Shown: one piece after another, positions 1 to 64,000 of the stretch
How positions within the stretch are numbered: the stretch's first letter is position 1
How the letters are laid out: every line of letters begins with the position of its first letter
IMG/VR virus record: IMGVR_UViG_3300042465_005589
Span: 141,741-205,740 of that record
Length of the DNA: 64,000 bases
Strand: one strand, 5' to 3'
Origin: a virus
Notes under the pieces: model-generated
Told to the model about the DNA's origin: nothing
What the model saw: only the letters and a program-made list of their open reading frames with translations
Database searches by the model: none
Position numbers and translations under genes: made by a program

Positions 1-271
1 TCTTTAAAGTATTTGGTTGGATGGTAGCATCTTCAAAAGATTCTGTGGAAACAAACTCACTTTTCATATATTCAATTACGTGTTCAAACATTTCATAATC
101 TTTAAAATCACCTCGTTTGTGTCCAGCCTTCATTAATAATGACATACCCGCAGCCAACATCATTGTTGTTTGCTTGACTGATAATAATTCTTGGTCTTTT
201 GGGAATCCAATATCAAAATAGTTTCTCTTATCTTCTCGTCTCCAAGTTACTCCAACTGTTAAACTGTCCAT
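1..271 (-). CDS. Hypothetical protein, partial. The N-terminal 90 codons are in the window and the gene continues past the window start.
   Basis: Minus-strand ATG at 269-271 opens a frame that runs to position 1 with no stop (MDSLTVGVTWRREDKRNYFDIGFPKDQELLSVKQTTMMLAAGMSLLMKAGHKRGDFKDYEMFEHVIEYMK...). It is not in the ORF track because it has no stop codon. Confidence 0.45.
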   Translation of the reverse strand, partial: MDSLTVGVTWRREDKRNYFDIGFPKDQELLSVKQTTMMLAAGMSLLMKAGHKRGDFKDYEMFEHVIEYMKSEFVSTESFEDATIQPNTLK

Positions 272-276
272 AATTT

Positions 277-702
277 TTATATTTGAATTGGTAATAATCT
301 CTCAGGTAAGTATTGTTCCGGACATACGATGGTAACGCTTTCAATATAATACGGATACTTCAATAAGTAATCCATTGACATTTTAGAAGTATCTCTATAA
401 TTCAAAACTATATACGGAGTGGTTACTTTATTATCAATTTTGATTCTAACCTTTTCAAAATCAAATTGCATAAAACGATATTCCCCATTAACATCCCCCA
501 TAAGTTTTACAACTGTATTGGTTTCAGTATTTGAATTAACCGAACCGGCAATCAAAAAGAACGAACCCGATGTATGGGTTTGTGTGATATCCCGGTTAAC
601 CAACTGTCTTAAATAAATTTTATCACTATGTAAATCTTTATATTCAATTGGTTGACACCCAATCATAAACAACACCACTAATAACCCTAATACTTTTTTC
701 AT
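277..702 (-). CDS. Predicted lipoprotein. Start moved to the internal Met (MKKVLGLLVVLFMIGCQ...).
   Basis: Track ORF 277..750. The internal Met precedes a typical signal peptide and lipobox (FMIGC). A TATCTTTG -7-like motif lies about 19 nt upstream of this Met. Confidence 0.55.
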   Translation of the reverse strand: MKKVLGLLVVLFMIGCQPIEYKDLHSDKIYLRQLVNRDITQTHTSGSFFLIAGSVNSNTETNTVVKLMGDVNGEYRFMQFDFEKVRIKIDNKVTTPYIVLNYRDTSKMSMDYLLKYPYYIESVTIVCPEQYLPERLLPIQI

Positions 703-718
703 CTCTATTATTTTTTCA

Positions 719-745
719 CAAAGATACAAATAATATTTGAAACTA
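719..745 (-). promoter_or_regulatory. Copy of the conserved upstream motif (minus-strand reading ...TATTATTTGTATCTTTGTG...), which contains a TAnnTTTG -7-like element.
   Basis: About 19 nt upstream of the preferred start of 277..702. Confidence 0.45.
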
Positions 746-771
746 TCCAAAAAAAATATTATATTTGTTAT

Positions 772-2178
772 ATGAAAAATGCAATTAATTTATTAATGGA
801 AAAGTGGATTAAAGGTGTGGATACATATACCCACAATGGTTCTACTTGGTTAATATTTACCGATTCCAAAAAATGGGTAATTGAACTAACCGATTCTAAA
901 ACCCTATGGTATAACTACAACTTCTTCAAACAAATATTTGATTTCACTTCGTTGGATGTTGTGGAGAATCAATCATACATCACCAAATGGGTGGAAGATA
1001 ATATTATCAATGGGGTAAACCATACCGGAGCACCTGATTGGAATAGAGATAAGGTTGCCAAATATGCAATTGAAAATGGTGTGAAGAACACCAAACAATC
1101 ACATATAGATAACCGAATCCAAGAACGTGTTGAAGGTACCATTGAAAATGGGGTAAAGAAAACCAATTATAAATCTCTAGTGACAAGAGGTAATATTGAA
1201 GACATCATTGATGGCGGGGTTAAGGAAACTATTAGTACACTACGACGTACTCTTCTTGGGGTTGACGATATCATTCAAAATGGAATAAAAGAAACCCGTT
1301 TGGAAATGAACATTACTGAAGGAGAAGTTGATGACATCATTCAAGATGGGGTGAAACACACCTTTGGTGATAAGTGGCATAAGCATAATTTTGTTGAAGA
1401 CATAATTCAAAATGGTGTAAGAGATACACAGAGTAACCCGTATGAAAATACAAGTTGGATTGAAGGTGTTATTAAAAAAGGTGTAAAACTTACCGGACGC
1501 ATTCATAAAGATTATACTGAAGTTGTTGAATACCTTATTGAAAATGGTGTGAGGAAAACCTATCACGACACAGATAACTATACTGACGATGTGAAAGAAG
1601 TCATTAGAGAAGGTGTGAAAGAAACAAAGGAGATGTTGGATTGGGTTTGTACCGACCGAATGTTATCTAATGTTCTTGAAAATGGTGTGAGAACTTCCCA
1701 CCCACGTGCATATGTAGATGAAAAAATGATTGATAAGGTGATTGATAAGGGTGTAATAGAAACCCACGATGATGTATATCACCACAAAGGAAGAATTGAT
1801 GGTGTGATTAAGAATGGTATTAAAGAAACGTTGAAAGCATCATATCTTAATGTTGATGATGTAATTCAAGATGGTGTTAAAGAAACAAAAACACCCGGTG
1901 ATTGTGACCTTGTATCAACCATTGAATGGATGAATGAAAATAATACCAGTAATGTTCCCATAATGATTGATGATGTTATTGAGAATGGTGTTAAAGAAAC
2001 TGTGGCAGCCGGATGTGTTGACAAAAAGACGGGTATTTTTCATTATCGGATTCAAGAACAAGTTGATGATGTTGTTGACAATGGTGAAAAAGTTAACGGA
2101 ACTTACGCTGGCGGTCAACGTCAAAGTGAAAAATGTAAATCCGTTGTTGAATATGGAACAAAAAACCCCACCGATTAG
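772..2178 (+). CDS. Tandem-repeat protein with about 16 copies of a 22-24 aa unit (core [VI]xxIIxNGVKET). Possible surface or structural protein.
   Basis: Repeat units are visible in the translation (IENGVKNT, IENGVKKT, IIDGGVKET, IIQNGIKET, IIQDGVKHT, IIQNGVRDT, VIKKGVKLT, LIENGVRKT, VIREGVKET, VLENGVRTS, VIDKGVIET, VIKNGIKET, VIQDGVKET, VIENGVKET). A TATATTTG -7-like motif lies 6 nt upstream of the ATG. Confidence 0.7.
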   Translation: MKNAINLLMEKWIKGVDTYTHNGSTWLIFTDSKKWVIELTDSKTLWYNYNFFKQIFDFTSLDVVENQSYITKWVEDNIINGVNHTGAPDWNRDKVAKYAIENGVKNTKQSHIDNRIQERVEGTIENGVKKTNYKSLVTRGNIEDIIDGGVKETISTLRRTLLGVDDIIQNGIKETRLEMNITEGEVDDIIQDGVKHTFGDKWHKHNFVEDIIQNGVRDTQSNPYENTSWIEGVIKKGVKLTGRIHKDYTEVVEYLIENGVRKTYHDTDNYTDDVKEVIREGVKETKEMLDWVCTDRMLSNVLENGVRTSHPRAYVDEKMIDKVIDKGVIETHDDVYHHKGRIDGVIKNGIKETLKASYLNVDDVIQDGVKETKTPGDCDLVSTIEWMNENNTSNVPIMIDDVIENGVKETVAAGCVDKKTGIFHYRIQEQVDDVVDNGEKVNGTYAGGQRQSEKCKSVVEYGTKNPTD

Positions 2179-2192
2179 GATGGGGTTTTAAA

Positions 2193-2651
2193 TTATATTT
2201 CTTCTCCGAAAATATCATCGGTCCAATTCTCGGGAATCATTACAATAATATATCCTTGTCTAACTTCAATTAATGATTCCGGAACCACACCATTAAGTTG
2301 TTCCATTATTTCAGGTCGTTCTTTAAAAACAACTCTCAACTTACCATCAGGAGCAGTATCAACAACTTTGTGGTTAAACCCATCCATAATTTCCTTGAAT
2401 TTATCAAGTCCTCCGAAATCTTCAGATTCTTCAGAATCAATATCCAATTCACCACCCAAAAATCTTTCAGGTACATTACTCTCACCACCACTCTTTAAAT
2501 ATTTAATTTCTTCATCAGTCATACCCTCAAGTCCAACCTCATTATATAAATCTAAAATAATATCGTAGTAGTCATAATCAAATTGTTCATCCAAAAGTTT
2601 TAACACAATTTTTTTTAAATCCGATTCCGTTAATTTTATAATCTTTTTCAT
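2193..2651 (-). CDS. Hypothetical acidic protein with an N-terminus (MKKIIKLTESDLKKIV) related to the ITE family.
   Basis: 152-aa ORF that lies antisense between two plus-strand genes and has protein-like composition. Confidence 0.5.
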   Translation of the reverse strand: MKKIIKLTESDLKKIVLKLLDEQFDYDYYDIILDLYNEVGLEGMTDEEIKYLKSGGESNVPERFLGGELDIDSEESEDFGGLDKFKEIMDGFNHKVVDTAPDGKLRVVFKERPEIMEQLNGVVPESLIEVRQGYIIVMIPENWTDDIFGEEI

Positions 2652-2723
2652 ATCAATAAATATGCAAAAAAAATATTAAAAACAAAGGGGCGTTAATTTT
2701 AAATCTATTAAGTATTTATAGAT

Positions 2724-4310
2724 ATGTCAAATATCATAAAATATAATTTAAGTACATCACCAAATTCAATACAATCAGGTAATTTTAATGTTGCTGTTAA
2801 TAATACTCCAACAAATTTAACCGGATTTTATAACGGAATTTCCCCAATAAATGGGGGTTACACCATTTACATTAATAAAGAGTCTAATGGACCATCCATT
2901 TACGTCCCACAAAATGATAGTGATTTAATTCAAATAGTTAAACAATTGGGGGGTAATGTTTCAACTGCAGCGGAAGCTTTGGTTTGGATTAATTCTCAAA
3001 GTAATATGACGGTTCTAAATAATAATTACCCCTCAATTGTAACCAGTGGACTTGTATTAAATGTAGATGCAGGATTTGTATCTTCATACCCAAAAACCGG
3101 AACAACTTGGAAAGATTTGAGCGGTGGTGGAAATAACGGTACTTTAGTTAATGGACCAACTTATAGTAGTGGGAGTATAGTTTTTGATGGCGCGGATGAT
3201 AGAGTTCAGACAACATATTCTCCAAATTTTGGGGATTTTACAGTTTGTCTTATTTTTAAAGATAATGGTTCAAATGCTTGGGGGAGATTAGTAGATAAAT
3301 TATATACTACAGGTTTTTTCATTTCAAGCTATTTTGCATCATCAGGCGCTAATTACGTAGGCGCCGGAATAATAGAGCCTAATTATCCTTACGGAATAGC
3401 ACTTCCTTATGAATCAGGAAAGTATCACTATTTCGCCTCAGTTAGAAACGGAACAACTCATACAATCTACCTAGATGGTATTACCCAAACCACAAGCAAA
3501 ACAGTATCTTCTAATCTTCTAGATAGTACTTCTATCGCCTTTGGGGATTGGAGCGGGGGGGTAAGTCAACCTTTTAAAGGTGATTTACCATATGTTCAAA
3601 TTTACAACAGAGCACTCTCAGCCGCTGAGGTTCTACAAAACTATTACGCAGGACTACAAAGATTTATACCAACAGACGGATTAGTACTTTCATTAGATGC
3701 TCAAAATACAAATTTATATGCAATCTCTCCAACCACAGCATACGATGTGAGTGGGAATAATATAAATGGTACATTAACAAATGGTGTTCAATATGTTGGT
3801 GATGGAAATGGTTCATGGAGATTTGACGGGGTTGATGATGTGATAACATTAGGTTATCAACCATTATTAAATAATACTGATATAACACAGGAAGCTTGGG
3901 TTAATGGAAATTCTTTTACGAGTTGGCACGGAATTATTTCAAACATGCCTTCTTGGGGGACAGGGTTTAGTTTACAAATTGGTATAATACAAAATATTGC
4001 GGCAATGGTTAGTGGGACTTATTTGAAAACTTCTTGGGCGCCCTCTGTAAATGTTTGGTATCACATTGTGGCAACACATAGAAGTAGTGATAATTTCACT
4101 GCATTATATGTTAATGGTGTTTTAGAAAATACAACAACGCAAGCGGTAACTTATTCTGAAAATGCGATAACAACAATAGGGGTTTTTTATACTTCAGGGT
4201 CATTACCATTTAATGGTGAGATTGGGTCTGTTAAAACATACAACAGAGCATTAACGGCAACAGAAGTAACAACAATATATAACGCAACTAAATCAAGATA
4301 CGGATTATAA
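2724..4310 (+). CDS. Protein with two tandem LamG-like (Laminin_G_3 / concanavalin-like) domains. Candidate receptor-binding or tail-fibre-associated protein.
   Basis: Two repeated modules. The first runs W-KDLSGGGNNGTLVNGPTYSS...FDGADDRV and ends ...YNRALSAAEVLQNYY. The second runs YDVSGNNINGTLTNGVQYVGDG...FDGVDDVI and ends ...YNRALTATEVTTIYN. These are characteristic Laminin_G_3 motifs. Confidence 0.65.
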   Translation: MSNIIKYNLSTSPNSIQSGNFNVAVNNTPTNLTGFYNGISPINGGYTIYINKESNGPSIYVPQNDSDLIQIVKQLGGNVSTAAEALVWINSQSNMTVLNNNYPSIVTSGLVLNVDAGFVSSYPKTGTTWKDLSGGGNNGTLVNGPTYSSGSIVFDGADDRVQTTYSPNFGDFTVCLIFKDNGSNAWGRLVDKLYTTGFFISSYFASSGANYVGAGIIEPNYPYGIALPYESGKYHYFASVRNGTTHTIYLDGITQTTSKTVSSNLLDSTSIAFGDWSGGVSQPFKGDLPYVQIYNRALSAAEVLQNYYAGLQRFIPTDGLVLSLDAQNTNLYAISPTTAYDVSGNNINGTLTNGVQYVGDGNGSWRFDGVDDVITLGYQPLLNNTDITQEAWVNGNSFTSWHGIISNMPSWGTGFSLQIGIIQNIAAMVSGTYLKTSWAPSVNVWYHIVATHRSSDNFTALYVNGVLENTTTQAVTYSENAITTIGVFYTSGSLPFNGEIGSVKTYNRALTATEVTTIYNATKSRYGL

Positions 4311-4576
4311 TGGAAATACAAGAATACGACAACAGAGAATTTATGATTTTTAATGTTAATGAATTATCTAACATTAATTTTGAAGAGGTTTTAGAAACCT
4401 CAATTGACACGGTTAGAAAATCGGTTGACCTAACAAAAACATTTGTTAAATGGGATGGTGTGATGCCAATATGTGTGTCAGATTTAACGACAAAAGAAGG
4501 TCCTTATACATATGATGAGATATTACAAATTCTATCAACACCTGAATGGACTATGCCAATGCCGGATATGTTATAA
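4310..4576 (+). CDS. Hypothetical protein, translationally coupled to the upstream gene through a TAATG overlap.
   Basis: 88-aa ORF whose ATG overlaps the stop codon of 2724..4310. Confidence 0.5.
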   Translation: MEIQEYDNREFMIFNVNELSNINFEEVLETSIDTVRKSVDLTKTFVKWDGVMPICVSDLTTKEGPYTYDEILQILSTPEWTMPMPDML

Positions 4577-4582
4577 TTTATA

Positions 4583-4900
4583 TTACACACATTCCTTATC
4601 GTAAATACCTTGTAGATAATCGGCAAAATTATCTACCATAAAATAATACAAAGTATCTTTGGTTTTAGAATCAATCTTTCCGCCGTTTTCATAATAGTAA
4701 TCATCAATTAAATCCAATACCAGCATATCACACATTTCACCAATAAAATCACCCAAACTTCCATAATCACAAGGATTATAATTCTGTATAACAAAATCTA
4801 AATGACCTTTAATTTCGTCATAATTAAACCTTCTACGAAGTGATGCCGGGATATTCTCCATTAACAAGTTATGCTGTCTTTCAGTGATTATAATTTTCAT
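4583..4900 (-). CDS. Hypothetical protein of the ITE N-terminal family (MKIIITERQHNLL...).
   Basis: Conserved N-terminal MKIIITE peptide. Its stop and the downstream start overlap as ATGA. Confidence 0.6.
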   Translation of the reverse strand: MKIIITERQHNLLMENIPASLRRRFNYDEIKGHLDFVIQNYNPCDYGSLGDFIGEMCDMLVLDLIDDYYYENGGKIDSKTKDTLYYFMVDNFADYLQGIYDKECV

Positions 4901-5259
4901 TCCTCAACAAATTCCTCAATTAATTTATTCAAACTTATTCCCAACATATCAAGACCAAGTATTTTTAAAAAATTATTTTCGCTAATTTTACGATTGTGAG
5001 ATTCACTTAAAACTAAGGTACCATATTCTTTACCTTGAGGGTGAAGATAATAATTATTTCCATTAACCTTAAACAAATACATTGGACCATAATTATTAAG
5101 TAACCACCTAAACTCATCTCTACCATCAGTAAACAAGTTTTGACCTTTAGGACCTAATTCAATCCAATTTGTAATTATTTCAATATTGTCGGATAAGTTA
5201 TAACCCAATATATTATTGATTAACCCTTTTAATCTGTTTTCTGTTATTATTATTTTCAT
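4897..5259 (-). CDS. Hypothetical protein of the ITE family and paralog of 10259..10633. Start moved to the internal MKIIITENRL.
   Basis: Track ORF 4897..5286. About 45% identity to 10259..10633 (NNILGYNLSDNIEIITNW vs NNTLGYDLSDTIEMITNYW; LGLDMLGISL...EEFVEE vs MGIDMFGIPL...DNFVKEE). Confidence 0.65.
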   Translation of the reverse strand: MKIIITENRLKGLINNILGYNLSDNIEIITNWIELGPKGQNLFTDGRDEFRWLLNNYGPMYLFKVNGNNYYLHPQGKEYGTLVLSESHNRKISENNFLKILGLDMLGISLNKLIEEFVEE

Positions 5260-5600
5260 AATTCTTCCTCCACTCTTTTCCACCACCAGGGGTTATCGTC
5301 TCTCGCCGAAACATTATTTGAATGTAAACCATATTCCTCCAATAACCATTTTTTTAATATTGTTTGAACATCAGAAAAATCTAATCCAAATATTTTGGTT
5401 AACCCACTCCATATATTAAACACATCAACATACACATTAGTGTTTGTTAAATGATAGTCAATCATTACCTTACCGTCTTTAACATAGAAAAGACGAGTTG
5501 GGTTGGATTCGCTTGTAACCGAAGGTAACCCTCCAAATTTATCGGTCAACCATTTTAGGACCAATCTATGTAATCTATCTTCAGTAATTATCATTCTCAT
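5256..5600 (-). CDS. Hypothetical protein of the ITE family (MRMIITEDRLHRLV...).
   Basis: 114-aa ORF with the conserved N-terminal peptide, tightly packed with its neighbours. Confidence 0.6.
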   Translation of the reverse strand: MRMIITEDRLHRLVLKWLTDKFGGLPSVTSESNPTRLFYVKDGKVMIDYHLTNTNVYVDVFNIWSGLTKIFGLDFSDVQTILKKWLLEEYGLHSNNVSARDDNPWWWKRVEEEL

Positions 5601-5601
5601 A

Positions 5602-5919
5602 TTAATTTAATCTTCTAGTAAAAAAAGTTGATTTTAATGCTGACGGTTCATTAAATTTAATTGAAACATATTCTTTACAGATATCCACCAAATCAGGTAT
5701 AGACATCCCTAACATATTTTTAGCGGTATAAAAATCATCGTAGTCAAATCGTATTGATTCTTGTTTGGTATCATATTCAAAAGCGGTACGACCATTATCA
5801 TCCATATATTCATATAGAACGTGAGGATACCCCATACGTATCGGTCGTCTCCCGTGTTTCTCATAACCCCTAAAGGTCATATCAAAATATTTAAAGATGA
5901 GTTCTTTCTTTCTGTTCAT
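5602..5919 (-). CDS. Hypothetical protein.
   Basis: 105-aa ORF spaced 2 nt from the upstream gene. Confidence 0.55.
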   Translation of the reverse strand: MNRKKELIFKYFDMTFRGYEKHGRRPIRMGYPHVLYEYMDDNGRTAFEYDTKQESIRFDYDDFYTAKNMLGMSIPDLVDICKEYVSIKFNEPSALKSTFFTRRLN

Positions 5920-5930
5920 AATTAACTACT

Positions 5931-6335
5931 CTAATTTAATCCGGAACAACGTCCACCTTTACACGGGGACTTAGGACCATTATCTCCAGCCCAAAAAGTT
6001 CTTTCTCCTTTAGGTTCAGGATTTTCAGCAGCGTTCTTTTTTGTTCTATCATCAAATTCTTTATACCATTGGTCAAAAGTTTGTCCGGGTTTTTTATACT
6101 TTTCGTAAGATTTTGTCCAAACAAGTTTATTTCGTTCTTTCTTTAAAGAATCTTTAATAGCAAATGCTTTAGCCCGTTCTTGACGTAGAGCCTCCGCTTT
6201 TTCTTTATTAAGTTCAATTTGTTTTAATCTTTGTTGTTGAGGTGTTAAAACGGTAGTTGTCCCCCCACTAGTTACCGGAGGAGTGGTTTGTTCAATCAAA
6301 AAATTATACTGTGATTCTGTAATTAATATCTTCAT
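5931..6335 (-). CDS. Hypothetical Lys-rich protein of the ITE family (MKILITESQYNFLIEQ...).
   Basis: 134-aa ORF with the conserved N-terminus and a basic, coiled-coil-like middle region. Confidence 0.55.
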   Translation of the reverse strand: MKILITESQYNFLIEQTTPPVTSGGTTTVLTPQQQRLKQIELNKEKAEALRQERAKAFAIKDSLKKERNKLVWTKSYEKYKKPGQTFDQWYKEFDDRTKKNAAENPEPKGERTFWAGDNGPKSPCKGGRCSGLN

Positions 6336-6347
6336 ACAAATAAATAT

Positions 6348-6373
6348 CCCCCAACACCGAAATAAAAGGGGGG
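6348..6373 (-). terminator. Hairpin (CCCCC...GGGGGG) downstream of the stop of gene 6379..7416.
   Basis: GC stem in an AT-rich context, with the TTAA/T-rich flank seen in the rest of this terminator family. Confidence 0.4.
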
Positions 6374-6378
6374 TTAAA

Positions 6379-7416
6379 TTAATCTACGTTAGTTATTTCG
6401 GTGGGGTGCTCTGTAAATACAGCAGAATTAAAACTGTGGGTATAATTTTTATTATCAAATTCCAACATTTTATTTGGATTAACAAATAATATTTTATCAA
6501 CCAATGATTTTCCCTTATAATCTCTCATACCATAAGTTTTAATGAAAAAAGGACCTTCTTTTTTACCGGCATACGAGACCAATGGTTTAATTTGATAGTT
6601 TATACCATCAATAGTAGCATCAACCCCTTCATATCTATCCATTATAGAACCCGATGGATAAAATGTAGTATTACTACCTTTTTTTAATATTTTAGCCAAT
6701 TCTTCACTTTTATATCCATTCTCAATGGATTGCCATTGACGTTCAACTAAAGGTTCAATAAAAGATGGATTATCTCTAAGTTCATTAGCCAACCAATTAA
6801 CAATATCCAAATCACTGTCCGATTTAGAGTATCTTTTGTTTATCAGTTCCTGAATTTCTTTTTTGGTATCAAAATAATTTAAAATAGACCAATCATCTTC
6901 ATTACCCAATTTTTCACCAATGGTATAGACACCTCTCACACCAGCAGAAAATATGTTATCTTGATAGTTCCATTTACCCGGACCATCATTATCCGGTGGG
7001 AACGCCAATTCCAAAGCCTTACGAATTTGATAAGATGTTATCTCCTGTTTAATATTGGTTTTAGAATCATCAAGTAAATTGAATAATATGTTATAGTATT
7101 TCCTATCCTTATAATATAATTCATCACTAAAAATAAATGGAACTCCTCCCTTATATCTAATATCATTTTTATCCAATTCAAATACCCCGTTAGGACCTCT
7201 AAAGATTACAAATTGAGGTTCGTTTGGTTTTTTATAATCCGATTTTCCAAATTCAGTACCATTAAAAAATGCAATAAATTTTTTAGGGTATTTTTTATCA
7301 GGAACAACACCGATTGATTTATACTCATATTCAGGATTCTCATCCGAATAATCAAACGCACGATTAACCTCACTAACTAATACTTTATATTGTCGTTCTT
7401 TTATTAATATATTCAT
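6379..7416 (-). CDS. Hypothetical protein (345 aa) with an ITE-like N-terminus (MNILIKERQYKVLV).
   Basis: Long ORF. A hairpin terminator (6348-6373) follows its stop and an intergenic repeat copy lies upstream. Confidence 0.65.
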   Translation of the reverse strand: MNILIKERQYKVLVSEVNRAFDYSDENPEYEYKSIGVVPDKKYPKKFIAFFNGTEFGKSDYKKPNEPQFVIFRGPNGVFELDKNDIRYKGGVPFIFSDELYYKDRKYYNILFNLLDDSKTNIKQEITSYQIRKALELAFPPDNDGPGKWNYQDNIFSAGVRGVYTIGEKLGNEDDWSILNYFDTKKEIQELINKRYSKSDSDLDIVNWLANELRDNPSFIEPLVERQWQSIENGYKSEELAKILKKGSNTTFYPSGSIMDRYEGVDATIDGINYQIKPLVSYAGKKEGPFFIKTYGMRDYKGKSLVDKILFVNPNKMLEFDNKNYTHSFNSAVFTEHPTEITNVD

Positions 7417-7437
7417 AATAATAAATATCTATGTTTT

Positions 7438-7508
7438 CAAAAAAAGGGGCGGGGGGATTTTAATTCGACCGGAGGAAGATTGGGTGGGGAATAACGTTAC
7501 CACCAACC
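7438..7508. repeat. Intergenic repeat copy A (AAAAAAAGGGGCGGGGGGATTTTAATTCGACCGGAGGAAGATTGGGTGGGG...).
   Basis: It shares the AAAAAAGGGGGCGGGGGGATT head with copies B and C. It sits directly upstream, on the coding strand, of gene 6379..7416. Confidence 0.55.
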
Positions 7509-7627
7509 TTTAAATTTTCCATTTAAGAAAACTGTACCCACAATGGGTATTAATATTCGTAGAACTAATAGACCCAAACATATAAAACCTATGGTCTCCA
7601 AAAAATTATATTTCCAAATTATCTCCA

Positions 7628-8458
7628 TTACTTATTTAAATATTCTTTATACTCTTTCTCTAACACTTCTCTACTATCCGTTAAATAATCATTTTTAGAT
7701 AACCAATCAAATAACCACCTTGTTTGGTAATGAAATACATTATTATAAACTTTCTCTTCTCTAATTCTAAATCTCTCATTACTCTCCTCAACAAACTTAC
7801 TTGGTTCCTTAGATACAATCTTTTCCAACTTCTCACTAAGGGTTTCTACTTTACCAAAATATTTCTTTGGAACCATAAGTGGTCTAACTATTTCGTCCTT
7901 AACCTCAATACCCACCTTAGTTATGTACCCATAATCAACTCCAGTACAGTCATTACAATTTTCACACTGAAAACTACATTGTTCTCCGTAGTCAACCTCA
8001 TCACCACAATAGAAATTCTTTATTGGAAGAATGATTTTGTAAAATGAAGATTCATAAAATTCCATTGCCCCATCATAATGACCTCCTGTTCTATATATCT
8101 CAACTTCCTCACATCTTTGATTCTTCACAAACCACTTAAGGAACTCATCACTAATTTCCTGAACACCATCTTTTTGAAGGTCTAAGTCTGTTGTTAATAT
8201 CACTTTGTTTTTAAAATTACCTTCATCTCTTGGTCTTGCTTGAAACACACTTCCTTCATATACATAATAGTCTTTATCATATACGCCTTCTTCATCATTA
8301 GTGATGTACAAATTATGTGTAGATTTAATGTCTGTATGATACTTTGGAAACTCACATAGTTGATATGTTCTTTCTTGGCTATTGTAATATAGCCTACTTG
8401 TGTGTTCCGTTGGTAATACGTGTATGTTTTTCATTTTATTTCTTTTTAAATTGTTCAA
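7628..8458 (-). CDS. Hypothetical protein with a Cys-rich C-terminus, tandem paralog of 8436..9116.
   Basis: It shares a roughly 110-aa N-terminal domain (YDKDYYVYEGSVFQARPRDEGNFKNKVILTTD...) at about 85% identity with the neighbouring gene. The DNA blocks 8187-8299 and 8861-8973 are nearly identical. Confidence 0.65.
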   Translation of the reverse strand: MNNLKRNKMKNIHVLPTEHTSRLYYNSQERTYQLCEFPKYHTDIKSTHNLYITNDEEGVYDKDYYVYEGSVFQARPRDEGNFKNKVILTTDLDLQKDGVQEISDEFLKWFVKNQRCEEVEIYRTGGHYDGAMEFYESSFYKIILPIKNFYCGDEVDYGEQCSFQCENCNDCTGVDYGYITKVGIEVKDEIVRPLMVPKKYFGKVETLSEKLEKIVSKEPSKFVEESNERFRIREEKVYNNVFHYQTRWLFDWLSKNDYLTDSREVLEKEYKEYLNK

Positions 8459-9116
8459 ACCATCCTAATTTAACAGTATCTTTATGTTTTTGTTCAAAGT
8501 AAGTACAGTGCTTTTCAACTATCTCATTAATCATCACTATAACTTCTTCCTCACTATAACTTCTTTTTTGTTGCCATTTAGCACCAAATTTCATAGCTCC
8601 TAATACAAATCCTTTAGTAAGTTGTCCACAAAAATTAGTTTCCATAAATTTTTCAAAAGCTTCTTCAAGTGTTTCTTTAGATTCTTGTTTTGGTTCATCA
8701 GCAAAGTACATTCTTCTAATATGATATTTCCCAAATGTATATTTTCCGTTTATAAAATCTCCTTCTACTATTTCAACTTCCTCACAACTTGGATTCTTTA
8801 CAAAAAATTGTAAAAACTCATCATCAATCTTTTGCACACCATCTTTGATTAAGTCTTGGTCTGTTGTTAATATCACTTTGTTTTTAAAATTACCTTCATC
8901 TCTTGGTCTTGCTTGAAACACACTTCCTTCATATAGATAATAGTCTTTATCATATATACCTTCTTCATCAGATGTTATATACACATACTCGTGGGAACAC
9001 TTGGTACATTCGTTACTATTGGAATGGGATAAATTATCAAACCTCAATTTATTGGAATCCAAATCTCTCCACAATCTACTCTCCTTATCGGTGGGAATTA
9101 AAAATATGTTTTTCAT
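8436..9116 (-). CDS. Hypothetical protein, tandem paralog of 7628..8458 with a divergent C-terminal half.
   Basis: Conserved N-terminal domain. The promoter motif TATCTTTGT lies 13 nt upstream. Confidence 0.65.
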   Translation of the reverse strand: MKNIFLIPTDKESRLWRDLDSNKLRFDNLSHSNSNECTKCSHEYVYITSDEEGIYDKDYYLYEGSVFQARPRDEGNFKNKVILTTDQDLIKDGVQKIDDEFLQFFVKNPSCEEVEIVEGDFINGKYTFGKYHIRRMYFADEPKQESKETLEEAFEKFMETNFCGQLTKGFVLGAMKFGAKWQQKRSYSEEEVIVMINEIVEKHCTYFEQKHKDTVKLGWFEQFKKK

Positions 9117-9128
9117 AAATTATTTTTT

Positions 9129-9152
9129 TACAAAGATAACATTATTTTCCAA
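9129..9152 (-). promoter_or_regulatory. Conserved upstream motif copy (plus strand reads TACAAAGATAACATTATTTT).
   Basis: 13 nt upstream of the start of gene 8436..9116. Confidence 0.45.
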
Positions 9153-9639
9153 ACAATTCAAAAAATTTATCCTTATTTGTTTTCTCGGGTGGAAAAATAA
9201 ATGATTGAACGTGAAAGGTTATATAATCCATATCACTATAGGTCATCTTAAAATAATCATCAATCTCCTTACCGTATTCATTCTTACTTTTCTTCATACC
9301 ATTATGATTATTAAAATAGATATCAATACCAACCAAATACTTATATATCGGATTAAATGTCATAGGGTCATACACAGTTTGTTCTCTATAACCAACTGAA
9401 ACAACATCGTTAATCTCGGGACATAACTTCAAGATAACATCCTTGAATGTTTCGGGGATTGAAATCACCTTATTATCAGGAGACCCGTTGAGGTCAGGTT
9501 CAACACCTTTTTGTAATTCTCGTATAGGTTCATAATAATCCCGATAACATCCAGCAGGTCCGGTATCTATAATCCTATATGCCCCGTTTTCGTCTTCGTT
9601 TTCCATAATAACAATTAGAACATTTCTTTTACTGCACAA
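9142..9639 (-). CDS. Hypothetical protein.
   Basis: 165-aa ORF. Confidence 0.55.
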   Translation of the reverse strand: MCSKRNVLIVIMENEDENGAYRIIDTGPAGCYRDYYEPIRELQKGVEPDLNGSPDNKVISIPETFKDVILKLCPEINDVVSVGYREQTVYDPMTFNPIYKYLVGIDIYFNNHNGMKKSKNEYGKEIDDYFKMTYSDMDYITFHVQSFIFPPEKTNKDKFFELFGK

Positions 9640-9911
9640 ATATCTTGTGTTTCGTTTGTGATTTTATCTCTACGAATATCCATTTCGTTAAGTTGTTCGG
9701 CTAATGAGGCATAACCATATTCATCATTGGTCGGTTTCATTTCCCAAGCATTTACTTCAACATAATTAATAGCTTCCTCTTGAGTCATACCATCTAATTC
9801 CGGATAATCAGAAAGGGTTAATTCTACCGGTTGTTTAGTGATTGATGTTTCATAATATTCTCTTGAGAATACTGCAATTGTTTTTGGGGTTTGTTCTGTT
9901 TGTTCTGACAT
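9615..9911 (-). CDS. Hypothetical acidic protein.
   Basis: 98-aa ORF that overlaps the downstream gene by 25 nt. Confidence 0.5.
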   Translation of the reverse strand: MSEQTEQTPKTIAVFSREYYETSITKQPVELTLSDYPELDGMTQEEAINYVEVNAWEMKPTNDEYGYASLAEQLNEMDIRRDKITNETQDICAVKEMF

Positions 9912-9940
9912 GATATATAATTTTAGATAAAGATATAAAT

Positions 9941-9965
9941 AAAAAACCCCACAATCAAGTGGGGG
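9941..9965 (-). terminator. Intrinsic terminator. The minus strand reads CCCCCACTTGATTGTGGGG followed by TTTTTT.
   Basis: 6-bp GC stem plus a T run, directly after the stop of 9966..10256. Confidence 0.6.
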
Positions 9966-10256
9966 TTAATAAAGTTCCTGGTAATTACGATAATAATCAA
10001 TCCTATTACCAAAATTTTTTCTAATTAAATCAGTTACATAAACTTTCTGTCCTAATGTTAAATCCTGTCTATCCGTTAAGTCGGAAATAACACGACGAAC
10101 AACCTCATCAAAATAATCATCACGATAATAAAATCTGGATACAATTGTAGGTTCACCCATAGAAACCAAATACTTGTCAACAAGTTTTCTGATAAGGTCA
10201 ATTCTTCTCTTAAACCATATGTTATTAAATTGATTCTCTGTAATTATTATTTTCAT
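9966..10256 (-). CDS. Hypothetical protein of the ITE family (MKIIITENQFNNIW...).
   Basis: Conserved N-terminus. An intrinsic terminator follows the stop at 9941-9965. Confidence 0.6.
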   Translation of the reverse strand: MKIIITENQFNNIWFKRRIDLIRKLVDKYLVSMGEPTIVSRFYYRDDYFDEVVRRVISDLTDRQDLTLGQKVYVTDLIRKNFGNRIDYYRNYQELY

Positions 10257-10258
10257 AT

Positions 10259-10633
10259 CTATTCTTCTTTTACAAAATTATCAATAATAGTGCTAAGAGG
10301 AATTCCAAACATATCAATACCCATATAAGATAATAGTCGATGTTCATCAATACGTTCAACATATTCGGGTTTATAACCACCTTCATAAATAAACCATTCA
10401 CGACCTTCACGTTGTTGAGCCAACCACTTGCCATTTCCGGGTGTCTTAATCCAAAACATAGGTCCCCAATGATTTAATAGTGTATTAAATTCTCCTTTAC
10501 TCTCAAACATACGACGTATAAGAACATTAGCTTCCCAATAATTTGTAATCATTTCAATCGTATCCGACAAGTCATACCCCAATGTGTTGTTGACCATATT
10601 CATCAACTTACTTTCTGCAATAATAATTCTCAT
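10259..10633 (-). CDS. Hypothetical protein of the ITE family (MRIIIAESKLMNMV...), paralog of 4897..5259.
   Basis: See 4897..5259. Repeat copy B sits directly upstream. Confidence 0.65.
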   Translation of the reverse strand: MRIIIAESKLMNMVNNTLGYDLSDTIEMITNYWEANVLIRRMFESKGEFNTLLNHWGPMFWIKTPGNGKWLAQQREGREWFIYEGGYKPEYVERIDEHRLLSYMGIDMFGIPLSTIIDNFVKEE

Positions 10634-10656
10634 AATGATAAATATACATCATTCCA

Positions 10657-10704
10657 AAAAAAGGGGGCGGGGGGATTTGAGAACGACCGAAGGGAGTCCG
10701 GGTT
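10657..10704. repeat. Intergenic repeat copy B (AAAAAAAGGGGGCGGGGGGATTTGAGAACGACCGAAGGGAGTCCGGGTTATC).
   Basis: It shares an identical 19-nt core, GACCGAAGGGAGTCCGGGT, with copy C. It sits directly upstream of 10259..10633 and overlaps the stop of 10703..11302. Confidence 0.6.
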
Positions 10705-11302
10705 ATCTTTCATTATAAAAATCATCTAAAAATATTTCCAAAGAAGTTTTAGTATTATTTCTCATCATACTAAGTTTTATTAATCTATTGTAATCATCAC
10801 TCCCCTTAACAAATGTTTTAGAAAGACCAACTTGGGTATTACCCTCATTTGACTTTTTTGTCCCATTTTGATATGTTAAATTAAACTCTTTCACAAATGA
10901 ATATAATGGAATACAGTAGTATTCCGTATTAAAATTATCTAAAGCGTCTACGAAGGTAATTAATAAAAAATCAAAATGTTGATAAGGTCTAATATTCTTA
11001 ACATTAAACTTCTTATTTACACTTATTGATAATTTATTTTCAAAAACAATATTCTCTTTAGTTTTTTTGGTTCTAAGAAAAAAATCACCATACCCTAATG
11101 ATGCGGGAATAGGATACAAATACTTAAAATGATATAATAATTTATCCGTCCATTTATTACCATAAGACTGTGAATTACAATACAAGTAACAATTAATAAA
11201 AAATCTAATCCAATCCCCTTTGAATACAATATCTGAAATTACATTATGACTAACTAATTTCTTATTAGCTAATACCAATTCTTTTAATACGTTTTTTCTC
11301 AT
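10703..11302 (-). CDS. Hypothetical protein, weak candidate for a PD-(D/E)xK-type nuclease. The gene is bracketed by repeat copies B and C.
   Basis: The track ORF starts at a TTG (11308) and the first ATG is at 11300-11302. A possible D...(IVF)ENK motif (GYGDFFL ... IVFENKL) is the only functional hint. Confidence 0.5.
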   Translation of the reverse strand: MRKNVLKELVLANKKLVSHNVISDIVFKGDWIRFFINCYLYCNSQSYGNKWTDKLLYHFKYLYPIPASLGYGDFFLRTKKTKENIVFENKLSISVNKKFNVKNIRPYQHFDFLLITFVDALDNFNTEYYCIPLYSFVKEFNLTYQNGTKKSNEGNTQVGLSKTFVKGSDDYNRLIKLSMMRNNTKTSLEIFLDDFYNER

Positions 11303-11317
11303 TATCAATTTATTTTT

Positions 11318-11345
11318 GACAAAGATATAAATAATATTTTAATTA
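11318..11345 (-). promoter_or_regulatory. Conserved upstream motif copy (GACAAAGATATAAATAATATTTT).
   Basis: About 15 nt upstream of the start of 10703..11302. Confidence 0.45.
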
Positions 11346-11353
11346 TCCAAACA

Positions 11354-11430
11354 AAAAAGGGGGCGGGGGGATTGAACCCGACCGAAGGGAGTCCGGGTCC
11401 ACAGAGGTCCGTCATTCCCGACCCCAACCG
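11354..11430. repeat. Intergenic repeat copy C, the longest (AAAAAAGGGGGCGGGGGGATTGAACCCGACCGAAGGGAGTCCGGGTCCACAGAGGTCCGTCATTCCCGACCCCAACC).
   Basis: It sits upstream of 10703..11302 and overlaps the 3' end of 11412..11819. Confidence 0.6.
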
Positions 11431-11819
11431 TAATGAATAATCTTACCATTCACGTATTCCTTCCAAGTTTTATTCCAACGTCCCGAGAACAATACCGTCA
11501 TACATCCGGAACTATTAGATATCCGATGATAGGAATCACGGGGGAAATAAACCAACACCTTCTCACGTCTAGCAATACGATATTCCCCACTAATCTCATC
11601 ATCCAAGATGTGCTCGTCATACCCCCCAAACAGTTTCACAGACCACGCGTTAAAAGCGTGGGTATGAAACCTATCCTGACTACCAAAGGATTTATGAAAA
11701 TAAAAGAAGATGATGGAGAATAGCCACTTACATTCAAAGACCACGAATTGACTAACGATTTGTTCCCCAAACTCAAACCTGTTGTATTTGAGAAATGAAA
11801 TTGATTTTGTTTTTACCAT
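11412..11819 (-). CDS. Hypothetical protein, locally higher in GC. Its C-terminal codons overlap repeat copy C.
   Basis: 135 aa, preferred over the antisense ORF 11433..11723 because it is longer and matches the strand of its neighbours. Identity unknown. Confidence 0.4.
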   Translation of the reverse strand: MVKTKSISFLKYNRFEFGEQIVSQFVVFECKWLFSIIFFYFHKSFGSQDRFHTHAFNAWSVKLFGGYDEHILDDEISGEYRIARREKVLVYFPRDSYHRISNSSGCMTVLFSGRWNKTWKEYVNGKIIHYGWGRE

Positions 11820-11890
11820 AATTGTTATATACCTTATGGAATTAAATGATAATCAATTATATTCCGGATGTCAACCAATCAAAGCGGGGG

Positions 11891-13153
11891 TTAATGTCTA
11901 TTCCCTTGACTCTTGTTATCAGAACTCTCCTGTAACACCAAGTTATCATACGTACTATCACCACCTTTAGAATGTGGTTTATCCTTATGACCCCCATTTA
12001 TAACCTTACCGTTCTTAACCTGAAGGGGGGTGTAAATCTCAACACTACCATCCAACCTCGTAACAACACCTCCGGTCTCAATACACTTAGCCAACTTCTC
12101 CATCTCAGTGAACAATCTCTTAGAATCCAACTCATAGAAGTATTCCCCAATAAACGGGTGGAAATCATTATACATACACTCAAACTTATATTTCAAATTC
12201 TTAGTCATAGAACGACATAGATATGTCCAATTACTATTCATAGGATTCTTAAAGGTATCAATTATCCTCTGATTGTCCAATTCCAAATACTTATCAACAA
12301 ACTCAGATATCAAATCCTTATTCAATACACAGTTGTATTCACGACTCATATCCAATAAGAACATAAACAAATTAAATGAATTACCCTTAGTAATATCCGA
12401 TTTAGTTTCGTGTATCAAATTAATACACTTACCCCATACCTTCATAATGTCATTGAAATTCTTCTCATTGAATATTTCAACATTCTTATACATCAAATCC
12501 AAATTAGTAGTGTTCAATGTCTTGTCCTTTGATTGGTGATAAGATAAAAACTGACTAACCAATTCCAAATCTTTCATCCTTGAAAAGGTCAACCCACTTA
12601 TCTTTAATAACTCCCCACTATAATCAATACCGTTCTTACGAATAAACTCAGAAATAATCCCCTCCTCAGCATTCCTTCTCTCTTGGGGATTAGCAGATGT
12701 ATTACTGTTCAAATTAATGAAGGTTCTATGTAATTGATTCTTCGTAGCATTGAAAATATACTTTAAACTAATCTCACTATTGAAGAAGTCAAACATCATA
12801 TCACTCAATGGGGAATTCCAATCAATCTCATTATACTTCTCAATCAAAAACTCAGTCCTGTTCCCCCCATCTATTGAAATGTAACGATACCCCTGATTCC
12901 ATAAACTTGAAAAATATTCATAGTCCTTCGTATTATTCTGACTAAAGGAATATTCCATTGAAGACTTAATGTCACACAATACAATGTTACTCGCATCTGT
13001 ACCATCTAACAATGATAAATGATAACTAACCTTGTCGGTTTTCTTCCACACTTTTCTTCTTTGAATAGTTGGGTCATAATATACCCTATTCCCCTTAACA
13101 ATGTGAATGAACCCCTGAATTGTTTTTGACTCGTACTTCTTAATGATTCCCAT
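11891..13153 (-). CDS. Candidate GmrSD-like type IV (modification-dependent) restriction protein, with an N-terminal DUF262 (ParB-like) region and a C-terminal DUF1524 (HNH-like) region.
   Basis: DUF262-like motifs YYDPTIQRRKVW and ISIDGGNRTEF (compare xPxYQRxYxW ... IDGQQR). C-terminal GGHKDKPHSKGGDSTYDNLVLQESSDNKSQGN resembles the DUF1524 H..P...GG...NL.L...N..KGN signature. Promoter motif lies 27 nt upstream. Confidence 0.55.
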   Translation of the reverse strand: MGIIKKYESKTIQGFIHIVKGNRVYYDPTIQRRKVWKKTDKVSYHLSLLDGTDASNIVLCDIKSSMEYSFSQNNTKDYEYFSSLWNQGYRYISIDGGNRTEFLIEKYNEIDWNSPLSDMMFDFFNSEISLKYIFNATKNQLHRTFINLNSNTSANPQERRNAEEGIISEFIRKNGIDYSGELLKISGLTFSRMKDLELVSQFLSYHQSKDKTLNTTNLDLMYKNVEIFNEKNFNDIMKVWGKCINLIHETKSDITKGNSFNLFMFLLDMSREYNCVLNKDLISEFVDKYLELDNQRIIDTFKNPMNSNWTYLCRSMTKNLKYKFECMYNDFHPFIGEYFYELDSKRLFTEMEKLAKCIETGGVVTRLDGSVEIYTPLQVKNGKVINGGHKDKPHSKGGDSTYDNLVLQESSDNKSQGNRH

Positions 13154-13179
13154 AACGTTTATGTTTTAAAGTTTAACGG

Positions 13180-13207
13180 GACAAAGATAATACTTTTTTT
13201 TTAATAA
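13180..13207 (-). promoter_or_regulatory. Conserved upstream motif copy (GACAAAGATAATACTTTTTTTTTTAATA).
   Basis: 27 nt upstream of the GmrSD-like gene start. Confidence 0.5.
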
Positions 13208-13426
13208 CCAAATTTTTTCCAGAATTTTTTTTTTCATATCTCATATTCCAATATACGATATGACCCCATCCGGAAATTTTCCGGATTACTAATCATTATT
13301 TCCGGATACCCAATTAACAGGGGGGATTTTCCCCAATTTTTTTCCAAAAATTTTTTAAGGTTTTTTTTCTCGAATACTTTGTTTAAGGGATTATCCCCCC
13401 TATTTGACTGTCAATATGTCATATAT

Positions 13427-13475
13427 GGAGGGGGGATACGGGGGAGGGAGGGGGTATGCCCCCACATAGGGGGTA
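13427..13475 (+). other. G-quadruplex-forming motif (G6-ATAC-G5-A-G3-A-G5) that overlaps mutually exclusive GC hairpins (GGGGGTATGCCCCC and CCCCCACATAGGGGG).
   Basis: GGAGGGGGGATACGGGGGAGGGAGGGGGTATGCCCCCACATAGGGGG, set in a genome of about 30% GC. Confidence 0.6.
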
Positions 13476-13531
13476 AGATGGGAGGAGTTATCATAAGTTA
13501 TGAACACTCCCTCCGGTATGATGTTAATAAG

Positions 13532-13972
13532 TTATTGCATTATGTAATGGTCACGACGTATTCGTCTTGGTACATTAACTATCTCCCCTCTGAAGTTTTC
13601 GTAAGGGTAATTGATTTGGAATTCTTCCGGTAGTTGTTCATTGACATCAGTCATTAGACGTTCCATGTTATCTGTTGTATCATATGATAGGTCTTTAAGT
13701 TGGGGGTTGTCATCGTAACTGAATAGACCACCCAATGTATATGTTTCATATGGACCTTGTGTATCAAGATGTTCTACCCAATGTTTATTGGTTTCAATAC
13801 CAAAGAAGTTAGCTAACATCTTATAGTCCACCATGAAGTCAATGTTTAACATGGTATCATACTTAAGGAAGTCATTAGATGGTTTCCATCCTAAGATGAA
13901 AGGGTATTTCTTTTTGATAGCGTTGACCATCATGTCCACACTTCTCATTTGTTTTTTAGTTAATTGTTCCAT
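13532..13972 (-). CDS. Hypothetical protein inside the low-coding region.
   Basis: 146-aa ORF with protein-like composition. Confidence 0.5.
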   Translation of the reverse strand: MEQLTKKQMRSVDMMVNAIKKKYPFILGWKPSNDFLKYDTMLNIDFMVDYKMLANFFGIETNKHWVEHLDTQGPYETYTLGGLFSYDDNPQLKDLSYDTTDNMERLMTDVNEQLPEEFQINYPYENFRGEIVNVPRRIRRDHYIMQ

Positions 13973-14054
13973 ATGTTAATAAATATAATGAAATTTGTTT
14001 GTGGATACAAATCTTTTTTGTATCTTTGTACCACAGAATCGGTAATCAGTCCGG

Positions 14055-14096
14055 ATGGGGGCGAACCTTAAGGGTGGAAGAGTAGACTCCACAGCG
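14055..14096. repeat. Degenerate repeat copy D (GGATGGGGGCGAACCTTAAGGGTGGAAGAGTAGACTCCACAG).
   Basis: It shares the GGGGGCG(A/G), AAGGG and CCACAG segments with copy C. Confidence 0.35.
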
Positions 14097-14414
14097 CTCT
14101 ATATTTATATATATCCCCCCATTTACTGAGAATATGATAATGGAGTATATATACTTCTGAAAATAATTGTTAATGAATCCCCCATTTTGTTGAGAATGTC
14201 ATAATTTATTTATATCTTTGTTAATTGACGGTGATTATCGCCGGTAACTATTAAACATTTAAACTATGATGATACTATTTAATATACTAATTGTGATGGG
14301 GGTTCTTATTTTCATTGGTGAAGTTGTGGCTCAGAAACTACCTAAAGACAATTCCTTTGTTATATGGTGGAGGAAACATATCATCGAACATTTATCCGAT
14401 GATGACCCCCGATT

Positions 14415-14744
14415 CTAATTCCCGTTTATAATATAGTCCTCGACACATTGAAGGGAATGTTCCCTTATCTCCATAGTCATCCCTGTTAAGTCATCACTTG
14501 ATAGGGGGGAATCTATATTTATCTTTTCTATAATATCCCCCATCTCACATGCCGTTAGAAGTAAAATCTTTTGACTGATTGGTTTTCTCTGTCCCGGAAG
14601 ACTAACATAATTATACTCACACACTCCTGTGTACTGCTCATAACTATAATTTACAATATACTTTTCCCCCTCACAAACAACCTCAATTGCGAAATTGTTT
14701 AGTAATCTTTGACTCTTATTTAGACTTGTTCTGTTTTGGTACAT
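14415..14744 (-). CDS. Hypothetical protein inside the low-coding region.
   Basis: 109-aa ORF. Confidence 0.45.
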   Translation of the reverse strand: MYQNRTSLNKSQRLLNNFAIEVVCEGEKYIVNYSYEQYTGVCEYNYVSLPGQRKPISQKILLLTACEMGDIIEKINIDSPLSSDDLTGMTMEIREHSLQCVEDYIINGN

Positions 14745-15282
14745 ATTATTAACACTTATTTGTTAATAAATATAAGGGTCTAATGTTTATTCTACATACT
14801 CATGGGGGGAATTGTTGATAACTTAATATGTTAAATTCCTTGATTTTGTCAAAATGTCATGTCTGTTTCACGATGGGGATAATCCTTTTTCCCACTTTTT
14901 CCCCCATTTAACCTACACAGTCTACCACTTTTTACCACCGGATATGGTCATGACGCTATGTCAGTGTCCACTTTTCCCCCTCTGTAGGTAGTGTTAGGAC
15001 CAATAAATTAGGTATAGACGTTTCCCAGTAAATTGTATTAGTTATGGTCTATGATGCGGTGGAACCGTTAGGTGTTAGGAGATTCACTTCAACGACCCGT
15101 TAAGGGTATATAATTGACCACTAATGAACGAATTAAAAATATATAATATGGGACACTATAGAGACATAAAATACCATTAAAACTTACTATTCGTATCACT
15201 CTTGTGAGTTTAAAACTGACTGTAGTGATACAAAACATAACTTTTTAATCGATACCGTAATACAAGTTACCGTAACGTCCAT

Positions 15283-15340
15283 TACAATGTTCATTTAAAT
15301 CTATTGTTCATTGCAAATGAACATACTCTAATAATGAACA
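15283..15340. promoter_or_regulatory. Cluster of TGTTCATT / AATGAACA half-sites, including the palindrome TGTTCATTGCAAATGAACA. Operator-like.
   Basis: Four half-sites within 58 nt at 15288-15295, 15305-15323 and 15333-15340. Confidence 0.4.
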
Positions 15341-15712
15341 CCTCATCCGGATAACTAATCATGTCTGTAGTTTGTGTCGGAGACCGACACATAGTGGAGT
15401 CCCACTCTATATGGGGGGAACTTGTTCCCCCAACATAAATGGGGGGATTGTTTACTTGACTATTAATGGTCAATAGTAAAATGTATATATGGTGAGTAAA
15501 AGGATTATAATATATGATGTGTAAAGTAAAACAGTTATAATATGTAAACTAATAGTATCTGTATAGATTATTGAGTTTTTTATACAGATGGAAGTTAACG
15601 TATATAAATAAATGGATTTCTTATACATAAGAAAATAGTAAAGGATAAAACTATGAGTGAATTCCGGAGTGAAACGCAGGACTATGAACGAATGGTTTAA
15701 TCGTTTAGTATT

Positions 15713-16171
15713 TTACATATTGTATTCTAATGCGTCAACCATAAACAGGAAAATCTCATCTAATGTATTATCATCTAAATCCGTATATCGTTCAGTAAAA
15801 CTACCTTTGTGTCTATCATACTCTTCACCATCATAAACATCTATGGTAACAAAGTCCGGATTGAAATACTCAATTTGTTGTAACTCATAATCAGGAGAAC
15901 CATATGGAATAGCATTCATATTTAATTCATACGTAGATATCCCGGTTGAATTGTATTTTTCTGTTAACTGTTTTATTGCATCTCTAATGAAATTAATTTT
16001 ATCATCAATGGTAAAGTATTTGTGACCAAGAATATTTAATATTGGTTCATATCCACCCATTAACTTAATGGTATGATATAACCCGTACTTGGATATCATA
16101 TTCTTCACCATTTCCTCCCGGTTCTCCGTTAGTAATGATTGGATTCTATGTATGTTCTCGTGTAAATTCAT
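15713..16171 (-). CDS. Hypothetical protein of the MNL N-terminal family (MNLHENIHRIQSLLTEN...), paralog of 16175..16597.
   Basis: Conserved N-terminus plus an internal similar block (LQQIEYFNPDFVTIDVYDGEEYDRHKGSF vs LRQIEYLGKNRAMVDVYDEDMGTHLGDY). Confidence 0.6.
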   Translation of the reverse strand: MNLHENIHRIQSLLTENREEMVKNMISKYGLYHTIKLMGGYEPILNILGHKYFTIDDKINFIRDAIKQLTEKYNSTGISTYELNMNAIPYGSPDYELQQIEYFNPDFVTIDVYDGEEYDRHKGSFTERYTDLDDNTLDEIFLFMVDALEYNM

Positions 16172-16174
16172 ATC

Positions 16175-16597
16175 TTACTTATTGATTAATATCTCAACCA
16201 ATTCATCAAGTATTTGCCCCGGCAAACTTTCATATGGAATATTATAATCACCTAAATGAGTACCCATATCCTCATCATAAACATCTACCATAGCTCGGTT
16301 CTTACCCAAATATTCTATTTGACGTAATTCACCATCCTGTTCACTAAAATGAATTGGTTCTTCATTTATCTCGTGTAAAGCAAAACCACTACCATCATCA
16401 TTTATTTCTATAATTTTCTCTTTAATATAATTTACTTTGTCAATTTCCTTTAAGTATGGCTCAATCACATAGTAATTCCCCGTCATTTTAATGGCGTCAG
16501 CAACACCCATCTTGTCAATCATATTTCTGATGGCTTTATCCCTGTCATTTTCAGAGATTAAGGTATTAATTCTTTGTATGTTTTCTATTAAGTTCAT
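16175..16597 (-). CDS. Hypothetical protein of the MNL family (MNLIENIQRINTLISEN...).
   Basis: Paralog of 15713..16171. Confidence 0.6.
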   Translation of the reverse strand: MNLIENIQRINTLISENDRDKAIRNMIDKMGVADAIKMTGNYYVIEPYLKEIDKVNYIKEKIIEINDDGSGFALHEINEEPIHFSEQDGELRQIEYLGKNRAMVDVYDEDMGTHLGDYNIPYESLPGQILDELVEILINK

Positions 16598-17355
16598 TAT
16601 CCAATATTTGCTCCGGTTATTTGTCTAACCCCATATTCAGGGAAATGTTTCTTAAAGTAGTCCTGAACCGCATACCTGTAATGTCTTGACACATATCCAA
16701 AAGGAACAAATTGAACTAACTCATCATGTAATGAATAGTCCCACCATATTTGTTCGTCCTTTTTATCGTATCTCATTAAAGTTTTTTTAAGGTCTTTATC
16801 ATTAAACAATATAATTACATTATCATTCTCATCATACGCGTTTATTGCCATATCTAAAAACTTAACCATAGTTTTCCCCCACTTTGGATATTCATCTTCA
16901 TACTCTTGGTCAAAAGAAGCTCTTGAAACATAAGCGTCTTTACCCTCGCTCATCATATGTTTAAACACTTGTTTAATATGTTTTGGTAAGGAATTAATCG
17001 GTATTACTTTTGCTCTAATTGTTTCTAATCCTTGTCTTGCGGCTTTCTGTGCTCTGTGGTGCCCATCTATAATCGTTATGAACTCCCCATCATCATTAAC
17101 AAAGATTAATATTGGATATTGTAAGTCAGCGCTTTCTATCTTTCTAACCTCATCTTCATCCCCATCCCACGATAATAAGTGTGACTTTAATTCTTCTACA
17201 GATATTTTCCTCACCGGAATATCTTCTGTGGCGTTTAATAAATCAATAAGGGTGATTTTATCCCCCTCGTCATTTTCCCAAGATGTATCATGCAACCCTT
17301 CATTGATTACCCCCATCATCTGATGGATTCTATGTATGTTCTCTTGTAAGTTCAT
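16597..17355 (-). CDS. ParB-like nuclease domain protein of the MNL family (MNLQENIHRIHQMM...).
   Basis: ParB N-terminal domain signature ...ILIFVNDDGEFITIIDGHHRAQKAARQGLETIRAKVIP... Confidence 0.6.
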   Translation of the reverse strand: MNLQENIHRIHQMMGVINEGLHDTSWENDEGDKITLIDLLNATEDIPVRKISVEELKSHLLSWDGDEDEVRKIESADLQYPILIFVNDDGEFITIIDGHHRAQKAARQGLETIRAKVIPINSLPKHIKQVFKHMMSEGKDAYVSRASFDQEYEDEYPKWGKTMVKFLDMAINAYDENDNVIILFNDKDLKKTLMRYDKKDEQIWWDYSLHDELVQFVPFGYVSRHYRYAVQDYFKKHFPEYGVRQITGANIG

Positions 17356-17356
17356 A

Positions 17357-18130
17357 TTATTTGAAGTCCGGTAATTTAGTATCTTTAATAAACTTCTTGT
17401 GCGAATCTTTATACGATTTTTGAGTCTCGTCAGTCACTTTCTTGGTGTACTGCCAATTCCAATATAAATCATCGTTTGGTTTGAATCCGTAGAATCCATG
17501 TACTTCCTTCTGTGTTTCACTTACTGTCTCCCCGTTCCAATTCTGCCCAACACAAATGAAACCGGTCTCAATATCTTTTACAAGATTTGATTCCCCCAAT
17601 GTTGCGTGTCTATTCTCAATCCAAGTCAGTCTCTCAATTAAGTTCTGATAAAACATATTTGTTTGTCCCCACCTTACCGAACTAAAGAATATAACAGCGT
17701 CAGATTCAAACAACTCTTTGGAAATCTTCCATAACTCATCCTTTGGGTTGTTATAACTTGCCCAACATCTATGGTCTCCCGATGGATTCTTTTTCTTATC
17801 TTTGAGCATCGCTTTCAGTAATCCACAAGAGTTACCATCCTTTCTCGATACATTTCCCTCACAAGAAACAATATTAAGTTCCGAAACATCTATTAGAACT
17901 GACTTATCACCCAACTCATCGTTCAGGTACATCGCAATCATTTTTGACTTTGGAATGTCTATGTTTTTATCATCCCAATTATATCTATTGGAACAACTAA
18001 GTAGTAATACTTTCTTTTTCTTTTTAAGAATATCTAAAGTATTCTTAATTGATTTCCAAGCATCGGACTGAACCATCTCTTCGGAAATCATAATCTCTCT
18101 TATTCTTTGTATATCTTCGTTTAAATTCAT
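17357..18130 (-). CDS. Flavodoxin-like fold protein (NAD(P)H-dependent FMN reductase or quinone reductase-like) of the MNL family (MNLNEDIQRIREIM...).
   Basis: VLLLSCSNR... and SDAVIFFSSVRWGQTNMFYQNLIERL match the flavodoxin-like-fold reductase signature (DAxIFxSPxYWGxMSxxLKxFIDR). Confidence 0.5.
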   Translation of the reverse strand: MNLNEDIQRIREIMISEEMVQSDAWKSIKNTLDILKKKKKVLLLSCSNRYNWDDKNIDIPKSKMIAMYLNDELGDKSVLIDVSELNIVSCEGNVSRKDGNSCGLLKAMLKDKKKNPSGDHRCWASYNNPKDELWKISKELFESDAVIFFSSVRWGQTNMFYQNLIERLTWIENRHATLGESNLVKDIETGFICVGQNWNGETVSETQKEVHGFYGFKPNDDLYWNWQYTKKVTDETQKSYKDSHKKFIKDTKLPDFK

Positions 18131-18243
18131 AATGATAAATATAATGTTTGGTGAAACAGTTTTAATTGTTATATTGACGTATTTTTTTATTTATAAATAT
18201 CTTACTAAGCGGAATAATTAAATATATGTTGTATCTTTGAAGT

Positions 18244-18528
18244 ATGAAATTACTTAAATACTTAATCATCCGTCTAACAACCAAAGGGTCCGATAACGCC
18301 ATTAAAGTATATAATACTTTATACCCAACAACTCAACCGGAAATCAAATACGTTAGAGTTCCCGTAACTGAATCAACTATTCAGGTTCCCAACTCACCTA
18401 TGAAACCTGCCGATAAACGTGAAGAGCTTGAGGAATCATTATCCTACTTGAATAACAAGAAAGTTAAAACCAAACAGGACAAGGAATCCATCGAAATCAT
18501 CAAGTCAATATTGAAGAATATGAAGTAG
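18244..18528 (+). CDS. Hypothetical small Lys/Glu-rich protein.
   Basis: 94-aa ORF. A TATCTTTG -7-like motif lies 5 nt upstream and a hairpin lies downstream at 18543-18578. Confidence 0.45.
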   Translation: MKLLKYLIIRLTTKGSDNAIKVYNTLYPTTQPEIKYVRVPVTESTIQVPNSPMKPADKREELEESLSYLNNKKVKTKQDKESIEIIKSILKNMK

Positions 18529-18652
18529 TTACTTTTTGTGGTAAGATAGACCCCACCTTTTGGGGTTTATCTTGTGGTGATTGGTAATATATTTTATTCA
18601 CGGTTTACTACGCATTGTGTAGTGTTACGCAAATGAAATATATCTGTTGATT

Positions 18653-18712
18653 ACACTTTTTGGTACGAATAAATGTAATAGATAACACTTTTTGGTACGA
18701 ATAAATGTAAAT
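18653..18712. repeat. Two 26-nt direct repeats (ACACTTTTTGGTACGAATAAATGTAA) spaced 32 nt apart.
   Basis: Exact duplication visible in the sequence, adjacent to the 13-bp hairpin. Confidence 0.7.
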
Positions 18713-18762
18713 GTCCGTTATTACAAACATTATTATTGTTTTTGATTAGAATAACGGACATT
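18708..18762 (-). terminator. Long hairpin (13-bp perfect stem AATGTCCGTTATT / AATAACGGACATT with a 29-nt loop) abutting the stop of gene 18762..19097.
   Basis: Perfect inverted repeat with no clear T run, so it may instead be a regulatory or processing site. Confidence 0.4.
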
Positions 18763-19097
18763 TAATCCTCATTGTGATACCCCATCAAATATACTTCTTC
18801 GGGTTCTAACCTTATTCTATCTTTAAACCACCAAAAAATAACTCTTTGTAGTTCTTCCTCACCAAATGAGAAAACCGATAGAGGTAACCAAAAATCCCTA
18901 TAAACATATAATCCCCCATTATTCTCTAACCATTTCAATATAATTTTACCATCACTATCTTTGAATAACACTCGGTGATTACTAAACACTGAATTTACAT
19001 TCATATCTTTATCTTCACGTGTTAATTTACTCAAGACATTATCTAATACCTTATAGGATAATTGTCTTCTTTTATCTTCTGTAAGAAGTACTCTCAT
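18762..19097 (-). CDS. Hypothetical protein with an ITE-like N-terminus (MRVLLTEDKRRQL).
   Basis: 111-aa ORF. A 13-bp stem hairpin abuts its stop codon. Confidence 0.55.
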   Translation of the reverse strand: MRVLLTEDKRRQLSYKVLDNVLSKLTREDKDMNVNSVFSNHRVLFKDSDGKIILKWLENNGGLYVYRDFWLPLSVFSFGEEELQRVIFWWFKDRIRLEPEEVYLMGYHNED

Positions 19098-19483
19098 ATA
19101 TAATCATTAGTTATTTGAGCAACATTTAATCCTGTGTTTTCTTCAAACCATTCCTTAAATACCGGTAACCATCTATCACCAAATAAAGATGTTAGTTCTT
19201 GACCAACTCTCGGATATATAGATAGTAAAGGACATTTATAATTATGTAAGTGACCATAACCAGCAAAGAATTCATCTTCCGGACCAGCATTTGCGTTACA
19301 CCCATAGTAAATGTAGCTATCAGCATCATCTATAAAGAAAACAATATCACCCCACTTATCAACATCTCTTTGATATGAACCGTGTCTTGTATTTTCATTC
19401 CACCCATAATCCGGATAAAATTCTTTGTCTAAATACTTACGTATAATCTGATTAACTTTATTTTCTGATATAATTACTTTCAT
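19094..19483 (-). CDS. Hypothetical protein of the ITE family (MKVIISENKVNQII...).
   Basis: 129-aa ORF whose start and stop overlap with its neighbours. Confidence 0.6.
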   Translation of the reverse strand: MKVIISENKVNQIIRKYLDKEFYPDYGWNENTRHGSYQRDVDKWGDIVFFIDDADSYIYYGCNANAGPEDEFFAGYGHLHNYKCPLLSIYPRVGQELTSLFGDRWLPVFKEWFEENTGLNVAQITNDYI

Positions 19484-20091
19484 TCTTTTATAATTCTAAA
19501 TCTCAATAATGGTTTACCATTAATTGTGATGTCACCTTTATCATTTTTTTCTATTGTCTTAACAATAACTTTTTTGTTTTTAAATTTACCCCCCATTAGA
19601 GTATCACCAACTTTAATATCTAACTTAATCATTTCACTTAATGTTAATTCTTCTTCATCATGATGATTCCAAGTATCACCACCTGTTCCTTTGTATATTA
19701 ATCTAACGGCATTCGCCGGAATATCCCCAAAGGTAACGATATGTTTAGTATCACCACCCTCAAAATGAGCGTCTTTATACCATTGCACACCAGCTCTTTC
19801 AGTATCAATCACCCATATGTCATCATCATAAGTTGAATCAAACATATCTTTCTTCTTTAAACTATCTGTTGCAAACACAGCAGGAATACATTCTTCATCT
19901 TCACCATAATTACTATCGGCATAAATCAAATAACATTCCCCCAAAGATACCTGAAGACCTGTAGTTGAAATATTATCTCTATTTGATGGATTTGATGAAT
20001 GAACAATAAATCTTCCGGGAGTAATCTCTTCCCCCTTCACTCGTTGTTCTTGTAGTTTTCTATATTGTGTTTCTGTTATAATTACTTTCAT
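19480..20091 (-). CDS. Hypothetical protein of the ITE family (MKVIITETQYRKLQ...).
   Basis: 203-aa ORF. Confidence 0.6.
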   Translation of the reverse strand: MKVIITETQYRKLQEQRVKGEEITPGRFIVHSSNPSNRDNISTTGLQVSLGECYLIYADSNYGEDEECIPAVFATDSLKKKDMFDSTYDDDIWVIDTERAGVQWYKDAHFEGGDTKHIVTFGDIPANAVRLIYKGTGGDTWNHHDEEELTLSEMIKLDIKVGDTLMGGKFKNKKVIVKTIEKNDKGDITINGKPLLRFRIIKE

Positions 20092-20399
20092 TAGTCCCTT
20101 ACCATTTTAACTTCCATACCCCAACTTGCACCATATGTATTAATATAAAGACCAAACATTGAATTAATATCATTTCTTATTTGTCTAGCCATATAACTTG
20201 GACTATGTGTCATCTTACCATCAATGAAGTCAATGTTTAGTATATTTCTAACAATATCATTCTCACCTTTTTCATTTGGTTCACCGGCTAAACGAATTAA
20301 CTTTGTTGTAAAAAACACCCTTTTAACCATAGGATATCCTTTAAGAATATATTTCTCAATTGAACTATTTAACCTATTTTCTGTGATTATTACTTTCAT
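20091..20399 (-). CDS. Hypothetical protein of the ITE family (MKVIITENRLNSSI...).
   Basis: 102-aa ORF. Confidence 0.6.
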   Translation of the reverse strand: MKVIITENRLNSSIEKYILKGYPMVKRVFFTTKLIRLAGEPNEKGENDIVRNILNIDFIDGKMTHSPSYMARQIRNDINSMFGLYINTYGASWGMEVKMVRD

Positions 20400-20992
20400 T
20401 ATGTACCTATATTATTCAATCGTGCGTTATAAACACTTCTGTAGTCAGATTTTAGTTTATCATCAGGTAATTCTTCCAATTCACTTCTTCTTTTTAATGT
20501 TTGAGTATCTAAATAATCAATCATATATTCTCTACTCAACTTATCAGTATCAACCATCTCATAACATTTACGAGGGTCATCAGTTTCCAAAGTTTCATAA
20601 ATTTCAAATTCCGGATGACCGGTCTCTTGTCCAAATTTGGGTGTGTATCTATCATCATACCATTCGGTTATCACATTATAAATAAATGTCTTTCTAACCT
20701 GTAACATTTTGGATAAAAACTCAATCTCCTCCGCATCAACATACAAATCACCTGTGAAAAATTCATCAGTTTCATCATCAATATGATATCTGGCTTCAAT
20801 AACTTTCTTACCACCTTTACACCACTCTTCAATAAAGATACCATAGTTATCTTCAGGTGGTGGAATAATTCTTTTTGAATTGGAGATTATACTCTCCATA
20901 TGTTTAATAATAATACGTTCAAAGTTCGGATTAGATTTTGTAAATCTCTTCTGAACTTCCTCTCGTAATATTTTTCTAATTAAATTTTTCAT
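20399..20992 (-). CDS. Hypothetical protein with an N-terminus (MKNLIRKILREE) of the ELIRRILRE type.
   Basis: 197-aa ORF. Confidence 0.6.
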   Translation of the reverse strand: MKNLIRKILREEVQKRFTKSNPNFERIIIKHMESIISNSKRIIPPPEDNYGIFIEEWCKGGKKVIEARYHIDDETDEFFTGDLYVDAEEIEFLSKMLQVRKTFIYNVITEWYDDRYTPKFGQETGHPEFEIYETLETDDPRKCYEMVDTDKLSREYMIDYLDTQTLKRRSELEELPDDKLKSDYRSVYNARLNNIGT

Positions 20993-20993
20993 A

Positions 20994-21323
20994 TTAGTTT
21001 AATATATGTTTATTTACGTGATGAACTTTTTCAACCGGTAACTCAAAAAACTCCGAGAACCATTTACCAACTAACCTTTTTACTTCAGGTGGAGTATAAC
21101 TAAAATATGTAATTGGTTTTACCACATCTTCACAAATATATAACGTTTTATTTCTATCACCATAAAGCATAATAACACCATCACCATTACGAAATTCGAT
21201 TTTTTTTTGTTCTCCAACACTATCTGTCATATAACTAACATCTTCATACATATTAGAGAAGGCTTTATCTAATTCTTTTTTAGCTAATTGGTCTCTTCGG
21301 CTTTCTATTATCAAAATCTTCAT
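20994..21323 (-). CDS. Hypothetical protein of the ITE family. Start moved to the internal MKILIIESRRD.
   Basis: Track ORF 20994..21338. The terminator hairpin at 21351-21369 lies just upstream and favours the internal start. Confidence 0.55.
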   Translation of the reverse strand: MKILIIESRRDQLAKKELDKAFSNMYEDVSYMTDSVGEQKKIEFRNGDGVIMLYGDRNKTLYICEDVVKPITYFSYTPPEVKRLVGKWFSEFFELPVEKVHHVNKHILN

Positions 21324-21344
21324 ATTAATAAATATCATATAAAT

Positions 21345-21369
21345 TAAAAACCCCCACGTTTGTGAGGGT
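21345..21369 (-). terminator. Intrinsic terminator. The minus strand reads CCCTCACAAACGTGGGGG followed by TTTTT.
   Basis: Hairpin plus T run after the stop of 21375..21569. Confidence 0.55.
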
Positions 21370-21374
21370 TATTA

Positions 21375-21569
21375 TTATTGGATGTTGATTTCAGTATATT
21401 CTTCATCAGCACCATCATATTCTTCCTTTGTGGATTTGAGTAAGACGTAACCATTATCAGCAACATAGTCCAACACCGCCACCTCATTCTCTGTATCAAT
21501 CTCCATAGCAATATATCCTACGAGCTCACCATCTATTGTCTCTATCTTCGCATAATTATACTCTGACAT
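21375..21569 (-). CDS. Hypothetical small acidic protein.
   Basis: 64-aa ORF followed by an intrinsic terminator. Confidence 0.45.
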   Translation of the reverse strand: MSEYNYAKIETIDGELVGYIAMEIDTENEVAVLDYVADNGYVLLKSTKEEYDGADEEYTEINIQ

Positions 21570-21904
21570 TACAATACTTCAGTCAATATTCTCCAACTCT
21601 TTAACATATTTCCATCAAGGGTTACCTCAACCGGCTTTCCTTTTAATTTGTCAACTGAATCGACCTTAGCGTCTTTGAGTAAAGATGAAATATATCTCAT
21701 AATCTCAGCGTACCAACCATCTCTGTCTTCTTCAGACCATTTACTATGTTCTGACCACTTTATTTGTTCCGCATCCCAATTTGATTTTGTATCTCCAACA
21801 CCCCAACTCCCATTACCTAGTGTAACGTGAAGCCCTAACATTGCTCCTTGATATCCACCAAGACCAAAACTTACCGACTCAATTTTTCCTAATTTCTTTT
21901 CCAT
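21569..21904 (-). CDS. Hypothetical protein.
   Basis: 111-aa ORF. Confidence 0.55.
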   Translation of the reverse strand: MEKKLGKIESVSFGLGGYQGAMLGLHVTLGNGSWGVGDTKSNWDAEQIKWSEHSKWSEEDRDGWYAEIMRYISSLLKDAKVDSVDKLKGKPVEVTLDGNMLKSWRILTEVL

Positions 21905-21906
21905 AA

Positions 21907-22515
21907 TTAATCTTTTAATCGTTCACCTGTTTCTTTAACTTTGAATTGTGATAGGTTGTTTGTACCACTACCACCTTTAACTCCCTTAACGAATTTTACC
22001 ACTCCGTTATTATATAACTTGTTTGGTGTATCAAAATACTCCCCATTGAAGACCAACATCCCCTTTGTTGTTAGTATCACTTCATAATCATTCCCCAAAT
22101 AAGTTCTGATTAATACTGTATCTTTACCAAATCCATTTGCCAAGTCAATTAATCTTGTGTCCGGAGTTGATTGTAACGATTCTCTCGATTCTTTAATCTC
22201 ATTGATGTCACACACAACTCCACCATACGTATTCATAAAGTTAATGAACTCACCGGTTAATGTGTCCTCATCATCTTTAAACCACTCACCAAATACTCTA
22301 CGACTATCCAATATGGAATGTAACATCTTCTCAACTTTATTCATATCATCAACCTTATACACAGCAATGATTGAATAACCTATTGGTGACTTGGTCCTAT
22401 TAAGTTGATATTCTCTCGATACAGGGTCTTTGGACAATCCAATTTTCTTATCCGATAATGTTAAGGTTCTACCCAACACATCGTAGTATTGACCTAAATA
22501 AATGTAACCTTCCAT
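21907..22515 (-). CDS. T5orf172 (GIY-YIG-like) domain protein.
   Basis: N-terminal MEGYIYLGQYYDVLGRTLTLSDKKIGLSKDPVSREYQLNRTKSPIGYSIIAVYKVDD...EKMLHSILDSRRVFGEWF matches the T5orf172 signature. Confidence 0.55.
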   Translation of the reverse strand: MEGYIYLGQYYDVLGRTLTLSDKKIGLSKDPVSREYQLNRTKSPIGYSIIAVYKVDDMNKVEKMLHSILDSRRVFGEWFKDDEDTLTGEFINFMNTYGGVVCDINEIKESRESLQSTPDTRLIDLANGFGKDTVLIRTYLGNDYEVILTTKGMLVFNGEYFDTPNKLYNNGVVKFVKGVKGGSGTNNLSQFKVKETGERLKD

Positions 22516-22769
22516 TACTTTCCTCTATTTTTACTTACAAAATCTATTAATTCATTTGCCAATCTCAACGCCTCATCATAAGACATATATAATCTTGCTG
22601 AACCCGGTTCTTCCACCTCAACGATGTTTAAGACAACCGAATTCTGTGCCGGACTTGGTTGGATGATTGCCTCTTGGTAACCTCCATCCATTACTAATTT
22701 AGTTTCTACCCACATATTATTCAATTGATTTATATAATTTATCTCTACGTTCCTGAGCATCTTTCTCAA
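22515..22769 (-). CDS. Hypothetical protein.
   Basis: 84-aa ORF. Confidence 0.5.
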   Translation of the reverse strand: MRKMLRNVEINYINQLNNMWVETKLVMDGGYQEAIIQPSPAQNSVVLNIVEVEEPGSARLYMSYDEALRLANELIDFVSKNRGK

Positions 22770-23133
22770 TAAGATATACTCTCATATCATTCATAGCTTT
22801 TCTTAATCGTCTTGACTTATTACTAAACGGATTATGATACACCCAAAATGGAATTTCCCACGCAAATTCACCATCAATATAAGCACTAACGTAGTCCCTA
22901 TCAGAAAAAGATAAAGTCCCTTCGTTTGTTGTTGGATATTTTGGACTATAGTAATCCACAAAACATCCATCCATTCCACACATCACTTCTCTCTCCCAAA
23001 GTTCTTTATCATTCTCTAATGACCCAATAATACGATTAACATATTTCTCGTTAATCTCCTTCATAGTTAAACCCTGAGGTTTATCACCCATTTCATTCGC
23101 TGTGTAAGAATACTCACTCATAATCGTCTTCAC
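22717..23133 (-). CDS. Hypothetical protein.
   Basis: 138-aa ORF. Confidence 0.55.
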   Translation of the reverse strand: MKTIMSEYSYTANEMGDKPQGLTMKEINEKYVNRIIGSLENDKELWEREVMCGMDGCFVDYYSPKYPTTNEGTLSFSDRDYVSAYIDGEFAWEIPFWVYHNPFSNKSRRLRKAMNDMRVYLIEKDAQERRDKLYKSIE

Positions 23134-23704
23134 TTTTTTTTATTGAAACAGGCTCTTCGTAGTCCCACTCAATTGTTTCTAATTCATTTCTCCACCCAAG
23201 AATATCTTGTTCTGTCCACATCGGAGCAAAGGTTGGTCTTGAATGGAATGGAATGTTATCTCTATCTTTCCATTTTGACAACCTCTCCTCAGCACTTTTT
23301 ATTGAAGATATTAATTTCTCACTATCTTTCCACTTACGGTATTGTTCCTCCGATTTGATGTAGTTAACCTCACCGTAGTTATTAATATCTGCATCCGGAT
23401 TGGTTGTATATACATCCACAATACCATCATAACCATCGTAATCGGCACACAAATCATTCACAGCAAGTTCATTGGTGTATTTATTCACCCAATTTTTACC
23501 ATACGACCTAATCTCACAGATATAAACAAAATCATCATTACGAGTTTGTAAATAATAACCAATCTTATTTTGAAGTTCTCTTAATTCTTCTACCGAGTAT
23601 TTTGTAAAGTCCATTTCCATAGCACAAATGTAGGCATAAAAAAAGGAACTACAAAATAGTTCCTTACTTTTTTTACTTTTTATTGAAGTCAGTATTACTA
23701 ACAT
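23114..23704 (-). CDS. Hypothetical protein.
   Basis: 196-aa ORF. Confidence 0.55.
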   Translation of the reverse strand: MLVILTSIKSKKSKELFCSSFFYAYICAMEMDFTKYSVEELRELQNKIGYYLQTRNDDFVYICEIRSYGKNWVNKYTNELAVNDLCADYDGYDGIVDVYTTNPDADINNYGEVNYIKSEEQYRKWKDSEKLISSIKSAEERLSKWKDRDNIPFHSRPTFAPMWTEQDILGWRNELETIEWDYEEPVSIKKSEDDYE

Positions 23705-24047
23705 ACTTCATGTCCCGGATTTCGTCAGGATATATTACACTCTTAAATCTTTTAGTGAATTTTTTATATATTCTTTTAATAATTTCATCTTTAATTATAT
23801 CATATAATTTATATGAACTAACCCATACACTAACCAAATCATAAAACTTTTCATCATTCACCACAACTCTATTTATGTCAGGGTAATATCTTGAAATAAC
23901 ATCACGTCTATTTCCCGGAGTCAGAAATTCCACATAACGTAAATTAATACTTCTTGTTTGAAACGAATCTCTACTATCCACACCAATACTATTAACTATG
24001 GTATCAATTATTTTTTCTAATTTCTCTTCACTAATTTTAATTTCCAT
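23673..24047 (-). CDS. Hypothetical protein with an ITE-like N-terminus (MEIKISEEKLEKII).
   Basis: 124-aa ORF. Confidence 0.55.
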   Translation of the reverse strand: MEIKISEEKLEKIIDTIVNSIGVDSRDSFQTRSINLRYVEFLTPGNRRDVISRYYPDINRVVVNDEKFYDLVSVWVSSYKLYDIIKDEIIKRIYKKFTKRFKSVIYPDEIRDMKYVSNTDFNKK

Positions 24048-24130
24048 ATCTATAAATATAACATGAGGGTAAAAATTACCCCCGTCTTTTGAACGAGGGT
24101 AATTATTTTATTTTTTTACTCTCATTAAAT

Positions 24131-24154
24131 AAAAAACCCATCCGGAGATGGGTT
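24131..24154. terminator. Hairpin AACCCATC-CGGA-GATGGGTT with A and T runs on both sides, so possibly bidirectional.
   Basis: 8-bp stem. A T run on the minus strand follows the block that ends at 24047. Confidence 0.5.
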
Positions 24155-24376
24155 TGATATTAGTACTTATCTTTGTTGTGTTTTGGTTTTCGATTGTAAG
24201 CTTTTTTACTTTTTTGAACAGATGGACGAGATGCTGCCCATATTTCTTGCATTGTGAAGGTAATTGTTTTCATAGTTTCTGTATGTGTTAAGGTTATTGT
24301 TTCATTTTGACAAGACAAAAGTAATTCTTTTAATCGAATTATACAAGTATTTATTAAAATATTTATATTTATTATT

Positions 24377-24862
24377 ATGAAAGAATTAATTAGACGGATA
24401 TTAAGAGAATATACAGAACCAAAACCTATTTTAGTATACGAAATTGTTGTAAACGATATTTTAAGTGAACAAGAGTTTATTAGACAAATATATAGAAATA
24501 ACGACAATTTAATTAATTTATATAAAAACCCACATTCTCAGGAATTCATAGGAAATAAAACCTCATTTCAAAGAGTTGACCCAGATGAGATTAACGATTC
24601 AATAATGGATATTGAACCGGCAATAATCAGTTCAGCTAAAAGAGTAATGGAAACATGTATTACAAGATGTTCAATTAATGTTATCGATAATATAGCAGGA
24701 ATTGATTACCACATGTGGTTAAATGGAACAAATAATAGGATTAAAATAATAATTAACACATCAATCAGACATCCCAACCATCTAAAATTTAGAGTTAATG
24801 AATCTCCAACAATAATAGTGGATAGGTACGGTGACATATCAACAAGAAACATATATAATTAA
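24377..24862 (+). CDS. Hypothetical protein of the MKELIRRILRE N-terminal family.
   Basis: Its N-terminus MKELIRRILREYTE is near-identical to MKELIRRILREEQEG of the minus-strand gene 41152..42072. A hairpin terminator follows it. Confidence 0.6.
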   Translation: MKELIRRILREYTEPKPILVYEIVVNDILSEQEFIRQIYRNNDNLINLYKNPHSQEFIGNKTSFQRVDPDEINDSIMDIEPAIISSAKRVMETCITRCSINVIDNIAGIDYHMWLNGTNNRIKIIINTSIRHPNHLKFRVNESPTIIVDRYGDISTRNIYN

Positions 24863-24890
24863 AAAAGGTCCCCGAAGGAACCTTTTTTTT
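24861..24890. terminator. Bidirectional hairpin AAAAAAGGTCCCCGAAGGAACCTTTTTTTTT.
   Basis: Ends the plus-strand gene 24377..24862 and, from the other side, the ORF-free unit that starts at the 25048 motif. Confidence 0.6.
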
Positions 24891-24895
24891 TATTT

Positions 24896-25035
24896 CACCA
24901 TAAGTTGAGGTTGTTAACCCGAATCATAACACTTGATTCTTAGCAGTTAGGTTTTAGGATTGCCTAACATTCCTTGTCACCATCTTTCGATGTATTTGGG
25001 TTTCCGCCCCTCTTTTTCGACATAATCTTTTATTC
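24896..25035 (-). ncRNA. Candidate small non-coding RNA of about 130 nt, running from the upstream motif to the hairpin terminator.
   Basis: No ORF longer than 19 codons. The segment is GC-richer and contains a GAGGGGCGGAAACCC segment related to the intergenic repeat head. It is bounded by the promoter-like motif at 25048-25072 and the terminator at 24861-24890. Confidence 0.25.
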
Positions 25036-25047
25036 CTTATTTGTTTG

Positions 25048-25072
25048 ACAAAGATAATACTTTTTTTAATAC
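25048..25072 (-). promoter_or_regulatory. Conserved upstream motif copy (GACAAAGATAATACTTTTTTTAATA) with no protein gene downstream on the minus strand.
   Basis: An ORF-free, GC-richer stretch of about 140 nt follows, then a hairpin terminator. Confidence 0.45.
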
Positions 25073-25167
25073 TACCAAACTTTTTTAAAGTTTTTTTTAT
25101 TTATTATCTAATTAACTTTAATGTCAGTAGTTATACGTATCATACATTAAAAAAGTTACAAAAACAT

Positions 25168-25353
25168 TCATTTCTTTTTCATTAATTCTTTAACAAATTC
25201 TTGTAGCTCAAATAGTTCAGGGTCCGTATCCAAAAGATAACGAGATTTCATATCATTATAGTTCTCTCGGATATCTGATATACACCATCCGAAGAACACA
25301 AACAATAATTTAACCTTTATTTTTATCTTTTTTAAACTCATCTTTAATAACAA
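25168..25353 (-). CDS. Hypothetical small protein with an uncertain start (TTG at 25353; ATGs further in).
   Basis: 61-aa track ORF. It overlaps, in another frame, a possible 34-aa membrane ORF. Confidence 0.3.
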   Translation of the reverse strand: MLLKMSLKKIKIKVKLLFVFFGWCISDIRENYNDMKSRYLLDTDPELFELQEFVKELMKKK

Positions 25354-25420
25354 TTAACGCAAAAACACAAACAATACCAATCAATAATGGTAGTGGTGCA
25401 GAAGGGTCTAATGTTTCCAT
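25316..25420 (-). CDS. Possible 34-aa single-pass membrane peptide (METLDPSAPLPLLIGIVCVFALIVIK...).
   Basis: Hand-translated. Its start overlaps the stop of the upstream small ORF as TAATG. Too short to be in the track. Confidence 0.25.
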
Positions 25421-25578
25421 TATTCCTCCTTAGATTTCTTTTTATTCACTTTTTTTTTCTTGACCGATGGTTTAACAACCATTTCCTCTTGAGCAATTCG
25501 TTTAGGGGTTTTCTTCACTAAATAAAGAACAAGTGATACTAAAATCACAAGGGTTGCGGCAAGTGCAATGAATTTCAT
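25420..25578 (-). CDS. Possible 52-aa membrane protein (MKFIALAATLVILVSLVLYLVKK...), Lys-rich at its C-terminus.
   Basis: Hand-translated, with a hydrophobic N-terminal helix. Confidence 0.3.
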   Translation of the reverse strand: MKFIALAATLVILVSLVLYLVKKTPKRIAQEEMVVKPSVKKKKVNKKKSKEE

Positions 25579-25593
25579 TTTTGTTGGGTTTGC

Positions 25594-25914
25594 TTATAGA
25601 TTAGGGAAGATTAATACATCTTCATCGGATAAATAGTCGTCTATTTTGCTTTGTTTTCTATTTTGATAAGTTTTTCCAATTTTTCTCATATTTTCACACT
25701 CTTCTTCCGAATATTCGTGAGTTATTCTATAAATAAGACCATCTTCACTAAGATTTAACGCAATTCCGTTCTCATTTCTAATGTGGGGAACTTCATATGA
25801 GACACAATTCTTGGTATCAACACAAATTGTATTAAAAACCTCACTAACAACACCTCTGTTTATCCCACCATACTTGGTAAATTGAACGTACTTATCCCCT
25901 TCTTTGAAATCCAT
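25594..25914 (-). CDS. Hypothetical protein.
   Basis: 106-aa ORF. Confidence 0.5.
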   Translation of the reverse strand: MDFKEGDKYVQFTKYGGINRGVVSEVFNTICVDTKNCVSYEVPHIRNENGIALNLSEDGLIYRITHEYSEEECENMRKIGKTYQNRKQSKIDDYLSDEDVLIFPNL

Positions 25915-25919
25915 CTTTT

Positions 25920-26318
25920 TTATTTACTAGGTTTACAAACATAGAACCACACATAGTCACTGAATTCTACCGTTAACGACAGATATCCCGGACTACTTTT
26001 TAGTGCTCCCAAATAAATGTTACAAGTTCTACCTAATAAATCAGAGCAATACCATCTACTTGAACCATTCGATAATTTACCATCAAATTTAATTACGTGA
26101 TATTCTTGTCTTGTTTGAGAATAAATTGTGATGTCAGTCTCGTTTAATTTAATTAAAATATCACAATCTCTATATGTTGTTGTGTCCCAAGTCACTTTAT
26201 TTTTAGAATCTTTACTACCCATTTCAAATGTCTCAGCTCTAACATAATAAGGAGCGTCTTGACCAAAGGTTAGTAATGTCGTAAGTAGTAATACGAATGT
26301 AATTAATAGTTTTTTCAT
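25920..26318 (-). CDS. Secreted protein with a Bacteroidota-type signal peptide (MKKLLITFVLLLTTLLTFGQ).
   Basis: N-terminal signal peptide ending LTFGQ. Confidence 0.6.
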   Translation of the reverse strand: MKKLLITFVLLLTTLLTFGQDAPYYVRAETFEMGSKDSKNKVTWDTTTYRDCDILIKLNETDITIYSQTRQEYHVIKFDGKLSNGSSRWYCSDLLGRTCNIYLGALKSSPGYLSLTVEFSDYVWFYVCKPSK

Positions 26319-26322
26319 TTTG

Positions 26323-26790
26323 TTATTTTAATAGTTGTATAATTGTTTCAATGATTGCCGATAATATAATTCCTGTTAACACACCTAAAGCAAATCTATG
26401 TTGTTTCACAGGTTCCGGAGTAACCTCAACAGGTGTTGGTTTATTGTATTTCTTTCTGTAGTATGGTTTTTTCTTTTTAACCGGTTTATCTTCAGAGATT
26501 CCCAATATGGATTCTTTTACGATTTTAGGTGTTGGTTTTATTACCTTTTCAGGGTCTACAGTTACTCTTTTTTCTTTGTTGAATAATTCTCCTTCAACAT
26601 GTTCGCTTAATTTTCTTGACGACATTTCTTTTGTTTTATTTATTAAATTTATTGGTGGTAGTGGGATAAACTTACTACCTTTTTTTGATGGCTTTAAAAA
26701 ACTCCAATAGTTATTTTGGAAATCAATTAATTGCTTTCTATATTCATCCATTGATTGACCGGGATATGGTACAGGTAATAGTTTTCCCAT
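26323..26790 (-). CDS. Lys/Pro-rich protein with a C-terminal transmembrane anchor.
   Basis: C-terminal hydrophobic segment FALGVLTGIILSAIIETIIQLL. Confidence 0.5.
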   Translation of the reverse strand: MGKLLPVPYPGQSMDEYRKQLIDFQNNYWSFLKPSKKGSKFIPLPPINLINKTKEMSSRKLSEHVEGELFNKEKRVTVDPEKVIKPTPKIVKESILGISEDKPVKKKKPYYRKKYNKPTPVEVTPEPVKQHRFALGVLTGIILSAIIETIIQLLK

Positions 26791-27038
26791 TAATGTTTTG
26801 ATTTACTTGCTCCGATTACAAGAAAAAAAAGTGACGGTATGGCAAATACCGCACTAACAGAGAACATTAAAATTATACAACCTAAAGATAAAAGGTCGTA
26901 TTTATTCTTTACTATAAAGTTTATTAAATTATCCATAGCACAAAGATAAATAAAAAACCCCAAGAACTCAACTCTTAGGGTTATTTTTTTTTTAACATTT
27001 ACAAATTCCATCACCACCTTTGGAAGGATTACAAACAC
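26790..27038 (-). CDS. Small membrane protein.
   Basis: Two hydrophobic segments. Confidence 0.45.
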   Translation of the reverse strand: MFVILPKVVMEFVNVKKKITLRVEFLGFFIYLCAMDNLINFIVKNKYDLLSLGCIILMFSVSAVFAIPSLFFLVIGASKSKH

Positions 27039-27160
27039 ATTCCCTCTTTGGTGTTCCCGTTTTTAGGGTATAATCCGGAAATAGTTTCATTAATGATTTA
27101 ACCTCATCAACTTTTCCGATACTATCAATAATTGTGATAGTTTTCTCTTCTGTATTAATT

Positions 27161-27283
27161 TTATATTCCACTGTACTGATTTATTACTAAGGCTCCGATA
27201 ACAATTATTATAAACATAATTATTAACATTTTTGTCCCTCTTTTATATTCTTTTTCCATCTCCATATAATCTTTCTTTTTCAT
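27161..27283 (-). CDS. Possible small membrane peptide (MKKKDYMEMEKEYKRGTKMLIIMFIIIVIGALVINQYSGI).
   Basis: Internal Met of track ORF 27161..27367, chosen so that it does not overlap the upstream gene. Confidence 0.3.
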   Translation of the reverse strand: MKKKDYMEMEKEYKRGTKMLIIMFIIIVIGALVINQYSGI

Positions 27284-27284
27284 T

Positions 27285-28004
27285 TTATTTTTTGTGGAAT
27301 TCAATAACTTCCCACACACCTTTTTTTGTCTCAACAAGAGCGGTACAATTTTCACACCAATCCCCACTATTCATATAATTATCTTTTAACTCCGGTTGAT
27401 GAATGTGTCCACATACGGCAACATCACATCCTTTTTTGTAAGCCAATAGTATTGCGTTATGTTCAAAATCATTTATAAAGTTAACGGCTTTCTTAACACC
27501 ATTCTTAATATCTTTAGAGATGGAATAATAAGGTAACCCTCTCATCTCACGATATTTGTTATAAACTCTATTCATCCATAATGCTAAGTCATAACCTATT
27601 GAACCAATGTGAGCCAACCATTTTGCTTTGGTTATAAATACATCCAACACATCTCCGTGAAACACATACATCTTACGACCATCTATAGATGTGAAAGTAT
27701 AATCCTCCGTGATTGTTAGATTGGATAATTGGAATGGAATAAAATCTTTTAGGAACTCATCGTGATTTCCTCTGAGCCAAATAACATTCACACCTTTCTC
27801 ACTCATCTTCATTATCTTTCTCAATACTTTGGTATGACTTTCCTTCCATTTCCCACCTCTTTTAAGAGCCCAACCATCTACGATATCACCATTTAAAATT
27901 AAGGTCTCTGTGGTGTTGTTTTCAAGAAATTCTACCACATCTTCAGCTCTACTTGATTTAGAACCCAAGTGAATGTCTGATAGAATTATTGTTTTATATT
28001 TCAT
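27285..28004 (-). CDS. Calcineurin-like metallophosphoesterase, possibly LpxH-like.
   Basis: Motifs ILSDIHLGS, LNGDIVDGW, LRGNHDEF and CGHIHQP. Confidence 0.7.
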   Translation of the reverse strand: MKYKTIILSDIHLGSKSSRAEDVVEFLENNTTETLILNGDIVDGWALKRGGKWKESHTKVLRKIMKMSEKGVNVIWLRGNHDEFLKDFIPFQLSNLTITEDYTFTSIDGRKMYVFHGDVLDVFITKAKWLAHIGSIGYDLALWMNRVYNKYREMRGLPYYSISKDIKNGVKKAVNFINDFEHNAILLAYKKGCDVAVCGHIHQPELKDNYMNSGDWCENCTALVETKKGVWEVIEFHKK

Positions 28005-28714
28005 TATGTCCAGTAATTATGTTCCTTTGTGAAGAACTCATCGTTATTTCTATTAAACCAAGATTTAATCATCATCTTAACCATATAGAATAAACCTTTG
28101 TTCTTAAATCGTCTTGATGTGGTATAAACAATTTTGTCCGCTACATAAAACTTATTTGGTTTTATCTTTGAACTTAAATGATAATCCTCAGCGAACTTGT
28201 CATCCGGATTAAATCCTCCCAATGAATTAAATTCCTCTAAATTAAATAACATAAATCCTCCAACCGCAAATGGTGTAGAGAATTTGGTTAAGTATTGGAT
28301 AACATCAAATGATTTATACACATAATTGTAATCACCATCGTCAGTTCTCATTTTAGTTGTTGACAAATGATAATCATTTTCTTTCATAACTTCAACCATA
28401 CAATTTAATAGGCAATATTGGTTGATGAATATGTCGGCATCCAAAAATAAAACATAAGGAGTTTTTATCTTTTTGGTTCCGTTGTTTCTGGCTTCGGCAG
28501 GAAATCCCCCTTTAACTATTTTTACATTGATATTGGTATGGTATGAACCAAGAATACATTTCTGTGTGAATCCATCGTCCGTTGAAGAATCGGCAACCAT
28601 TACATTTACACCTTTAATATTATTTTGCAAGTTTAACAATCCTAAAGTTTTCTTTATGATTAATCCCTCATTTTTACAGGGGATTACAATTGTTAAATCC
28701 TTACTTAAACTCAT
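28004..28714 (-). CDS. Glycosyltransferase family 2.
   Basis: TIVIPCKNE (N-terminal GT2 signature) and the DxD motif in LFLDADIF. Confidence 0.7.
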   Translation of the reverse strand: MSLSKDLTIVIPCKNEGLIIKKTLGLLNLQNNIKGVNVMVADSSTDDGFTQKCILGSYHTNINVKIVKGGFPAEARNNGTKKIKTPYVLFLDADIFINQYCLLNCMVEVMKENDYHLSTTKMRTDDGDYNYVYKSFDVIQYLTKFSTPFAVGGFMLFNLEEFNSLGGFNPDDKFAEDYHLSSKIKPNKFYVADKIVYTTSRRFKNKGLFYMVKMMIKSWFNRNNDEFFTKEHNYWT

Positions 28715-30405
28715 ATACTTATATCATCTAATCTATAATTAACATTTTCATTTACAACACTATCATCAGGTGATGGATACCATCTGTCATCGGGGTCAAA
28801 GTCAGGTTTATCAATATGACTTTCAGATAATAATTCATTAAATATTCCTTCTAAATCATACTTACCATCCCTATTCATATGATTTTCAAATATTTCATCA
28901 ACCCAACCTTCATCAATATCAACTAAATTAGCTAAATCGACTTGAATTTTGGCTCCGGTGTCATTAAATTCATATACATTACCATAAAACTCTAACGCCG
29001 ACTCAATTTCTTTCTGTAGAAAATCTACATAATCATTTGCGTCAGCATCATTTATCGCACCACCAATAGCATTTCTTATTTCCCAATCATCATCCACTTG
29101 TTTGATAGAATCTTCTAAATCTAAATCCTCATCTAATTCAACACCATCTCTTTCTGCCATTTTTCTAACAATATCCCACAATCTTTCTTCGGTTGGTTTG
29201 TCTACTGTATATTGGAAATAACTACCAAAATCTTCGTAACCGTCTTGATTCCACAAATCCCAAGCATCACCAGCCATTATTTCAACAAAAATACTTGTTC
29301 TTGTTTGTTTTCCGGTTGTTCTATTAGTATAAGTACGATAGGTACATCCATCAACATAATCATCAAAATCCTCAGGTTTAATTTCTAATGAGAATCCTGT
29401 TGGTAATGGTTCCATTTCAATAATACCCATCTTATCTAACAATCGTTGCATAGGTCTTGACGAGAACAACTCCGGTCTATTTTGATACAATTCTTTGATT
29501 GTTTGTTCCGGTAAGTCAGACAATTTAAAATCCTGTTCTGATGCGTACTCCGTTCCAAATCCTTGAATTAAATAATCATCTTCTTCACCTTCACCACCTA
29601 ACACGTAGAATAACGGTTGAATGTATTGATGGTATTCATCTTTTGGTTTTGAGTTCTTAACACCCTTCAACTGATACATAATACCATCCTCACCAATTGC
29701 CGCAGTTAGAACTGATTTGTTTAATTTATATTTGTTGTTAATCGGAATTACTTGTCTTAATGAATAAAGATATCCATAAGAACTTCTTCCACAATGCCCC
29801 ATTCTATTACATTCTTCTGATGAGTTTTTTGTATTCAAATCAGCCCAATAAAACCCATTTCCATTTTCATCAGTGAAATCTAATATAGTTGGGTTTTCTT
29901 CCTTATAATTAATATCACCCTGACCAATTTCCAAACTATCGTGCCATTGTTTTGATTTACGATGTAATTCATTCAAATTTAACTCTTTATTTTCACCTAA
30001 ATTACCATTCAAACCAACTCTAATCCAATCCATTATTGATGTAATATCTTGTCTATGTGAATTAATAGCTAAATTATTGTTCATATTTTTAATCGTAGCT
30101 CTTTTATATTCTTTATCATCGTCAAATTCCGGAAGGATTGATACTAAACGTTTAGAATAAAAATCAATAAATTTATTACCCATCCAAACAGATAAAGGAC
30201 CACATAGTTTATCCAATAGGTCAGCATTCTCCTCATTAAACCCAATCTTATCCATTAAGATTTGTTTCTTGGATGCCTCCGTAATGATTTGTCTTATACT
30301 CTCAATTAATTTCATACCTATATAAATATAACGAAAACAAAAAACCCCCAATGAGGAGGTTTTTTTATACTGTAAATTTGAAATGATTAGTTTCGTCAAA
30401 ATCAA
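28711..30405 (-). CDS. Hypothetical large acidic protein.
   Basis: 564-aa ORF. Confidence 0.65.
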   Translation of the reverse strand: MILTKLIISNLQYKKTSSLGVFCFRYIYIGMKLIESIRQIITEASKKQILMDKIGFNEENADLLDKLCGPLSVWMGNKFIDFYSKRLVSILPEFDDDKEYKRATIKNMNNNLAINSHRQDITSIMDWIRVGLNGNLGENKELNLNELHRKSKQWHDSLEIGQGDINYKEENPTILDFTDENGNGFYWADLNTKNSSEECNRMGHCGRSSYGYLYSLRQVIPINNKYKLNKSVLTAAIGEDGIMYQLKGVKNSKPKDEYHQYIQPLFYVLGGEGEEDDYLIQGFGTEYASEQDFKLSDLPEQTIKELYQNRPELFSSRPMQRLLDKMGIIEMEPLPTGFSLEIKPEDFDDYVDGCTYRTYTNRTTGKQTRTSIFVEIMAGDAWDLWNQDGYEDFGSYFQYTVDKPTEERLWDIVRKMAERDGVELDEDLDLEDSIKQVDDDWEIRNAIGGAINDADANDYVDFLQKEIESALEFYGNVYEFNDTGAKIQVDLANLVDIDEGWVDEIFENHMNRDGKYDLEGIFNELLSESHIDKPDFDPDDRWYPSPDDSVVNENVNYRLDDISI

Positions 30406-30667
30406 AGGTAGCTATCACATCATCTGTACCCCACACAAATCTAATAAAAAAACTAATGTCGGGATAAAGATTACCTGAATTTCCGGGAAATGAAATCACA
30501 ATTTCATGTTTTTGTGAATTATAATTGAGTTCTGCCCTCATCCTACCATCACCACCTAAATACTGTTTATAATTGGAGTAAGCACTAATTTTAATACCAA
30601 CTTTATCCCAAAGTGTAGGGTATTTGTGTTTTAATAACCTTTGGAAATAATTAACCTCGTGTGTCAT
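30365..30667 (-). CDS. Hypothetical protein.
   Basis: 100-aa ORF. Confidence 0.5.
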   Translation of the reverse strand: MTHEVNYFQRLLKHKYPTLWDKVGIKISAYSNYKQYLGGDGRMRAELNYNSQKHEIVISFPGNSGNLYPDISFFIRFVWGTDDVIATFDFDETNHFKFTV

Positions 30668-31208
30668 TCCCTACCCAATCAATCTTTGGACAATACTTGT
30701 TGTATTTCGCTTTGATAAATTCTGTGGTTAAATTAACTTTGGTTTTTTCATAAACCCATTTGTTCTCTGTTTCAGAATAATATGATTTATCTGTGGTAGA
30801 ATATTCTCTCAAATATTTAATACCTTCAATGATTCCAATCACAATTAACCCCAACCATACCATACAACCTAAGATTTGACAAAACTCCCAAAAACTTTTT
30901 GTTTCAATAGGTGTGAAGAAACCAGCAATCGCGGTGATTAAAGAGGTAACCAACAATATTCCAATATAAACACCACAACTAACTCCTAATCGTTCTCCTG
31001 TACCTCTATCACCATTCTCATATCGTTTATCAAACAAATCATAAACAACCACCGGGATTGATATTAATGTATATGGAATGATTGTTAGGTACATCAAAAC
31101 CACTTTCCAAAAGTAAGGACACAAGTTATTTGGTAACCCTTTCCACTCACTAACACCATAAAACCATTTGTATAGTTTTGAACTAACTGAATTTTTATTT
31201 AATCTCAT
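30651..31208 (-). CDS. Multi-pass membrane protein.
   Basis: Several hydrophobic helices. Confidence 0.55.
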   Translation of the reverse strand: MRLNKNSVSSKLYKWFYGVSEWKGLPNNLCPYFWKVVLMYLTIIPYTLISIPVVVYDLFDKRYENGDRGTGERLGVSCGVYIGILLVTSLITAIAGFFTPIETKSFWEFCQILGCMVWLGLIVIGIIEGIKYLREYSTTDKSYYSETENKWVYEKTKVNLTTEFIKAKYNKYCPKIDWVGNDTRG

Positions 31209-31558
31209 AATCCTAATTTTTCTTTTTTTGTTTTACCACTTTTTGCTCCCAACTCAACGTATAGTTTTTGAATCTCTCCATACGACTTATACCATCTCGG
31301 TATTGCACCAACATCTGAAATATAATAACCCATCAAACAAGTACTTAAACTTGAAGAGATATACGGGTTACCACTTGAACTAATCATACAATCCGGATTT
31401 TTTCCGTCTAAAAGGTATGGGTTACTTTTTCTAACTTTCTCAATGAACTCTAAAACATCCCCATCTTTTGGTGGGAACCCTGTAACACTTATATTTACAA
31501 TCTCATACACCGAGAAACACACAAACCCAACAATCAACAATATTACTAATCCTATCAT
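31205..31558 (-). CDS. Membrane-anchored protein.
   Basis: N-terminal transmembrane segment MIGLVILLIVGFVCFSV. Confidence 0.5.
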   Translation of the reverse strand: MIGLVILLIVGFVCFSVYEIVNISVTGFPPKDGDVLEFIEKVRKSNPYLLDGKNPDCMISSSGNPYISSSLSTCLMGYYISDVGAIPRWYKSYGEIQKLYVELGAKSGKTKKEKLGL

Positions 31559-31564
31559 AACCTA

Positions 31565-32422
31565 TTATTTTCTATTTAATAATATTCCCTGAGCCGAACC
31601 AAACACATTATTATGTCCGTATTCTGATGTACCATTCGTAGCTCTTATTCTCTCGGTCTCCGCTCTATACAACTCTAACAATTTAGGTTGAGATAAAATT
31701 TCCTTTGTTTTAGCGTCGTATAGTGCTGCCTCATAGTTACCTTTCGCATTTGCCACTTTCTTAAGTGCCGTTTGTTCCGCTTGTTTTGTTTGAGATATAA
31801 TGGTTGCCGTCTCCTGAAGAACCGCAATCTTTCTCTCAATAGCCGCCTTATACGAAGCCGGTAATGCCATTTTAAGGATTGCGATGTTATTCAATGTAAA
31901 CCCTTCTTTCTCTAACGCCACAGTCAAGGTCTTAGTCACGTTCGACTCATACACATTTCTATGTTGTAATAAACTATCCGATGCGAACGATACAGCATTT
32001 TCCAATAATTCCTTTCTAACAATCGTTCTTACTCTTGAATTAATTAAATCCTCCATACCCACTCGATACTTAATAAATAAGTCAGCCGCTCTCGCTCTCT
32101 GTAATTGTAAGTTAATCGACACATCTAACCCGAATGTCGCACCATCCGCAGATGTTACATCAATATGTTCATCCGTTGGGGAATCTTCATTTGAATCTGC
32201 TGACCATACTTTGTGTTGAACCGATGTTGGATACATAAACACATCCTGTGTTGGTGGGAAATAAAAGATAAACCCCGAAGCCATTTCAATATTGGGAATA
32301 CCCTTGTTAGTCCCAATTTGGTCCACCACTAACGCAACCTCAGCCGAGTCAGCAATCTTACAAGAAGCTACTCCAAAAATAAACAATAACACTACACCTA
32401 CTACTACTAAAATTCTTTTCAT
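31565..32422 (-). CDS. SPFH/band-7 (HflK/C-like, prohibitin-like) protein with a lipobox.
   Basis: N-terminal MKRILVVVGVVLLFIFGVASC (lipobox), an SPFH core, and an Ala/Glu/Lys-rich coiled-coil tail. The promoter motif lies 38 nt upstream. Confidence 0.6.
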   Translation of the reverse strand: MKRILVVVGVVLLFIFGVASCKIADSAEVALVVDQIGTNKGIPNIEMASGFIFYFPPTQDVFMYPTSVQHKVWSADSNEDSPTDEHIDVTSADGATFGLDVSINLQLQRARAADLFIKYRVGMEDLINSRVRTIVRKELLENAVSFASDSLLQHRNVYESNVTKTLTVALEKEGFTLNNIAILKMALPASYKAAIERKIAVLQETATIISQTKQAEQTALKKVANAKGNYEAALYDAKTKEILSQPKLLELYRAETERIRATNGTSEYGHNNVFGSAQGILLNRK

Positions 32423-32457
32423 TTTTTTTCTATTTTAATTATTACTTTTTTAATTGG

Positions 32458-32485
32458 GTACAAAGATATACCATTTTTTTTAATA
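32458..32485 (-). promoter_or_regulatory. Conserved upstream motif copy (GTACAAAGATATACCATTTTTTTTAATA).
   Basis: 38 nt upstream of the SPFH gene start. Confidence 0.45.
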
Positions 32486-32496
32486 CACAACTTTTT

Positions 32497-32739
32497 TTAT
32501 TCTTTTTTTTCTTTATCAAAGAAAACACCCTTCATATTCTTTAAGAACATTGCAATGTTATCCCCAAAATAGATTATTGGTCCGATAGTTGTTAACACCA
32601 ATAATAAAAACCCACCATAGAATACAAAGGTATTAGGTAGTTTCATAAGGTAAAACGATAATTTAATCAATTCTACCCAAGCGAAGATTCCAATTAGAAC
32701 TCCCATAAATTTCAATAAACTTTTCATACTTTTAATCAT
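32497..32739 (-). CDS. Small membrane protein.
   Basis: Three hydrophobic segments. Confidence 0.5.
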   Translation of the reverse strand: MIKSMKSLLKFMGVLIGIFAWVELIKLSFYLMKLPNTFVFYGGFLLLVLTTIGPIIYFGDNIAMFLKNMKGVFFDKEKKE

Positions 32740-33298
32740 TAAATAAATTATTCAAATATCTAAACATTTCACCATATGGGTGATTCTCTTTTCTATCCCA
32801 TCCTAACTGAACGATGAAATTATCATTCTCATTTTTATACATCTCAAACATACGAGATTTAGTCATCTTACCATACTGAACGTTTGCTATTCTATCACAT
32901 AGTTTCACAAACACTGCTCCCGGAGTATTTCTAATACCTTCGTAGTATTTGTCTCCAGCTCTCTCTTTACGATTCTTACCTTTGTCGTTGGTAACTGCGT
33001 AGATAATATCTGTAGCCTCTTCACCCAACTCAGTTTTAACATCGTTGTAAGACACTCGTGTGTCCTCAATTAAATCGTGACCCCAACTAGCTTTACGACA
33101 AGCATCTCTTAACGTGATTTGAAATGGTGGATGAGTAACTTTGTCACCGGTCTTCATATCAAATTCTCCATCCAATAGATGTTGGAAATCCTCACACACA
33201 TTATTCACCATTCGTAAGTGAAATTCATACGGTAAATATCTGTCGTATTGATGATTTGTTTTGCGGTGTTGTTCTATACACCAATCTACATAGTTCAT
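32732..33298 (-). CDS. HD-domain phosphohydrolase resembling the SpoT/Mesh1 (p)ppGpp hydrolase HD domain.
   Basis: SWGHDLIEDTRVSYNDVKTELGEEATDIIYAVTNDKG matches the RelA/SpoT hydrolase signature LHDvvEDT...FG..va.lV.gvTK. Confidence 0.55.
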   Translation of the reverse strand: MNYVDWCIEQHRKTNHQYDRYLPYEFHLRMVNNVCEDFQHLLDGEFDMKTGDKVTHPPFQITLRDACRKASWGHDLIEDTRVSYNDVKTELGEEATDIIYAVTNDKGKNRKERAGDKYYEGIRNTPGAVFVKLCDRIANVQYGKMTKSRMFEMYKNENDNFIVQLGWDRKENHPYGEMFRYLNNLFND

Positions 33299-33299
33299 T

Positions 33300-33509
33300 T
33301 TATCTTTGAATTAACATATTTGTATTTGCCATTGGTACTCTTAACACCGGAACTACTCCTCCGGTATCACCTGATTTTTGCATTACCTCGTAATACCCGT
33401 TTTCAACTTTCACAGTTGGAACATCTTTAAAGTTTAATAATTCCAACCCTCTTAACCCATCTTGGAGTACAACTGTTTTATCTGTACTGTTAAACACTAA
33501 TGTTTGCAT
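33300..33509 (-). CDS. Hypothetical small protein.
   Basis: 69-aa ORF. Confidence 0.45.
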   Translation of the reverse strand: MQTLVFNSTDKTVVLQDGLRGLELLNFKDVPTVKVENGYYEVMQKSGDTGGVVPVLRVPMANTNMLIQR

Positions 33510-33515
33510 AATTTG

Positions 33516-34301
33516 TTATTTTAATTTTAATTTATTCATCATTCTTTTAAATACACTCTCTTTTTCAACTTTTGGTCTTTCAATTATTCTTGGTTCTATA
33601 GAATAACTCATTTGTTGTTCACCACCAATATATTGTTTCATTCGTTCTTGTTTTCTATAATCAGAAACAAAATCATCTCTTAATTGAAGGAACTCTCTCT
33701 GTTCTCTACCTCTATCCATATAAGAATATGGGTCAGCCGCTAATGGGGCTTTTTGTGTTACTCTATCATATTCTCTGTTTCTAACTACCCATTCTTTCAT
33801 TTGTTGAATTCTTGGATGGGTTTCAATCACAACCCTAACATCCGACCATCTACGACTTTGACTCATCGTCACATATTCATACAACAAATCCAAATAAGTT
33901 TTTCCAATGGTTCTATGTGGCGTGATGATAAGGATATTGAAATTAACTATAGTAGTCAAGTCATACCAATCTAATACTTTATCCGTTGATTCCATAATAG
34001 CACCAATTAAAACTTCAGTTTGATTATATTCCTCCTTCATTTTATAAACAAAACAATAATTCCCAACACCCCAATATTTTGTAAAATAAACCTCCGATAA
34101 CATTGTATTGTCTTTATCAATATGATGACCCAACTCTATATCAAGAAGTCTGTTGATAATTTTAGTTCTTCTATCTTCATCCTCACGGAAATTACGATTC
34201 CAATCGGGGTTAATCTTATAACCTCGTGAAACTAAATTTAAATAATCCGTATATTTTAATTCTCTTGCCATATGAGGCAAATATAAGACAAAAAAAATCA
34301 C
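33516..34301 (-). CDS. Hypothetical protein.
   Basis: 261-aa ORF. Confidence 0.6.
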   Translation of the reverse strand: MIFFVLYLPHMARELKYTDYLNLVSRGYKINPDWNRNFREDEDRRTKIINRLLDIELGHHIDKDNTMLSEVYFTKYWGVGNYCFVYKMKEEYNQTEVLIGAIMESTDKVLDWYDLTTIVNFNILIITPHRTIGKTYLDLLYEYVTMSQSRRWSDVRVVIETHPRIQQMKEWVVRNREYDRVTQKAPLAADPYSYMDRGREQREFLQLRDDFVSDYRKQERMKQYIGGEQQMSYSIEPRIIERPKVEKESVFKRMMNKLKLK

Positions 34302-34345
34302 CTAACAAATTATTAGGTGATATTATTATAAAAAAAGTTATTAAA

Positions 34346-35470
34346 TTAAGGGTTGTAATGTCTTTGATATGATTTAAATCTTTGTTGACTAACATCATCA
34401 GTATCAATTATATTAAAATACTTCTCAACATTTGGATTGTTAAGTAACTTAAGAAAATAATTATTTACTTGACCTCTAGAGATAGATAATCTTTTTAATT
34501 TGGTATATCGTCTGATAGATAATTCTTTAGACATTTTTTTATACAACCAATACGGTATTTTAATAAATTCAAACCCTTCTTTACCTTCAACCGGTCCTAA
34601 CATTTCTATTTGAGATTTTGGTAGTTTAGCAAAATGAATGTCAATGTTATATGATTCCGCACCATCCATAAATAATCCTGAGCGGTCTAATTGTTCGTAA
34701 ATATTTAAAACATCAATCATCGTCCCACTGTCACCAACTATCATATAAGCACCTATCATCGTTTTTTCTTCTGGAAGATAAACTAACTTATTAAAGTCAG
34801 GTGTTGTATCAATTGGTTCTTCTTGTTCATTAATTCTTGAAGACAATGGTGGGTTTAATAAAAACTTATCATTAACCCAACGTCTTAATTCATTCTCAAC
34901 AAAATATTCAGGTACTTCCTCATCGTCCGGTTTTTCAGTCGCCAACTCAGCAATGTGTTTAGCAAATTTAACTTTATATTTATCATCCAACATGGTCATT
35001 AAACCATCTGAAATAAAGAATATCTTAGAGAAGGGGTCATCTAAATGTATGTCGCCTTCCGCAATTTGAAATGATTTAAGAATTGCTCTTCCCCAAAAAG
35101 TTTTATAACTTTCTGTTTCAGTTAAACTTGGTTTCAATATCTTATTGATAGCTCTAACAACACTACCAACAACACCCGGAATCATAAGTTGTGGTAAAAA
35201 CCAAGGCAATAATCTAATGGTCGCCTTAACACCTCCCTCACCAATGTGTTTGAATATTCTTTTCTTTGTCGCACTTTCAACAATCGCCCGTAACTGACCA
35301 AAGGTAATTTTACCCTGAGCATGACAAAACTTTTCACTATCACAAATATTTTTGACTGTAGTTTTTGAAGGTTCTACATCAATATTCTCAGTTAATTTCG
35401 TATATTGCGGTCCTGTAATCTTAATTTTCATAATTATAAATATCTTGAATATATTTATTGTTAAACTCAT
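34346..35470 (-). CDS. Hypothetical protein.
   Basis: 374-aa ORF. Confidence 0.6.
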   Translation of the reverse strand: MSLTINIFKIFIIMKIKITGPQYTKLTENIDVEPSKTTVKNICDSEKFCHAQGKITFGQLRAIVESATKKRIFKHIGEGGVKATIRLLPWFLPQLMIPGVVGSVVRAINKILKPSLTETESYKTFWGRAILKSFQIAEGDIHLDDPFSKIFFISDGLMTMLDDKYKVKFAKHIAELATEKPDDEEVPEYFVENELRRWVNDKFLLNPPLSSRINEQEEPIDTTPDFNKLVYLPEEKTMIGAYMIVGDSGTMIDVLNIYEQLDRSGLFMDGAESYNIDIHFAKLPKSQIEMLGPVEGKEGFEFIKIPYWLYKKMSKELSIRRYTKLKRLSISRGQVNNYFLKLLNNPNVEKYFNIIDTDDVSQQRFKSYQRHYNP

Positions 35471-35473
35471 ACA

Positions 35474-36286
35474 ATGGAAAAATACAAATTAATCAATTTA
35501 GTTAAAAAAACCAGTAGGTCATTCAGGAATCAAAGTCCGACCGGTATATATAGATTAATAATTACTGACAACAGTTACGAACCATTATCTTATGTACTAA
35601 AGGCTAAAGATTTGGTAATCTTTTCTCTATTAGTACCACGTTTTCATATGGGTTCCGATATCGACGAAGATTATGATAGAATTGAATTTAATATGTTCTC
35701 AGTTGAATTAGTTGAAGTTTATGATTCTGAACCTGAATTAGATTGTCCCGAATGTAATGACGGACATGTTAATTGTGATAATTGTGATGGTACAGGAGAG
35801 ATAGAATGTGATAGATGTGACAATACAGGTCAAGTTGATTGTTCTTCTTGTGGTGGTGATGGTGTTGATGATGAAGGTGAAGAATGTTCTGAATGTGAAG
35901 GCATGGGTAAAGAAAGTTGCAATTATTGTTACGGTAGTGGATACGAATCTTGTAATTATTGTGGTGGAGATGGAGATAATATTTGCCCAACTTGTGATGG
36001 TGAGGGTAAAAAATATTCTAAAGAAAAATCTGAAGTAATTTATTCTGATTTTATTTCTTGGAGTGGTCGTTGGAAATTATTTTTTTCCAATATTAAACAG
36101 GAAGAACAAATAGACCGTGAAGATTCTGATAATTTTCTTAACAATAACCAAACATTATTATTGAAAACTTATTATGAGATGTCTGAAGAATATGAAGGTT
36201 ATGAAAATGGTGACACTTTTTTATTTAAAATGAATGAAAAACCTGAAATAATAACTAGAGATAAAGAAGGTATTGTCAGAATTTAA
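35474..36286 (+). CDS. Cys-rich protein with repeated CxxCxGxG (DnaJ-type zinc finger) motifs.
   Basis: CPECNDGHVNCDNCDGTGEIECDRCDNTGQVDCSSCGGDG...CSECEGMGKESCNYCYGSGYESCNYCGGDGDNICPTCDGEG. Confidence 0.6.
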   Translation: MEKYKLINLVKKTSRSFRNQSPTGIYRLIITDNSYEPLSYVLKAKDLVIFSLLVPRFHMGSDIDEDYDRIEFNMFSVELVEVYDSEPELDCPECNDGHVNCDNCDGTGEIECDRCDNTGQVDCSSCGGDGVDDEGEECSECEGMGKESCNYCYGSGYESCNYCGGDGDNICPTCDGEGKKYSKEKSEVIYSDFISWSGRWKLFFSNIKQEEQIDREDSDNFLNNNQTLLLKTYYEMSEEYEGYENGDTFLFKMNEKPEIITRDKEGIVRI

Positions 36287-36307
36287 TAATAAACTATATT
36301 TATAATT

Positions 36308-36979
36308 ATGGTATCAGAAAGATTAATAAAATTATATTACGACAAACTTAAAAAACCCACAAATATGTTTGGGTTATTATTACACCCATTCATGTCTAAT
36401 AATAAAATAAAATGGGAATATGAAAATCCTAACGATGTTTCTTTTGCAACTACCGTAGTTGAAGGTCATCTTGAGGAGATGTTACACGACTTTTTACAAT
36501 TAGCTGGTATAACAAATGGGTTTAACCCTAATTCAGGACTTGATTGGTCACAACTATCTAAAGATTATTGTAAATTAACTAAATCAGATGTTTATATCAA
36601 TAAAGAAATTAGAAATAAAATAAATAGGTCATTTAATAATCTTAAAAAGATTGGATTATATGATAATGGAGAACTTTTAACCTCCGAATGTTCTATAAAA
36701 AATTGGTCTCTTGAATATCTTGATAAAGAAGCTCTTGGATTTCATTTAGATTTAGAATTATATAATCCTAAAATTGAAGGTAAAGAGGTTGATAATGATA
36801 CATTACAAGATTATATTCAAAGTTTTATATATGATGATGATGCTCACGAACAAGAATATGAAATCATAGGAAATGTATCGTCAATAGTTCGTGATGAAAA
36901 AAATCTTTTTGATAATGATTATATGTTTGTCCAACCAATAATTGGTTATTACGATTCTTTTGGAAATGGTTTAACTTAA
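36308..36979 (+). CDS. Hypothetical protein.
   Basis: 223-aa ORF. Confidence 0.55.
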   Translation: MVSERLIKLYYDKLKKPTNMFGLLLHPFMSNNKIKWEYENPNDVSFATTVVEGHLEEMLHDFLQLAGITNGFNPNSGLDWSQLSKDYCKLTKSDVYINKEIRNKINRSFNNLKKIGLYDNGELLTSECSIKNWSLEYLDKEALGFHLDLELYNPKIEGKEVDNDTLQDYIQSFIYDDDAHEQEYEIIGNVSSIVRDEKNLFDNDYMFVQPIIGYYDSFGNGLT

Positions 36980-37338
36980 TCAAAAGTTAAATCAACACAC
37001 ACCATAGGTAAGTATTGTTCTATATTATTTAATATTTTATCTTCAATATCATCTTGAACCCAACTTGGTAAATCCCCCATACCGTATTCTTCCCAATCAC
37101 CTTCAAACCCTACCATAACATCCACATCAAGATAAACAGTACCACTATAGTTACAACCAGGTTCAGATTCTTTTGAGAAAATCACAACACGTTTTACTTT
37201 AAACTTAACCTTCCAATCAGCGTAATCATCCTCTGAATGACTGTATGGCATACTATATTGACCTTCCATAGTATTATCACTATTAACAATTTTGTTAATT
37301 AATACCGCAATTTTTTCAATCTTTTCTTGTTTAGTCAT
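36976..37338 (-). CDS. Hypothetical protein.
   Basis: 120-aa ORF. Confidence 0.55.
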   Translation of the reverse strand: MTKQEKIEKIAVLINKIVNSDNTMEGQYSMPYSHSEDDYADWKVKFKVKRVVIFSKESEPGCNYSGTVYLDVDVMVGFEGDWEEYGMGDLPSWVQDDIEDKILNNIEQYLPMVCVDLTFD

Positions 37339-38372
37339 TATATATAATCAGGGAAAAACTCATTTATATATTTATCTACTAAACGACTATCAGGATAATC
37401 CGGTATTCTAAAGTCAAGCCAAGGCTCATCACCATTATCCATAAAAGTATTCATCATATTTAACCAAGTACTAACATAGTCAATGTTATTAGCATAATAT
37501 CCCCAATTACTAGTGTCCGCAACAAATTTCTTAATAGAATTTGATACTTCGTTTGGATTAAATTTAATGTAGTAGAACTCAGTAAGTTTGGTAGAATCAC
37601 CATACAAAGGAACTGCCTCCCACTTAGCTGATTTCATATCAAAAAAAGTTTCCAACTCATCTATAGCCATATTATATATTTCTGTTTCATGAGCAGTATT
37701 ATAAGCATTACTATGAATACTATATAAGTCACCTGTTAAGTCAGGTAAATAATCATTGTCAAGCAAGTATTGAAAAGATTCTTCATCACCAATAACATCA
37801 CTAACATTCTCCGGTGTTAAATAAAAAATACCCTCATCGTCAGCATAATTACGAAATAAATCAGGTGTCTCATCATCAACTTCTATTTTCCAATTAGTTA
37901 ACACATCTAACATATGTTGTTTTAATCGTTCCATGTTCTCGGGGTTCAATTCTTCAATAACATCTCTATGTATATCATCGGTAGTATTGTCATGATATTC
38001 CCAATTATCTTCACCAAATATAGATTTAACATAATCTCTCGCACTTAAATCACGACCACCACTATAAAATAATTCGGATAAGTCCTCTCTATCTTGAACT
38101 CTTAAATAATAAACCCCATCTTTAGGTATTATATCCGATAGTTGAGCAACACAATACTCTAAAGTTTTTTTATCATTTAAAACGTTTAAAAGATAATTTA
38201 ATATTTCTAACTGATAATCACTTACATCATCATCAAAAGGGTCGACATATTCTAATAAATTTTGTCTATGGAAAAACTTTAAAATATTTCCCACATTATC
38301 AAACATATCAATAAGATGGTCAATATCACCACCGTTAAAATCATTAACATATTTTAAATATTTTTCATTCAT
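37338..38372 (-). CDS. Hypothetical acidic protein.
   Basis: 344-aa ORF. Confidence 0.6.
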   Translation of the reverse strand: MNEKYLKYVNDFNGGDIDHLIDMFDNVGNILKFFHRQNLLEYVDPFDDDVSDYQLEILNYLLNVLNDKKTLEYCVAQLSDIIPKDGVYYLRVQDREDLSELFYSGGRDLSARDYVKSIFGEDNWEYHDNTTDDIHRDVIEELNPENMERLKQHMLDVLTNWKIEVDDETPDLFRNYADDEGIFYLTPENVSDVIGDEESFQYLLDNDYLPDLTGDLYSIHSNAYNTAHETEIYNMAIDELETFFDMKSAKWEAVPLYGDSTKLTEFYYIKFNPNEVSNSIKKFVADTSNWGYYANNIDYVSTWLNMMNTFMDNGDEPWLDFRIPDYPDSRLVDKYINEFFPDYI

Positions 38373-38374
38373 AA

Positions 38375-38905
38375 TTAATTCATTTGGAAATATCGACTAG
38401 AGTATTTAGGTCTGTCAAAAATAATGTTTATACCTGTCTGTGATGTAATGTTGTCCTTAAAATAATCATTGATACCCCAATTAACTTCATCTTCAACTTC
38501 CCATCCGTAATCATCATTGTCTAAAGCATCCTCTAATGTCTTGTGGTCACCACCTACATCAACATGACCACCCAAATCATCAACCTTAATTTTAACAACA
38601 ACATTTGGTTCTGAGCTATCTAAATACCAATTACCAATACCAATAACCTCAAAGAAAAAATTATAACCACCAAAATTATCTATATGGTGTGGGTTCTGAA
38701 GTAATAAGGTTTTAGCAAGTTCTTTCGATTCTTTTTCACCTCTCCACTCAATTAAGTATTTGTAGGCTTGGTTATAAGTAATGTCACTATCACTATTATC
38801 TAACCCAAAAAAAGAAATGAAATTCTTATCTACCTTACCAGCTGTTTTGTCCCAATACTTAAAAAGTATATTTTTGTATTTAGATTCAGTTATTATTAAT
38901 TTCAT
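38375..38905 (-). CDS. Hypothetical protein of the ITE family (MKLIITESKYKNIL...).
   Basis: 176-aa ORF. Confidence 0.6.
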   Translation of the reverse strand: MKLIITESKYKNILFKYWDKTAGKVDKNFISFFGLDNSDSDITYNQAYKYLIEWRGEKESKELAKTLLLQNPHHIDNFGGYNFFFEVIGIGNWYLDSSEPNVVVKIKVDDLGGHVDVGGDHKTLEDALDNDDYGWEVEDEVNWGINDYFKDNITSQTGINIIFDRPKYSSRYFQMN

Positions 38906-38955
38906 TTATTATTTTGTTTCTTAAATTATAATTATAAATAGTTAAAACTACAGAA

Positions 38956-39306
38956 ATGGCACACCCAATAATTCACGCGAAATCATCCGCCAAAAAGTTT
39001 GGTGGAATATGGGAAGATTATATCCACTTACATAACTGGCTTGACCACACAAAATCGTGGTATGGACATTCATTACATAGAATGTTCAGACATCACAGCG
39101 AGGGTATATTTGAAATGGAAGAGAAGTTTGGTCCAATGTTTACAAATAGTGACGGAAAGGTTGTCTATACTCGTTATGTGGGAGAACAACACGTTAAAGA
39201 GGATTGTTATAACTACATTCCAACAGCTCGTGAATGGATAATAGCTTTGGATTCCAAAGAAAAACCTATGTGGATGATTCGAACTATGGAAATTAACGTA
39301 GATTAA
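38956..39306 (+). CDS. Hypothetical His-rich protein.
   Basis: 116-aa ORF, preferred over the nested ORFs 38999..39241 and 39073..39309. Confidence 0.5.
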   Translation: MAHPIIHAKSSAKKFGGIWEDYIHLHNWLDHTKSWYGHSLHRMFRHHSEGIFEMEEKFGPMFTNSDGKVVYTRYVGEQHVKEDCYNYIPTAREWIIALDSKEKPMWMIRTMEINVD

Positions 39307-39328
39307 CATATTTATAATAAAAAGATTT

Positions 39329-40030
39329 ATGACACCACAAATAACAGAAGAACAATTAAAATCATTAAAACTTTTCGCATACTACTGTCGTTCACACGGT
39401 GCCGAAACTGTTCACAAAGAATATTATATAGAAAATTGTAATTTAGATTGGGAAGAAGAAAATTTTCAATCACCACAAATACGTACAAGTATCGAAAGTT
39501 ACTCTAAAATAGATGAAGTTCTTAATGAAATTATTGAAACTAACGAACTAATTGAAAATTCTACTACAGATTGTGACTTCAGAGGTCAGTTAACCATTGA
39601 AATTGATTGTGTTGAAAGAATACTAACTACGGACGCAATGGAGTGGCAATTTTCAAGTAATTTTAATGATTTTTCCAAAGACTTAACCGAGATTGCTGAA
39701 GATTATACTGAAGAAATATATAATGAAGTTTTAAGATTATTTGAACAAATTGGTGAAGATGGTGATGCTGAGTTAACATTTAATGGTGGTGGAGATAGTG
39801 GAGCTTTAGATGATTATATTAACATCAATGGGTCCACTGAGAACATTCCAAAACTTATTGAAGATATGTCGTATCAATGGTTAGAAGAAACCGGTTTAGA
39901 TTGGTTTAACAATGAAGGTGGTCAAGGTAGATTTGTGTTTAGCCCAAAGGATAATCAAATTATATTAGAAGTCGAAACAAACTACGAAGAAGATGTTAAT
40001 GTTCCTTTAAATTTTAAAATACAATTTTAA
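39329..40030 (+). CDS. Hypothetical acidic protein.
   Basis: 233-aa ORF followed by an intrinsic terminator at 40041-40067. Confidence 0.6.
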   Translation: MTPQITEEQLKSLKLFAYYCRSHGAETVHKEYYIENCNLDWEEENFQSPQIRTSIESYSKIDEVLNEIIETNELIENSTTDCDFRGQLTIEIDCVERILTTDAMEWQFSSNFNDFSKDLTEIAEDYTEEIYNEVLRLFEQIGEDGDAELTFNGGGDSGALDDYININGSTENIPKLIEDMSYQWLEETGLDWFNNEGGQGRFVFSPKDNQIILEVETNYEEDVNVPLNFKIQF

Positions 40031-40035
40031 AATAC

Positions 40036-40067
40036 AAAAACCCCCCGATTTCTCGAGGGGTTTTTTT
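40036..40067 (+). terminator. Intrinsic terminator AAAAACCCCCCGATTTCTCGAGGGGTTTTTTT.
   Basis: 8-bp stem with one mismatch plus a T7 run after the stop of 39329..40030. Confidence 0.65.
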
Positions 40068-40256
40068 ATAGTCAGGTTGGAAGTTCAATAAGTAAATCAA
40101 AAAGAGTTTTAAGTTTTGACAAATTAATTTTGAACTGCTGAGTGTTGAGGTTTGAGTACTTCATCATCATCAAAACGTCGACGACTTTCATAATGAGTTT
40201 GTAGGTAATACGGAATAGTCCATATATATTACATTATATCCCTTCCGGACACTGAA

Positions 40257-40694
40257 CTATATTTCGGTGATTTGGTTATGGTAATCCAAAATATCTTGAA
40301 TCTCTTCAATTTGTCCTTCCATATGTTTAACCATCTCGTCTCTCTCAACAATTGAGATTTCCGTTTCTTTCACAGCAGGTGTCTCACGATTTCTTGAGTA
40401 GTAATCTTGGACAATACCCTCATTACAATCCAAGTTTTTAATTCTCGCAATCATAGATTTCAATTCCGACAATCTAAAAATGTGTTGATACACCAAATCA
40501 TTTGCTCTGTGGATTTTAGTTTTAAGTTCCACTAACTCATTACTTTTTTGGTTAAGTAATTCCATTGATTCTTTAGCCGAATATGGTCTAACATTCCCAA
40601 CCTCAACTGAGTTGTATGTCGCCACTCTAGTGTGTAAATCTAAAATCTCTTTAACCAATCGGTTTTTCTCTTTTAAAGCTTTCTTTATGTTCAT
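40257..40694 (-). CDS. Coiled-coil protein.
   Basis: 145-aa ORF with heptad-like composition. Confidence 0.55.
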   Translation of the reverse strand: MNIKKALKEKNRLVKEILDLHTRVATYNSVEVGNVRPYSAKESMELLNQKSNELVELKTKIHRANDLVYQHIFRLSELKSMIARIKNLDCNEGIVQDYYSRNRETPAVKETEISIVERDEMVKHMEGQIEEIQDILDYHNQITEI

Positions 40695-40753
40695 AATAAA
40701 ATTGTTTTATTGTTTGTTTGTATAGTATAATTATTTTTTATTAAGAAGTCAAA

Positions 40754-41089
40754 TTACCACACCTCATATCCAAAACTTTTATACTCACTACCCCGTAAAT
40801 CTTTTATATTCTCATTTATTGGTTCTAAAATAAATTTTTCAAAATCGTCCGGTTTCATCAATGCCGCCTCAATAAAACCAAAAACAGGTGCCATTTGATT
40901 TATGTAAGAAACAAGGTCATTGTCATTGTAAGATTCAGGTATCAAGTTTGTTAGAACAAGGAAGTACTCCTTTGTAGGATATCCGTAATGTAAATAATAA
41001 AAACGATATTCAGGATGTCTCCTCAAGTGAGGAAACTCCTTATATATCTCTTTTAATAATAATTGTAAAGGTTTTGGATACGGATTCAT
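40754..41089 (-). CDS. Hypothetical protein.
   Basis: 111-aa ORF. Confidence 0.5.
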   Translation of the reverse strand: MNPYPKPLQLLLKEIYKEFPHLRRHPEYRFYYLHYGYPTKEYFLVLTNLIPESYNDNDLVSYINQMAPVFGFIEAALMKPDDFEKFILEPINENIKDLRGSEYKSFGYEVW

Positions 41090-41151
41090 AGTACAAAGAT
41101 AATACTTAATCCCATATAAACAAAAAAAAGGAACTAAATGTTCCTTTTTTT

Positions 41152-42072
41152 TTAATCTAATAATTCTATCTCAGTGTTATCATCCGTTAAGTATTTCGGA
41201 TAAGTTCTTAGTATGTCTTGTTTAATTGTATTTGTAATATTGTTCAATAACTCAGGATTGTCTCTAAAATTGGAATCCGGTATCATTTTCCTGTCAACCA
41301 TTTTACCAGCTTTAAGAACTTTGACAGATATTTTAATTTTACCATCAACATCCTCAATGTCTTTAATCATAAAATTAACTCTGTGAGCATTATCCCCCCA
41401 ACCTCCACTGATTAATTTTGATTGATTAGTTATTTTATCTTTATCTTTTACAAAGTTTGAAACTCTACTAGATTTAACCGTTTCAATGTTACGACTTCCT
41501 CGAATAAGACCTTCCATCTCATCTTTGGTAATACTCATAACATTTGCATTTAAGTTTGAATCAAATTTAACAGGGTTAACCTGACTCATTTGTTTTCTTG
41601 TAGAACTTGAATACGTTTCTAATGTTCTGTACCATTGGTCATTAATAAATAAGAACACTGGATACCACCCATATGATGTAATAACATAATACCAATCATT
41701 ATTATTATTTACATTCCACTGACCTTCAATATTTGAACCCTTAAACGGCATTCTAGCCGACGCATATTCATAAGCCGTATTATTAGTAACTTTTCTCTGT
41801 TTGAATTGTCTGAAATCCTTGAAATTCTCGTTTGTTAAATTTTCATAATCCCCTTCCGGTCTGAAGTTAGCCGTGTATACTTCATAATAAAAATGAGAGT
41901 CGTTTGGTGACATTCCAAGTACCGGTAAAATAGACCTTAAAAATTTTAAAAATTCAGGTTGAGTCTTAGTTTCCCTTTTATGTTTGTCAATATACTTAAA
42001 TAACATAATTTCCTTTTTAGTTAAAGGACCTTCTTGTTCTTCTCGTAGTATACGTCTAATTAGTTCTTTCAT
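41152..42072 (-). CDS. Hypothetical protein of the MKELIRRILRE family.
   Basis: 306-aa ORF with the conserved N-terminus. Confidence 0.6.
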   Translation of the reverse strand: MKELIRRILREEQEGPLTKKEIMLFKYIDKHKRETKTQPEFLKFLRSILPVLGMSPNDSHFYYEVYTANFRPEGDYENLTNENFKDFRQFKQRKVTNNTAYEYASARMPFKGSNIEGQWNVNNNNDWYYVITSYGWYPVFLFINDQWYRTLETYSSSTRKQMSQVNPVKFDSNLNANVMSITKDEMEGLIRGSRNIETVKSSRVSNFVKDKDKITNQSKLISGGWGDNAHRVNFMIKDIEDVDGKIKISVKVLKAGKMVDRKMIPDSNFRDNPELLNNITNTIKQDILRTYPKYLTDDNTEIELLD

Positions 42073-42076
42073 TATA

Positions 42077-42535
42077 TTATTTTAAGAATCTTAATTTATA
42101 TAATGTGGAATATATTAATTCTTGAACTGTATCAATTTGATTTTGAAGAAATGATTCTTTCACACTTTTTCTGTTTTTTTCAACCATTGAATCCAATGAT
42201 TTGAAGTACTTAATAACTTGTTCAGAACTTTTATACTCTTCAGTTTTGATTGAATTGTATCCAGTAATCACATCGTGTTTACCTTGATAACTTTCAATAA
42301 TACCATCTATAAGTGCATCAATCCCTTCATAATACCCTTGTAGAGCCTTATGTTCTGAATATGATTTTGTTTGTAAATGAAAAATGTGTACTTGAGTTTG
42401 TGAATGCAATAAAATAGACACCATATCTTTAAACCCTGAATTGGTTTTTGTATCATCTACCTCAATTTCACCCTCTTCTTTTTGCTCTCTCATTAAGTTT
42501 TTTTTCTTAACTTCTAATAATACATTGTTTCCCAT
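42077..42535 (-). CDS. Dps/ferritin-like protein (candidate).
   Basis: VHIFHLQTKSYSEHKALQGYYEGIDALIDGIIES resembles the Dps helix pattern (LKThNyHWNV.G..F..LH..fEeqY.el...iDeiAERi). Confidence 0.4.
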   Translation of the reverse strand: MGNNVLLEVKKKNLMREQKEEGEIEVDDTKTNSGFKDMVSILLHSQTQVHIFHLQTKSYSEHKALQGYYEGIDALIDGIIESYQGKHDVITGYNSIKTEEYKSSEQVIKYFKSLDSMVEKNRKSVKESFLQNQIDTVQELIYSTLYKLRFLK

Positions 42536-42577
42536 AATAAAGTTTTACATATAAATATATCGTTTAATTGTAATTTA

Positions 42578-42895
42578 TTATTTACCAATTATAATTTCAT
42601 CGTAATTTAATTTACCCATTCCATCATTGTTTTGGGACTCACCCTTAAATTCATCATACATAAATGTTTTTACAACACCAATAATACTTTGTTCTGCTTG
42701 AGATATTTTAGATTCCATCCAATCTTCAAGTTGCTCCCCATTTTCCATTTTTTCCCACATAGCGTTAGCTAATGTTGCAATAGTAAATAATTGTTGTTTA
42801 GCCATGTAAGAACCTTCTTCATGATTCTCGTTAACTGTTCTCATTTTACTAATCAACTTTTCAAGTTGTTTTTCTGTTAATATAACGTTACCCAT
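42578..42895 (-). CDS. Hypothetical protein. Start moved to the internal MGNVILTEKQLEKLI, an ITE-type N-terminus.
   Basis: The track ORF 42578..42928 would run through the terminator hairpin at 42933-42951. Confidence 0.5.
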   Translation of the reverse strand: MGNVILTEKQLEKLISKMRTVNENHEEGSYMAKQQLFTIATLANAMWEKMENGEQLEDWMESKISQAEQSIIGVVKTFMYDEFKGESQNNDGMGKLNYDEIIIGK

Positions 42896-42926
42896 AATTC
42901 TTTTATTTATAAATATCCGATTAAAC

Positions 42927-42951
42927 AAAAAACCCCCACTTTATGTGAGGG
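42927..42951 (-). terminator. Intrinsic terminator. The plus strand reads AAAAAACCCCCACTTTATGTGAGGG, a near-copy of the 21345 terminator.
   Basis: Downstream of the stop of 43007..43507. Confidence 0.5.
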
Positions 42952-43006
42952 TTAATTTTGGACCGACATAAAGTCGGCGACTCCACCATCCTATTTTTAA
43001 AGAGAA

Positions 43007-43507
43007 TTAGGAAAACTCAGTTGATGATGATACTCGAAGTCCATCAACTTCTTTATCATAATATTTTGACATATCGGTAAAAGGTTTGTAATGAGCCAAC
43101 TTACTTTGTTCGTCCATATAATTCTTATCCAACACATAACCATCCGGTTGACCCCACTCCAAAGCCATCTTAATGAACTCTTCGGTGTCTTGTAATTCAC
43201 CATATTCGTCCACAACTCTACCTGAACGGATGAACTTAAATAGTTCTTCCTTATTAGTGTAAAATTTGTTATCTTGGAAATTCCATAAGAATTTCCACCC
43301 TGAACTTCTTTTACCAATATGAATTTTCATACCATCAAGGAATTCATCCCAAGCAGACCATCTCTCATAACCCTTTTCAGTGGTTCTAAATTCATTATAA
43401 ATGTTTTCCGGACTCCATATGTCCAAATCGTTTATTTGTTCAACCAAGTTAAGGTATTTGACTCTAACCTCACTTGCTTTTGGAATTTTGTAATAATTTG
43501 TGCTCAT
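43007..43507 (-). CDS. Hypothetical protein.
   Basis: 166-aa ORF containing HIGKRSSGWKF. Confidence 0.55.
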   Translation of the reverse strand: MSTNYYKIPKASEVRVKYLNLVEQINDLDIWSPENIYNEFRTTEKGYERWSAWDEFLDGMKIHIGKRSSGWKFLWNFQDNKFYTNKEELFKFIRSGRVVDEYGELQDTEEFIKMALEWGQPDGYVLDKNYMDEQSKLAHYKPFTDMSKYYDKEVDGLRVSSSTEFS

Positions 43508-43516
43508 ACCTTACTA

Positions 43517-43792
43517 TTATTTAGTTACTAATGCTTCTACTTTACTTCTCATATGGTCAGCCAAGTCGTAATCGTTAACTGATGTAACAATAATTGAATC
43601 AACTAAGTATTTGTGTGGGACGTGAATTAAGAAGTCACTCCCGTTGAAGAATGTTAAATCATTTTTCAACTCAATACAACCCTGGACCATCTTCAAGAAT
43701 AATTTGAATTGAATTGCGTCCACGAATGTCTCGTGTAATAGTTTTCCGAACTTTTCGTTCTCAATTCTAATAGAGTAAGTATTTGTTTTCAT
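43517..43792 (-). CDS. Hypothetical protein.
   Basis: 91-aa ORF. The promoter motif lies 20 nt upstream. Confidence 0.5.
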   Translation of the reverse strand: MKTNTYSIRIENEKFGKLLHETFVDAIQFKLFLKMVQGCIELKNDLTFFNGSDFLIHVPHKYLVDSIIVTSVNDYDLADHMRSKVEALVTK

Positions 43793-43810
43793 ATGTTTAA
43801 TTTTCTATGG

Positions 43811-43836
43811 GACAAAGATAATACTATTTTTTTAAT
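43811..43836 (-). promoter_or_regulatory. Conserved upstream motif copy (GACAAAGATAATACTATTTTTTTAATA).
   Basis: 20 nt upstream of the start of 43517..43792. Confidence 0.5.
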
Positions 43837-43850
43837 ATACAAATTTTTTT

Positions 43851-44105
43851 TTAATATTCTGTAATGTTATACATACCACATATTCTATGTGACCTACCAA
43901 ACTCATCTTTGAATGTTATACATCCATCTTTCTCCACATACTTTTCAGTATAGAAACTTGTCTCTTGTCGTCTGTTACCCGGAATGGAGATTTCATATAA
44001 ATGACCCCCCTTTTTTATTCCACTAACCAAATAAACTTTATAACCTACAGAGGTTACGATAAGTAATAAAATTATCACCATAAAACCTAACACACTATTT
44101 CTCAT
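43851..44105 (-). CDS. Small membrane or secreted protein.
   Basis: N-terminal hydrophobic segment MRNSVLGFMVIILLLIVTSVG. Confidence 0.45.
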   Translation of the reverse strand: MRNSVLGFMVIILLLIVTSVGYKVYLVSGIKKGGHLYEISIPGNRRQETSFYTEKYVEKDGCITFKDEFGRSHRICGMYNITEY

Positions 44106-44106
44106 A

Positions 44107-44616
44107 TTATCTAAATTTTTCCATTCTTTTTTTAATCAACTCAGCGGTGTCATAATCTTCTTCTTCCAAAGCTTTCTTCAAATAAACCTCACATTCAACC
44201 TCATTCATTAAGTCAATAGGTTTACCATCAACTTTTTTACCTGTAGTTTCTAATTCATCACCAATAGTACCACTAAAACCAGGATTAACACCCATTACTT
44301 TTTTAGCCTCTTCATAGTTTTGTCTCCATAAGTCGGATTTATTAGTAAGTAATACATTCCAATTTACTTTATAAGTGGAACCATCACCACAATCAATATA
44401 TAAATCAGTCAAAGACCAACCTTTAAGGGTTGCGAATTCTTTTCTATTTTGTTTTAATATTGAAACGTAATCACCAACTCGGGTTAGAATCAGTTTATCA
44501 CCAACCTTCCAATTTTTACATTTTTTCTTTCTATAGTTATCTTTACCTGAACCGTTAACCCCAATTATCATTAACACTACTAAAATAACCCCCAATATAA
44601 TCCCTAATACTACCAT
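44107..44616 (-). CDS. Membrane-anchored protein.
   Basis: N-terminal transmembrane segment MVVLGIILGVILVVLMIIGV. The promoter motif lies 20 nt upstream. Confidence 0.55.
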   Translation of the reverse strand: MVVLGIILGVILVVLMIIGVNGSGKDNYRKKKCKNWKVGDKLILTRVGDYVSILKQNRKEFATLKGWSLTDLYIDCGDGSTYKVNWNVLLTNKSDLWRQNYEEAKKVMGVNPGFSGTIGDELETTGKKVDGKPIDLMNEVECEVYLKKALEEEDYDTAELIKKRMEKFR

Positions 44617-44636
44617 AATTTAAGATTTAAATTCCC

Positions 44637-44663
44637 GACAAAGATAATACTATTTTTAATATA
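44637..44663 (-). promoter_or_regulatory. Conserved upstream motif copy (GACAAAGATAATACTATTTTTAATATA).
   Basis: 20 nt upstream of the start of 44107..44616. Confidence 0.5.
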
Positions 44664-44665
44664 AA

Positions 44666-44705
44666 CAAAAAAAACCTCAACAAATTTTACTCTGTTGAGG
44701 TTTCA
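44666..44705. terminator. Strong hairpin AACCTCAACA-AATTTTACTC-TGTTGAGGTT flanked by A and T runs.
   Basis: Perfect 10-bp stem that separates the plus-strand RHH/HNH module from the minus-strand block. Confidence 0.6.
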
Positions 44706-44849
44706 ATGTGTCCAACCGTAAGAAAGGGGTTGTTGGCTTATGAGATTATAAATATATCGTAAAATTAAAAAAGTTAATCTTTTTTATAATTATATTTACA
44801 AAAGTATAACTTTTCATACTTTTCGTGATATTTATATATAAAGACAATT

Positions 44850-45002
44850 ATGAAACCAAGAAAAAACGAAGAAGATAAGAAAATTAAATTCGCTATTAGT
44901 TTAGACCCAAAACTTTTTAAGAGAATGGATAATGAAATGATAAACAAATCAAGATTGATTGAAAATTTATTAAAAGAGTATTATGGAAAGAAAGATTTGT
45001 AA
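44850..45002 (+). CDS. Possible ribbon-helix-helix (CopG/Arc-like) DNA-binding protein of 50 aa.
   Basis: Hand-translated as MKPRKNEEDKKIKFAISLDPKLFKRMDNEMINKSRLIENLLKEYYGKKDL. It shows a beta-strand then two-helix pattern and overlaps the start of the HNH gene by 20 nt. Confidence 0.4.
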   Translation: MKPRKNEEDKKIKFAISLDPKLFKRMDNEMINKSRLIENLLKEYYGKKDL

Positions 45003-45657
45003 AAAATGTGGTAAAGAAAAAAATGTTTGTGAATTTTATTCTGACAAAACAACCAAAGACGGTAAAAGAGGTTCTTGCAAACTATGTATGTCTTTATACG
45101 ACAAAAATTGGAAAATAAATAACCCAAATAAGGTATTAGAATTGTCTCGTAAATATAACTCTGAAAATAAAGAATTAGTAAATATAAAAACGAGAAAATG
45201 GCGAGAAAAAAATAAAACTTCAGAAATTATTAGAAATCGTGAGTGGAAAAAACTTAATAATGAAAAAATAAAAGAATCAACAAAAAAATGGAGAGAAAAA
45301 AATAAAGAAAATATAAAAGAATATAAAAAAAATTATGAAAAATTAAAAATAAAAACAGATATATTATACAAATTAAAAAAAACATTACGAAATACAATAT
45401 TACGATACCTTAAAAATAAAAGATTTACAACTACCGAAATTATTGGTTGTGATTATGATTCATTCAAGATTTATTTTGAATCATTATTTACCGAAGGTAT
45501 GTGTTGGGACAAATTAGGTTCTGAAATCCATATTGACCACATTATTCCATTATCATCAGCAAAAACAGAAGATGAGTTATATAAATTAAATCATTATACT
45601 AATCTTCAACCATTATGGGCGAAAGATAATTTAATAAAAGGTAGTAAATTATTGTAA
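44983..45657 (+). CDS. HNH endonuclease.
   Basis: Cys-rich N-terminus (CKKCGKEKNVCEF...CKLC) and the HNH core HIDHIIPLSSAKTEDELYKLNHYTNLQPLWAKDNLIKGSK. Confidence 0.7.
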   Translation: MERKICKKCGKEKNVCEFYSDKTTKDGKRGSCKLCMSLYDKNWKINNPNKVLELSRKYNSENKELVNIKTRKWREKNKTSEIIRNREWKKLNNEKIKESTKKWREKNKENIKEYKKNYEKLKIKTDILYKLKKTLRNTILRYLKNKRFTTTEIIGCDYDSFKIYFESLFTEGMCWDKLGSEIHIDHIIPLSSAKTEDELYKLNHYTNLQPLWAKDNLIKGSKLL

Positions 45658-46068
45658 AATTCTTTTAATTAAACGACATAGTTGGTCATTTTTGTCCTCA
45701 AATGGTAGGTTGTTAATATTGAAGTATGAGCACATAGAATGTTCATCACCATCGATAGCATTTTCCAAGTCAGGGTTGATTCTCTCATCCGTCTCCATCA
45801 TAAACACATACATCAATCCTTTAATCTCAGAACCATCACGATTATATCTTTTAACAAATCCAACTAAATTTAATTTATTATCTAACGTATAATTTGTTTC
45901 TTCTTTGAACTCTCTTTGGACCCCATCCATTGGATGTTCATCGTTTTCCAAATGACCACAAGGTATACTCCATTGTCCGGGCAAAGTACCTGTAGCATTT
46001 CTTTTACAAAGTAATACTTCATCACCACATTTAACAATTACACCGGAATATCGTTTAACTTCTTTCAT
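45649..46068 (-). CDS. NUDIX hydrolase.
   Basis: Nudix box GHLENDEHPMDGVQREFKEETNY. Confidence 0.7.
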   Translation of the reverse strand: MKEVKRYSGVIVKCGDEVLLCKRNATGTLPGQWSIPCGHLENDEHPMDGVQREFKEETNYTLDNKLNLVGFVKRYNRDGSEIKGLMYVFMMETDERINPDLENAIDGDEHSMCSYFNINNLPFEDKNDQLCRLIKRILQ

Positions 46069-46079
46069 TTTATATTTTT

Positions 46080-46445
46080 TTGTGTATTTATAAGTATATG
46101 GAACTAACTATAAACAAAAATAAATTCAAAGTCAAAACTGTTATATCTCCCAAAGACACTAGTCGTGGTATGATGAATAAAAGATTTGACGATACTTTTA
46201 ATGGTATGTTATTTATTATGTCAGATGGTCATCACTGTTTTTGGATGAAGAATTGTATAATTTCATTGGATATCATTATGATTGAAGACGATATTATAAC
46301 AAAAATTCACCACAACTGTCCTCCTTGTAAAACCAAAGATTGTAGAAACTATTGTGGTGAAGGTGATATGATACTTGAACTTCAAGGTGGTACCTGTAAA
46401 AAATTAGGGATTAAGTCCGGAGACAAAATCATTCATTACGATTGA
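46080..46445 (+). CDS. DUF192 (COG1430) family protein.
   Basis: RGMMNKRF...GMLFIMSDGHHCFWMKNCIISLDIIMIEDDIITKI...ILELQGGTCKKLGIKSGDKI. Confidence 0.5.
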   Translation: MCIYKYMELTINKNKFKVKTVISPKDTSRGMMNKRFDDTFNGMLFIMSDGHHCFWMKNCIISLDIIMIEDDIITKIHHNCPPCKTKDCRNYCGEGDMILELQGGTCKKLGIKSGDKIIHYD

Positions 46446-47842
46446 TTTATCTTTTCCTGTAACAATTTCACAAACTCATTCTGAATCATTTTTGTAAACT
46501 TAATATAAGGAGCATCTTCCGATTCTCTATTATACCCACCACTTCCTTTTGGTGGACGAGTACTTCTACCCATAAAGTTTAATCCTGAGATATTTGTAAT
46601 ACATTTGTGTCCACCACTATTTGCTTGAATGAAATCCCAAGCGTTTACCTTAATATCATCTAACATTTGTCTATGTTCTTCTGGCAATTCAGAAAATGGT
46701 TTTTCCATCATCTCACCAATATGTGTTAGTTTTTCTCTACCATTATCCATAGTTTTGAAATCTTTACCATATAACGCAACAAAGTCTTTAAATGTAAATC
46801 CTGTTGATTCAGGGTTAAAATCTTTTGAAGATTCCGATATCCACTTAATTGTTGAAAGGGATATTTCTCTTTGTTTTAATTGGTCTTCCCATTTTGATAA
46901 TACTTCTTGAGCAATCTCACCTAAGTTAACACCTTTCAATTGACGTTCACCTTTAAATGGGTTACAAGACGCTTGAACTAAACCTAAAGGCCAAGCAATT
47001 ACAATAAAATCAGCGTCAGGATTGTTTTTAAATGGTGTATATCTATCGTATGAACCGGGTTTAAACATTGAACCACCTCCGTATTGAACAATAACATTAC
47101 CTAATACCTTAACATTAGGATTTGTTTGCATTGATTTAACGTAATCTTCTTTATTTTTTTCAAGCTCTTCCGGTTTAGCATATCCCTTTTCAACCATTAT
47201 TCGTTTAATAGTTTGAAGGATATTTAATAATGATGGCGTACATTCCATAACCAACGTTTCTAAGAACCCTGGCTTATTTTTAAATGCTAATAATAGTTTG
47301 TTTGCAACTAACCCCATTAACATTTTATTTTTCTCTAACGATTTGTCCTTATCCAATTTAAATAAATAAGAAATTACTTGGTCTACTGAAATTTCATTAA
47401 CCGCATAATTTGCAGAATCCACTGTTGAAATAAGTAATATATCTGAAGACGGGAATAATTCTTTTGGAGAAACTACTTGAGATATTGTTTCAACATTTGA
47501 ACGAGAACTTCTAAATGATGTGGATTTAGTTTCTTCAGCTCCCGCTTGTCTATCGTGGTGGTCCGTATGAATCACAAACATTGGTTTTCCGTGAGCAAAA
47601 TCTACCAATACTGGCATAACATCACCGGTTGCGTCATTCTTCTTTACAGCAAACTCTTTATCGCCATATTGAATAATATGAGCATCCACCACTTTAATAC
47701 CGTTGTTCTCAAGATATTGTTTCATAGCAATTGCCGTCGTTACCCCATCCAAATCTTGATGAAAATATATTTCAGCTTTGGGGTATCGTTTAGCAAGAGC
47801 ATTAATATCTCTTAAACCACTTTCTTTTATAAGTTTTTTCAT
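46436..47842 (-). CDS. DHH/DHHA1 family phosphoesterase (NrnA/RecJ-like).
   Basis: DHH motifs YFHQDLDGVTTAIAM and MFVIHTDHHDR, plus the DHHA1 GGH motif (QANSGGHKCI). Confidence 0.7.
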   Translation of the reverse strand: MKKLIKESGLRDINALAKRYPKAEIYFHQDLDGVTTAIAMKQYLENNGIKVVDAHIIQYGDKEFAVKKNDATGDVMPVLVDFAHGKPMFVIHTDHHDRQAGAEETKSTSFRSSRSNVETISQVVSPKELFPSSDILLISTVDSANYAVNEISVDQVISYLFKLDKDKSLEKNKMLMGLVANKLLLAFKNKPGFLETLVMECTPSLLNILQTIKRIMVEKGYAKPEELEKNKEDYVKSMQTNPNVKVLGNVIVQYGGGSMFKPGSYDRYTPFKNNPDADFIVIAWPLGLVQASCNPFKGERQLKGVNLGEIAQEVLSKWEDQLKQREISLSTIKWISESSKDFNPESTGFTFKDFVALYGKDFKTMDNGREKLTHIGEMMEKPFSELPEEHRQMLDDIKVNAWDFIQANSGGHKCITNISGLNFMGRSTRPPKGSGGYNRESEDAPYIKFTKMIQNEFVKLLQEKINQS

Positions 47843-47843
47843 A

Positions 47844-48197
47844 TTACATTGAAGGTAAAATAGTTATTGCTATAACATCTCCACCTTTAAGACCTTTACC
47901 TAAATTACAACTTCTATTTGTTGCGATAATCTCATCAACACTCGAAACACCAGGATATTTTGATGCAATATCACTTAACGTATCACCTGATTTAACTTTA
48001 TATAGTTTAACATTGTAACCATAAGTTGCTTGAAGTCGTTTTGGGTCACCAAAACAATATTTACCCCCCATTTCAGGTTTAATTTTCCCCATTTGAACAT
48101 CAACACCTTTTTGTTGATTCATTTGTTCATTAACTAATCCGTATTTTGAAAGGATATCGCCTTTTTCTTCTTCTGAAATTATAAATCTTTTTGCCAT
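47844..48197 (-). CDS. LysM domain protein.
   Basis: YKVKSGDTLSDIASKYPGV. Confidence 0.55.
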   Translation of the reverse strand: MAKRFIISEEEKGDILSKYGLVNEQMNQQKGVDVQMGKIKPEMGGKYCFGDPKRLQATYGYNVKLYKVKSGDTLSDIASKYPGVSSVDEIIATNRSCNLGKGLKGGDVIAITILPSM

Positions 48198-48240
48198 AAT
48201 AAATCTTTTAGTTATAAATATACCGAAAATAAAAAAGAGG

Positions 48241-49104
48241 TTATAACACCTCTTCTTTTAATTCTAATTTTGTTTGTTTATGTTCATCAATTAACGATTG
48301 GACTCTTTTTCTCGCAATCTCTGTATAGTCCGGAGATAACTCAATCCCAATCCATCGTCTATCCAATAACTCAGCAGCAAATGCCGATGTTCCACTTCCC
48401 ATAAAAGGGTCAAGAACTATATCATTTTTATATGATAATATCTTAATTGCTTTTGATGGAATATCCATTGAGAATGTTGCTTTAGTTAACGACCTAGTAT
48501 CTGCAAAATATTCCCATCTACCAAAAACCAAGTTCATAAACTCTTTCTTATCTTCGTCCTGATAAACCATTTTATTTTTAGTTTTACCATCTTCTGTAGT
48601 TACTTCAGTTGGTGTACCTAACCACTGAGACTCCCCTTTGGTTAATTTCTTATTAGTTTTCTTGTAAGCTAGAATAATACATTCCTTAGGATTATAGATG
48701 TAAGGACAACTTGCGCTCATCCAAGAACCCCAAGCTGTTTGTCTAACTCTATGTGGGCTATCTTCTGTAAGGTCAACCATTCCATAAAATTTAAACCCAA
48801 CCTCTTTCATTTTCATCCAAAACTCTGCGTTGAATAATATTCTACCACCTCTTTCCTGTACGTTAATTTCTATAGGAACGTTGATTGCTATCCGACCATC
48901 ATCTTTTAATACTCTATAAGATTCTGTTAACCACTGCGTTGTAAAATCCCAATATTCATCCATAGGAATACTATCATTATAAACATCATATTTGATGTTA
49001 ACTCCGTAGGGTGGTGATGTCACCAATAAATCAATTGAACCTTCCGGGAAAGTTTTCATTACCTCAATACAATCTCCATTAATTATCTTTCCTGTTTCTA
49101 TCAT
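48241..49104 (-). CDS. Beta-class DNA methyltransferase (N4-cytosine or N6-adenine). The SPPY motif favours N4-cytosine.
   Basis: Motif IV LLVTSPPYGV near the N-terminus and motif I DPFMGSGTSAFAA near the C-terminus. Confidence 0.8.
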   Translation of the reverse strand: MIETGKIINGDCIEVMKTFPEGSIDLLVTSPPYGVNIKYDVYNDSIPMDEYWDFTTQWLTESYRVLKDDGRIAINVPIEINVQERGGRILFNAEFWMKMKEVGFKFYGMVDLTEDSPHRVRQTAWGSWMSASCPYIYNPKECIILAYKKTNKKLTKGESQWLGTPTEVTTEDGKTKNKMVYQDEDKKEFMNLVFGRWEYFADTRSLTKATFSMDIPSKAIKILSYKNDIVLDPFMGSGTSAFAAELLDRRWIGIELSPDYTEIARKRVQSLIDEHKQTKLELKEEVL

Positions 49105-49108
49105 TTTA

Positions 49109-49459
49109 TTATTTTGCGTGGTATTCCCACTCGTTTTCTTTATTTTTAATTGGTTCTAAACTTTGGTCCAAGAAAACCGCATTCTGTTCACCCGCGTATA
49201 ACCCTAATATATTATAATCATAAAACTCTTCCGCTTCTCCATAAAGCATTAAATCCCTTTCTTGTAGAATATCTAATATTCTTTGTTTTGAATATAAGAT
49301 TTTTCTTCCCGGAGAACCAAAGTCCTCAACAATACCTATAATAGCACTTTCTAACCCATCCAATAGAATCGCACCTTCCGCATATTGGTCAATATCGACA
49401 GTCACTTTACTCATCAAGTAAATTAATTTCAGTTGGTATTGAATCCACATCCTCATCAA
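49109..49459 (-). CDS. Hypothetical protein.
   Basis: 116-aa ORF. Confidence 0.5.
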   Translation of the reverse strand: MMRMWIQYQLKLIYLMSKVTVDIDQYAEGAILLDGLESAIIGIVEDFGSPGRKILYSKQRILDILQERDLMLYGEAEEFYDYNILGLYAGEQNAVFLDQSLEPIKNKENEWEYHAK

Positions 49460-49589
49460 CTAATTCCCAATTTTCTTCAAACGTACTCCAAAACGCATCT
49501 TCGTCTTCTAAATATTGTTGATACTCGTCATCTGATAACTCATATTCATAAACATAAGTTGTTGTCTCAATTTTTTCTAATTTCGCCAT
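49407..49589 (-). CDS. Hypothetical small acidic protein.
   Basis: 60-aa ORF that overlaps the downstream gene by 53 nt. Confidence 0.35.
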   Translation of the reverse strand: MAKLEKIETTTYVYEYELSDDEYQQYLEDEDAFWSTFEENWELVDEDVDSIPTEINLLDE

Positions 49590-49594
49590 AATTT

Positions 49595-49834
49595 TTATAT
49601 TTTGTTTTTTTCTAAATTTTCAATTTTACGATTTAAATACCATAAAGCTTTCTTCAAATCTTGTATTTCTTTATCCGAATCTTTTAATCCCGCTCTTGCA
49701 ACATACTTTACGACATTGAAGATATAAGCATCGTGGTCAAGACCCCAAGCCTCACATACTTTAACAACCTCGTATGGGTTATCTTCACCACCATAATGTA
49801 ATGGATGGTTCACCATTTCTTTATTTTCACTCAT
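49595..49834 (-). CDS. DUF3310 family protein.
   Basis: VNHPLHYGGEDNPYEVVKV...FNVVKYVARAGLKD...DLKKALWYLNRKIE. Confidence 0.5.
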   Translation of the reverse strand: MSENKEMVNHPLHYGGEDNPYEVVKVCEAWGLDHDAYIFNVVKYVARAGLKDSDKEIQDLKKALWYLNRKIENLEKNKI

Positions 49835-50085
49835 AATTTTACTATATAATATTTACCCAATTTAAGGGATTTTTTATAACCATTTCTAACAGAGAATAGT
49901 GGTTTTGTGGTTACATTAATTCCGAACCCACCATTAAATCTAATTGACCACCCAACAGGTGAAATACTAAACAATACGGAGTAATTAAAAATTTTAATTA
50001 TTGTCTGACTACAACCACTACCGATGTAATATGTTTTTTTAGATAGCCACATAATACCCTTCACTAATACCACTTTCTTTAACAT
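49831..50085 (-). CDS. Hypothetical protein.
   Basis: 84-aa ORF. Confidence 0.35.
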   Translation of the reverse strand: MLKKVVLVKGIMWLSKKTYYIGSGCSQTIIKIFNYSVLFSISPVGWSIRFNGGFGINVTTKPLFSVRNGYKKSLKLGKYYIVKL

Positions 50086-50221
50086 ATCCTTCAGATATTA
50101 AAATATCCAATTGTTTTTTTGTTTCTTCAAGATTCTGTCTAAGAATATATTTTGAAACGTAACTAATATGAATTGGTCGTCTCAACTTATCCATTAATAC
50201 TTTAATTTGTTTTTTGTCCAT
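50039..50221 (-). CDS. Hypothetical small protein, possibly DNA-binding.
   Basis: 60-aa ORF. Confidence 0.4.
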   Translation of the reverse strand: MDKKQIKVLMDKLRRPIHISYVSKYILRQNLEETKKQLDILISEGYVKESGISEGYYVAI

Positions 50222-50988
50222 TATGATAATAGTTTTCTTGTTATTTTGACATTTTGATTAATATATGATAATATTTTTCTTTTAAAAATTGGAACTAATG
50301 TTTCCTTTAACGGAAAGATGTCACTACAAAAAACTTCAAATATTGGATAATCCATTTCGTTATTTTTTTCGTATGTTTTTGAAAATGTAGAGATAATTTC
50401 CGGAATAGTCAAACTACCCTGTTGTCCTTTGAAAATTAATTTTAAAGATGTTTTTGTTTGATTTTTGGTCTTATACACCTTTCTTGTGGTATATTGCCAT
50501 ATAAACATTTCTTCAGGTAATTTAAAGTAAAAAAAACCTGATTTATTTTGTAAATTATTTTTGTTTTTCTTTACAACAACATCAATAGAATCATAAACAA
50601 TACTCCATATTGATTTTGCAAAATTAAAATAGTCATGTAGTTGTGGTTGACTATTTTTTAATATTTTTTGATATTCAATAATTTCCTCATCGTCAAGAAC
50701 AGGAATATCTTTAACCTTTAAATCAGACAATACTAGTTCATCATCATTTGATGTTAATTTTTTATCAACATATAAAATTTTGTTTTGCGTTAGTAAGGTT
50801 TGTATATTACCCAAGTGTAATGAAAGCTCAATAAACATTGGGTAGACCTCCATCCTTTCAAGATGTTTGTTCATCTTTTGGAAGTAATCTAATAATACAT
50901 ATTGTTTTTGTTCAGCGTCTAAAATGCCGTCAAATAACCAATCGGTGTCCATTATAAATTTATTCTTATTTTTCTGTTTCATTTCCAT
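50221..50988 (-). CDS. Hypothetical protein.
   Basis: 255-aa ORF. Confidence 0.55.
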   Translation of the reverse strand: MEMKQKNKNKFIMDTDWLFDGILDAEQKQYVLLDYFQKMNKHLERMEVYPMFIELSLHLGNIQTLLTQNKILYVDKKLTSNDDELVLSDLKVKDIPVLDDEEIIEYQKILKNSQPQLHDYFNFAKSIWSIVYDSIDVVVKKNKNNLQNKSGFFYFKLPEEMFIWQYTTRKVYKTKNQTKTSLKLIFKGQQGSLTIPEIISTFSKTYEKNNEMDYPIFEVFCSDIFPLKETLVPIFKRKILSYINQNVKITRKLLS

Positions 50989-51036
50989 ATTATATTATTT
51001 AAAATATACGGGAAAAGATTGGAAAAAGGAATAGTT

Positions 51037-52407
51037 TTAATTAATTCTCATTACGTAATAAGTCTCACCGGCAATATCAACACTATCATAATTACCATCA
51101 TAACTATTCATAAAACCCCAACCTTCGGAATCAACTAATCCCTGAGCTAAAGCTGATTCATCAACATATTCTTTAACAGGTAACCCATAATCATTAAGAT
51201 ACCCAATAGGGTCTCTTCTTACGTCTCTAACTAAACTCTCAACCATATTATCAATCATATCTTCGGTTGGTTCAGTATCAACTTCAATATTATCTAATTC
51301 CTCTTGGAGTGCTTCAATTTGATTATCTAAATCTTCTTCGTAGTCATAATAATTTTCATCATCCGAATCTAATTCAAGTTTTTGTTGTTCCAAATCCTCA
51401 ATTTGAGATTCAAGTTGTTCTATTCTTTCTTCTTGCTCCGAAGTCAATTCATAATCATCATCATTAAAATAACTTTCAGGATTCTCCCTCACTTGATATT
51501 CATAATCTTCTCTAGCAAATTCAACAATAGCATCTTCATCTAAATAATCATCAATAAAACCTTTACTAAACCCATCAACACCAATATCATCAACATAACT
51601 TTCAGCATACTCTAATGCAGCTTTATCCATTTCATCGTGGGTTCCCACCGAATATTCCTCATCTCTAAACCCATCAACTAAAACTTCGAATGAGGTTAAA
51701 CCATAATGACTATATTTTGATACTGGATACATATCATATATGTCAGCAACATCCTCTGTTAATTCACTAATTCTCTCCTCAACATCTTCAATTTTATTTA
51801 ATATTTCCACATTCTCATCTGGGTCACCATCTCTATGTTCATCATCATAATCCGCATTAAGTTCTTCTAATTGTTGAGTTAACAAACTTAATTCTTCTTT
51901 TTGTTCATCATTCAATACTGTAACTCTACCTTCACCTTCAAGCCATTCTAATAACGCCATAGCCTTTAATCCCTCTTCATCATGGTTTTGAAAATTCCAT
52001 TCATCATCTTCTCTTTTAGAATCCATCTCAGCTTGTTTACCCAAAAGTTCTTGTCTCTCTCTAATTTTCTCACGAGGAGTGTCCCTATCACTAATATATG
52101 ATTTAACTCTCATATCACCAAGATTAGATACCTTAGTATTACTAATATTTAATGAACCATCAACATAAGCAACATTTCCCAAGTTATCTGTTGGGGTTCC
52201 TTCAAGACTTAAATCTCCGGTTATCCATAATGGTTTACCTTCAAATCTTTTCATTTTAGTTATTGCTTTACCGTGATAACTACCTAACGACATTAATTGC
52301 AAATATTCTTCAGGAGATATTTTATAATATTCTTCCTCAACTTGTTCAACAATTTGTTTTACAACTTGTAATAATTCTTTATTTGTTAAAATCATTTTCT
52401 TATTCAT
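51037..52407 (-). CDS. Highly acidic coiled-coil protein.
   Basis: 456-aa ORF, rich in Glu and Asp with long helical stretches. Confidence 0.6.
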   Translation of the reverse strand: MNKKMILTNKELLQVVKQIVEQVEEEYYKISPEEYLQLMSLGSYHGKAITKMKRFEGKPLWITGDLSLEGTPTDNLGNVAYVDGSLNISNTKVSNLGDMRVKSYISDRDTPREKIRERQELLGKQAEMDSKREDDEWNFQNHDEEGLKAMALLEWLEGEGRVTVLNDEQKEELSLLTQQLEELNADYDDEHRDGDPDENVEILNKIEDVEERISELTEDVADIYDMYPVSKYSHYGLTSFEVLVDGFRDEEYSVGTHDEMDKAALEYAESYVDDIGVDGFSKGFIDDYLDEDAIVEFAREDYEYQVRENPESYFNDDDYELTSEQEERIEQLESQIEDLEQQKLELDSDDENYYDYEEDLDNQIEALQEELDNIEVDTEPTEDMIDNMVESLVRDVRRDPIGYLNDYGLPVKEYVDESALAQGLVDSEGWGFMNSYDGNYDSVDIAGETYYVMRIN

Positions 52408-52497
52408 ATTAATAAATACCAGTAATTAAAAATAAATCTTTACAATTAACGTAAAAGGTAGATATTTATTGTTATAAACGTTTAAATAAAAATTATC

Positions 52498-52656
52498 ATG
52501 GGTTGCGGATGTAAAAACAAAGCACAACAAACACAAACGACACAACAATCAAGTCAATCTCAAACTCTACAGCAGGTTCAGGCTCAAGCACCAAAAACTC
52601 AGCCAATACAAGAATCTATTCGTAAAGTTGTTGAGAGATATTATACTAAAAAATAA
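52498..52656 (+). CDS. Possible 52-aa Gln/Thr-rich peptide starting MGCGCKNK.
   Basis: Hand-translated, locally higher in GC, followed by a hairpin plus T run at 52678-52700. Confidence 0.3.
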   Translation: MGCGCKNKAQQTQTTQQSSQSQTLQQVQAQAPKTQPIQESIRKVVERYYTKK

Positions 52657-52671
52657 TATTATGTGTTTAAA

Positions 52672-52700
52672 AAAATAAAGGGATTTTTTGTCCCTTTTTT
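52672..52700 (+). terminator. Intrinsic terminator AAGGGATTTTTTGTCCCTTTTTT.
   Basis: 6-bp stem plus a T run after the small MGCGCK ORF. Confidence 0.5.
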
Positions 52701-52749
52701 CATTTATAATTAAATTTAATTTGTATATCCTTTCATATAATTTAAAAAT

Positions 52750-53571
52750 ATGAAATACGTAAATGAAAATTCAAATAAAGGGATTGTAAACCTATTCGCA
52801 GACTTTTTAGTAAAAGAGATAAACAAAACCAATCAATATGATGTTGTTATTGAAGTTACCGATTGTGGTAAATTTTTCATAGTAAATGGATTAACCAATT
52901 CAGATAAAATATTGGATATGGTAATCATTAAAGAGGGATTCTATAAAGAATATCAATCCTTAATGGAAGAGTTTGGATATAAAAATTTAAATATTATTGA
53001 TGTTATTATATATAATACTGAATTATCCAAAAAACTTGAATATATTTTTGATTTCCATAATTCTTCACGACCAATATATCATTCAGGTATAATCAAAGAT
53101 TTAATTGATAATCCCCAACCTAAATTTAATTCAATATCGTATAATAACAATAGATTAGAATACGAATTAGATTATTCTGAAGATGACACCTCTAATTTAA
53201 ATTATTACACATACTCACCATTAAATATTTCATCGGAGTTTCCTCACGGATATAGTTTAAGTATGGGTAGACAAGAGTTATACTATTCAGAATACATCTG
53301 TAATCAATTATTTGATGTACTACTAACAGACAAGTTAACTTTTAAATATTCTTCCGTTAAAGTGGACGATGATAATCAAATTGACATTGTTAGTAATTCA
53401 ATACATCCGAAAAAAGATATCATATCAATGGTGTTAGATGTTTTTGATTTTGATATGTTGGTGTTTAATAATAAAATTGAAGATTACGATATAATTGAAG
53501 ACACCACTTTACCATTTGATAAAAAACCTTGGCTAACAAGAGATAAAATTAAAGACCTTATATTATTTTAA
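52750..53571 (+). CDS. Hypothetical protein.
   Basis: 273-aa ORF followed by a bidirectional hairpin. Confidence 0.55.
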   Translation: MKYVNENSNKGIVNLFADFLVKEINKTNQYDVVIEVTDCGKFFIVNGLTNSDKILDMVIIKEGFYKEYQSLMEEFGYKNLNIIDVIIYNTELSKKLEYIFDFHNSSRPIYHSGIIKDLIDNPQPKFNSISYNNNRLEYELDYSEDDTSNLNYYTYSPLNISSEFPHGYSLSMGRQELYYSEYICNQLFDVLLTDKLTFKYSSVKVDDDNQIDIVSNSIHPKKDIISMVLDVFDFDMLVFNNKIEDYDIIEDTTLPFDKKPWLTRDKIKDLILF

Positions 53572-53572
53572 A

Positions 53573-53607
53573 AAGAAAATCCCCAATCAAGGGGATTTTT
53601 TTATTTT
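53573..53607. terminator. Bidirectional hairpin AAAATCCCCAATCAAGGGGATTTTTTT.
   Basis: Lies between the convergent genes 52750..53571 and 53601..53885. Confidence 0.6.
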
Positions 53608-53885
53608 CCAAAATGTTCTTTAATTATGTCAATACCTTCATCAATTTCATTAAAATCTCTTTCAGGTGCGAATAAATAACTCTTTGGTGATTCATCCGGA
53701 GATTCTACAATCATAAATGCCGGTACAAATTCGTTTTCAGTAATTTCAACAAACATATCGTATTCATCTTTGTGTTCGTTTATATCTCTTATAACAAACC
53801 CAATGTCATTTTTAATAAGTTGTTCCTTCATCATATCACAATATGGACAACCTTTCATCGTGAAAAGAATCAGTAACTTATCCAT
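53601..53885 (-). CDS. Glutaredoxin-like (NrdH-like) protein.
   Basis: CPYC active site (FTMKGCPYCDMMKEQL). Confidence 0.65.
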   Translation of the reverse strand: MDKLLILFTMKGCPYCDMMKEQLIKNDIGFVIRDINEHKDEYDMFVEITENEFVPAFMIVESPDESPKSYLFAPERDFNEIDEGIDIIKEHFGK

Positions 53886-54201
53886 TGATTAAATTAGTCA
53901 CTAATTGTTTAATTTGTGATTCCATTTGCATTCCCGGTTGAGAATAAACTTCTTTACCTGCGGAAAATGATTTAACTGTTGGAATTGCTCTAATACCTAA
54001 TTGAGCGGCAAATTCTTTATTTTCCTCAACATTCAATGTGAATAATTGAACTTCTGAATTTTCATTTCTGTATTGTTCGGAAACTTTTTCAAACGCTGGT
54101 TTCATAACTTTACAAGGTCCACACCATGGCGCCCAAAAGTCCACTACTAATTTTTCACCATTGTTAATTTTTTCCTGTAATAATTCTTGTGTAATTTCCA
54201 T
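53878..54201 (-). CDS. trx: Thioredoxin.
   Basis: VVDFWAPWCGPCKVMKP. Confidence 0.8.
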   Translation of the reverse strand: MEITQELLQEKINNGEKLVVDFWAPWCGPCKVMKPAFEKVSEQYRNENSEVQLFTLNVEENKEFAAQLGIRAIPTVKSFSAGKEVYSQPGMQMESQIKQLVTNLING

Positions 54202-54203
54202 TC

Positions 54204-54524
54204 TTAATCTTTTTTTGTTAATCGTTTTATTTGTAGTAATAAATACTCTACTACGTTTTGTTTATCCACCTTTGTTAAAATAAATATCTTGGTTTTTGAC
54301 TTCCGTAAAATTAAAATACCAGTCGCATCATATTCATATAATCTATCTTTATAAACTATCTCATGTTCATTATTTACAAAATAGTCAAACCATAGTAAAA
54401 GTGATTTATTTAATAATTTATCTGTATCTTCATTAGACATATTTGGATACACCTCTACAATATTAGGGTAACTCTTAAACCTTTCTTTAAAGGTATCTAT
54501 ACAATTTTGTGGTATTTCTATCAT
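54204..54524 (-). CDS. Hypothetical protein.
   Basis: 106-aa ORF. Confidence 0.5.
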   Translation of the reverse strand: MIEIPQNCIDTFKERFKSYPNIVEVYPNMSNEDTDKLLNKSLLLWFDYFVNNEHEIVYKDRLYEYDATGILILRKSKTKIFILTKVDKQNVVEYLLLQIKRLTKKD

Positions 54525-54525
54525 T

Positions 54526-56301
54526 TTAAAATCCTAAATCGTTCTCATCATTATAGACAGGAACAAGGTTATAATTATTATACGAATTTAATTTCATAAT
54601 TGAATCGTTTTCCCAACATAACCCCAATTTAGTTACATCTTTTCCTGTCTTAGTCACCGAATATGTTTTCACACTCATAGTACCCCAATCAGAGAACAAT
54701 TCTTTATTTTTAAACTCACCCTTAATTTGTAAGGTATCAAACAAATCCTCATATTGGTAAATTTTATTATCCAATTTGACTAACACTTCATTCCAACTCT
54801 CATCTAAACTACGATTGTGTTTACCCAAAGTTTGAACTCTCTCTAAATCAAAAGTATTATGTAGTGAAGGTAAAGTTATACGATATTCAATTGACGCTCT
54901 CTCTTCCGTTTCACCCTCACCTCGTCTCATAGAGATTAATAAAGAATCCACTCGTCTAACATATGTCTTAACACAATTGGACTGGAATGATGACTCATTG
55001 TTGTATCGTTTGGATGTTGTCAATACCTCCGGGAAGTACGGACCATCTTTGGTTAAGATAACCTCATTCACCTTATCCACAAACTCTTGGTTGTAAATTC
55101 TAGTAAAGTCACCATTGGTATAATGGTTGTATTTCTCCGACCAATCGTAGTGTTCTTGAACAAACTCATCGTGAGTTCTTGATGTCCATTTAACTGTCTC
55201 CATTTGGTCTAACAAACGATAAAATCTAAAGTGGTCTTCAATCACATTGTAGTTAATCAATCCTTTTTGAAATAATTTAAATATCTCAAAAAAATTGGAG
55301 AACTCTTTTTTAGTTAATAATCCTTTTCCAATATTATTATGAAATGTACTTTGTTTATTATGTTCCAATAATAATTGGACAAACTCATCCGGTTGATTTA
55401 AAATAAACTTCTCACCAAATATTGAACAAGCGTTATTAAAATTAAGAACACCCTCAAATGATTTAACGTTATGTAATACCCTTTTAACCTTATCCCCCTT
55501 TAATCCGTTAACCCTCATTAGAGCATCAATATACTTATAGTCACACTTCACCAAATCTTTCTTCTTTGGTTGGGGATAGACATTCATAAGTTCAAACCAA
55601 TTGTTTGGAACTTTGGTTCCTTGAGCATCCAAATATCTTTTGTAGATTCTTTGTTCAGGAAGTAAGTCGGCATATAATTCAGTTCCGGGAATGGCATTCA
55701 CAAAGGTTGAGATTACCTGATTAATAATTGTTGGGACATCCACCACTTTTTTATCAACTATTGAGTTCAACGAATCTCGTAAATGTCGTCTCATATTATT
55801 AATAGGGTCACTATTAAATAAAACTCTTCTAATTTTTTTACGACATTTTGTTTTCAAATGATAATTCTGTAATGAACCGGTATATAACGCATTTGTTTTA
55901 TAGTTGAATGTAATGAACTGACATTTAGTTCTTAATTTAAACCACTTACCCGCAACACGTCTTGTTTTACTATAATCAAATATCTTAAAAGAAACTTTAT
56001 CATTCTCTTTAGTCACACAAATAATTACCCTGTTCAAATATAATTGAGTCAGTGGGTTTCCGTAATGTTCTACGAATTTTTCTTCTGTATCATAATCCGC
56101 ATTAAAAGTATAGTCACCCCAAGGCGTATAACTTGTATGTCTACCAGAACTTAAACTAGTTTCTATTGTCCCCCAAAAATCATCCTCAACTTCTTTTTTA
56201 AGAGGTCGAATAGGATTGGTATCCAAGTATTCAGATACTTGATACTTCTTTACGGTATAGTTAAATAATTCTTCTTTCATCAGGTTTATTTTGAACCACA
56301 A
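54526..56301 (-). CDS. Hypothetical large protein.
   Basis: 591-aa ORF. Confidence 0.65.
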   Translation of the reverse strand: MWFKINLMKEELFNYTVKKYQVSEYLDTNPIRPLKKEVEDDFWGTIETSLSSGRHTSYTPWGDYTFNADYDTEEKFVEHYGNPLTQLYLNRVIICVTKENDKVSFKIFDYSKTRRVAGKWFKLRTKCQFITFNYKTNALYTGSLQNYHLKTKCRKKIRRVLFNSDPINNMRRHLRDSLNSIVDKKVVDVPTIINQVISTFVNAIPGTELYADLLPEQRIYKRYLDAQGTKVPNNWFELMNVYPQPKKKDLVKCDYKYIDALMRVNGLKGDKVKRVLHNVKSFEGVLNFNNACSIFGEKFILNQPDEFVQLLLEHNKQSTFHNNIGKGLLTKKEFSNFFEIFKLFQKGLINYNVIEDHFRFYRLLDQMETVKWTSRTHDEFVQEHYDWSEKYNHYTNGDFTRIYNQEFVDKVNEVILTKDGPYFPEVLTTSKRYNNESSFQSNCVKTYVRRVDSLLISMRRGEGETEERASIEYRITLPSLHNTFDLERVQTLGKHNRSLDESWNEVLVKLDNKIYQYEDLFDTLQIKGEFKNKELFSDWGTMSVKTYSVTKTGKDVTKLGLCWENDSIMKLNSYNNYNLVPVYNDENDLGF

Positions 56302-56330
56302 AAGTAAGACATTAAATTTAGATATACAAA

Positions 56331-56621
56331 TTAATTAAGGGAAAAGTGAGCGAATTTTGTGTGATAAATTATGGACTTAATCTTATCCATATCAACCTCA
56401 TCGTTCTGAGATTGTTTAAGAGCCACAACTATAGATATGATTTGTTTTTGAGTTAAGGAAACATCCTCACCATTATCAATATTATTTAAAGATTGTTGTT
56501 TTACTCTGTCGTAGAAGTCATCCTTCAAAACATCCCCAATTAACTCAAGTAAGTCATTGGGGTTGTTGTTAAAGAAAGTTATAAATTGATTAATGTAGAT
56601 TTCAACGTCAACATTTTTCAT
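56331..56621 (-). CDS. Hypothetical protein.
   Basis: 96-aa ORF. Confidence 0.5.
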   Translation of the reverse strand: MKNVDVEIYINQFITFFNNNPNDLLELIGDVLKDDFYDRVKQQSLNNIDNGEDVSLTQKQIISIVVALKQSQNDEVDMDKIKSIIYHTKFAHFSLN

Positions 56622-56644
56622 TTGTTTATTTTTAAGTATTAGTA

Positions 56645-58003
56645 TTAGTTAAAATAATAGAACCCCATTCCTTCATCTGTCAATCGTTCTTTTAATTTCT
56701 CAGGAATTTTAACATTCGGATTACTATCCTTTAAATTAATAAATGCCAATTCAGGTAAAGTCATTAAACATTCGGGCAACGATTCTAATTGTTTGTTATT
56801 TGGTAACGCCAAGAAATTTAATAATTTTAAATTACAGATTGAATCAGGAATACTTTTACAAATCTTCTCTAATTTTAACGCTTCTAAATTTTTAAATCTT
56901 CCAATAGATTCCGGAACCACCAACGCAATATCCTCGTTTGATTTATTACTAATTAATAATCTTTCAATCGTGTCCGGTAAACTATCAAATAATTCATCAA
57001 AACCATATAACGCAATGAATTTACCGGCAGCATTATCAGGGTATGCAATATCCACAACATTACCTGAACCACCTTTAACCAATCCTTTCGCAAACTGTGG
57101 TTTAAAATATTCTTTAAGTTCTTCACCTTTACCATTTAAAAATTCAACCAAATTAATTTGTCTGTCTCTCCTATCCATATATTGGTTTGAAGGGAAGTGA
57201 AATTGATATCTTTCTTTAGGTAATCCAGTCTTCTTACCAAATTCCGTAGCATTATTAGGTAAAATAACATATAATGGACCGTCTTTAATATAAGTGTAGA
57301 AATAACTACCACCAACGTTTGACGTACACCAATTAGTTTCATCAAACTCATCTCTCGTATCGTAGTAACCACCAAAGTAATCAGCCGCAGCGTCACCAAT
57401 TTTTGTTTTATCCTCTATTTTAACAATAGTCCAATTAGGACCAACGAAATCAATAGTAGACCCTTCAAATTTATAAGGGTTTTCTTTAGTAATTCTTTCT
57501 TCTTTTGCCGATTTAGAATCTTTAGTTAATTTGAATTCATCAACCGCTAATGATAAAGTTTGAGGAGTATACTTATTAATGTCTCTTTCACCTACAGGTA
57601 ATCTACTTTTAAATCTTTCAAATTTTAGTAAATCAACATTTAACTTATCCATATCTTCTATGAATAAACGTCGATATTCTTTAGCGTTTTGCTTATATTC
57701 CGGAGTACCTACTTCATCTTCTAATTTAGGTTGAATAAAGTTCTTCAACATCCATTGAACATATTTACCAACATGTATTTTACCCATGTCTTCAAAAGTC
57801 GCACTTTCTTTATCAAACCCTTGAGGGACAGTTGTTGAAGGGTCCCCAAAGATAATATTCTTTAATGTTTCAAAATCCATAGCGCCTTTAGGTTTTTCAC
57901 CAGGTTTTCTTGGTTTGTCAGAAGGTTTCACCAATTTGTCATATAAGACTTGGAAACGTGATTGTTCTGTAATTAAAGTTGATAGTGTATTAGTTAGTCT
58001 CAT
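56645..58003 (-). CDS. Protein with C-terminal leucine-rich repeats.
   Basis: LxxLxLxxN-type repeats (LEALKLEKICKSIPDSICNLKLLNFLALPNNKQLESLPECLMTLPELAFINL). The promoter motif lies 74 nt upstream. Confidence 0.55.
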   Translation of the reverse strand: MRLTNTLSTLITEQSRFQVLYDKLVKPSDKPRKPGEKPKGAMDFETLKNIIFGDPSTTVPQGFDKESATFEDMGKIHVGKYVQWMLKNFIQPKLEDEVGTPEYKQNAKEYRRLFIEDMDKLNVDLLKFERFKSRLPVGERDINKYTPQTLSLAVDEFKLTKDSKSAKEERITKENPYKFEGSTIDFVGPNWTIVKIEDKTKIGDAAADYFGGYYDTRDEFDETNWCTSNVGGSYFYTYIKDGPLYVILPNNATEFGKKTGLPKERYQFHFPSNQYMDRRDRQINLVEFLNGKGEELKEYFKPQFAKGLVKGGSGNVVDIAYPDNAAGKFIALYGFDELFDSLPDTIERLLISNKSNEDIALVVPESIGRFKNLEALKLEKICKSIPDSICNLKLLNFLALPNNKQLESLPECLMTLPELAFINLKDSNPNVKIPEKLKERLTDEGMGFYYFN

Positions 58004-58076
58004 TTTAATTGTTTTTATTATAAATATTTGTTTTTTCTAAATAATTCGCCAAAACCCATTTACTTTTGTTCAGCGG

Positions 58077-58103
58077 GACAAAGATAACGCTTATTTTTTG
58101 ATA
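58077..58103 (-). promoter_or_regulatory. Conserved upstream motif copy (GACAAAGATAACGCTTATTTTTTGATA).
   Basis: 74 nt upstream of the start of 56645..58003 and just after the stop of the Dam gene. Confidence 0.4.
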
Positions 58104-58109
58104 TCCAAT

Positions 58110-58958
58110 TTATTTTCTATAATTCATAATTAGTAATTCTTCCCCCATGTTCTGAACTTTACCTTTCTTAGCCGCAGCAGCTTTAGCAAATTCTTTCTTC
58201 TCCCAAACATATTGAAGAGGAGGGAACCAAGTATGTAATTGTGGGAAATCATAATACGATAATGAGAACTTCCCCTGAATACCTTTTAGACAATCAGCTA
58301 ATCTCTCGTGGTCTTTACTATCAAAGTCGTGGTTGTTATAATAGTTCTCTGTCTTCCAATATGGGGGGTCAGCGTAAACATAAGTAGATGGTCCATCATA
58401 CTTTTGAATAACATCTTGAAAGTCTAAATTTTCAACTTTAGTAATCTTTAAGAAATGTTCCACCCAATCCGGTTTAGATAACTTATCTCTGAAGGTAAGA
58501 TACTTTGATTTATATTTCCCTTTCAAGTCTATAAATGAACTTGTTTCCGGTTTAGACCCTGAGAATACCTGAGCTAGTACATAAGCGTATTTAGCTGCAA
58601 CCTGATAATCGTAAGCCTCTACCCTGAAATCTGTTTTAAATATTTCAGCTTGGAAGCTGATAAATTGTTCTTTATAGATGTCCGGTGTTGGGAACTCATC
58701 TCTTTGTTGACACGGAATTGAGTTAACAACCTCTAACAATCTCTCAGGATTCTGAAGACATTGAAATAAATTATAATTAAGTGGATTGAAGTCGTTATAT
58801 ACAACTTCTTTTAAGTTTGGGTATTTGGTTAGGTCCATATTAAAGAACACCCAAAACATACCTGAAAATGGTTCCACGTATGTTTCAATGTCTTGAGGTA
58901 TGAATGGAACAATCCACTTACCTATTTTTGATTTTCCCCCGATGTATGATAATGCCAT
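58110..58958 (-). CDS. Dam-like (D12 class, alpha) N6-adenine DNA methyltransferase.
   Basis: N-terminal YIGGKSK, motif I VEPFSGMFWVFF and motif IV VYADPPYW. Confidence 0.8.
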   Translation of the reverse strand: MALSYIGGKSKIGKWIVPFIPQDIETYVEPFSGMFWVFFNMDLTKYPNLKEVVYNDFNPLNYNLFQCLQNPERLLEVVNSIPCQQRDEFPTPDIYKEQFISFQAEIFKTDFRVEAYDYQVAAKYAYVLAQVFSGSKPETSSFIDLKGKYKSKYLTFRDKLSKPDWVEHFLKITKVENLDFQDVIQKYDGPSTYVYADPPYWKTENYYNNHDFDSKDHERLADCLKGIQGKFSLSYYDFPQLHTWFPPLQYVWEKKEFAKAAAAKKGKVQNMGEELLIMNYRK

Positions 58959-59050
58959 AATTTTCTTTTTTTAAAGTATAAGAAATAAAAAGTGAAAAAG
59001 CAAGTTTCTCTTTCATTTTTTTTCACTATACTTATTTAAAATATATTATT

Positions 59051-59254
59051 ATGGAAACAATCGAAGGACAAATTATTGAGGAAAAGGATATTATTTACGC
59101 CACTCCTGAACAACCTAAAAAAGAATGTAAATCTTGCAAACGTAAAACATTATCAAAAACACATTGGACGATGGTAATATCATCAGTTTATTTATTATTC
59201 GCATCAATATACGGGACTATTAAATTAGTTGAGAAAATAATAAGTCTTTTTTAA
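59051..59254 (+). CDS. Small protein with a C-terminal transmembrane segment.
   Basis: 67-aa ORF. Confidence 0.4.
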
Positions 59255-60168
59255 TTACGTTTAAATTTAACGTGTAACTTAACAAATAAGTCACCCGTAT
59301 TATGAAACCCTTTAGATTTTACTCTAAGGGGTTTTTCTGTATCAAACTCTTCAGGTAATTTTATTGACATAACACCTTTAGGATGTTTCAAGTCTAATTT
59401 TTCATTTTTTAATGTATTCAAATCAAAATAAGCATTATAAATTAAATCATCCCCCGATTTTTCAAAATTATCTTCAGGAGCAACTTTAACTCTAATTACC
59501 AAATTACCATACACACCATTAACATAATCACCTTTACCCTGTAATTTTAAAAATTGACCCTCATCAATTCCATGTGGGAGTTTAATTGTAACTGTTTCAG
59601 TTTTAGTTGATGTTGTTTCACCATTACATGAACCACACACAGTTTTATATGAGAATCCTTTTCCACCACATGAATTACACGTTTGTCTTATAAGTTGGAC
59701 AAATAATCCGGAACCCACTCTTTGAGTTATAAACCCTTCTCCACCACACGAAGTACAATTTATTCTTTCACCACCATTACCATTACATGGTTCACACTTA
59801 TGTTTTCTATTATATGTAAAAGTTTTTTCCGAACCGTTATACGATTCTATAACACCTATTTTAACTTCAATAACCTTATCAGGTGCCGACCTTCTTCTTT
59901 GTTGGTGAAAATGATTCTGAAACATATCCTCAAAAGGATTAAATCCTCCACCACCCATATTAGAAAATGGATTATTTTTTTGACTATCATATTGTCTTCG
60001 TTTATTATCATCACCTATCGTATCATAAGCTTCCGATATTTTTTTAAATGTCTCTTCATTACCCCCTTTATCAGGATGGTGTTCAATCGCTAATTTACGA
60101 TATGCCTTTTTAATCTCATCTTGAGTTGCGTTTTCATTTACACCTAGTGTTTGATAAAAATTCTCCAT
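59251..60168 (-). CDS. dnaJ: DnaJ co-chaperone (J domain, four CxxCxGxG zinc fingers and a C-terminal domain).
   Basis: [30 protein letters not shown] with the HPD motif, and the zinc fingers [31 protein letters not shown]. Confidence 0.85.
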
Positions 60169-60223
60169 ACTTATTTACTTATATTTAATATAAAACTAAC
60201 TTATTTATTATTATATATCCAAC

Positions 60224-60865
60224 ATGAACTATCAGATAGTATTATTCAAAAATAAAACAAAAAAGAAAATAATCAATAAATTTAAGACTCATAAAAGGGC
60301 AAATAATTATTTTGAATCTCTAATAAATGTTAGCGATTCAGTAATTTTTGATAGGAAGTACGAAAATGGTATTGAATGTAGTTATGAAATAGCATTAATT
60401 GAAAAAACTTCGGGAACTTTTCTTCCAATTTTTTTAAAAGATGAATTTGGTAGAAAAATTAAAGTGAGTTTGGATGATGATGATTTTACTATTTTAAAAA
60501 TAATGAAATATCGAATTGAGGAATCATTTTTAGATTATTCAAAAAATAAAAAAATTACTTTAAATGAATTATTAAAAACTTATCTAAAACAAGATGGTCT
60601 TAAATTAATATCCAAATTGAACAATAAAATAATTATTCAAAATGATGATAAATTTAAATTATTCACCTTTAAAAATAATGACGATGGTATAAGGTTTATA
60701 GATAATTTATCCAGTCATTTTATAAACGAAAAAAGATACGACTGTATGTTTGTTAAAGATTATACAACATCACAAAGAAAATACCTGTATGATTTATTAG
60801 TTGAAAATGGGTTTTCTAAGAATTATTTGATTCGACATTCGACGACTCATCCAATAAAAACATAA
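60224..60865 (+). CDS. Hypothetical protein.
   Basis: 213-aa ORF. Confidence 0.55.
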   Translation: MNYQIVLFKNKTKKKIINKFKTHKRANNYFESLINVSDSVIFDRKYENGIECSYEIALIEKTSGTFLPIFLKDEFGRKIKVSLDDDDFTILKIMKYRIEESFLDYSKNKKITLNELLKTYLKQDGLKLISKLNNKIIIQNDDKFKLFTFKNNDDGIRFIDNLSSHFINEKRYDCMFVKDYTTSQRKYLYDLLVENGFSKNYLIRHSTTHPIKT

Positions 60866-61067
60866 ATTCATTACCCGATATCTCTATTTTAAATTGTTTG
60901 TGTAAACGGTCAATTTCTCTAAAATTTTCTTGAACTTTTTTAAACTCAACTTCTTTTAATTCAAAAGCTATTGCCATTTTCCCATTAGGGAATAATTCAT
61001 CAGCAGCATCTGCAATCATTGCTAATTTTTCAATTATCCCATCAATACTTTTTTGATTCTCTGCCAT
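60816..61067 (-). CDS. Hypothetical protein.
   Basis: 83-aa ORF whose end overlaps the convergent upstream gene. Confidence 0.4.
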   Translation of the reverse strand: MAENQKSIDGIIEKLAMIADAADELFPNGKMAIAFELKEVEFKKVQENFREIDRLHKQFKIEISGNEFMFLLDESSNVESNNS

Positions 61068-61228
61068 AACGTTAATTTCTTAGGTGGTTTTGGAAGAATA
61101 TCTTCCCTTTTTAATTTTTTAATATTTTCAATTAATTTTGATTTTTCTTGGTCAAGGACAATTTTATCCTTTGTTAACTCATTCTGTAACCACTCGAGTT
61201 GTTGTAAGCTCTTCTTCATTATCTTCAA
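61034..61228 (-). CDS. Hypothetical small coiled-coil protein.
   Basis: 64-aa ORF. Confidence 0.35.
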   Translation of the reverse strand: MKIMKKSLQQLEWLQNELTKDKIVLDQEKSKLIENIKKLKREDILPKPPKKLTLWQRIKKVLMG

Positions 61229-61616
61229 GTTTTAATTTAGTTAATTGTTTAGTCTTTAAATCAAATTTTAAATTTTGTAAACTTTCTAAATTTTGTTTTT
61301 CAAAAATACTTTTTAATTCATCAACTTTGTTTTGAAACAATTTATCTTTTTCTTCTCTCTCAAGATTATACTTAATAATATTTTGTAAATTTTCTGTCAC
61401 TTGTTCAATATCGTTTTCATTTATTTCAGCAACAAATGAAAAAGTACGATTACCAGGAACCTTATTCTCCTGTTCCATTACTTTGTCTTCTTGGACATAT
61501 TTTTTAGGTAGTTTCCACGATATCGGAAAACTAATATCAAACGATAAATATTTTTCAATCTTTCTTACTGATTGAATATAGGGTAATAACTCCGAAAATT
61601 CTTTATACAAACTCAT
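61179..61616 (-). CDS. Hypothetical coiled-coil protein.
   Basis: 145-aa ORF. Confidence 0.5.
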   Translation of the reverse strand: MSLYKEFSELLPYIQSVRKIEKYLSFDISFPISWKLPKKYVQEDKVMEQENKVPGNRTFSFVAEINENDIEQVTENLQNIIKYNLEREEKDKLFQNKVDELKSIFEKQNLESLQNLKFDLKTKQLTKLKLEDNEEELTTTRVVTE

Positions 61617-61618
61617 AA

Positions 61619-61807
61619 TTAATTTTTAATAATATAGGTTAAACAATACGATATTGCCAATCCAAGATAAATAAGTTCCCCTTTATTCCATAAGAATCTC
61701 TTTGGTGGGTTTGAGAACAGGGAACTTACCAATCTAGCAACTGTTCTAAAAACAGTTAAAACTGAAAAGATAAATACAAATAAAAAAATTGTATCAATAC
61801 TATCCAT
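61619..61807 (-). CDS. Small membrane protein.
   Basis: 62-aa ORF with two hydrophobic segments. Confidence 0.4.
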   Translation of the reverse strand: MDSIDTIFLFVFIFSVLTVFRTVARLVSSLFSNPPKRFLWNKGELIYLGLAISYCLTYIIKN

Positions 61808-61983
61808 TACTCGTCTTTTTTTCTTTCAGATAAAATCTCTTTTCTCAAGACATCTAATAATTTTTTCAAATCTTGTGCAGATTTTCGTGCTCTTGTTCCT
61901 GCACTTTTATTACCTCCAAAAAATTTTGAAGTATCGACTGATAACTCTTCGGTTAAAGATTTAATTTGTTCTAATGTTTCCAT
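61807..61983 (-). CDS. Possible small basic histone-H1-like DNA-binding protein (Bacteroidota type), 58 aa.
   Basis: Hand-translated as METLEQIKSLTEELSVDTSKFFGGNKSAGTRARKSAQDLKKLLDVLRKEILSERKKDE. The GNKSAGTRARK motif is recalled from small Bacteroidota histone-like proteins. Confidence 0.35.
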   Translation of the reverse strand: METLEQIKSLTEELSVDTSKFFGGNKSAGTRARKSAQDLKKLLDVLRKEILSERKKDE

Positions 61984-62065
61984 TTCAAATTGTGTTAATT
62001 AATTTATTTTTAATACTTATAAAGTAATTTTTTTAATCGTATAGTAAACACTATAAAGGATTTTT

Positions 62066-62533
62066 TTATTTTTTAAGATTTTTATCTAATGTTTTATAAA
62101 TGGTTAAAATCATATCTAAATCTGATTTTGTAAAAGATTTCTTCATATTAAATAAATCTGTAAAAAAACTACTTATTGAATTTTTTATTTTATTTTCTAT
62201 TTGATTATAAAATATTTCATCAAAAAATGATTGGAAGTAATCAAAATGTTCCCCTTTTTTGTGAAAAACAATATTTTCTTTTTGGAAGTTGTTAATAATT
62301 TTTATCCAACACCATTCAAAGTGTTTTTCATTATCATCATCTGTTAGCCTGATTTTAGTTTCCGTAGATACATTATCTTGACCTAAGTAGGTCTCATGTA
62401 TTAAAATATATAATGTATGGCAAAAATCAGAATACAACTCCAATTTTTCAGAAGTTATATTATTCATTTTAAACCAAATATCTATATCTTCCGGTTTTAA
62501 AGGTTTTGTTATGTAGTTAAAAAAATTCTCCAT
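62066..62533 (-). CDS. Hypothetical protein.
   Basis: 155-aa ORF. Confidence 0.5.
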   Translation of the reverse strand: MENFFNYITKPLKPEDIDIWFKMNNITSEKLELYSDFCHTLYILIHETYLGQDNVSTETKIRLTDDDNEKHFEWCWIKIINNFQKENIVFHKKGEHFDYFQSFFDEIFYNQIENKIKNSISSFFTDLFNMKKSFTKSDLDMILTIYKTLDKNLKK

Positions 62534-62580
62534 AGATGTTGTCTATGGAGAAATTATAATTGAATTTATGTATTTGTAAA

Positions 62581-63945
62581 TTATTGAGTTTTTTGATTGT
62601 AACCAATTAATGATTTCATTCTTTCAAACTCTTCATTAATTTGTTTCGCTTTTTTAGGTTCAGTAGATTCTAATTTAGTCATAATATCGCTAGCTTTACT
62701 ACCACCATCCTTATCATTAACCACAGGTTGTGGCGATTTATTATACGCCATTCTTTTAAGTTTTGCTAACATATTATCTTTTCTAATCTTATTACGTTTT
62801 TTGTTAACATCTGATTCTCCTGTATTCGCCCAATCAGGGTTATTACCTGTTTTGGAAGAACCTTCAATATTATTTGTCACCCATTCCTCATTTGGATGGA
62901 TTTCATCATAGTCTAAATTTTCTAAAGCCGCCGCAGTAAAATTATCAATATAATCTTCAACAGCCTCTGATGGGACATACGCCTTTTTATCCATTTTAGC
63001 TAATTCACCATTTCCTTTTGGGAAAAATTTTGGATTTGTATTATATTCTCCTTTAGAACCATCCTTTAAATAATCTTTCATTTTTTGAGCAACCGCCTTA
63101 AGACTATCTTCATTTTCTTTCCCATCTTTTTTATGGATTTGTTCATATTTGTTATATCCCGGAGTATTACCTATTATTTTTGAGTTGGTTTTTTCCGCTG
63201 GGTCTTTAACGTTTTTAGATTTTTGTTCTATTATAATTTTTTCAATTAAATTAACCATTTCACTTTCACTCATTCTAACAGAATTACTTTCTTCCATCCC
63301 ATGTTTTGTAGAAATTTTATTTACTTTTTTAATAGATTTGTCAGATTTTGAATTTTTAAGTTTAACACCTCTACCAACTAAAACATCTTTACGAGTAACT
63401 TTACCATCACCGGTTAAATCAGGGAATTTTTTACCTTCCTTAGTTTCAAATTTTTTACCATCAACCTCAAAATCTTTATCACCTGTTTTTCTAGCTTGAG
63501 ATAATGCACCGGTAAAAGCATTTCCTTCATCTGTTTCAGATTTTTTACTTTGTCTTCTTTGACGACCTTTTAAAGATTCATTCATCGAATCACCACAAAA
63601 TTGTTTTGTTCTATCATCATCCGGACCAAATTTATCCATATGGTATTTACAAGACTCTTCATTCTCCACATTTGTTTCTGTTTCAATATCTTCTTCTTCT
63701 TGAACATAATCAAATTCATCTTTATTATTAATGTCTTCAACATCATAAATCCCTTCATCCATCATTTTACTACCACATTCGGTACATTCCCCCTCATACA
63801 TGTTACCACCACATTCACAAACTTCAGAATCTTCTTTGATTGATGTTTTAATTTTAGAAACTAAAGTTTCGGCTTTCTCCCCTAAATTTTCTTTTAAAAC
63901 TTTAGAAATCATTTTCTCTAAATAAGTTATATTTAATTTTTTCAT
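62581..63945 (-). CDS. Lys/Glu-rich protein with an N-terminal Cys cluster (CECGGNMYEGECTECGS).
   Basis: 454-aa ORF. Confidence 0.6.
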   Translation of the reverse strand: MKKLNITYLEKMISKVLKENLGEKAETLVSKIKTSIKEDSEVCECGGNMYEGECTECGSKMMDEGIYDVEDINNKDEFDYVQEEEDIETETNVENEESCKYHMDKFGPDDDRTKQFCGDSMNESLKGRQRRQSKKSETDEGNAFTGALSQARKTGDKDFEVDGKKFETKEGKKFPDLTGDGKVTRKDVLVGRGVKLKNSKSDKSIKKVNKISTKHGMEESNSVRMSESEMVNLIEKIIIEQKSKNVKDPAEKTNSKIIGNTPGYNKYEQIHKKDGKENEDSLKAVAQKMKDYLKDGSKGEYNTNPKFFPKGNGELAKMDKKAYVPSEAVEDYIDNFTAAALENLDYDEIHPNEEWVTNNIEGSSKTGNNPDWANTGESDVNKKRNKIRKDNMLAKLKRMAYNKSPQPVVNDKDGGSKASDIMTKLESTEPKKAKQINEEFERMKSLIGYNQKTQ

Positions 63946-64000
63946 TGTTGTTTTTTTATTATAAATATATTAGTTTTTTACTTTATTTGTTTGATTTTAA

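Follow-up and report, generated by a model that had tools for sequence, protein, structure and literature searches.

The repeated motif in the window, the whole 64,000-nucleotide stretch of phage DNA that was analysed, is probably the core shared by about 17 promoters of the Bacteroidota type, which would constitute an early, host-dependent class and lie in recombining cassettes of terminator plus promoter. On the coding strand, the sites are composed of TTTG (or TTG), a spacer of 19–21 nt, and then TATCTTTG. The original prediction had recognised a Bacteroidota −7 element in the core, and this assignment held; as a −33 element was detected as well, the evidence for a Bacteroidota-type core is stronger than could be known at that time. 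The 17 sites were chosen by the pattern TAnnTTTG, G being excluded from both n positions, which read TC at 14 of the 17. The −7 element is TATCTTTG at 14 sites, TATATTTG at two and TACTTTTG at one, while a −33 element was found at 16 of the 17 (TTTG in 12, GTTG in three and ATTG in one). Since the choice was made by the −7 pattern, independent evidence is provided by the enrichment of TATCTTTG in non-coding DNA: 14 of its 22 copies in the window are non-coding (binomial p = 5.5e-9), the non-coding share of the window being about 11%. A TTG was located 19–21 nt upstream of TATCTTTG for 13 of the 14 intergenic copies versus none of the eight coding copies (Fisher p = 2.8e-5). Conservation also extended to several columns that played no part in site choice: T occupies −35, −34, −15 and −4, and G occupies −16 and either −33 or −32. 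Four nucleotides past the G of the −7 element, 11 of the 17 sites have A and 14 have a purine.

The G+C content of the window is 31% and its intergenic DNA has abundant A and T runs, so that such sites might be a chance product of AT-rich, low-complexity sequence; indeed, TAnnTTTG by itself was barely enriched (123 vs 102 ± 9). In dinucleotide-preserving shuffles, however, TTTG-N17-21-TAnnTTTG appeared 4.15 ± 1.97 times against 20 in the window, and the 15-mer GACAAAGATAATACT, with up to two mismatches, was expected 0.38 times against six copies observed, a count reached in none of 100 shuffles. The strict strand bias toward genes and the retention of the motif in relatives also argue against chance, which we consider exceedingly improbable, as it conflicts with the shuffles and with the test of orientation alike. 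The signal resides in the specific TATCTTTG core and the bipartite layout. Canonical sigma-70 pairs (TTGACA-N17-TATAAT) were not enriched in the first 20 kb (108 vs 108.8 ± 8.6).

Nine copies of one conserved motif had been proposed. The motif proved genuine and well beyond chance expectation, but its full 25-nt form is not present in all nine. Exact matches were found at four positions, 13180, 25047 (placed one nucleotide off, at 25048, in the original prediction), 43811 and 44637. The copy at 58077 carries two mismatches to the 15-mer and a degenerate 25-nt motif; a 15-mer copy with one mismatch, missing from the original list, lies at 41092. The 25-nt motif is absent from 719, 9129, 11318 and 32458: common to them is only the core TATCTTTGT, in the form (T/C/G)ACAAAGATA, or TATCTTTG(T) on the coding strand, together with a loosely AT-rich spacer. 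The list was also incomplete, as at least four more copies were detected, at 41094 and 26941 on the minus strand and at 14021 and 14213 on the plus strand, in addition to weaker TAnnTTTG sites on the minus strand at 34278 (TATATTTG) and 56299 (TACTTTTG). The upstream T-rich block, once regarded as phage-specific, corresponds on the coding strand to A-rich spacer sequence separating the −33 element from the −7 element; this A-rich block is found in only 5–7 of the 17 sites and differs between orthologous promoters of relatives.

The location of the motif 13–75 nt upstream of gene starts was confirmed, the measured distance from G to ATG being 14–75 nt, and over all candidate sites it was 4–75 nt. 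A gene start downstream of every copy was not observed, since merely a 19-codon ORF lies at 25049; this site and 14021 are the two without a convincing gene downstream. The elements expected just upstream of the plus-strand genes 772..2178 and 18244..18528 were indeed present (TATATTTG at 760 and TATCTTTG at 18232), and the ATG is located exactly 4 nt beyond both. The window and its flanks, together with four relatives, contain 41 copies, 28 of them intergenic. A start codon lay within 100 nt ahead of 22 of these 28, versus only two in the opposite sense. Shine-Dalgarno sequences are absent, and certain genes begin 4 nt past the −7 element.

The candidate promoters, hereafter class 1, were mapped along the window. 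At 719..751 (minus strand), TTTG, a 21-nt spacer and TATCTTTG precede a lipoprotein-like gene (277–702; 16 nt from G to ATG). Divergent from this site, 736..767 (plus) consists of TTTG, a 20-nt spacer and TATATTTG; with the ATG of 772–2178 exactly 4 nt past the G, its mRNA is probably leaderless. Two minus-strand sites with TTTG, a 20-nt spacer and TATCTTTG follow: 9131..9162, 14 nt from gene 8436–9116, and 11320..11351, which overlaps a TATTTAT motif, lies 17 nt from gene 10703–11302 and has a C-rich CCCCCCGCCCCC-T run ahead at 11359–11370. An extended subclass is represented by 13182..13212 (minus; AAAAAATTTGG-TTATTAAAAAAAAAGTAT-TATCTTTGTCCC), 28 nt from gene 11891–13153 and with hairpins upstream at 13234–13284. 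On the plus strand, 13998..14028 is made up of TTTG, a 19-nt spacer and TATCTTTG, and no ORF of at least 45 codons (the gene-model cut-off) starts in the next 237 nt; 14189..14220 (GTTG, 20-nt spacer, TATCTTTG) is followed after 45 nt by a 50-codon ORF, 14266–14418. The −7 element TATCTTTG at 18232..18239 (plus), 4 nt from the ATG of 18244–18528, has no recognisable −33 element. The extended-subclass site 25049..25079 (minus) heads a unit of about 170 nt with the 19-codon ORF as its sole ORF and a bidirectional terminator (24867–24882) at its end. At 26941..26982 (minus), a terminator hairpin (26956–26982) overlaps a promoter of GTTG, a 20-nt spacer and TATCTTTG, from whose G an ATG is 4 nt away. 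The site 32461..32491 (minus; GTTG, 19-nt spacer, TATCTTTG), 38 nt from a Band_7-type gene (31565–32422), is kept at the orthologous position in the relatives L126 and L127. At 34278..34320 (minus), a hairpin (34298–34320) overlaps a class 1-like promoter (TTTG, 20-nt spacer, TATATTTG) with 6 nt from G to the ATG of gene 33516–34271. A 73-bp terminator-plus-promoter cassette occupies 41090..41162 (minus): the T run of its hairpin (41130–41144) turns into the −33 TTTG, and a 19-nt spacer leads to TATCTTTG at 41094–41101, 4 nt from G to the ATG of 40754–41089. Two extended-subclass sites on the minus strand form the direct repeats of a 795-bp indel (43844–44637): the right-hand repeat is 43813..43843, 20 nt from gene 43517–43792, and the left-hand repeat is 44639..44702, where a terminator hairpin (44673–44702) is followed by the promoter (44639–44669), 22 nt from gene 44107–44616. 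The remaining minus-strand sites are a weaker class 1-like promoter at 56299..56330 (TTTG, 20-nt spacer, TACTTTTG), 18 nt from gene 54526–56280, and 58079..58109 (ATTG, 19-nt spacer, TATCTTTGTCCC), 75 nt from gene 56645–58003, with a TATTTAT motif (58020–58026) between promoter and ATG.

Many of these promoters appear to follow directly a hairpin terminator, the T run of which would provide the TTTG. Hairpins with T runs adjoin the candidate promoters at 41094, 44639, 26941 and 34278; at 13182 the hairpins lie 20–70 nt upstream with no adjoining T run, and at 11320 the C-rich T-run element adjoins. At the remaining candidate sites a convincing hairpin was not found; clear hairpins are present at only about six of the 17. 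The placement of a terminator directly before a promoter suggests that each small accessory gene or gene pair may form an insulated cassette. The window belongs to a freshwater jumbo phage contig of about 315 kb. Almost all of the approximately 100 ORFs in the window lack Pfam or PHROG matches, those with matches encode accessory functions (methyltransferases, NUDIX, kinases, thioredoxin and DnaJ), and gene content varies among related phages.

Relatives in which the ortholog of a 306-aa protein (window 41152–42072) is 75–87% identical were then compared. TTTG, (A)GTAT and TATCTTTGT are retained at orthologous sites, with different spacers and leaders, and the 4-nt gap to ATG is retained despite different bases. 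The two genes within 43844–44637, bounded by two promoter repeats of 31–32 bp, are missing in L125, L126 and L127. Conversely, a 246-aa gene of L125 and L126, absent from the window, has a copy of the 73-bp cassette on either side, where the window has just one. The indel alignments overlap by 31–32 bp and 73 bp, exactly at the cassettes, indicating that the cassettes mark points of gene gain and loss between related phages. Near-identical cassettes may thus act as homologous stretches at which recombination adds or removes gene cassettes, in the manner of the PeSL of T4-type phages. These breakpoints, and the near-identity of four or five copies over about 30 nt, beyond what a sigma factor needs, would also fit repeats that are mainly recombination or mobility sequences, or binding sites of a phage regulator, their likeness to promoters being incidental. 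Yet the blocks, spacing, orientation and start-codon distance all agree with a known promoter type, divergent copies retain exactly the promoter positions and have lost the rest, and the PeSL elements of the literature combine promoter function with recombination (PMC2839356; PMC4122927). A merely incidental likeness is therefore very unlikely.

As to how promoters of the proposed class work, we infer from the sequence the sigma factor, the start positions and the timing. Host RNA polymerase with the Bacteroidota primary sigma would bind the −33 TTTG and the −7 TATCTTTG, a presumably strong form of TAnnTTTG that frequently has an A-tract upstream, and the phage's own sigma-A-like factor may bind both boxes too. 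Transcription is predicted to begin 4–5 nt past the −7 G, usually at A; in four or five cases this A would be that of the start codon, giving leaderless mRNAs. Encoded on the contig is an RpoD-like sigma of 266 aa. Its regions 2.4 and 4.2 are of the Bacteroidota type, whereas its region 1.2 has diverged and about 26 residues are missing from region 3.0/3.1. Its closest cellular relatives are primary sigmas of Bacteroidota and sister phyla (FCB group), with 41–44% identity. Together with the nearest cultured phage, a Flavobacterium phage by comparison of a structural protein, this supports the earlier proposal of a Bacteroidota host. The phage sigma has FISYAVWW..QSILQ (region 2.3–2.4) and FNLT.ERVRQIKEKA (region 4.2) in common with Bacteroidota sigma-A; in Bacillus SigA the corresponding stretches read FSTYATWWIRQAITR and GVTRERIRQIEAKA. 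Since the phage factor displays the same signatures of recognition, the sequence does not distinguish host from phage sigma as the reader.

The sites might then be read mainly by the phage sigma, as a phage-specific middle class turned on after expression of its gene. The presence of this factor, with its Bacteroidota-type regions and its divergent features, is in line with such a role, as is the composition of the sites: most have AGTAT ahead of the −7 element and T at −4, as against tcg/ccg and C in the sigma-operon promoter and host rpoD promoters. However, expression of the sigma operon relies in turn on a TTTG-N19-TATCTTTG promoter (L120:4721), and host sigma-A must consequently read at least that one. 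In addition, the recognition residues compared are identical in host and phage sigma, cassettes copied from one another can account for the extra conservation, and the host sample is tiny, about six rpoD promoters of Flavobacteriales and Crocinitomicaceae genome bins, with TTTGG-N19-TATCTTTG. We therefore regard a middle class as unlikely, and favour early promoters read by the host sigma.

A second, commoner promoter-like motif, TATTTAT-N4-A (class 2), was found in the window. In immuto, a cultured T4-like Flavobacterium phage, it precedes the terminase, portal, sheath, tube and baseplate genes, and so it looks like a late promoter class. By elimination against this motif and by analogy with T4, an early, host-sigma temporal class is plausible for the TATCTTTG-type motif. 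The two classes are interspersed rather than arranged in blocks, and both are present at three genes. Phage immuto carries a different repeated cassette, TTG-N-TATATTTAGG, and TTTG-N19-TATCTTTG was not found in it, indicating that the exact motif is specific to the present phage clade. In T4, late promoters carry TATAAATA from −13 to −6 and are recognised by gp55 together with gp33 and the sliding clamp (PMC1524935). The second motif resembles them in its short AT-rich −10-type element, TATTTAT(A), with no upstream box, in its fixed spacing to a conserved A, and in its position ahead of structural genes in a T4-like phage. It differs in that the coding strand carries TATTTATA, which is the T4 consensus in reverse complement, that TATTTAT is separated from the implied start by 4 nt, a shorter distance than in T4, and that nearly half of the window copies would yield leaderless mRNAs; a gp55 homologue was not identified in this analysis.

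Bacteroidota sigma-A-type promoters are a signal of an expected, already known kind. In Bacteroides fragilis and Flavobacterium johnsoniae they consist of −33 TTTG and −7 TAnnTTTG, revised to TAHHTTTG, with the consensus T-12, A-11, T-8, T-7, T-6 and G-5 and a start site 4–5 nt on; F. johnsoniae promoters also have AT-rich motifs at −18 and −28 (PMC6847099). The present sites share the two boxes, the AT-rich spacer of 19–21 nt, a presumed start 4 nt past the G that is mostly a purine, and a position upstream of genes and aimed at them. In contrast, they lie on a phage genome, their core is almost invariant (TATCTTTGT) and usually preceded by AGTAT, and 4 nt ahead of the presumed start, at −4, they usually carry T, against C in the few host promoters compared. 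The −33 element, present at 16 of 17 phage sites, is much less evident in the host according to Baez et al. AGTAT, T at −4 and the near-identity of four to five copies exceed the host consensus and could reflect either phage-specific recognition or common descent.

The closest parallel to the cassettes is the PeSL (promoter-early stem-loop) of T4-type phages (Arbiol et al. 2010, PMC2839356; Comeau et al. 2014, PMC4122927). The promoter here is of the Bacteroidota −33/−7 type and not of the sigma-70 type, the stem-loop stands upstream of the −33 element with a T run common to both, a clear hairpin is limited to about six of 17 sites, and genes lack a Shine-Dalgarno sequence, some starting 4 nt after the −7 element. 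PeSL are small composites in which a strong host-type promoter is combined with an upstream AT-rich stretch and a stem-loop terminator, and the sites with a hairpin may be built likewise. Both kinds of element recur many times in variable regions crowded with small genes that lack known relatives. In both, indels between close relatives have two flanking cassette copies in one genome against a single copy in the other, and the published PeSL mechanism agrees with the indel breakpoints at the cassettes described here (PMC2839356; PMC4122927).

The class 1 motif, which the original prediction described as nine copies of one conserved upstream sequence, is real and occurs above chance, but the copies are less uniform than was claimed. 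With up to two mismatches allowed, GACAAAGATAATACT was found 6 times in the window against 0.38 expected, and none of 100 shuffles reached 6. Only four copies are exact over the extended motif (13180, 25047, 43811 and 44637); copy 58077 carries two mismatches, a copy at 41092 with one mismatch had been overlooked, and sites 719, 9129, 11318 and 32458 have in common the core alone, which reads TATCTTTG(T) on the coding strand. The window is of low G+C content (~31%) and carries about 100 small ORFs, mainly on the minus strand and nearly all without database matches. Of its 22 copies of TATCTTTG, 14 lie in the ~11% that is non-coding (p = 5.5e-9), and an unbiased screen in which 8-mers of the non-coding part were compared with those of the total also retrieved the core. 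The same screen yielded a second motif, TATTTATA, with an enrichment above that of the class 1 core.

For analysis of the anatomy of class 1, we aligned 17 intergenic sites by their core (14 with TATCTTTG, two with TATATTTG and one with TACTTTTG). Outside the selection pattern, conserved columns were observed at T -35, T -34 and G -33 or -32, and further at G -16, T -15 and T -4. A TTTG or TTG box is located 19-21 nt upstream of the core in 16 of the 17 sites, the spacer in between is A-rich, and the base 4 nt past the G of the -7 element is A in 11 and a purine in 14 of the 17. TTG at this distance was detected for 13 of the 14 intergenic TATCTTTG copies versus none of the 8 coding copies (Fisher p = 2.8e-5), and the composite TTTG-N17-21-TAnnTTTG occurs 20 times in the window versus 4.15 +/- 1.97 times in shuffles. 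Canonical sigma-70 promoters showed no enrichment in the first 20 kb of the window (108 vs 108.8 in shuffles). For the Bacteroidota primary sigma, the promoter described in the literature consists of a -33 TTTG and a -7 TAnnTTTG (T-12, A-11, T-8, T-7, T-6, G-5; variable positions without G) (PMC6847099), and class 1 sites match it in both boxes. The proposed identity of the core as a Bacteroidota-type promoter element is thus supported, by the -33 box as well as by the -7 match. The T-rich block, previously taken as phage-specific, turned out to be the A-rich spacer as seen from the opposite strand; only some copies carry it, and it is not conserved between orthologous promoters. When the 15-mer AGTATTATCTTTGTC was scanned across the viral contig collection, the single matches obtained, in over 117 unrelated contigs, resembled chance hits.

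All class 1 sites aim at the next gene, with a G-to-ATG distance of 4-75 nt. When flanking sequence and four diverged relatives are counted along with the window, TATCTTTG occurs 41 times, 28 times between genes; 22 of these 28 face a start codon within 100 nt, against just 2 in the opposite sense. The ATG follows exactly 4 nt past the G at 760-774(+), 18232-18246(+), 26934-26948(-) and 41087-41101(-), and 6 nt past it at 34269-34285(-) (promoter -34278). The 4-nt gap is retained with changed bases in two of the relatives, L125 and L126 (tact in the window, tcgt in both relatives). If transcription starts at a Flavobacterium-like position, leaderless mRNAs are predicted, by analogy, at these close-ATG sites.

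Two class 1 regions lack an evident gene. Downstream of promoter 14021, no ORF of at least 45 codons, the cut-off of the gene models, begins within 237 nt, and no convincing gene was recognized; this promoter and a second plus-strand class 1 promoter (14213) lie in a 1.7-kb ORF-poor stretch (13972-15713) together with several G6AT motifs and one hairpin. A unit of ~170 nt on the minus strand (24867-25079) carries an extended-type class 1 promoter (25049) and a 19-codon ORF for a peptide of at most 19 residues, MSKKRGGNPNTSKDGDKEC, and is closed by a bidirectional terminator common to the convergent gene 24377-24862. This unit may be a small RNA or micro-protein gene. A small structured RNA after either promoter was not supported, the predicted folding being no better than that of shuffles (z = -0.88 for ~100 nt past promoter 14021, and z = -0.86 for 25049). 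tRNAs, sought as an explanation of ORF-poor regions and gene-less promoters, were absent from the window, and the Rfam search gave no family at gathering scores and chance-level matches only at E <=1.

By exact-protein look-ups, the window was found to be part of a 314,678-bp metagenome contig, Ga0453676_0000002 of JGI 3300042889, with near-identical copies in several other assemblies; loci 100% identical to the window (L001, L120, L122, L123 and L124) were left out as independent evidence. Diverged relatives, on contigs of 238-322 kb, were obtained from metagenome assemblies by exact-protein look-ups and homology search. Megablast of 12 kb against GenBank phages gave nothing relevant, and a 420-aa protein had no close relatives in IMG/VR. 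Among the phage-like genes are those for a virion structural protein family, an amidase, peptidoglycan-binding domains, homing endonucleases, DNA methyltransferases, endonuclease VII and a ClpP-type protease. In the 99% identical relative L121, an insertion of ~700 bp (L121:19742-20438) carrying a GIY-YIG homing endonuclease was observed at the point corresponding to window 54204-54235. Judged by the 528-aa structural protein (34% identity), the closest cultured phage is the T4-like Flavobacterium phage vB_FspM_immuto (hereafter immuto). Because of this gene content and this nearest cultured phage, the source is taken to be a jumbo phage that infects Bacteroidota.

The contig also carries, ~4 kb past window position 64000, a gene for an RpoD-like sigma of 266 aa (L120:5337-6137, plus strand). 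Almost all of its nearest cellular relatives (41-44% identity) are FCB-group primary sigmas (Flavobacteriia, Crocinitomicaceae, Chitinophagaceae, Cytophagales, Balneolales, Ignavibacteria and Chlorobi), and the GenBank phage set contained no sequence closer than 39%. The phage protein shares with Bacteroidota sigma-A the signatures FISYAVWW(I/V)(R/K)QSILQ in region 2.3-2.4 and FNLT(R/K)ERVRQIKEKA in region 4.2, where Bacillus SigA has FSTYATWWIRQAITR and GVTRERIRQIEAKA, respectively. As judged from the alignment, it is without ~26 residues of region 3.0/3.1 and is diverged in region 1.2. These signatures and the promoter form independently back the Bacteroidota host that had been suggested from the motif. 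The genome bins holding sigma relatives carry ME20xx labels, with JGI sample numbers in the range of the window's contigs, and the origin is therefore probably fresh water. Freshwater Flavobacteriales, Crocinitomicaceae and Chitinophagaceae are candidate hosts. The promoters place an uncultured freshwater phage clade of ~315 kb with Bacteroidota hosts by sequence alone.

Upstream of the sigma operon we found TTTGG-N19-TATCTTTG (L120:4721), and the rpoD promoters in genome bins of Flavobacteriales and Crocinitomicaceae (L137, L146, L147) have the same form. Since the sigma operon itself carries this promoter, like host rpoD, the sequence suggests that at least one promoter of this form must be usable by the host sigma; the phage sigma may later read these sites as well. 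T4-like jumbo phages have been reported with both minimal and RpoD-like sigmas (PMC7824862). A two-sigma relay can be imagined, though we regard it as rather unlikely: host sigma-A would fire the sigma-operon promoter (tcg-TATCTTTG) only, the trimmed phage sigma would then take the AGTAT-TATCTTTGT cassettes, and TATTTAT-N4-A would be left to a third, T4-like late system, giving mostly leaderless mRNAs. Class 1 would then be a phage-specific middle class under a captured and remodelled host primary sigma. We prefer the reading of class 1 as an early, host-type promoter class, which by analogy is likely. The specific temporal class put forward in the original prediction is plausible.

The second motif (class 2, TATTTAT-N4-A) differs from class 1 in having no upstream box at its sites. 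In the window, 36 of the 66 copies of TATTTAT are non-coding, as are 23 of the 27 copies of the longer form (A)TATTTAT(A), TATTTATA. The orientation bias is strong: 68 of 86 intergenic copies face a start, while the reverse complement does so in 22 of 61 cases. Among the 26 gene-facing sites, such as 2713(+), 6340(-), 7421(-), 10638(-), 18135(-), 24052(-), 30322(-), 36297(+), 39309(+), 42551(-), 48214(-), 52412(-), 58020(-) and 63961(-), 24 have an A 4 nt past the motif, with a T just before it in 20. At 12 of the 26 sites this A is the A of the ATG, and leaderless mRNAs are therefore predicted. For two minus-strand genes the motif also suggests that the annotated start is placed too far upstream: TATTTAT-N4-ATG favours 35431 over 35470 for gene 34346-35470 (window 35429-35470), and the motif favours 21317 over 21338 for gene 20994-21338 (window 21315-21338). 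One TATTTAT of the window stands ahead of a virion structural protein homologue (gene 2724-4310). In immuto (L210, L211), TATTTAT is likewise enriched in non-coding DNA, and it is found no more than 70 nt ahead of the genes for terminase, portal, tail sheath, tail tube, baseplate hub, virion structural proteins and tail fibre, and at N4 before the head gene of the baseplate operon. Since the same motif precedes these structural genes in immuto, class 2 is probably, by analogy, a late promoter class. T4 late promoters, TATAAATA at -13 to -6, are read by gp55 (PMC1524935); TATTTAT behaves alike, but reads TATTTATA on the coding strand. The working map holds ~17 host-type and ~26 putative late-type promoters in 64 kb.

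Other elements were also detected. A G-rich element of ~50 nt, AAAAAAAGGGGGCGGGGGGAT..GA.CGACCGAAGGGAGTCCGGGT on the plus strand and ending in ..CCCCCCGCCCCC-T7 on the minus strand, occurs in three copies (7446-7500, 10664-10715 and 11360-11415, plus-strand coordinates), each immediately before a promoter; of the 9 copies of GGGGGGAT, 8 are non-coding. One G-rich copy holds the tRNA T-arm-like GGTTCAATCC. A tRNA-like or hairpin reading of the CCCCCCGCCCCC-T7 element was rejected, as no tRNA was found by ARAGORN and, of the three copies, two are without a hairpin fold. A near-perfect canonical sigma-70 promoter, TTGACT-N17-TATACT, is located at 40724-40752(-), upstream of gene 40257-40694, and all four diverged relatives retain it, the TATACT box differing by no more than one base. 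It is an odd presence, out of place in a phage otherwise on Bacteroidota-type signals.

In the four diverged relatives, the ortholog of the 306-aa protein encoded at window 41152-42072 shows 75-87% identity to it, and in the orthologous intergenic regions TTTG, (A)GTAT and TATCTTTGT are kept while spacer and leader drift. On sequence evidence, this footprint is that expected from selection on a bipartite promoter. Hairpins lie directly before the promoter at 41130-41144, 44673-44702, 26956-26982 and 34298-34320, with the T run as the source of TTTG. When window 39900-46200 was aligned with the relatives, indel breakpoints fell exactly on the cassettes. A segment of 795 bp (43844-44637; genes for 169 and 84 aa) is missing in L125, L126 and L127, and the alignments on its two sides overlap over the promoter repeat of 31-32 bp. 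In L125 and L126, a 246-aa gene stands between two copies of a 73-bp terminator-plus-promoter cassette that is single in the window (41090-41162). Copying of cassettes would explain why four to five class 1 copies are more similar than sigma recognition alone would need. L127 and L128 carry a 1.6-kb insertion, with genes for a sugar epimerase and a dTDP-sugar isomerase, whose breakpoint is right at the upstream border of a TATTTAT promoter (window 42560-42573). This promoter region is 79% identical to another TATTTAT promoter elsewhere (window 42499-42560 vs L126:4975-5038). From these two observations, class 2 promoters may also be recombination cassettes.

The PeSL of T4-type phages combine a strong host-type early promoter, an AT-rich stretch and a stem-loop; they recur in variable regions crowded with genes that have no known relatives, and their recombination inserts or deletes those genes (PMC2839356, PMC4122927). 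The window cassettes share the indel topology of PeSL. In immuto, a region of ~25 small genes of unknown function (L210:10900-26300; NC_055915.1 60.9-76.3 kb) has its own near-identical cassette at each gene, aGTTGC-(hairpin)-TATATTTAGGTATCAATAATTAAAACA. An A-rich stretch comes first, followed by aGTTGC, TATATTTAGGTATCAATAATTAAAACA and the ATG, and the two boxes often have a hairpin between them. This array is PeSL-like, and its -7-like box TA(T)(A/C)TTTAG equals TAnnTTTG plus one extra A; the class 1 motif itself is absent from immuto intergenic DNA. The two cassettes represent the same idea in different sequence.

A literature search found no mapped promoters of Bacteroidota phages. That a phage should use the promoter type of its host would surprise no specialist, and current understanding is not overturned; more interesting leads than the main motif are the phage's homologue of sigma-A, the late-type motif TATTTAT and the leaderless mRNAs predicted here. 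The cassettes are short, strong-looking and insulated candidate promoter parts for Flavobacteriia and related bacteria, for which, to our knowledge, few such parts exist. Bacteroidota -33/-7 promoters and PeSL-like cassettes are both known kinds, and the window is a further member. Cassette-mediated gene shuffling has so far been described for T4-like phages of Proteobacteria, and it seems to operate here also with a very different, Bacteroidota-type promoter.

Follow-up and report, generated by a model that had tools for sequence, protein, structure and literature searches.

Two putative plus-strand units, a modular repeat-protein gene and a LamG gene pair, in a proposed jumbo phage genome

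Do the plus-strand genes at the start of this window (the whole 64,000-nt stretch of viral DNA that was analysed, from IMG/VR record IMGVR_UViG_3300042465_005589) form a single host-interaction cassette, as the first-pass annotation proposed, or do they belong to separate units? Three plus-strand open reading frames (ORFs) are present as annotated (772-2178, 2724-4310, and 4310-4576), encoding a tandem-repeat protein, a protein with LamG domains, and a small protein, respectively. With more than 1,458 homologues of the repeat protein, 1,909 of the LamG protein, and 7,038 of the small protein, these are genes and not chance ORFs. The claim that the first 35 kb have no other sizeable plus-strand genes essentially holds, as the remaining plus-strand ORFs of at least 100 aa are nested in longer minus-strand ORFs, the possible exception being 24377-24862 (161 aa), which may be a genuine gene. 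The idea of one repeat-plus-LamG module had to be abandoned: a minus-strand gene separates the two and thus divides the region into two transcription units, their upstream motifs belong to different classes, and in none of 76 related IMG/VR loci does a homologue of the LamG or small gene lie within 5 kb of the repeat gene. The repeat-gene loci L003, L005, and L006 likewise lack such homologues nearby. The intervening gene has homologues in relatives (65-81% identity), and its placement relative to the repeat gene differs among them. The region therefore very probably comprises two independent, separately controlled units (Table 1). Unit 1 (736-2189) would be a monocistronic repeat gene and unit 2 (2713-4576) a two-gene operon, the two being mutually unrelated. 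Taken together with the roles proposed below, this is the explanation that we favour, with slightly better than even confidence.

Table 1. Positions of the genes, protein regions, and putative control elements of the locus within the window.
Feature	Position	Strand	Remark
Sigma-A-type promoter-like site, lipoprotein-like gene 277-702	719..751	-	TTTG-N-TAnnTTTG
Bacteroidota sigma-A-type promoter-like site, repeat gene	736..767	+	Motif match, conserved geometry
Repeat protein, N-terminal domain (aa 1-75)	772..996	+	Nearly invariant in family
Repeat array (aa 71-438), 14-16 units	982..2085	+	12-residue core plus unit-specific linker
C-terminal tail NGEK.NGTYAGGQRQSEKCKSVVEYGTKNPTD and stop codon	2086..2178	+	Family consensus
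Bidirectional terminator-like hairpin	2162..2189	.	G+C-rich, flanked by A-tract and T-tract
Intervening gene (152 aa)	2193..2651	-	Belongs to neither unit
TATTTATA box	2713..2720	+	3 nt 5' of LamG start codon
Double Laminin_G_3 protein (528 aa)	2724..4310	+	Pfam and PHROG matches
Small acidic partner (88 aa, pI 4.05)	4310..4576	+	Start overlaps LamG stop

The source is proposed to be a jumbo phage of ~320 kb, with both units in an accessory, non-structural arm of its genome. The gene content of the window includes methyltransferases, thioredoxin, DnaJ, NUDIX, endonuclease VII, and kinases, and family scans of the 64,000 nt reported no structural genes. The host probably belongs to the Bacteroidota, to judge from the TAnnTTTG sigma-A -7 box (PMC9723704), the scarcity of SD-like motifs (before 4 of 72 starts vs. 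7.9 at random), and the A at -3 (47 of the 72 starts), the latter two features agreeing with PMC6847099.

The two units differ in their putative control elements. The repeat gene would be transcribed from a host sigma-A-type promoter into a leaderless mRNA that is closed by a bidirectional terminator. In the promoter-like site, the -33 TTTG lies at 736-739 and the -7 box TATATTTG at 760-767; in Bacteroidota, the sigma-A -7 box TAnnTTTG spans -12 to -5 (PMC9723704). The box ends only 4 nt 5' of the ATG at 772, hence the prediction of a leaderless mRNA. This geometry is kept in L003, L005, and L006 and in 19 of 41 distinct upstream contexts, and the TTTG-N17-21-TAnnTTTG motif is enriched in the window (20 sites vs. 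4.15 expected). As the same promoter type also serves the ClpP operon and many other genes, it is uninformative on timing. The site overlaps, back-to-back, with that of the lipoprotein-like gene, and L005 has the same divergent pair. At the other end, where the convergent intervening gene lies opposite, the terminator-like hairpin overlaps the repeat gene's stop codon; it has a folding energy of -15.7 kcal/mol (z -3.4), an equally good fold was found in none of 200 shuffles, and its sequence is kept in L003, L006, and several IMG/VR loci. The LamG gene is preceded by a second upstream motif class, TATTTATA, which may be either a promoter or a translation-initiation signal. This box occurs at most 40 nt upstream of 12 gene starts (0.7 expected) and is kept upstream of the LamG homologues in L009, L014, and L013.

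The LamG protein does contain the two Laminin_G_3 domains ascribed to it (PF13385, E 2.6e-33, 115.8 bits vs. a cut-off of 27.6, in two stretches), and both YNRAL(S/T)AxEV signatures were found, as IYNRALSAAEV and TYNRALTATEV. Its full-length homologues have the same precomputed Pfam match. LamG1 occupies ~aa 121-319 of the protein and LamG2 aa 368-515; the region at the N-terminus (aa 1-155) and a linker (aa 286-362) are conserved. Identity to the L009 homologue, segment by segment, is 82% (the N-terminal 155 aa), 20%, 75%, 26%, and 91%; the LamG cores (20% and 26%) are thus hypervariable inside conserved frames (75-91%). In the L013 and L014 homologues, a fibrinogen-like domain takes the place of LamG2. 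The protein fits a receptor-binding-type layout, in which the N-terminal anchor is conserved and the C-terminal binding domains vary or can be swapped. Support for the suggested role in the virion or in host interaction comes from homologues annotated as structural (S-PM2 and Flavobacterium phage immuto) and from the one in S-SKS1, which has tail-fibre and baseplate genes as neighbours. The S-SKS1, immuto, and L008 homologues lie in a tail or baseplate region; no such module is recognisable around the LamG gene of the window, the neighbours of which are small minus-strand genes.

The small coupled gene noted downstream proved to be a real and conserved partner. Its start overlaps the LamG stop codon by one base (TAATG, 4308-4312), suggesting translational coupling. 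Its homologues share ~80% identity, and partner identity is ~89% where LamG identity is ~52%. A small-gene homologue follows a LamG-type gene in the four metagenomic loci L008, L009, L013, and L014 and in S-SKS1, directly so in L009, L008, and S-SKS1, as in the window with its 1-nt overlap, and with an extra 84-aa ORF in between in L013 and L014. In immuto, a small-gene homologue lies near LamG genes, and a LamG homologue near tail-fibre genes. Membership of a known chaperone family is not supported, as 26 members of the partner family had no PHROG match, a profile had no PDB match, and the window protein alone had no Pfam or PHROG match. Unit 2 would encode a lectin-type double-LamG protein, anchored by its conserved N-terminal part and hypervariable in its cores, coupled to an 88-aa partner, in a pair that appears to move between genome positions. 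The most likely role of the partner is that of an assembly factor or adaptor for a virion-borne, glycan-binding accessory or receptor-binding LamG protein. We consider it probable that the pair forms a virion lectin or receptor-binding unit.

The product of unit 1 is of a different kind. The protein (468 aa, ORF 772-2178) is acidic, with a GRAVY of -0.7 and 32% charged residues, and the ~16 imperfect repeats seen at first are confirmed as 14-16 units of ~22 aa with the core [VI][ED]D[TVI]IxNGVK[EH]T. A strict regex counts 13 cores, a unit HMM trained on eight of the protein's own units detects 16, and one trained on 385 family units detects 14 (domain E<=0.1). Spacing is mostly 22 aa, changing to 24, 19, 38, 32, and 36 aa near the C-terminus. 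Positions 3-14 of the unit logo are conserved and the others variable, with 0.3-0.8 bits at positions 15-22. Among 57 sequences, many columns of the N-terminal domain are at least 90% conserved; its predicted topology is helix, four strands, helix, and no fold match for it was found. It is the only part with AlphaFold2 pLDDT values of ~76-82. The solenoid expected for the array did not appear in two AlphaFold2 monomer runs (pLDDT 44.9 and 38.3, from shallow alignments of 57 and 20 rows); the array was modelled at pLDDT 30-45, with an isolated short helix at every core. Each unit may begin with a short capped helix (xVEDxIxNG), continue with GVK(E/H)T, and end in a unit-specific loop; this "capped helix plus loop" is inferred from low-confidence secondary structure and the sequence pattern. 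The C-terminal tail corresponds to linker type 1, which 65 of 121 proteins have.

The repeat protein comes from an unannotated family with more than 1,400 metagenomic members and has no match in PHROG, Pfam, or cultured phages; no tie was found to support its supposed place in the virion or effect on host range. In the first-pass annotation, such repeats were regarded as hotspots of copy-number variation. Unit number does vary, ranging from 4 to 27 in the family, and the near-identical variant P0001 (a 2.5-kb contig) is exactly two units shorter, being identical over aa 1-348 and the last 35 aa. This is the only close variant that documents strain-level unit loss, and the deletion falls at the cores with the most similar DNA; an assembly error is possible but unlikely given that there are no DNA-level repeats. 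The variation is, however, not of the slippage type, and a slippage-type contingency locus was rejected: TRF found no tandem repeat in the gene, the cores have a mean DNA identity of 65% with a longest common exact word of 16 nt, and the units are anciently diverged, single-copy, and fixed in order. We distinguished 284 linker types, of which each of the 29 common ones occurs once per protein. Their order consistency is 0.968 (162 of 205 type pairs are in invariable order). Of 1,592 unit types, only 7 occur as duplicates in the same protein. Each type retains at least 60% identity across proteins with only 40-50% overall identity. Each genome would carry, in fixed order, a subset of ancient unit types that number ~30 or more. 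Such subsets would change as whole units are lost or replaced, apparently by recombination between conserved core sequences. The repeat protein evolves much faster than its neighbours, being 36-45% identical among relatives vs. 70-97% for the flanking genes.

These features lead us to picture the repeat protein as non-enzymatic, elongated, and modular, with an almost invariant N-terminal alpha/beta domain that may serve for docking, unit-specific loops as the presumed working surfaces of a multi-site adaptor, and a conserved C-terminal tail at its end. The partner tracked by such an adaptor would change fast and be either the surface of the host or one of its defences. We give this diversifying multi-site adaptor, proposed from sequence features, an even chance of being correct. 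A location inside the cell and one in the virion are nearly equally probable, each at somewhat under even confidence and the former marginally ahead; what remains falls to a capsid-internal or other location.

Since AlphaFold2 yielded no confident fold, the function of the repeat protein can only be inferred, and other readings need to be weighed. Its best PDB profile match is Crov588 of Cafeteria roenbergensis virus (6nyr, E 3.7e-13), which raises the question of whether the array is a very divergent, Crov588-like FNIP/FGxxFN LRR solenoid that acts as an intracellular scaffold for protein-protein interactions. The FNIP period equals the commonest core-to-core spacing in the family (22 aa, 572 of 1,599), the unit segment DDIIQNGVKET aligns locally with ENVLPNSLTHL of Crov588, and the linkers show a twofold enrichment of His and a weak Tyr at position 19, to be compared with the His/Tyr ladder of Crov588 (PMC9525666). 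However, of the LxxLxF strand, the FGxxFN double-Phe spine that follows it, and the Asn ladder at position 12 that characterise these LRRs (PMC9525666), none is present: logo positions 15-22 contain no conserved F, G, or N, and the only Asn that is conserved (logo position 9, preceding Gly) is aligned to FNIP positions that vary. AlphaFold2 did not build a solenoid, none of 57 family members has an FNIP or LRR Pfam match at E<=0.01, and the same array profile also matches designed armadillo repeats (E ~1e-5), indicating that it partly detects a generic helix-Gly-hydrophobic periodicity. We regard an FNIP-type solenoid as decidedly improbable. The low pLDDT of the array with a short helix per core, the GRAVY, and the charged residues would also suit a largely disordered multivalent sponge or decoy, each 12-residue helix binding a single copy of an abundant host or defence protein, and the host-type promoter, leaderless mRNA, and accessory-gene neighbourhood are in line with this. 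Yet the linkers are not free spacers, given their identity within types and fixed order, and the hydrophobic fraction of the array (0.31) is compatible with a folded protein, making a sponge quite unlikely.

Two further readings give the repeat protein a fibre or a capsid role. In the one-cassette reading, both proteins would be virion parts determining host range, the repeat protein as a fibre shaft (probably an obligate trimer) whose unit number tunes reach or host range, and the LamG protein as its tip or an accessory adhesin. Both genes are on the plus strand amid minus-strand genes, the repeat protein has a fibre-like layout with conserved termini and a middle of variable length, near-identical strains differ by unit loss, and the protein outpaces its neighbours in evolution. 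AlphaFold2 often models intertwined trimeric fibres poorly when given the monomer, and the weak models obtained here (pLDDT 45 and 38) are compatible with such a trimer. Against this stand the missing linkage in the 76 related loci and in L003, L005, and L006, the different upstream signals and the gene in between, the lack of PHROG, Pfam, and cultured-phage matches, tips that are conserved and not variable, and a core pattern (hydrophobic i, i+3, i+4; acidic N-terminus; NG cap) that suggests a helix, unlike beta-rich fibre shafts. We therefore consider a joint cassette unlikely. The other reading is a capsid-internal scaffold or core protein cut by a T4-like prohead protease at [VI]-K-E|T. 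T4 gp21 cleaves after L/I-x-E, which the recurrent V/I-K-E of the core resembles (E in 48% of units), and the protein is acidic and helix-prone. In addition, 6-8 kb upstream of the gene in L001, L003, L005, and L006, the same strand carries an operon for a ClpP-family protease, and a prohead core protease is a core gene of the candidate phage lineage (PMC12619734). However, the putative P1 position is not always E, capsid genes are not adjacent, the loss of units between strains and the rapid divergence would be atypical of a scaffold, and a folded, invariant N-terminal domain would be unexpected, so that this role seems highly improbable.

Comparison with known systems puts the preferred reading of two units, an adaptor gene and a lectin-type pair, into perspective. 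The fibre shafts of phages and adenoviruses are built from modular repeats that form a beta-spiral or beta-helix. The repeat protein shares with them its conserved ends and a middle of short units whose number varies among relatives, but its core looks helical and there is no homology. Crov588 is likewise viral, with many tandem 22-residue units, a local resemblance over ~11 residues, and no assigned function in either protein; FNIP/FGxxFN units are near-identical, whereas those of the repeat protein are individually distinct. For the LamG protein, the closest counterparts are S-PM2p176, SWZG_00005 of S-SKS1, and gp220/221 of immuto, which belong to the same PF13385 family (28-34% identity over ~80% of the query), share the YNRAL-type strand closing each domain, and are annotated as structural proteins. 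In the cyanophage S-SKS1, the gene right after LamG encodes a homologue of the small partner (56.6% identity), with tail-fibre and baseplate genes alongside. Unlike these aquatic-phage relatives, the window pair stands alone as a two-gene operon within a non-structural region and runs opposite to its neighbours, and its LamG protein is shorter (528 aa vs. ~960-1,060 aa for S-PM2p176 and SWZG_00005). Finally, tail-fibre assembly and chaperone genes of the T4 gp38/gp57 and lambda Tfa types follow receptor-binding genes. Although the 88-aa partner has no sequence match to a PHROG family or PDB chain, its arrangement may be analogous to theirs, with a small, coupled, and far more conserved gene immediately 3' of a variable receptor-binding-type gene.

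The repeat gene and the LamG operon are two units and not the single host-interaction cassette that the first-pass annotation had proposed. Synteny settles this question: none of 76 IMG/VR loci (5-kb flanks) has a LamG or small-protein homologue beside the repeat gene, and in three related loci (L003, L005, and L006) it stands alone on the plus strand, close to ClpP and DUF5872 and with no LamG neighbour. In the window, a minus-strand gene for a 152-aa protein sits between the two units, and each has its own upstream signals. The repeat gene is preceded by a promoter-like site with the sigma-A-type motif TTTG-N17-21-TAnnTTTG, found at 20 sites in the window versus 4.15 expected (0 of 100 shuffles reached 20), of which TAnnTTTG is the flavobacterial sigma-A -7 box (PMC9723704). 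This box stops 4 nt 5' of the ATG, and as it covers positions -12 to -5 (PMC9723704), transcription is predicted to begin at the A of ATG 772, which would yield a leaderless mRNA. The geometry recurs in three distant relatives and, among 41 distinct upstream contexts, in 19. A sub-lineage of repeat-gene relatives without the sigma-A-type box (L022, L031, L034, L053, L068, L069, L072, and L073) has a conserved element, TTGTATTACCCAAAnAGTTTAGAnA, directly before the ATG instead. The sigma-A-type promoters of the repeat gene and of a minus-strand lipoprotein-like gene (MKKVLGLLVVLFMIGC...) overlap in a back-to-back arrangement, a divergent pair also present in L005. At the 3' end, a hairpin (-15.7 kcal/mol, z -3.4) overlaps the repeat-gene stop codon, has an A-tract and a T-tract at its sides, and is kept in relatives; it resembles a terminator that acts in both directions between the two convergent genes. 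The final repeat-gene codons (K-N-P-T-D-stop) form its 5' arm and loop, and therefore conservation of the C-terminal peptide may partly mirror RNA structure.

The sigma-A-type motif is absent before the LamG operon, and no intrinsic terminator was found 3' of the small gene. Instead, TATTTATA lies 3 nt 5' of the LamG ATG. In gene orientation, this box precedes 12 start codons by 3-27 nt (40-nt upstream span; 0.7 expected), whereas its reverse, TATAAATA, precedes only 3 starts. It is preserved before the LamG homologues of the metagenomic loci L009, L014, and L013, and may mark either a class of promoters specific to the phage or a signal for translation initiation. Genes of this class, which include those for a LysM and a Dps-like protein, mostly have no known function and are therefore uninformative on timing; the ClpP operon, too, is under a sigma-A-type motif, and neither of the two signals can therefore tell early from late expression. 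The 14-mer CAAAAAAAATATTA, upstream of both units, was rejected as a common regulatory site since it is not enriched (15 matches versus 11.3 expected, up to 2 mismatches); its first copy is part of the A-rich promoter spacer and its second has no adjoining -7 box. A T4-type late promoter, TATAAATA, is missing in gene orientation before the two units. The leaderless sigma-A-type promoter geometry and the TATTTATA class are regulatory signals usable for this phage group, and with transcript data would let genes be sorted into expression classes.

Positions of the genes, signals, and related loci discussed in the text (window coordinates unless a locus is named)
Feature	Position	Strand	Remark
Lipoprotein-like gene	277-702	-	
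Its promoter-like site	719-751	-	
Repeat-gene promoter-like site	736-767		
CAAAAAAAATATTA copies	748; 2665		
Repeat gene	772-2178	+	468 aa
Final repeat-gene codons	2155-2178		
Putative terminator hairpin	2162-2189		
Intervening gene	2193-2651	-	leader variant
TATTTATA before LamG gene	2713-2720	+	
LamG gene	2724-4310	+	528 aa
Small partner gene	4310-4576	+	88 aa
Leader ORF	4583-4900	-	
Leader ORF	4897-5286	-	internal start
Leader ORF	5256-5600	-	
Leader ORF	5931-6335	-	
Leader ORF	6379-7416	-	
Leader ORF	9966-10256	-	
Leader ORF	19480-20091	-	
Leader ORF	20091-20399	-	
Leader ORF	38375-38905	-	
Other TATTTATA sites (examples)	24360-24367; 36297-36304; 39309-39316; 42550-42557; 48213-48220; 58019-58026; 63960-63967		
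LamG cluster	L008 2-10320		
LamG locus	L009 8001-9898		
LamG locus	L014 3073-5258		
Repeat-protein paralogues	L024 1162-4578		
Repeat-protein paralogues	L026/L027 1939-3000 and 4962-6077		
Repeat-protein paralogues	L066 4956-6918		

The three plus-strand ORFs called in the first-pass annotation exist and are real genes whose families are large, counting >1,458 (repeat protein), 1,909 (LamG protein), and 7,038 homologues (88-aa protein). The two domains proposed for the LamG protein correspond to two Laminin_G_3 stretches (115.8 bits, cut-off 27.6), both copies of the YNRAL(S/T)AxEV motif are present, and the small gene is indeed coupled, overlapping the LamG stop by 1 base (TAATG). The proposed ~16 repeat units agree with the 16 recovered by an HMM built from eight of the protein's own units, but an HMM from 385 family units gives 14 (domain E<=0.1) and a strict pattern 13 cores, the number differing because of the counting method. 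Unit spacing is mostly 22 aa, and longer or irregular near the C-terminus (24, 19, 38, 32, and 36 aa). Repetition is confined to the protein level: TRF finds no DNA-level tandem array in the gene, and the 36-nt cores have a mean DNA identity of 65%, with a longest common exact word of 16 nt.

The repeat family is undescribed. The repeat protein has no Pfam or PHROG match, and a search for bacterial or prophage homologues in one genome each from 185,579 prokaryotic species found none. A nearly invariant N-terminal domain (aa 1-75) is followed by the array and a conserved C-terminal tail. In the logo of 385 unique units, positions 3-14 are conserved ([VI][ED]D[TVI]I[QEK]NGVK[EH]T) and the other 10 are variable, with a weak Tyr at 19. 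The core, acidic at its N-terminus and with an NG end, places hydrophobic residues at i, i+3, and i+4 and is read as a putative short capped helix; the secondary structure assigned at low confidence by each of two AlphaFold2 runs agrees with this. These runs gave no fold for the repeat protein (pLDDT 44.9 and 38.3), and a fold search with the low-confidence model returned nothing at E<=0.001 in PDB or BFVD; the N-terminal domain alone reaches a pLDDT of ~80 and has no fold match. A by-eye likeness of this domain to the product of the leader ORF at 5256-5600 was not supported in comparisons with the small minus-strand neighbours (HMM E 0.09, no BLAST match). Likenesses noted by eye between the core and WH2, helix-hairpin-helix, or EF-hand motifs lack Pfam support, as does the Bacteroidota glycosylation sequon D-[ST]-[AILVMT], which is not conserved in the query, a protein without a signal peptide. 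A DUF445 match (25.5 bits, under the 33.8 cut-off, in only 5 of 57 members) was treated as compositional.

The nearest known repeat is that of Crov588, a giant-virus FNIP/FGxxFN leucine-rich-repeat protein (PMC9525666), which was the best match in a PDB profile search (E 3.7e-13). Both have a 22-residue period, and there is local likeness between DDIIQNGVKET here and ENVLPNSLTHL in Crov588. FNIP repeats are defined by an LxxLxF strand, an FGxxFN double-Phe spine, and a shifted Asn ladder (PMC9525666), all three of which are missing from the repeat logo, and no repeat-family member matches FNIP or LRR Pfam models. The same profile also matches designed armadillo repeats (~1e-5), so part of the Crov588 signal is generic periodicity. 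The protein was not filed under FNIP, and true distant homology to FNIP proteins appears improbable.

In 121 proteins of this family, 1,599 units fall into 284 linker types, and each of the 29 common types occurs once per protein (within-protein duplicates, 7 of 1,592 unit types). Their order has a mean pairwise consistency of 0.968 and is invariably the same for 162 of 205 type pairs. Linkers are therefore not free spacers, and, with unit types being single-copy and in fixed order, proteins differ in which units they carry. Unit number does vary among relatives, as the first-pass annotation anticipated (4 to 27 in the family), but, given this arrangement and the absence of a DNA array, the variation is not of the slippage type, and the proposed tie of the repeat protein to host range is a hypothesis. 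One close variant, identical at aa 1-348 and in the last 35 aa, lacks two whole units and has one linker replaced, the deletions coinciding with the cores most alike in DNA. Within the same set of related genomes, identity is 95-97% for ClpP, 92-95% for a 123-aa neighbour, 70-87% for other neighbours, and only 36-45% for the repeat protein. Two repeat-protein paralogues, in tandem or close together, occur in several loci (L024, L026/L027, and L066). Whole-unit turnover and fast divergence mark this orphan family as a probable host interface, and its unit repertoire could act as a strain marker.

The LamG operon adds a new member to an already known kind of unit. A homologue of the 88-aa protein lies 3' of or near LamG-type genes in all contexts examined, and the best 120 of its 7,038 homologues are ~76-100% identical. 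The small gene directly follows the LamG gene in L009 (partner 89% identical, LamG ~52%), lies 3' of a LamG gene within a LamG-gene cluster in L008, and in L013 and L014 lies 3' of a gene for a LamG + fibrinogen-like protein with an extra 84-aa ORF between. In the cultured cyanophage S-SKS1, SWZG_00005 then 00004 adjoin tail-fibre and baseplate wedge genes, and in Flavobacterium phage immuto the homologue is near LamG genes in the tail-fibre region; the window copy of the LamG gene sits outside any tail module. The small partner matches no PHROG family or PDB entry, and the copy of it encoded in the window has no Pfam match. Compared to L009, the LamG protein is a mosaic, with 82% identity in the N-terminal 155 aa, 20% in the first LamG core, 75% in the inter-domain linker, 26% in the second core, and 91% at the C-terminal end. 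This combination of a conserved anchor, hypervariable binding cores, lectin modules that can be exchanged, and a coupled partner that is itself conserved usually marks phage virion proteins that bind receptors or glycans and come with an assembly factor, and the LamG protein and its partner probably represent such a pair; here the first-pass suggestion of host interaction remains the best-supported reading. The pair moves together across phage families as a candidate receptor-binding unit and could aid host or glycan-target prediction.

The L009 and L014 loci have neighbours in common (NT5C, cREC_REC, Metallophos, AAA_33, and T4 RNA ligase), and show a clean domain swap in the protein encoded ahead of the small gene: LamG+LamG in L009, LamG+fibrinogen-like in L014. 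A tRNA-like GGTTCGAATCC motif is found just 5' of the L009 LamG gene. In L008, five LamG-containing genes (224 to 1,166 aa) cluster with two small genes, and several have TATAAATA-like boxes, resembling the T4 late promoter, right before the ATG.

In sum, the repeat gene appears to be transcribed on its own, its ends are conserved, its collinear and individually conserved units turn over as wholes, and it diverges faster than neighbouring genes. Functionally, the N-terminal domain would dock the protein to a conserved partner, the unit-specific loops would be binding surfaces, and host surfaces or a host defence would exert diversifying pressure on the loop repertoire. The protein may act as an intracellular adaptor or decoy or, with only slightly lower probability, as a virion appendage; there is also a small chance that it is internal to the capsid and cleaved at [VI]-K-E sites. 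A bolder reading, rather unlikely as a whole, is that the NGVK(E/H)T array represents a new structural repeat class, distinct from LRR/FNIP and from the fibre repeats known so far, in which ~30 or more units, each conserved individually, would form a combinatorial binding surface; the repeat gene is the fastest-evolving gene locally in a widespread jumbo-phage clade with probable Bacteroidota hosts. As a separate part of this reading, the 88-aa protein, which is unannotated and ~80% identical to its 7,038 homologues, would be a general assembly factor or adaptor of lectin-type receptor-binding proteins in unrelated aquatic phages. No current idea is overturned; the value lies in the annotation and a well-defined experimental target.

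At least nine minus-strand ORFs start with the same leader, MK[IVL]IITE.[QR]..[LI], with no similarity beyond about residue 15, and this leader is thus an N-terminal tag common to unrelated proteins. In T4, the prohead protease cleaves at L/I-x-E and internal proteins carry capsid-targeting sequences. The leader's I-T-E resembles these signals, and by this likeness the leader-bearing proteins could be packaged or processed.

The exact LamG protein is present on contigs of up to 318 kb, and repeat-protein homologues on contigs of 200-332 kb. No matches to cultured phages were found in INPHARED, either by megablast of positions 1-8000 or by tblastn of the repeat protein. The window has a G+C content of 25-35% and no tRNA genes, and encodes DNA methyltransferases, thioredoxins, a full DnaJ, NUDIX, endonuclease VII, and nucleotide kinases; family scans of the window reported no capsid, portal, terminase, or tail genes, and the window is therefore read as a jumbo-phage accessory arm. 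SD-like tetramers precede 4 of 72 starts (7.9 at random positions), and A is at -3 in 47 of 72, fitting the SD-less, Kozak-like initiation described for Flavobacterium johnsoniae (PMC6847099). From these sequence features we infer a member of the Bacteroidota as host. Bacteroidota jumbo phages are frequent in metagenomes, and nearly all of their genes lack annotation. Among recently described groups, the freshwater 'moraphages', with genomes of up to 307 kb, predicted hosts in the Bacteroidota, and both DnaJ/DnaK and T4-like core genes (PMC12619734), are a candidate lineage for the window genome, which is compatible with their profile in its full DnaJ, size, and inferred host.

Follow-up and report, generated by a model that had tools for sequence, protein, structure and literature searches.

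T4 internal proteins and a recurrent N-terminus in a jumbo phage

A comparable system is that of the internal proteins of phage T4, in which IPI is cut at the I-T-E of its leader (residues 17–19). At these sites ipI reads STITE/A, with the slash marking the junction here and below, and ipII and ipIII read FIAE/A. The window, that is, the whole 64,000-nucleotide stretch of DNA analysed here, stems from an uncultured jumbo phage of about 315 kb, and about one-sixth of its genes open with the peptide MKIIITE-NQ. In sequence, this tag does not resemble the T4 capsid-targeting sequence (CTS). Nevertheless, the consensus M-K-I-I-I-T-E-[NS]-Q-[YL]-x-x-L is probably a lineage-specific N-terminal leader for capsid targeting, a counterpart of the one on T4 internal proteins, and would be cut after Glu7, and sometimes after Glu15, on more than 10% of genes. 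If this is true, the injected protein payload of the phage could be read from sequence alone.

Occurrence of the tag in the window

Defined strictly as M-[KR]-[IVLM]-[IVL]-[IVL]-[TS]-E at an ATG start, the tag opens ten ORFs, all on the minus strand (starting at 4900, 5259, 5600, 6335, 10256, 19097, 19483, 20091, 20399 and 38905), against 0.001–0.006 expected for about 100 genes given the amino-acid composition of the window proteins. When scored with a profile built from non-window members only, with 315 internal segments as decoys, eight N-termini reach at least 17 bits (10256, 6335, 4900, 5259, 20091, 38905, 20399 and 19483) and 19 outscore the top decoy (3.6 bits). Among the extras above the decoys are the degenerate 5600, 10633, 19097, 7416, 24047, 21323, 42895, 39329 (plus strand), 30315, 16171 and 48197. 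The motif of the original prediction is thus real, but its figure of at least 20 tagged genes was too high, there being eight canonical members and 17–19 when variants are counted. Of two variants named there, 18762 is actually the stop end of the ORF starting at 19097, and 2651 is a loose match. Most pairs of tagged proteins do share little else, as had been claimed, with the exception of 5259 and 10633 (40% identical along their whole length) and of 5600, 19097 and 21323, which are true paralogues. Tagged genes also extend beyond the coordinates first noted, with more of them in the left flank of the window, read from another contig (L131) that is linked via the shared leftmost gene of the window.

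Table 1. Tagged, tag-like and associated genes of the window (positions in the window).
Feature	Position	Strand	Product, N-terminus and context
Loose variant	2193..2651	-	152 aa, MKKIIKLTESDL; background profile score; ATG 4 nt after TATTTAT
Laminin_G_3 protein	2724..4310	+	PHROG family 'virion structural protein'; TATTTAT-driven
Tagged gene, canonical	4583..4900	-	105 aa, MKIIITERQHNLLME; 26.8 bits; second L-x-E ends at residue 15
Tagged gene	4897..5259	-	120 aa, MKIIITENRL
Tagged gene, near-canonical	5256..5600	-	114 aa, MRMIITEDRL; 7.6 bits
Tagged gene	5931..6335	-	134 aa, MKILITESQYNFLIE; ATG 4 nt after TATTTAT
Degenerate tag	6379..7416	-	345 aa, MNILIKERQY; ATG 4 nt after TATTTAT; terminator-like hairpin upstream
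Tagged gene, top score of the window	9966..10256	-	96 aa, MKIIITENQF; 31.8 bits
Degenerate tag	10259..10633	-	124 aa, MRIIIAESKL; paralogue of 4897..5259; terminator-like hairpin, then TATTTAT, ATG 4 nt on
Four tandem genes	15713..18130	-	Longer common leader MNLxENIxRIxx[LM][LIM][TS]E; one TATTTAT ahead of all
Near-canonical tag	18762..19097	-	111 aa, MRVLLTEDKR
Tagged gene	19094..19483	-	129 aa, MKVIISENKV; 17.4 bits
Tagged gene	19480..20091	-	203 aa, MKVIITETQYRKLQE; C-terminal residues 151-203 are a KVGD..GGKFKNKK domain, directly behind the tag in other lineages
Tagged gene	20091..20399	-	102 aa, MKVIITENRL; 20.7 bits
Degenerate tag	20994..21323	-	109 aa, MKILIIESRR; leads same-strand run 21323 to 18762, headed by TATTTAT
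Degenerate tag	23673..24047	-	124 aa, MEIKISEEKL; ATG 4 nt after TATTTAT
Offset motif	28711..30315	-	534 aa, MKLIESIRQIITEASKK; IITE at residues 10-13; 8.1 bits; ATG 6 nt after TATTTAT
Tagged gene	38375..38905	-	176 aa, MKLIITESKY; 23.3 bits; TATTTAT 28 nt upstream
Offset tag	39329..40030	+	233 aa, MTPQITEEQLKSLKL; 13.7 bits; TATTTAT 13 nt upstream
Offset tag	42578..42895	-	105 aa, MGNVILTEKQLEKL; 12.9 bits; TATTTAT 13 nt upstream
DHH-family protein	46436..47842	-	468 aa; shortened leader MKKLIKE/SGLRDIN

A modular N-terminus selected as a peptide

The tag was sought in related IMG/VR loci and is present there, giving, together with the window, 222 distinct tagged proteins of 63–826 aa. Without their first 18 residues, these fall into at least 58 unrelated BLAST clusters, the largest with 55 members, and the bodies include Phage_lysozyme with LysM, Hydrolase_2 with PG_binding_1 (a SleB-like hydrolase), a VanY/M15 peptidase, an ECF sigma factor (sigma-70 r2 and r4), LRR proteins, a DHH phosphoesterase homologue and HExxH-motif proteins. 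Among 1,827 genes, 265 of the 340 occurrences of h-h-h-[TS]-E lie in the histogram bin of residues 3–5, the tag register right after M-K. A profile search of 1.84 billion representative proteins returned 40 matches at E<=0.001, of which 35 align from residue 1 and one from residue 13, while four long proteins match the non-tag part of the profile only. The tag is therefore strictly N-terminal, modular and found on unrelated folds, and some proteins carry it in two or three tandem copies, for instance MKVVINESQYNKLFN-KTKT-KLVIDESQYNRLFN-KTKT-KLVITESQFNSLMSE.

A constraint on DNA or RNA, one of the alternatives first raised, is refuted by the synonymous-site test proposed along with it. Synonymous entropy in the tag equals that of bulk genes (Ile 1.30–1.47 vs 1.37 bits, Thr 1.72 vs 1.71, Gln 0.68 vs 0.64); since its synonymous codons are as free as elsewhere, selection acts at the amino-acid level.

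Head genes, promoter-like element and leader exchange

The tag-bearing loci encode a T4-type head module consisting of Portal_T4, a gp21-type Peptidase_S77, an acidic scaffold and a Gp23-type capsid protein, and the capsid protein of the clade keeps L-I-N-E-A-A in the N-terminal stretch that reads FLTE-AEIGG in T4 gp23. The gp21-like proteases (227–242 aa, E about 1e-18 to T4 gp21) retain the ELNHP His and GxSSRG Ser motifs, and all of their listed relatives, some on contigs of 206–334 kb, contain PF03420. Window genes are 76–89% identical to neighbours of the capsid gene on relative contigs that bear a PF03420 protease, and, judging from such close relatives, the window phage presumably has a gp21-type protease gene of its own; in the phage collection searched with the protease, every match was below 60% identity, which leaves the phage with no cultured relative. 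Among the four tandem genes with the longer leader, which terminates in L-T-E, I-S-E or I-N-E at residues 16–19, the one at 17357-18130 shares 81% identity with a gene that a 324-kb relative carries 1.6 kb away from its major capsid gene.

The element TATTTAT precedes portal, protease, terminase, Laminin_G_3 and tagged genes, and its position ahead of the Laminin_G_3 gene marks it as a structural-gene (late) promoter in the window. It is present upstream of 115 of 235 tagged vs 441 of 1,592 untagged genes (odds ratio 2.5, p = 2e-10), so that the tag is linked to a promoter-like element also found ahead of head genes. Host-type TAnnTTTG elements are depleted.

At the position of the tag, orthologues from the 635-kb megaphage LR745206 bear a different leader, and this leader is found on 107 of the 907 genes of that phage. 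DHH orthologues start either with the full tag (MKIIITENQLKSLISE/SGIRDIN) or with the LR745206 leader (MISKYNQFINEE/VGLRNIS), the junctions thus being LISE/SGIRDIN for the full tag, the shortened MKKLIKE/SGLRDIN in the window and FINEE/VGLRNIS in LR745206; in the KVGD family, QLTE/MIKLDIKVGD is matched by MKHLNRFDE/MIKIPIKVGD. In both families the leaders end in [I/L/F]-x-E and the conserved body follows immediately. The tag is thus replaced by another leader in orthologues of a related phage. Furthermore, a protease-scaffold fusion of LR745206 contains at least ten repeats of YSEY[LI]AEN, which resemble both the LR745206 leader (MIKKYNQFINE) and the T4 CTS (YQEFIAE).

Proposed capsid targeting and its alternatives

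The packaging of tagged proteins and their processing by a T4-type protease at I-x-E, as originally predicted, is the best-supported reading after testing, because a gp21-family protease, Portal_T4 and Gp23 are present, the tag is modular and the promoter-like element is shared with head genes. The prediction stands only in part, since we infer encapsidation, cleavage and injection, take the protease of the window phage from its relatives, and had to correct the count and some coordinates. Under capsid targeting, tagged proteins would be synthesized late from the promoter class of the head genes, and the K-I-I-I-T stub, together with the start of the following helix, would dock on the prohead scaffolding core so that the cargo becomes enclosed. 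The gp21-family prohead protease would then cut after Glu7 (I-T-E, an I-x-E site) and, in about 30% of members, again after Glu15 (L-x-E), freeing the mature proteins inside the head, from which they would presumably be ejected along with the DNA. In the AlphaFold2 model of the 4897..5259 product (pLDDT 90), residues 1–6 are unstructured and a helix starting at E7 (residues 7–18) packs into the predicted fold; the disordered stub speaks for this reading, but as the helix belongs to the fold, a cut after Glu7 would fall at its N-terminus, which speaks against it. The amphipathic docking helix once offered as an alternative is not really a rival, since the tag, a hydrophobic stub of a few residues that runs into a helix, probably works by docking.

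Several observations count against cargo. The load is heavy, with strict-motif genes accounting for about 13% of the genes called in loci that were themselves selected for the tag, and would include enzymes such as Nudix proteins and P-loop kinases. The tagged proteins have an acidic median pI of 5.1, and their P1' position, residue 8, is occupied by N, S or D, in contrast to the Ala of T4 internal proteins. Although 196 of the 208 proteins with M-K-h-h-h-[TS] have Glu as residue 7, as a cleavage site there would require, 9 have Lys, and within one tagged family Lys replaces Glu7 in 4 of 33 aligned sequences. Finally, tagged genes lie within 10 kb of only a minority of the clade's head modules.

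It is doubtful, but conceivable, that the tag sorts or docks its proteins elsewhere than at the prohead, for example to phage-encoded proteostasis factors that would fold them or degrade them at a set time, to the envelope or periplasm, or into the tail or baseplate. A modular, N-terminal and at times tandem element is what a binding motif would look like, and the tag, with its aliphatic core behind a basic residue, resembles Hsp70/DnaJ client sites. The window encodes a full DnaJ at 59251-60168, and a ClpP-like protein lies slightly beyond its left edge; an Hsp20 gene nearby is another candidate proteostasis factor. Moreover, four cell-wall-related domain types, all in need of access to the wall, have the tag (lysozyme with LysM, SleB-like hydrolase and VanY, in its strict form) or a tag-like leader (a PG_binding_1 protein starting with MKNIITEELG, just outside the strict pattern). 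However, DnaJ and the ClpP-like protein (the latter 60% identical) are common to LR745206, whose leader differs; what the leader follows is the divergent scaffold and protease. The three to four hydrophobic residues followed by acidic or polar ones are unlike true signal peptides, for example that of 25920-26318 (MKKLLITFVLLLTTLLTFGQ), and a Glu-specific protease, but not chaperone binding, would explain why Glu7 hardly varies and why the leaders end in [I/L/F]-x-E at the junction.

Quite unlikely is a purely structural or oligomerisation element without any sorting, in which a short strand and an amphipathic helix would be ancestral in a fast-diverging family or selected for folding. The paralogues within the window and the 55-member cluster across loci would fit such an origin, and I5-T6-E7-x-Q9-[YL]10 has the look of a hydrophobic staple and N-cap, leading into the packed helix of the model. 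Nevertheless, the tag sits on established unrelated folds (GH24-type lysozyme, VanY, sigma-70, LRR and DHH), orthologues keep the body while the leader is swapped or lost, the motif is nearly missing at internal helix starts, and tandem copies precede a single body.

Very unlikely, lastly, is that conservation serves expression, through an A-rich unstructured first 25–30 nt or a nascent peptide favourable for initiation, or, as a variant, that promoter and tag form a recombination cassette: although TATTTAT lies 4–5 nt ahead of the ATG in 88 of 115 element-bearing tagged genes (at 4–6 nt, mRNAs may be leaderless), all consensus residues have A-rich codons, and A-ending synonyms are favoured (ATA over ATT, AAA over AAG, GAA over GAG), every Ile and Thr codon is in use at bulk-gene diversity, residue order is fixed beyond mere composition, 120 of 235 tagged genes keep the tag inside operons without the element within 40 nt, many late genes with identical promoter spacing lack the tag, and internal tandem copies cannot serve initiation. 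The DNA block ATGAAARTAATHATYACAGAAAAT, first described as conserved, matches at only five sites in the window even when up to three mismatches are allowed, and its third positions vary freely.

The Tag in the Window

A short N-terminal peptide, MKIIITE-NQ in its typical form and referred to here as the tag, recurs in many genes of the window: ten ORFs open at their ATG with the strict pattern M-[KR]-[IVLM]-[IVL]-[IVL]-[TS]-E, when 0.0014-0.006 would be expected from amino-acid composition. With a profile trained on members from other contigs only, eight window N-termini score 17-32 bits and nineteen outscore the best of 315 internal decoys. The excess of strict matches and the profile scores establish that the tag is real and far beyond chance. 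However, the figure of at least 20 tagged genes given in the original prediction was an over-count, as the 64 kb hold 17-19 of them, and position 18762, taken there for an ORF start, is a stop end. The accompanying statement that these proteins have little else in common is true of most pairs, in which nothing is detectable past the leader, but not of a few true paralogues (the minus-strand ORFs starting at 5259 and 10633, and those at 5600, 19097 and 21323); full-length alignment is seen in only a few window pairs.

The consensus reads M-K-I-I-I-T-E-[NS]-Q-[YL]-x-x-L, and past position 10 the hydrophobic residues recur with helical periodicity. With each residue conditioned on the other tag positions, Glu occupies position 7 in 196 of 208 proteins (Lys in nine), Thr position 6 in 181 of 204, and Ile positions 3-5 in 178-182 of about 200. 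Of 196 tagged proteins, 59 have a second [ILVMF]-x-E with its Glu at residue 15; for untagged proteins the figure is 33 of 1,381. The tag is anchored to the N-terminus: h-h-h-[TS]-E occurs 340 times in 350,727 residues, and 265 of these occurrences lie in the bin of residues 3-5, right after M-K. When 1.84 billion representative proteins were searched index-free with a profile of window members alone, 40 reached E<=0.001, the match beginning at residue 1 in 35 of them and at residue 13 in one, while the four remaining, long ones were hit only by the non-tag part of the profile; a tag-profile search via a word-indexed protein database, with 31 candidates collected, was uninformative.

In the AlphaFold2 model of the protein encoded at 4897-5259 (33 sequences; pLDDT 90, pTM 0.83), residues 1-6 form an unstructured low-confidence stub and Glu7 opens a helix that is part of the predicted fold; Lys replaces Glu7 in 4 of the 33 aligned sequences of one family. 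For this confident model the fold search returned one uncharacterised viral protein but no solved structure (best E 0.27), tblastn of the same protein against phages gave chance hits only, and ten tagged window proteins had no significant match in Pfam or PHROGs. The tag does not have the make-up of a Sec, Tat or lipoprotein signal peptide, that is, a hydrophobic core of about 10-20 residues and then a signal-peptidase site; its aliphatic residues number only 3-4 and give way to T-E-N-Q and an amphipathic helix, and the genuine signal peptides of the window, for example at 277-702 and 25920-26318, look unlike it.

A Module Carried by Unrelated Proteins

At least 119 IMG/VR stretches contain the exact MKIIITENQ coding pattern. 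The loci retrieved hold 267 complete tagged ORFs, representing 222 distinct proteins of 63-826 aa, which form 58 single-linkage BLAST clusters once their first 18 residues are removed, so that the leader is common to at least 58 protein clusters. Long representatives carry Phage_lysozyme with LysM, Hydrolase_2 with PG_binding_1, VanY/Peptidase_M15, sigma-70 regions 2 and 4, leucine-rich repeats or Phage_L5_gp82, and the remaining tagged proteins include some with an HExxH motif and homologues of the window's DHH protein. The tag is a module rather than the trait of one family, and a single expanded family as its sole origin is rejected, given the 58 clusters and their unrelated Pfam folds. Tagged proteins are acidic (median pI 5.1), and strict-motif genes make up about 13% of the genes called in the tag-A loci, which were themselves selected by the tag.

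Some proteins have two or three tandem tag copies in front of a single body, as would be expected of a docking motif, unlike a translation-initiation feature. In the group of database proteins P0212, P0215, P0188 and P0205, some repeat K-h-V-I-x-E-S-Q-Y-N-x-L with KTKT linkers; others fuse two tagged units, each opened by MKYIITES.

The Window, Its Relatives and the T4-Type Head

The window has 31% G+C and most of its genes on the minus strand. Megablast of 20 kb of it against 50,697 phage records turned up no match and no close deposited relative; exact copies of window-encoded proteins do occur in several metagenome assemblies, among them a 314,678-bp JGI contig, where the window falls at about 111-175 kb. 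The DHH-family protein encoded at 46436-47842 shares 40-45% identity with proteins of the huge phages LR745206 and LR756502 (635-642 kb). Promoter-like TAnnTTTG elements of the Bacteroidota kind, together with Bacteroidota-style signal peptides, point to a Bacteroidota host, and a related 248-kb contig with head genes was binned with a Flavobacteriaceae MAG. PHROGs scans of the large window proteins gave nothing beyond a Laminin_G_3 structural protein, and tRNA genes and Rfam families were not found in the window. Other features of the window and of related loci are collected in the table below.

Coordinates of features in the window and in related loci
Feature	Position	Strand	Remark
DnaJ, full-length (J domain, CXXCXGXG, C-terminal domain), thioredoxin, glutaredoxin, two DNA methyltransferase-like genes	59251-60168, 53601-54201, 58110-58958, 48241-49104	-	One methyltransferase of the D12-class N6-adenine type, 59% identical to one of LR745206
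(A)TATTTAT element, examples	6340-6347, 7421-7428, 10638-10645, 18135-18142, 21328-21335, 24052-24059	-	
(A)TATTTAT element, examples	2710-2716, 24359-24372, 36296-36303	+	
TAnnTTTG element (mostly TATCTTTG)	Upstream of 702, 9116, 11302, 13153, 18244, 41089, 43792, 44616	+ for 18244	None of these genes tagged
MNLxENIxRIxx[LM][LIM][TS]E leader, four tandem genes	15713-18130	-	
MKELIRRILRE or MKNLIRKILREE leader, three genes	24377-24862; 41152-42072; 20399-20992	+; -; -	
Stretches with few ORFs	About 14000-15700 and 24900-25400		Flattened strand skew; no tRNA or Rfam family there
ClpP-like protein (PF00574, 244 aa)	L131 17863-18597; LR745206 about 75.1-75.9 kb		On the left flank of the window; L131 is the contig with the window's leftmost gene
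bS21 homologue (PF01165, 61-63 aa)	L265 9244-9429; L270 9240-9431	Opposite to its neighbours	Between portal and prohead protease genes of related contigs
Protease-scaffold fusion of LR745206 (L274/L275)	198546-200669		707 aa; protease domain at residues 20-153
Portal, capsid protein and terminase of LR745206	193127; 200752; 178254		Portal of T4 type; capsid protein weakly matching

When the T4 head proteins, taken from the T4 record, were searched against the tag-bearing loci, the hits were T4-type portals, a capsid protein of the Gp23 type (E about 1e-27 to 1e-29) and prohead proteases resembling gp21 (227-242 aa, E about 1e-18); the portal gene comes first, followed by those for protease, acidic scaffold and capsid protein. 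Aligned with gp21, the protease retains the ELNHP histidine and GxSSRG serine motifs. Public data contain about 8,000 relatives of this protease; PF03420 (Peptidase_S77) is present in all database relatives listed, some of them on contigs of 206-334 kb, and the cultured ones are distant, the best being T4-like cyanophages at about 40% identity. At the two loci checked, on a 153-kb and a 323,865-bp contig, Terminase_6N, Portal_T4, Peptidase_S77 and Gp23 are all present. A scan of genome contigs for the protease missed the contigs of the window phage itself. The 257-aa window protein encoded at 17357-18130 has, however, 81% full-length identity to a gene product encoded 1.6 kb from the capsid gene on the 323,865-bp contig, and DUF5872 proteins encoded on the window's left flank match their counterparts next to the capsid gene of three relative contigs at 76-89% identity. 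These shared genes make it very likely, though not certain, that the gp21-like protease of the relatives also serves the window phage.

A tagged gene lying between portal and protease might be taken for synteny with T4 genes 67 and 68, but this was discarded as a general argument, since the majority of the clade's head modules have no such gene, nor any tagged gene nearby. A bS21 homologue occupies the same interval in two related loci, and it could bear on the translation of apparently leaderless late mRNAs. The ClpP-like protein, 60% identical between the window phage and the 635-kb megaphage LR745206, is separate from the gp21-type head protease.

In LR745206, a gp21-like protease domain (E 4.5e-12 in an hmmsearch against that single protein) is fused to a scaffold-like region with at least ten tandem repeats NIxYSEY[LI]AEN[LV]DK, each of which contains [LI]-A-E. 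The repeat resembles one of the phage's own leaders, MIKKYNQFINE, as well as the T4 capsid targeting sequence (CTS) ..YQEFIAE.

Leader Exchange and the Putative Cleavage Site

The 635-kb genome of LR745206 has no MKIIITE genes. Instead, another leader opens 107 of its 907 called genes (12%; whole-genome count from loci L273, L011, L010 and L274-L283), in the forms MK[YH][LI]Kx[FY][NE]ES, MKxLKxYKIFES and MIKK[YFW]NQF[IL]NE. Between orthologues the leader changes at one same point and the body is kept. With the slash marking the junction, the DHH family reads ..LISE/SGIRDIN in the tag-A lineage, MKKLIKE/SGLRDIN in the window and ..FINEE/VGLRNIS in LR745206, and the KVGD family ..QLTE/MIKLDIKVGD in the tag-A lineage and MKHLNRFDE/MIKIPIKVGD in LR745206. 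In both families [I/L/F]-x-E closes the leader and the conserved body starts directly after it. Other orthologues, such as a Nudix hydrolase, a P-loop kinase and a sigma factor, bear a tag in only one of the two lineages.

The cleavage consensus of T4 gp21 is L/I-x-E, and IPI is cut after I-T-E19 to give the 76-residue IPI*; on this basis I5-T6-E7 of the tag has the sequence of a canonical protease site, identical to that of IPI. In the T4 record, ipII and ipIII begin MKTYQEFIAE/A.. and ipI MKTFKEFTSTTTPVSTITE/ATLTSE. A leader end in [L/I]-x-E at the junction with the body is seen in the tagged proteins at Glu7 (196/208), as L-x-E15 (59/196) and in the two orthologue families. Comparable sites occur elsewhere in the head module of the clade: its capsid protein has L-I-N-E-A-A in the N-terminal region aligned with the gp23 propeptide (FLTE-AEIGG in T4), and its scaffolds, 392-510 aa long, contain I-V-T-E, [IL]-F-T-E and S-I-N-E. 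Cleavage by T4 gp21, phiKZ gp175 and SPN3US gp245 is in each case C-terminal to Glu; in IPIII the N-terminal 10 residues are enough for capsid targeting, residues 4 and 7 serving targeting and residues 8 and 10 processing (PMC9026906, PMC5694885).

In the best-supported model, the tag is probably a capsid-targeting, protease-removable leader, analogous to the CTS of T4 internal proteins. Its cargo set would be far larger and more varied than that of T4, and it would evolve by replacement of the tag together with scaffold and protease. Weighing against this model are the dissimilarity of the tag to the T4 CTS in sequence, the acidity of the cargo, the Lys found at position 7 in part of one family, the place of the Glu7 helix within the fold and the head modules, most of them, that have no tagged gene close by. 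The scale of tagging, 17-19 genes in 64 kb here and 12% of the genes in LR745206, is not implausible, since about 50 proteins are found in the giant head of SPN3US and 89 in virions of 201phi2-1 (PMC5694885, PMC9026906).

Docking onto another partner (the phage DnaJ, an Hsp20 or the ClpP-like protein, or else export or tail components) would account for the modularity of the tag, but the Glu junction rule is then left unexplained and the leader differs between phages that share DnaJ and the 60%-identical ClpP-like protein, which makes this an unlikely reading. More doubtful again is a purely structural role or simple paralogy, given the unrelated folds, the swapping of tags and their anchoring to the N-terminus.

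Codon Use and Promoter-Like Elements

Whether the peptide or the underlying nucleic acid is conserved can be read from codon choice. The original prediction had also described a conserved DNA block, whose proposed consensus fits only five sites, even allowing three mismatches, and had suggested comparing synonymous with amino-acid conservation. This comparison was run on 207 non-identical members from the window and the IMG/VR loci, collected with a retrieval pattern open to every synonymous codon. Codon entropy at the Ile, Thr, Asn and Gln positions of the tag is the same as in bulk genes (Ile 1.30-1.47 versus 1.37 bits, Thr 1.72 versus 1.71, Gln 0.68 versus 0.64), the sole deviation being a shift to A-ending codons. 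Selection thus acts on the tag peptide, and a constraint at the DNA or RNA level is rejected. That the tag is an expression or leaderless-mRNA feature is accordingly the least probable reading and a very improbable one: expression signals do overlap it, in the form of the A-ending codon bias and a promoter spacing of 4-5 nt, but synonymous diversity, tagged genes inside operons and internal tandem tags all speak against it.

Two classes of promoter-like elements were recognised, a host-type TAnnTTTG and a phage (A)TATTTAT that lies 4-6 nt or 13-17 nt before the ATG (33 element-ORF pairs in the window) and in several cases directly 3' of a G+C hairpin with a T-run terminator. The core of the latter is the reverse complement of TATAAATA, the late promoter of T4. 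In relatives TATTTAT stands upstream of the terminase, portal and protease genes, and in the window upstream of the Laminin_G_3 gene, whose PHROG family carries the annotation of a virion structural protein; it is therefore read as a putative late promoter, and its 4-6 nt spacing suggests leaderless or near-leaderless late mRNAs. In the 40 nt preceding the gene, TATTTAT is present for 115 of 235 tagged genes and for 441 of 1,592 untagged ones (odds ratio 2.5, p = 2e-10), whereas the host-type element is rarer before tagged genes (14/235 versus 188/1,592). By our reading of the promoter map, every tagged window gene appears to sit in a same-strand run headed by TATTTAT, and the motif points to late expression of the tagged genes with the head genes. 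Genes headed by TAnnTTTG are probably early and transcribed by the host RNA polymerase. In LR745206, many leader genes are preceded by a different promoter-like element, TTAATATATA, which also lies 4-6 nt before the ATG.

Comparison with Known Systems and Wider Significance

The closest counterpart of the tag is the CTS of the T4 proteins IPI, IPII, IPIII and Alt, which gp21 removes. Both are M-K leaders of 7-20 residues on small unrelated proteins, and the tag, like MKTYQEFIAE and MKTFKEF...ITE of T4, ends in [I/L]-x-E, with the I-T-E found in IPI at residues 17-19. The tag-bearing clade, like T4, has a gp21-family protease, a scaffold, Gp23 and Portal_T4, and in both systems the cargo genes are diverse and fast-evolving; T4 internal proteins are highly diverse, with the CTS alone conserved (reviews; PMC3012670). 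The two also differ. MKIIITENQ has no sequence similarity to the T4 CTS, the M-K and the terminal I-x-E logic being all they have in common; the LR745206 leaders MIKKYNQFINE and MKYLKxFE, on the other hand, do resemble it. Instead of a handful of proteins, 17-19 genes in 64 kb and about 13% of the genes in the tag-selected loci are involved, and the cargo includes peptidoglycan hydrolases, a sigma factor, LRR proteins and a DHH enzyme. The P1' residue after the tag Glu is N, S or D and not Ala, tagged proteins are acidic, and tags may be in tandem.

Encapsulin cargo-loading peptides offer a further parallel, as a short conserved terminal peptide docks unrelated enzymes inside an HK97-fold shell and can be used to predict cargo. 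Like the tag, they are short peptides appended to unrelated proteins; unlike it, they are usually C-terminal and uncleaved, and the shell is a bacterial nanocompartment with neither scaffold nor protease, while the tag is N-terminal and putatively cleaved and would act in a virion. The phiKZ-like giant phages also have a gp21-related protease cutting after Glu (phiKZ gp175, SPN3US gp245). Many of their inner-head proteins undergo processing and ejection (SPN3US has about 50 head proteins), and an N-terminus of 15 residues, identical in the paralogues gp53 and gp54, was likened to a CTS by the authors; the propeptides of these phages mostly exceed 100 residues without a common tag, and the motif is S/A/G-x-E in phiKZ and A-x-E in SPN3US (PMC5694885). 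With 7-16 residues, at least 58 clusters and Ile at P3, the tag leader falls outside this type. In P1, a myophage that injects anti-defence proteins, an N-terminal segment of DarB of more than 9 and at most 30 residues suffices to send a reporter into the capsid (PMC9024508); that signal, unlike the tag, is on one protein, belongs to another head protease lineage and has no shared motif described. A literature search for the tag peptide strings found no paper, those on the related huge-phage clade being left aside, and the Far-T4 paper (PMC4360716) is without 'promoter', 'motif' or 'internal protein', its one 'N-terminal' being unrelated.

A CTS-like cargo leader would follow a known principle, and its notable aspects would be the scale, the lineage-specific interchangeability and the spectrum of cargo. 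If the tag is such a leader, the virion-internal and injected proteome becomes predictable from sequence in a large, uncultured and environmentally widespread phage group, and dozens of small 'hypothetical' genes per genome become candidate host-takeover or anti-defence effectors. The T4 internal-protein principle would then reach more than 10% of a genome and evolve via tag swaps, and short portable peptides would be at hand for packing foreign proteins into phage heads. Moreover, the likeness between leader and scaffold repeats of LR745206 points to a mechanism of CTS action that can be tested.

A broader proposal, which we consider speculative and rather unlikely as a whole, is that T4-headed Bacteroidota jumbo and mega phages load 10-15% of their proteome as an injected arsenal by means of lineage-specific, swappable N-terminal codes. 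These addresses, MKIIITENQ here and MKYLKxFE or MIKKYNQFINE in LR745206, would mimic each phage's own scaffold repeats, and the arsenal would hold sigma factors, cell-wall hydrolases, metalloproteases, LRR proteins and nucleotide-processing enzymes. Were this true, any metagenomic genome would directly reveal the injected payload, and co-evolution of the code with scaffold and protease would be expected. More radical still would be a tag that addresses an as yet undescribed compartment or machinery.

Two further leaders recur in the window, MNLxENIxRI in four tandem genes and MKELIRRILRE in three genes. Both contain [L/I]-x-E and sit behind the late element or in TATTTAT-headed runs, and they may represent additional leader classes.
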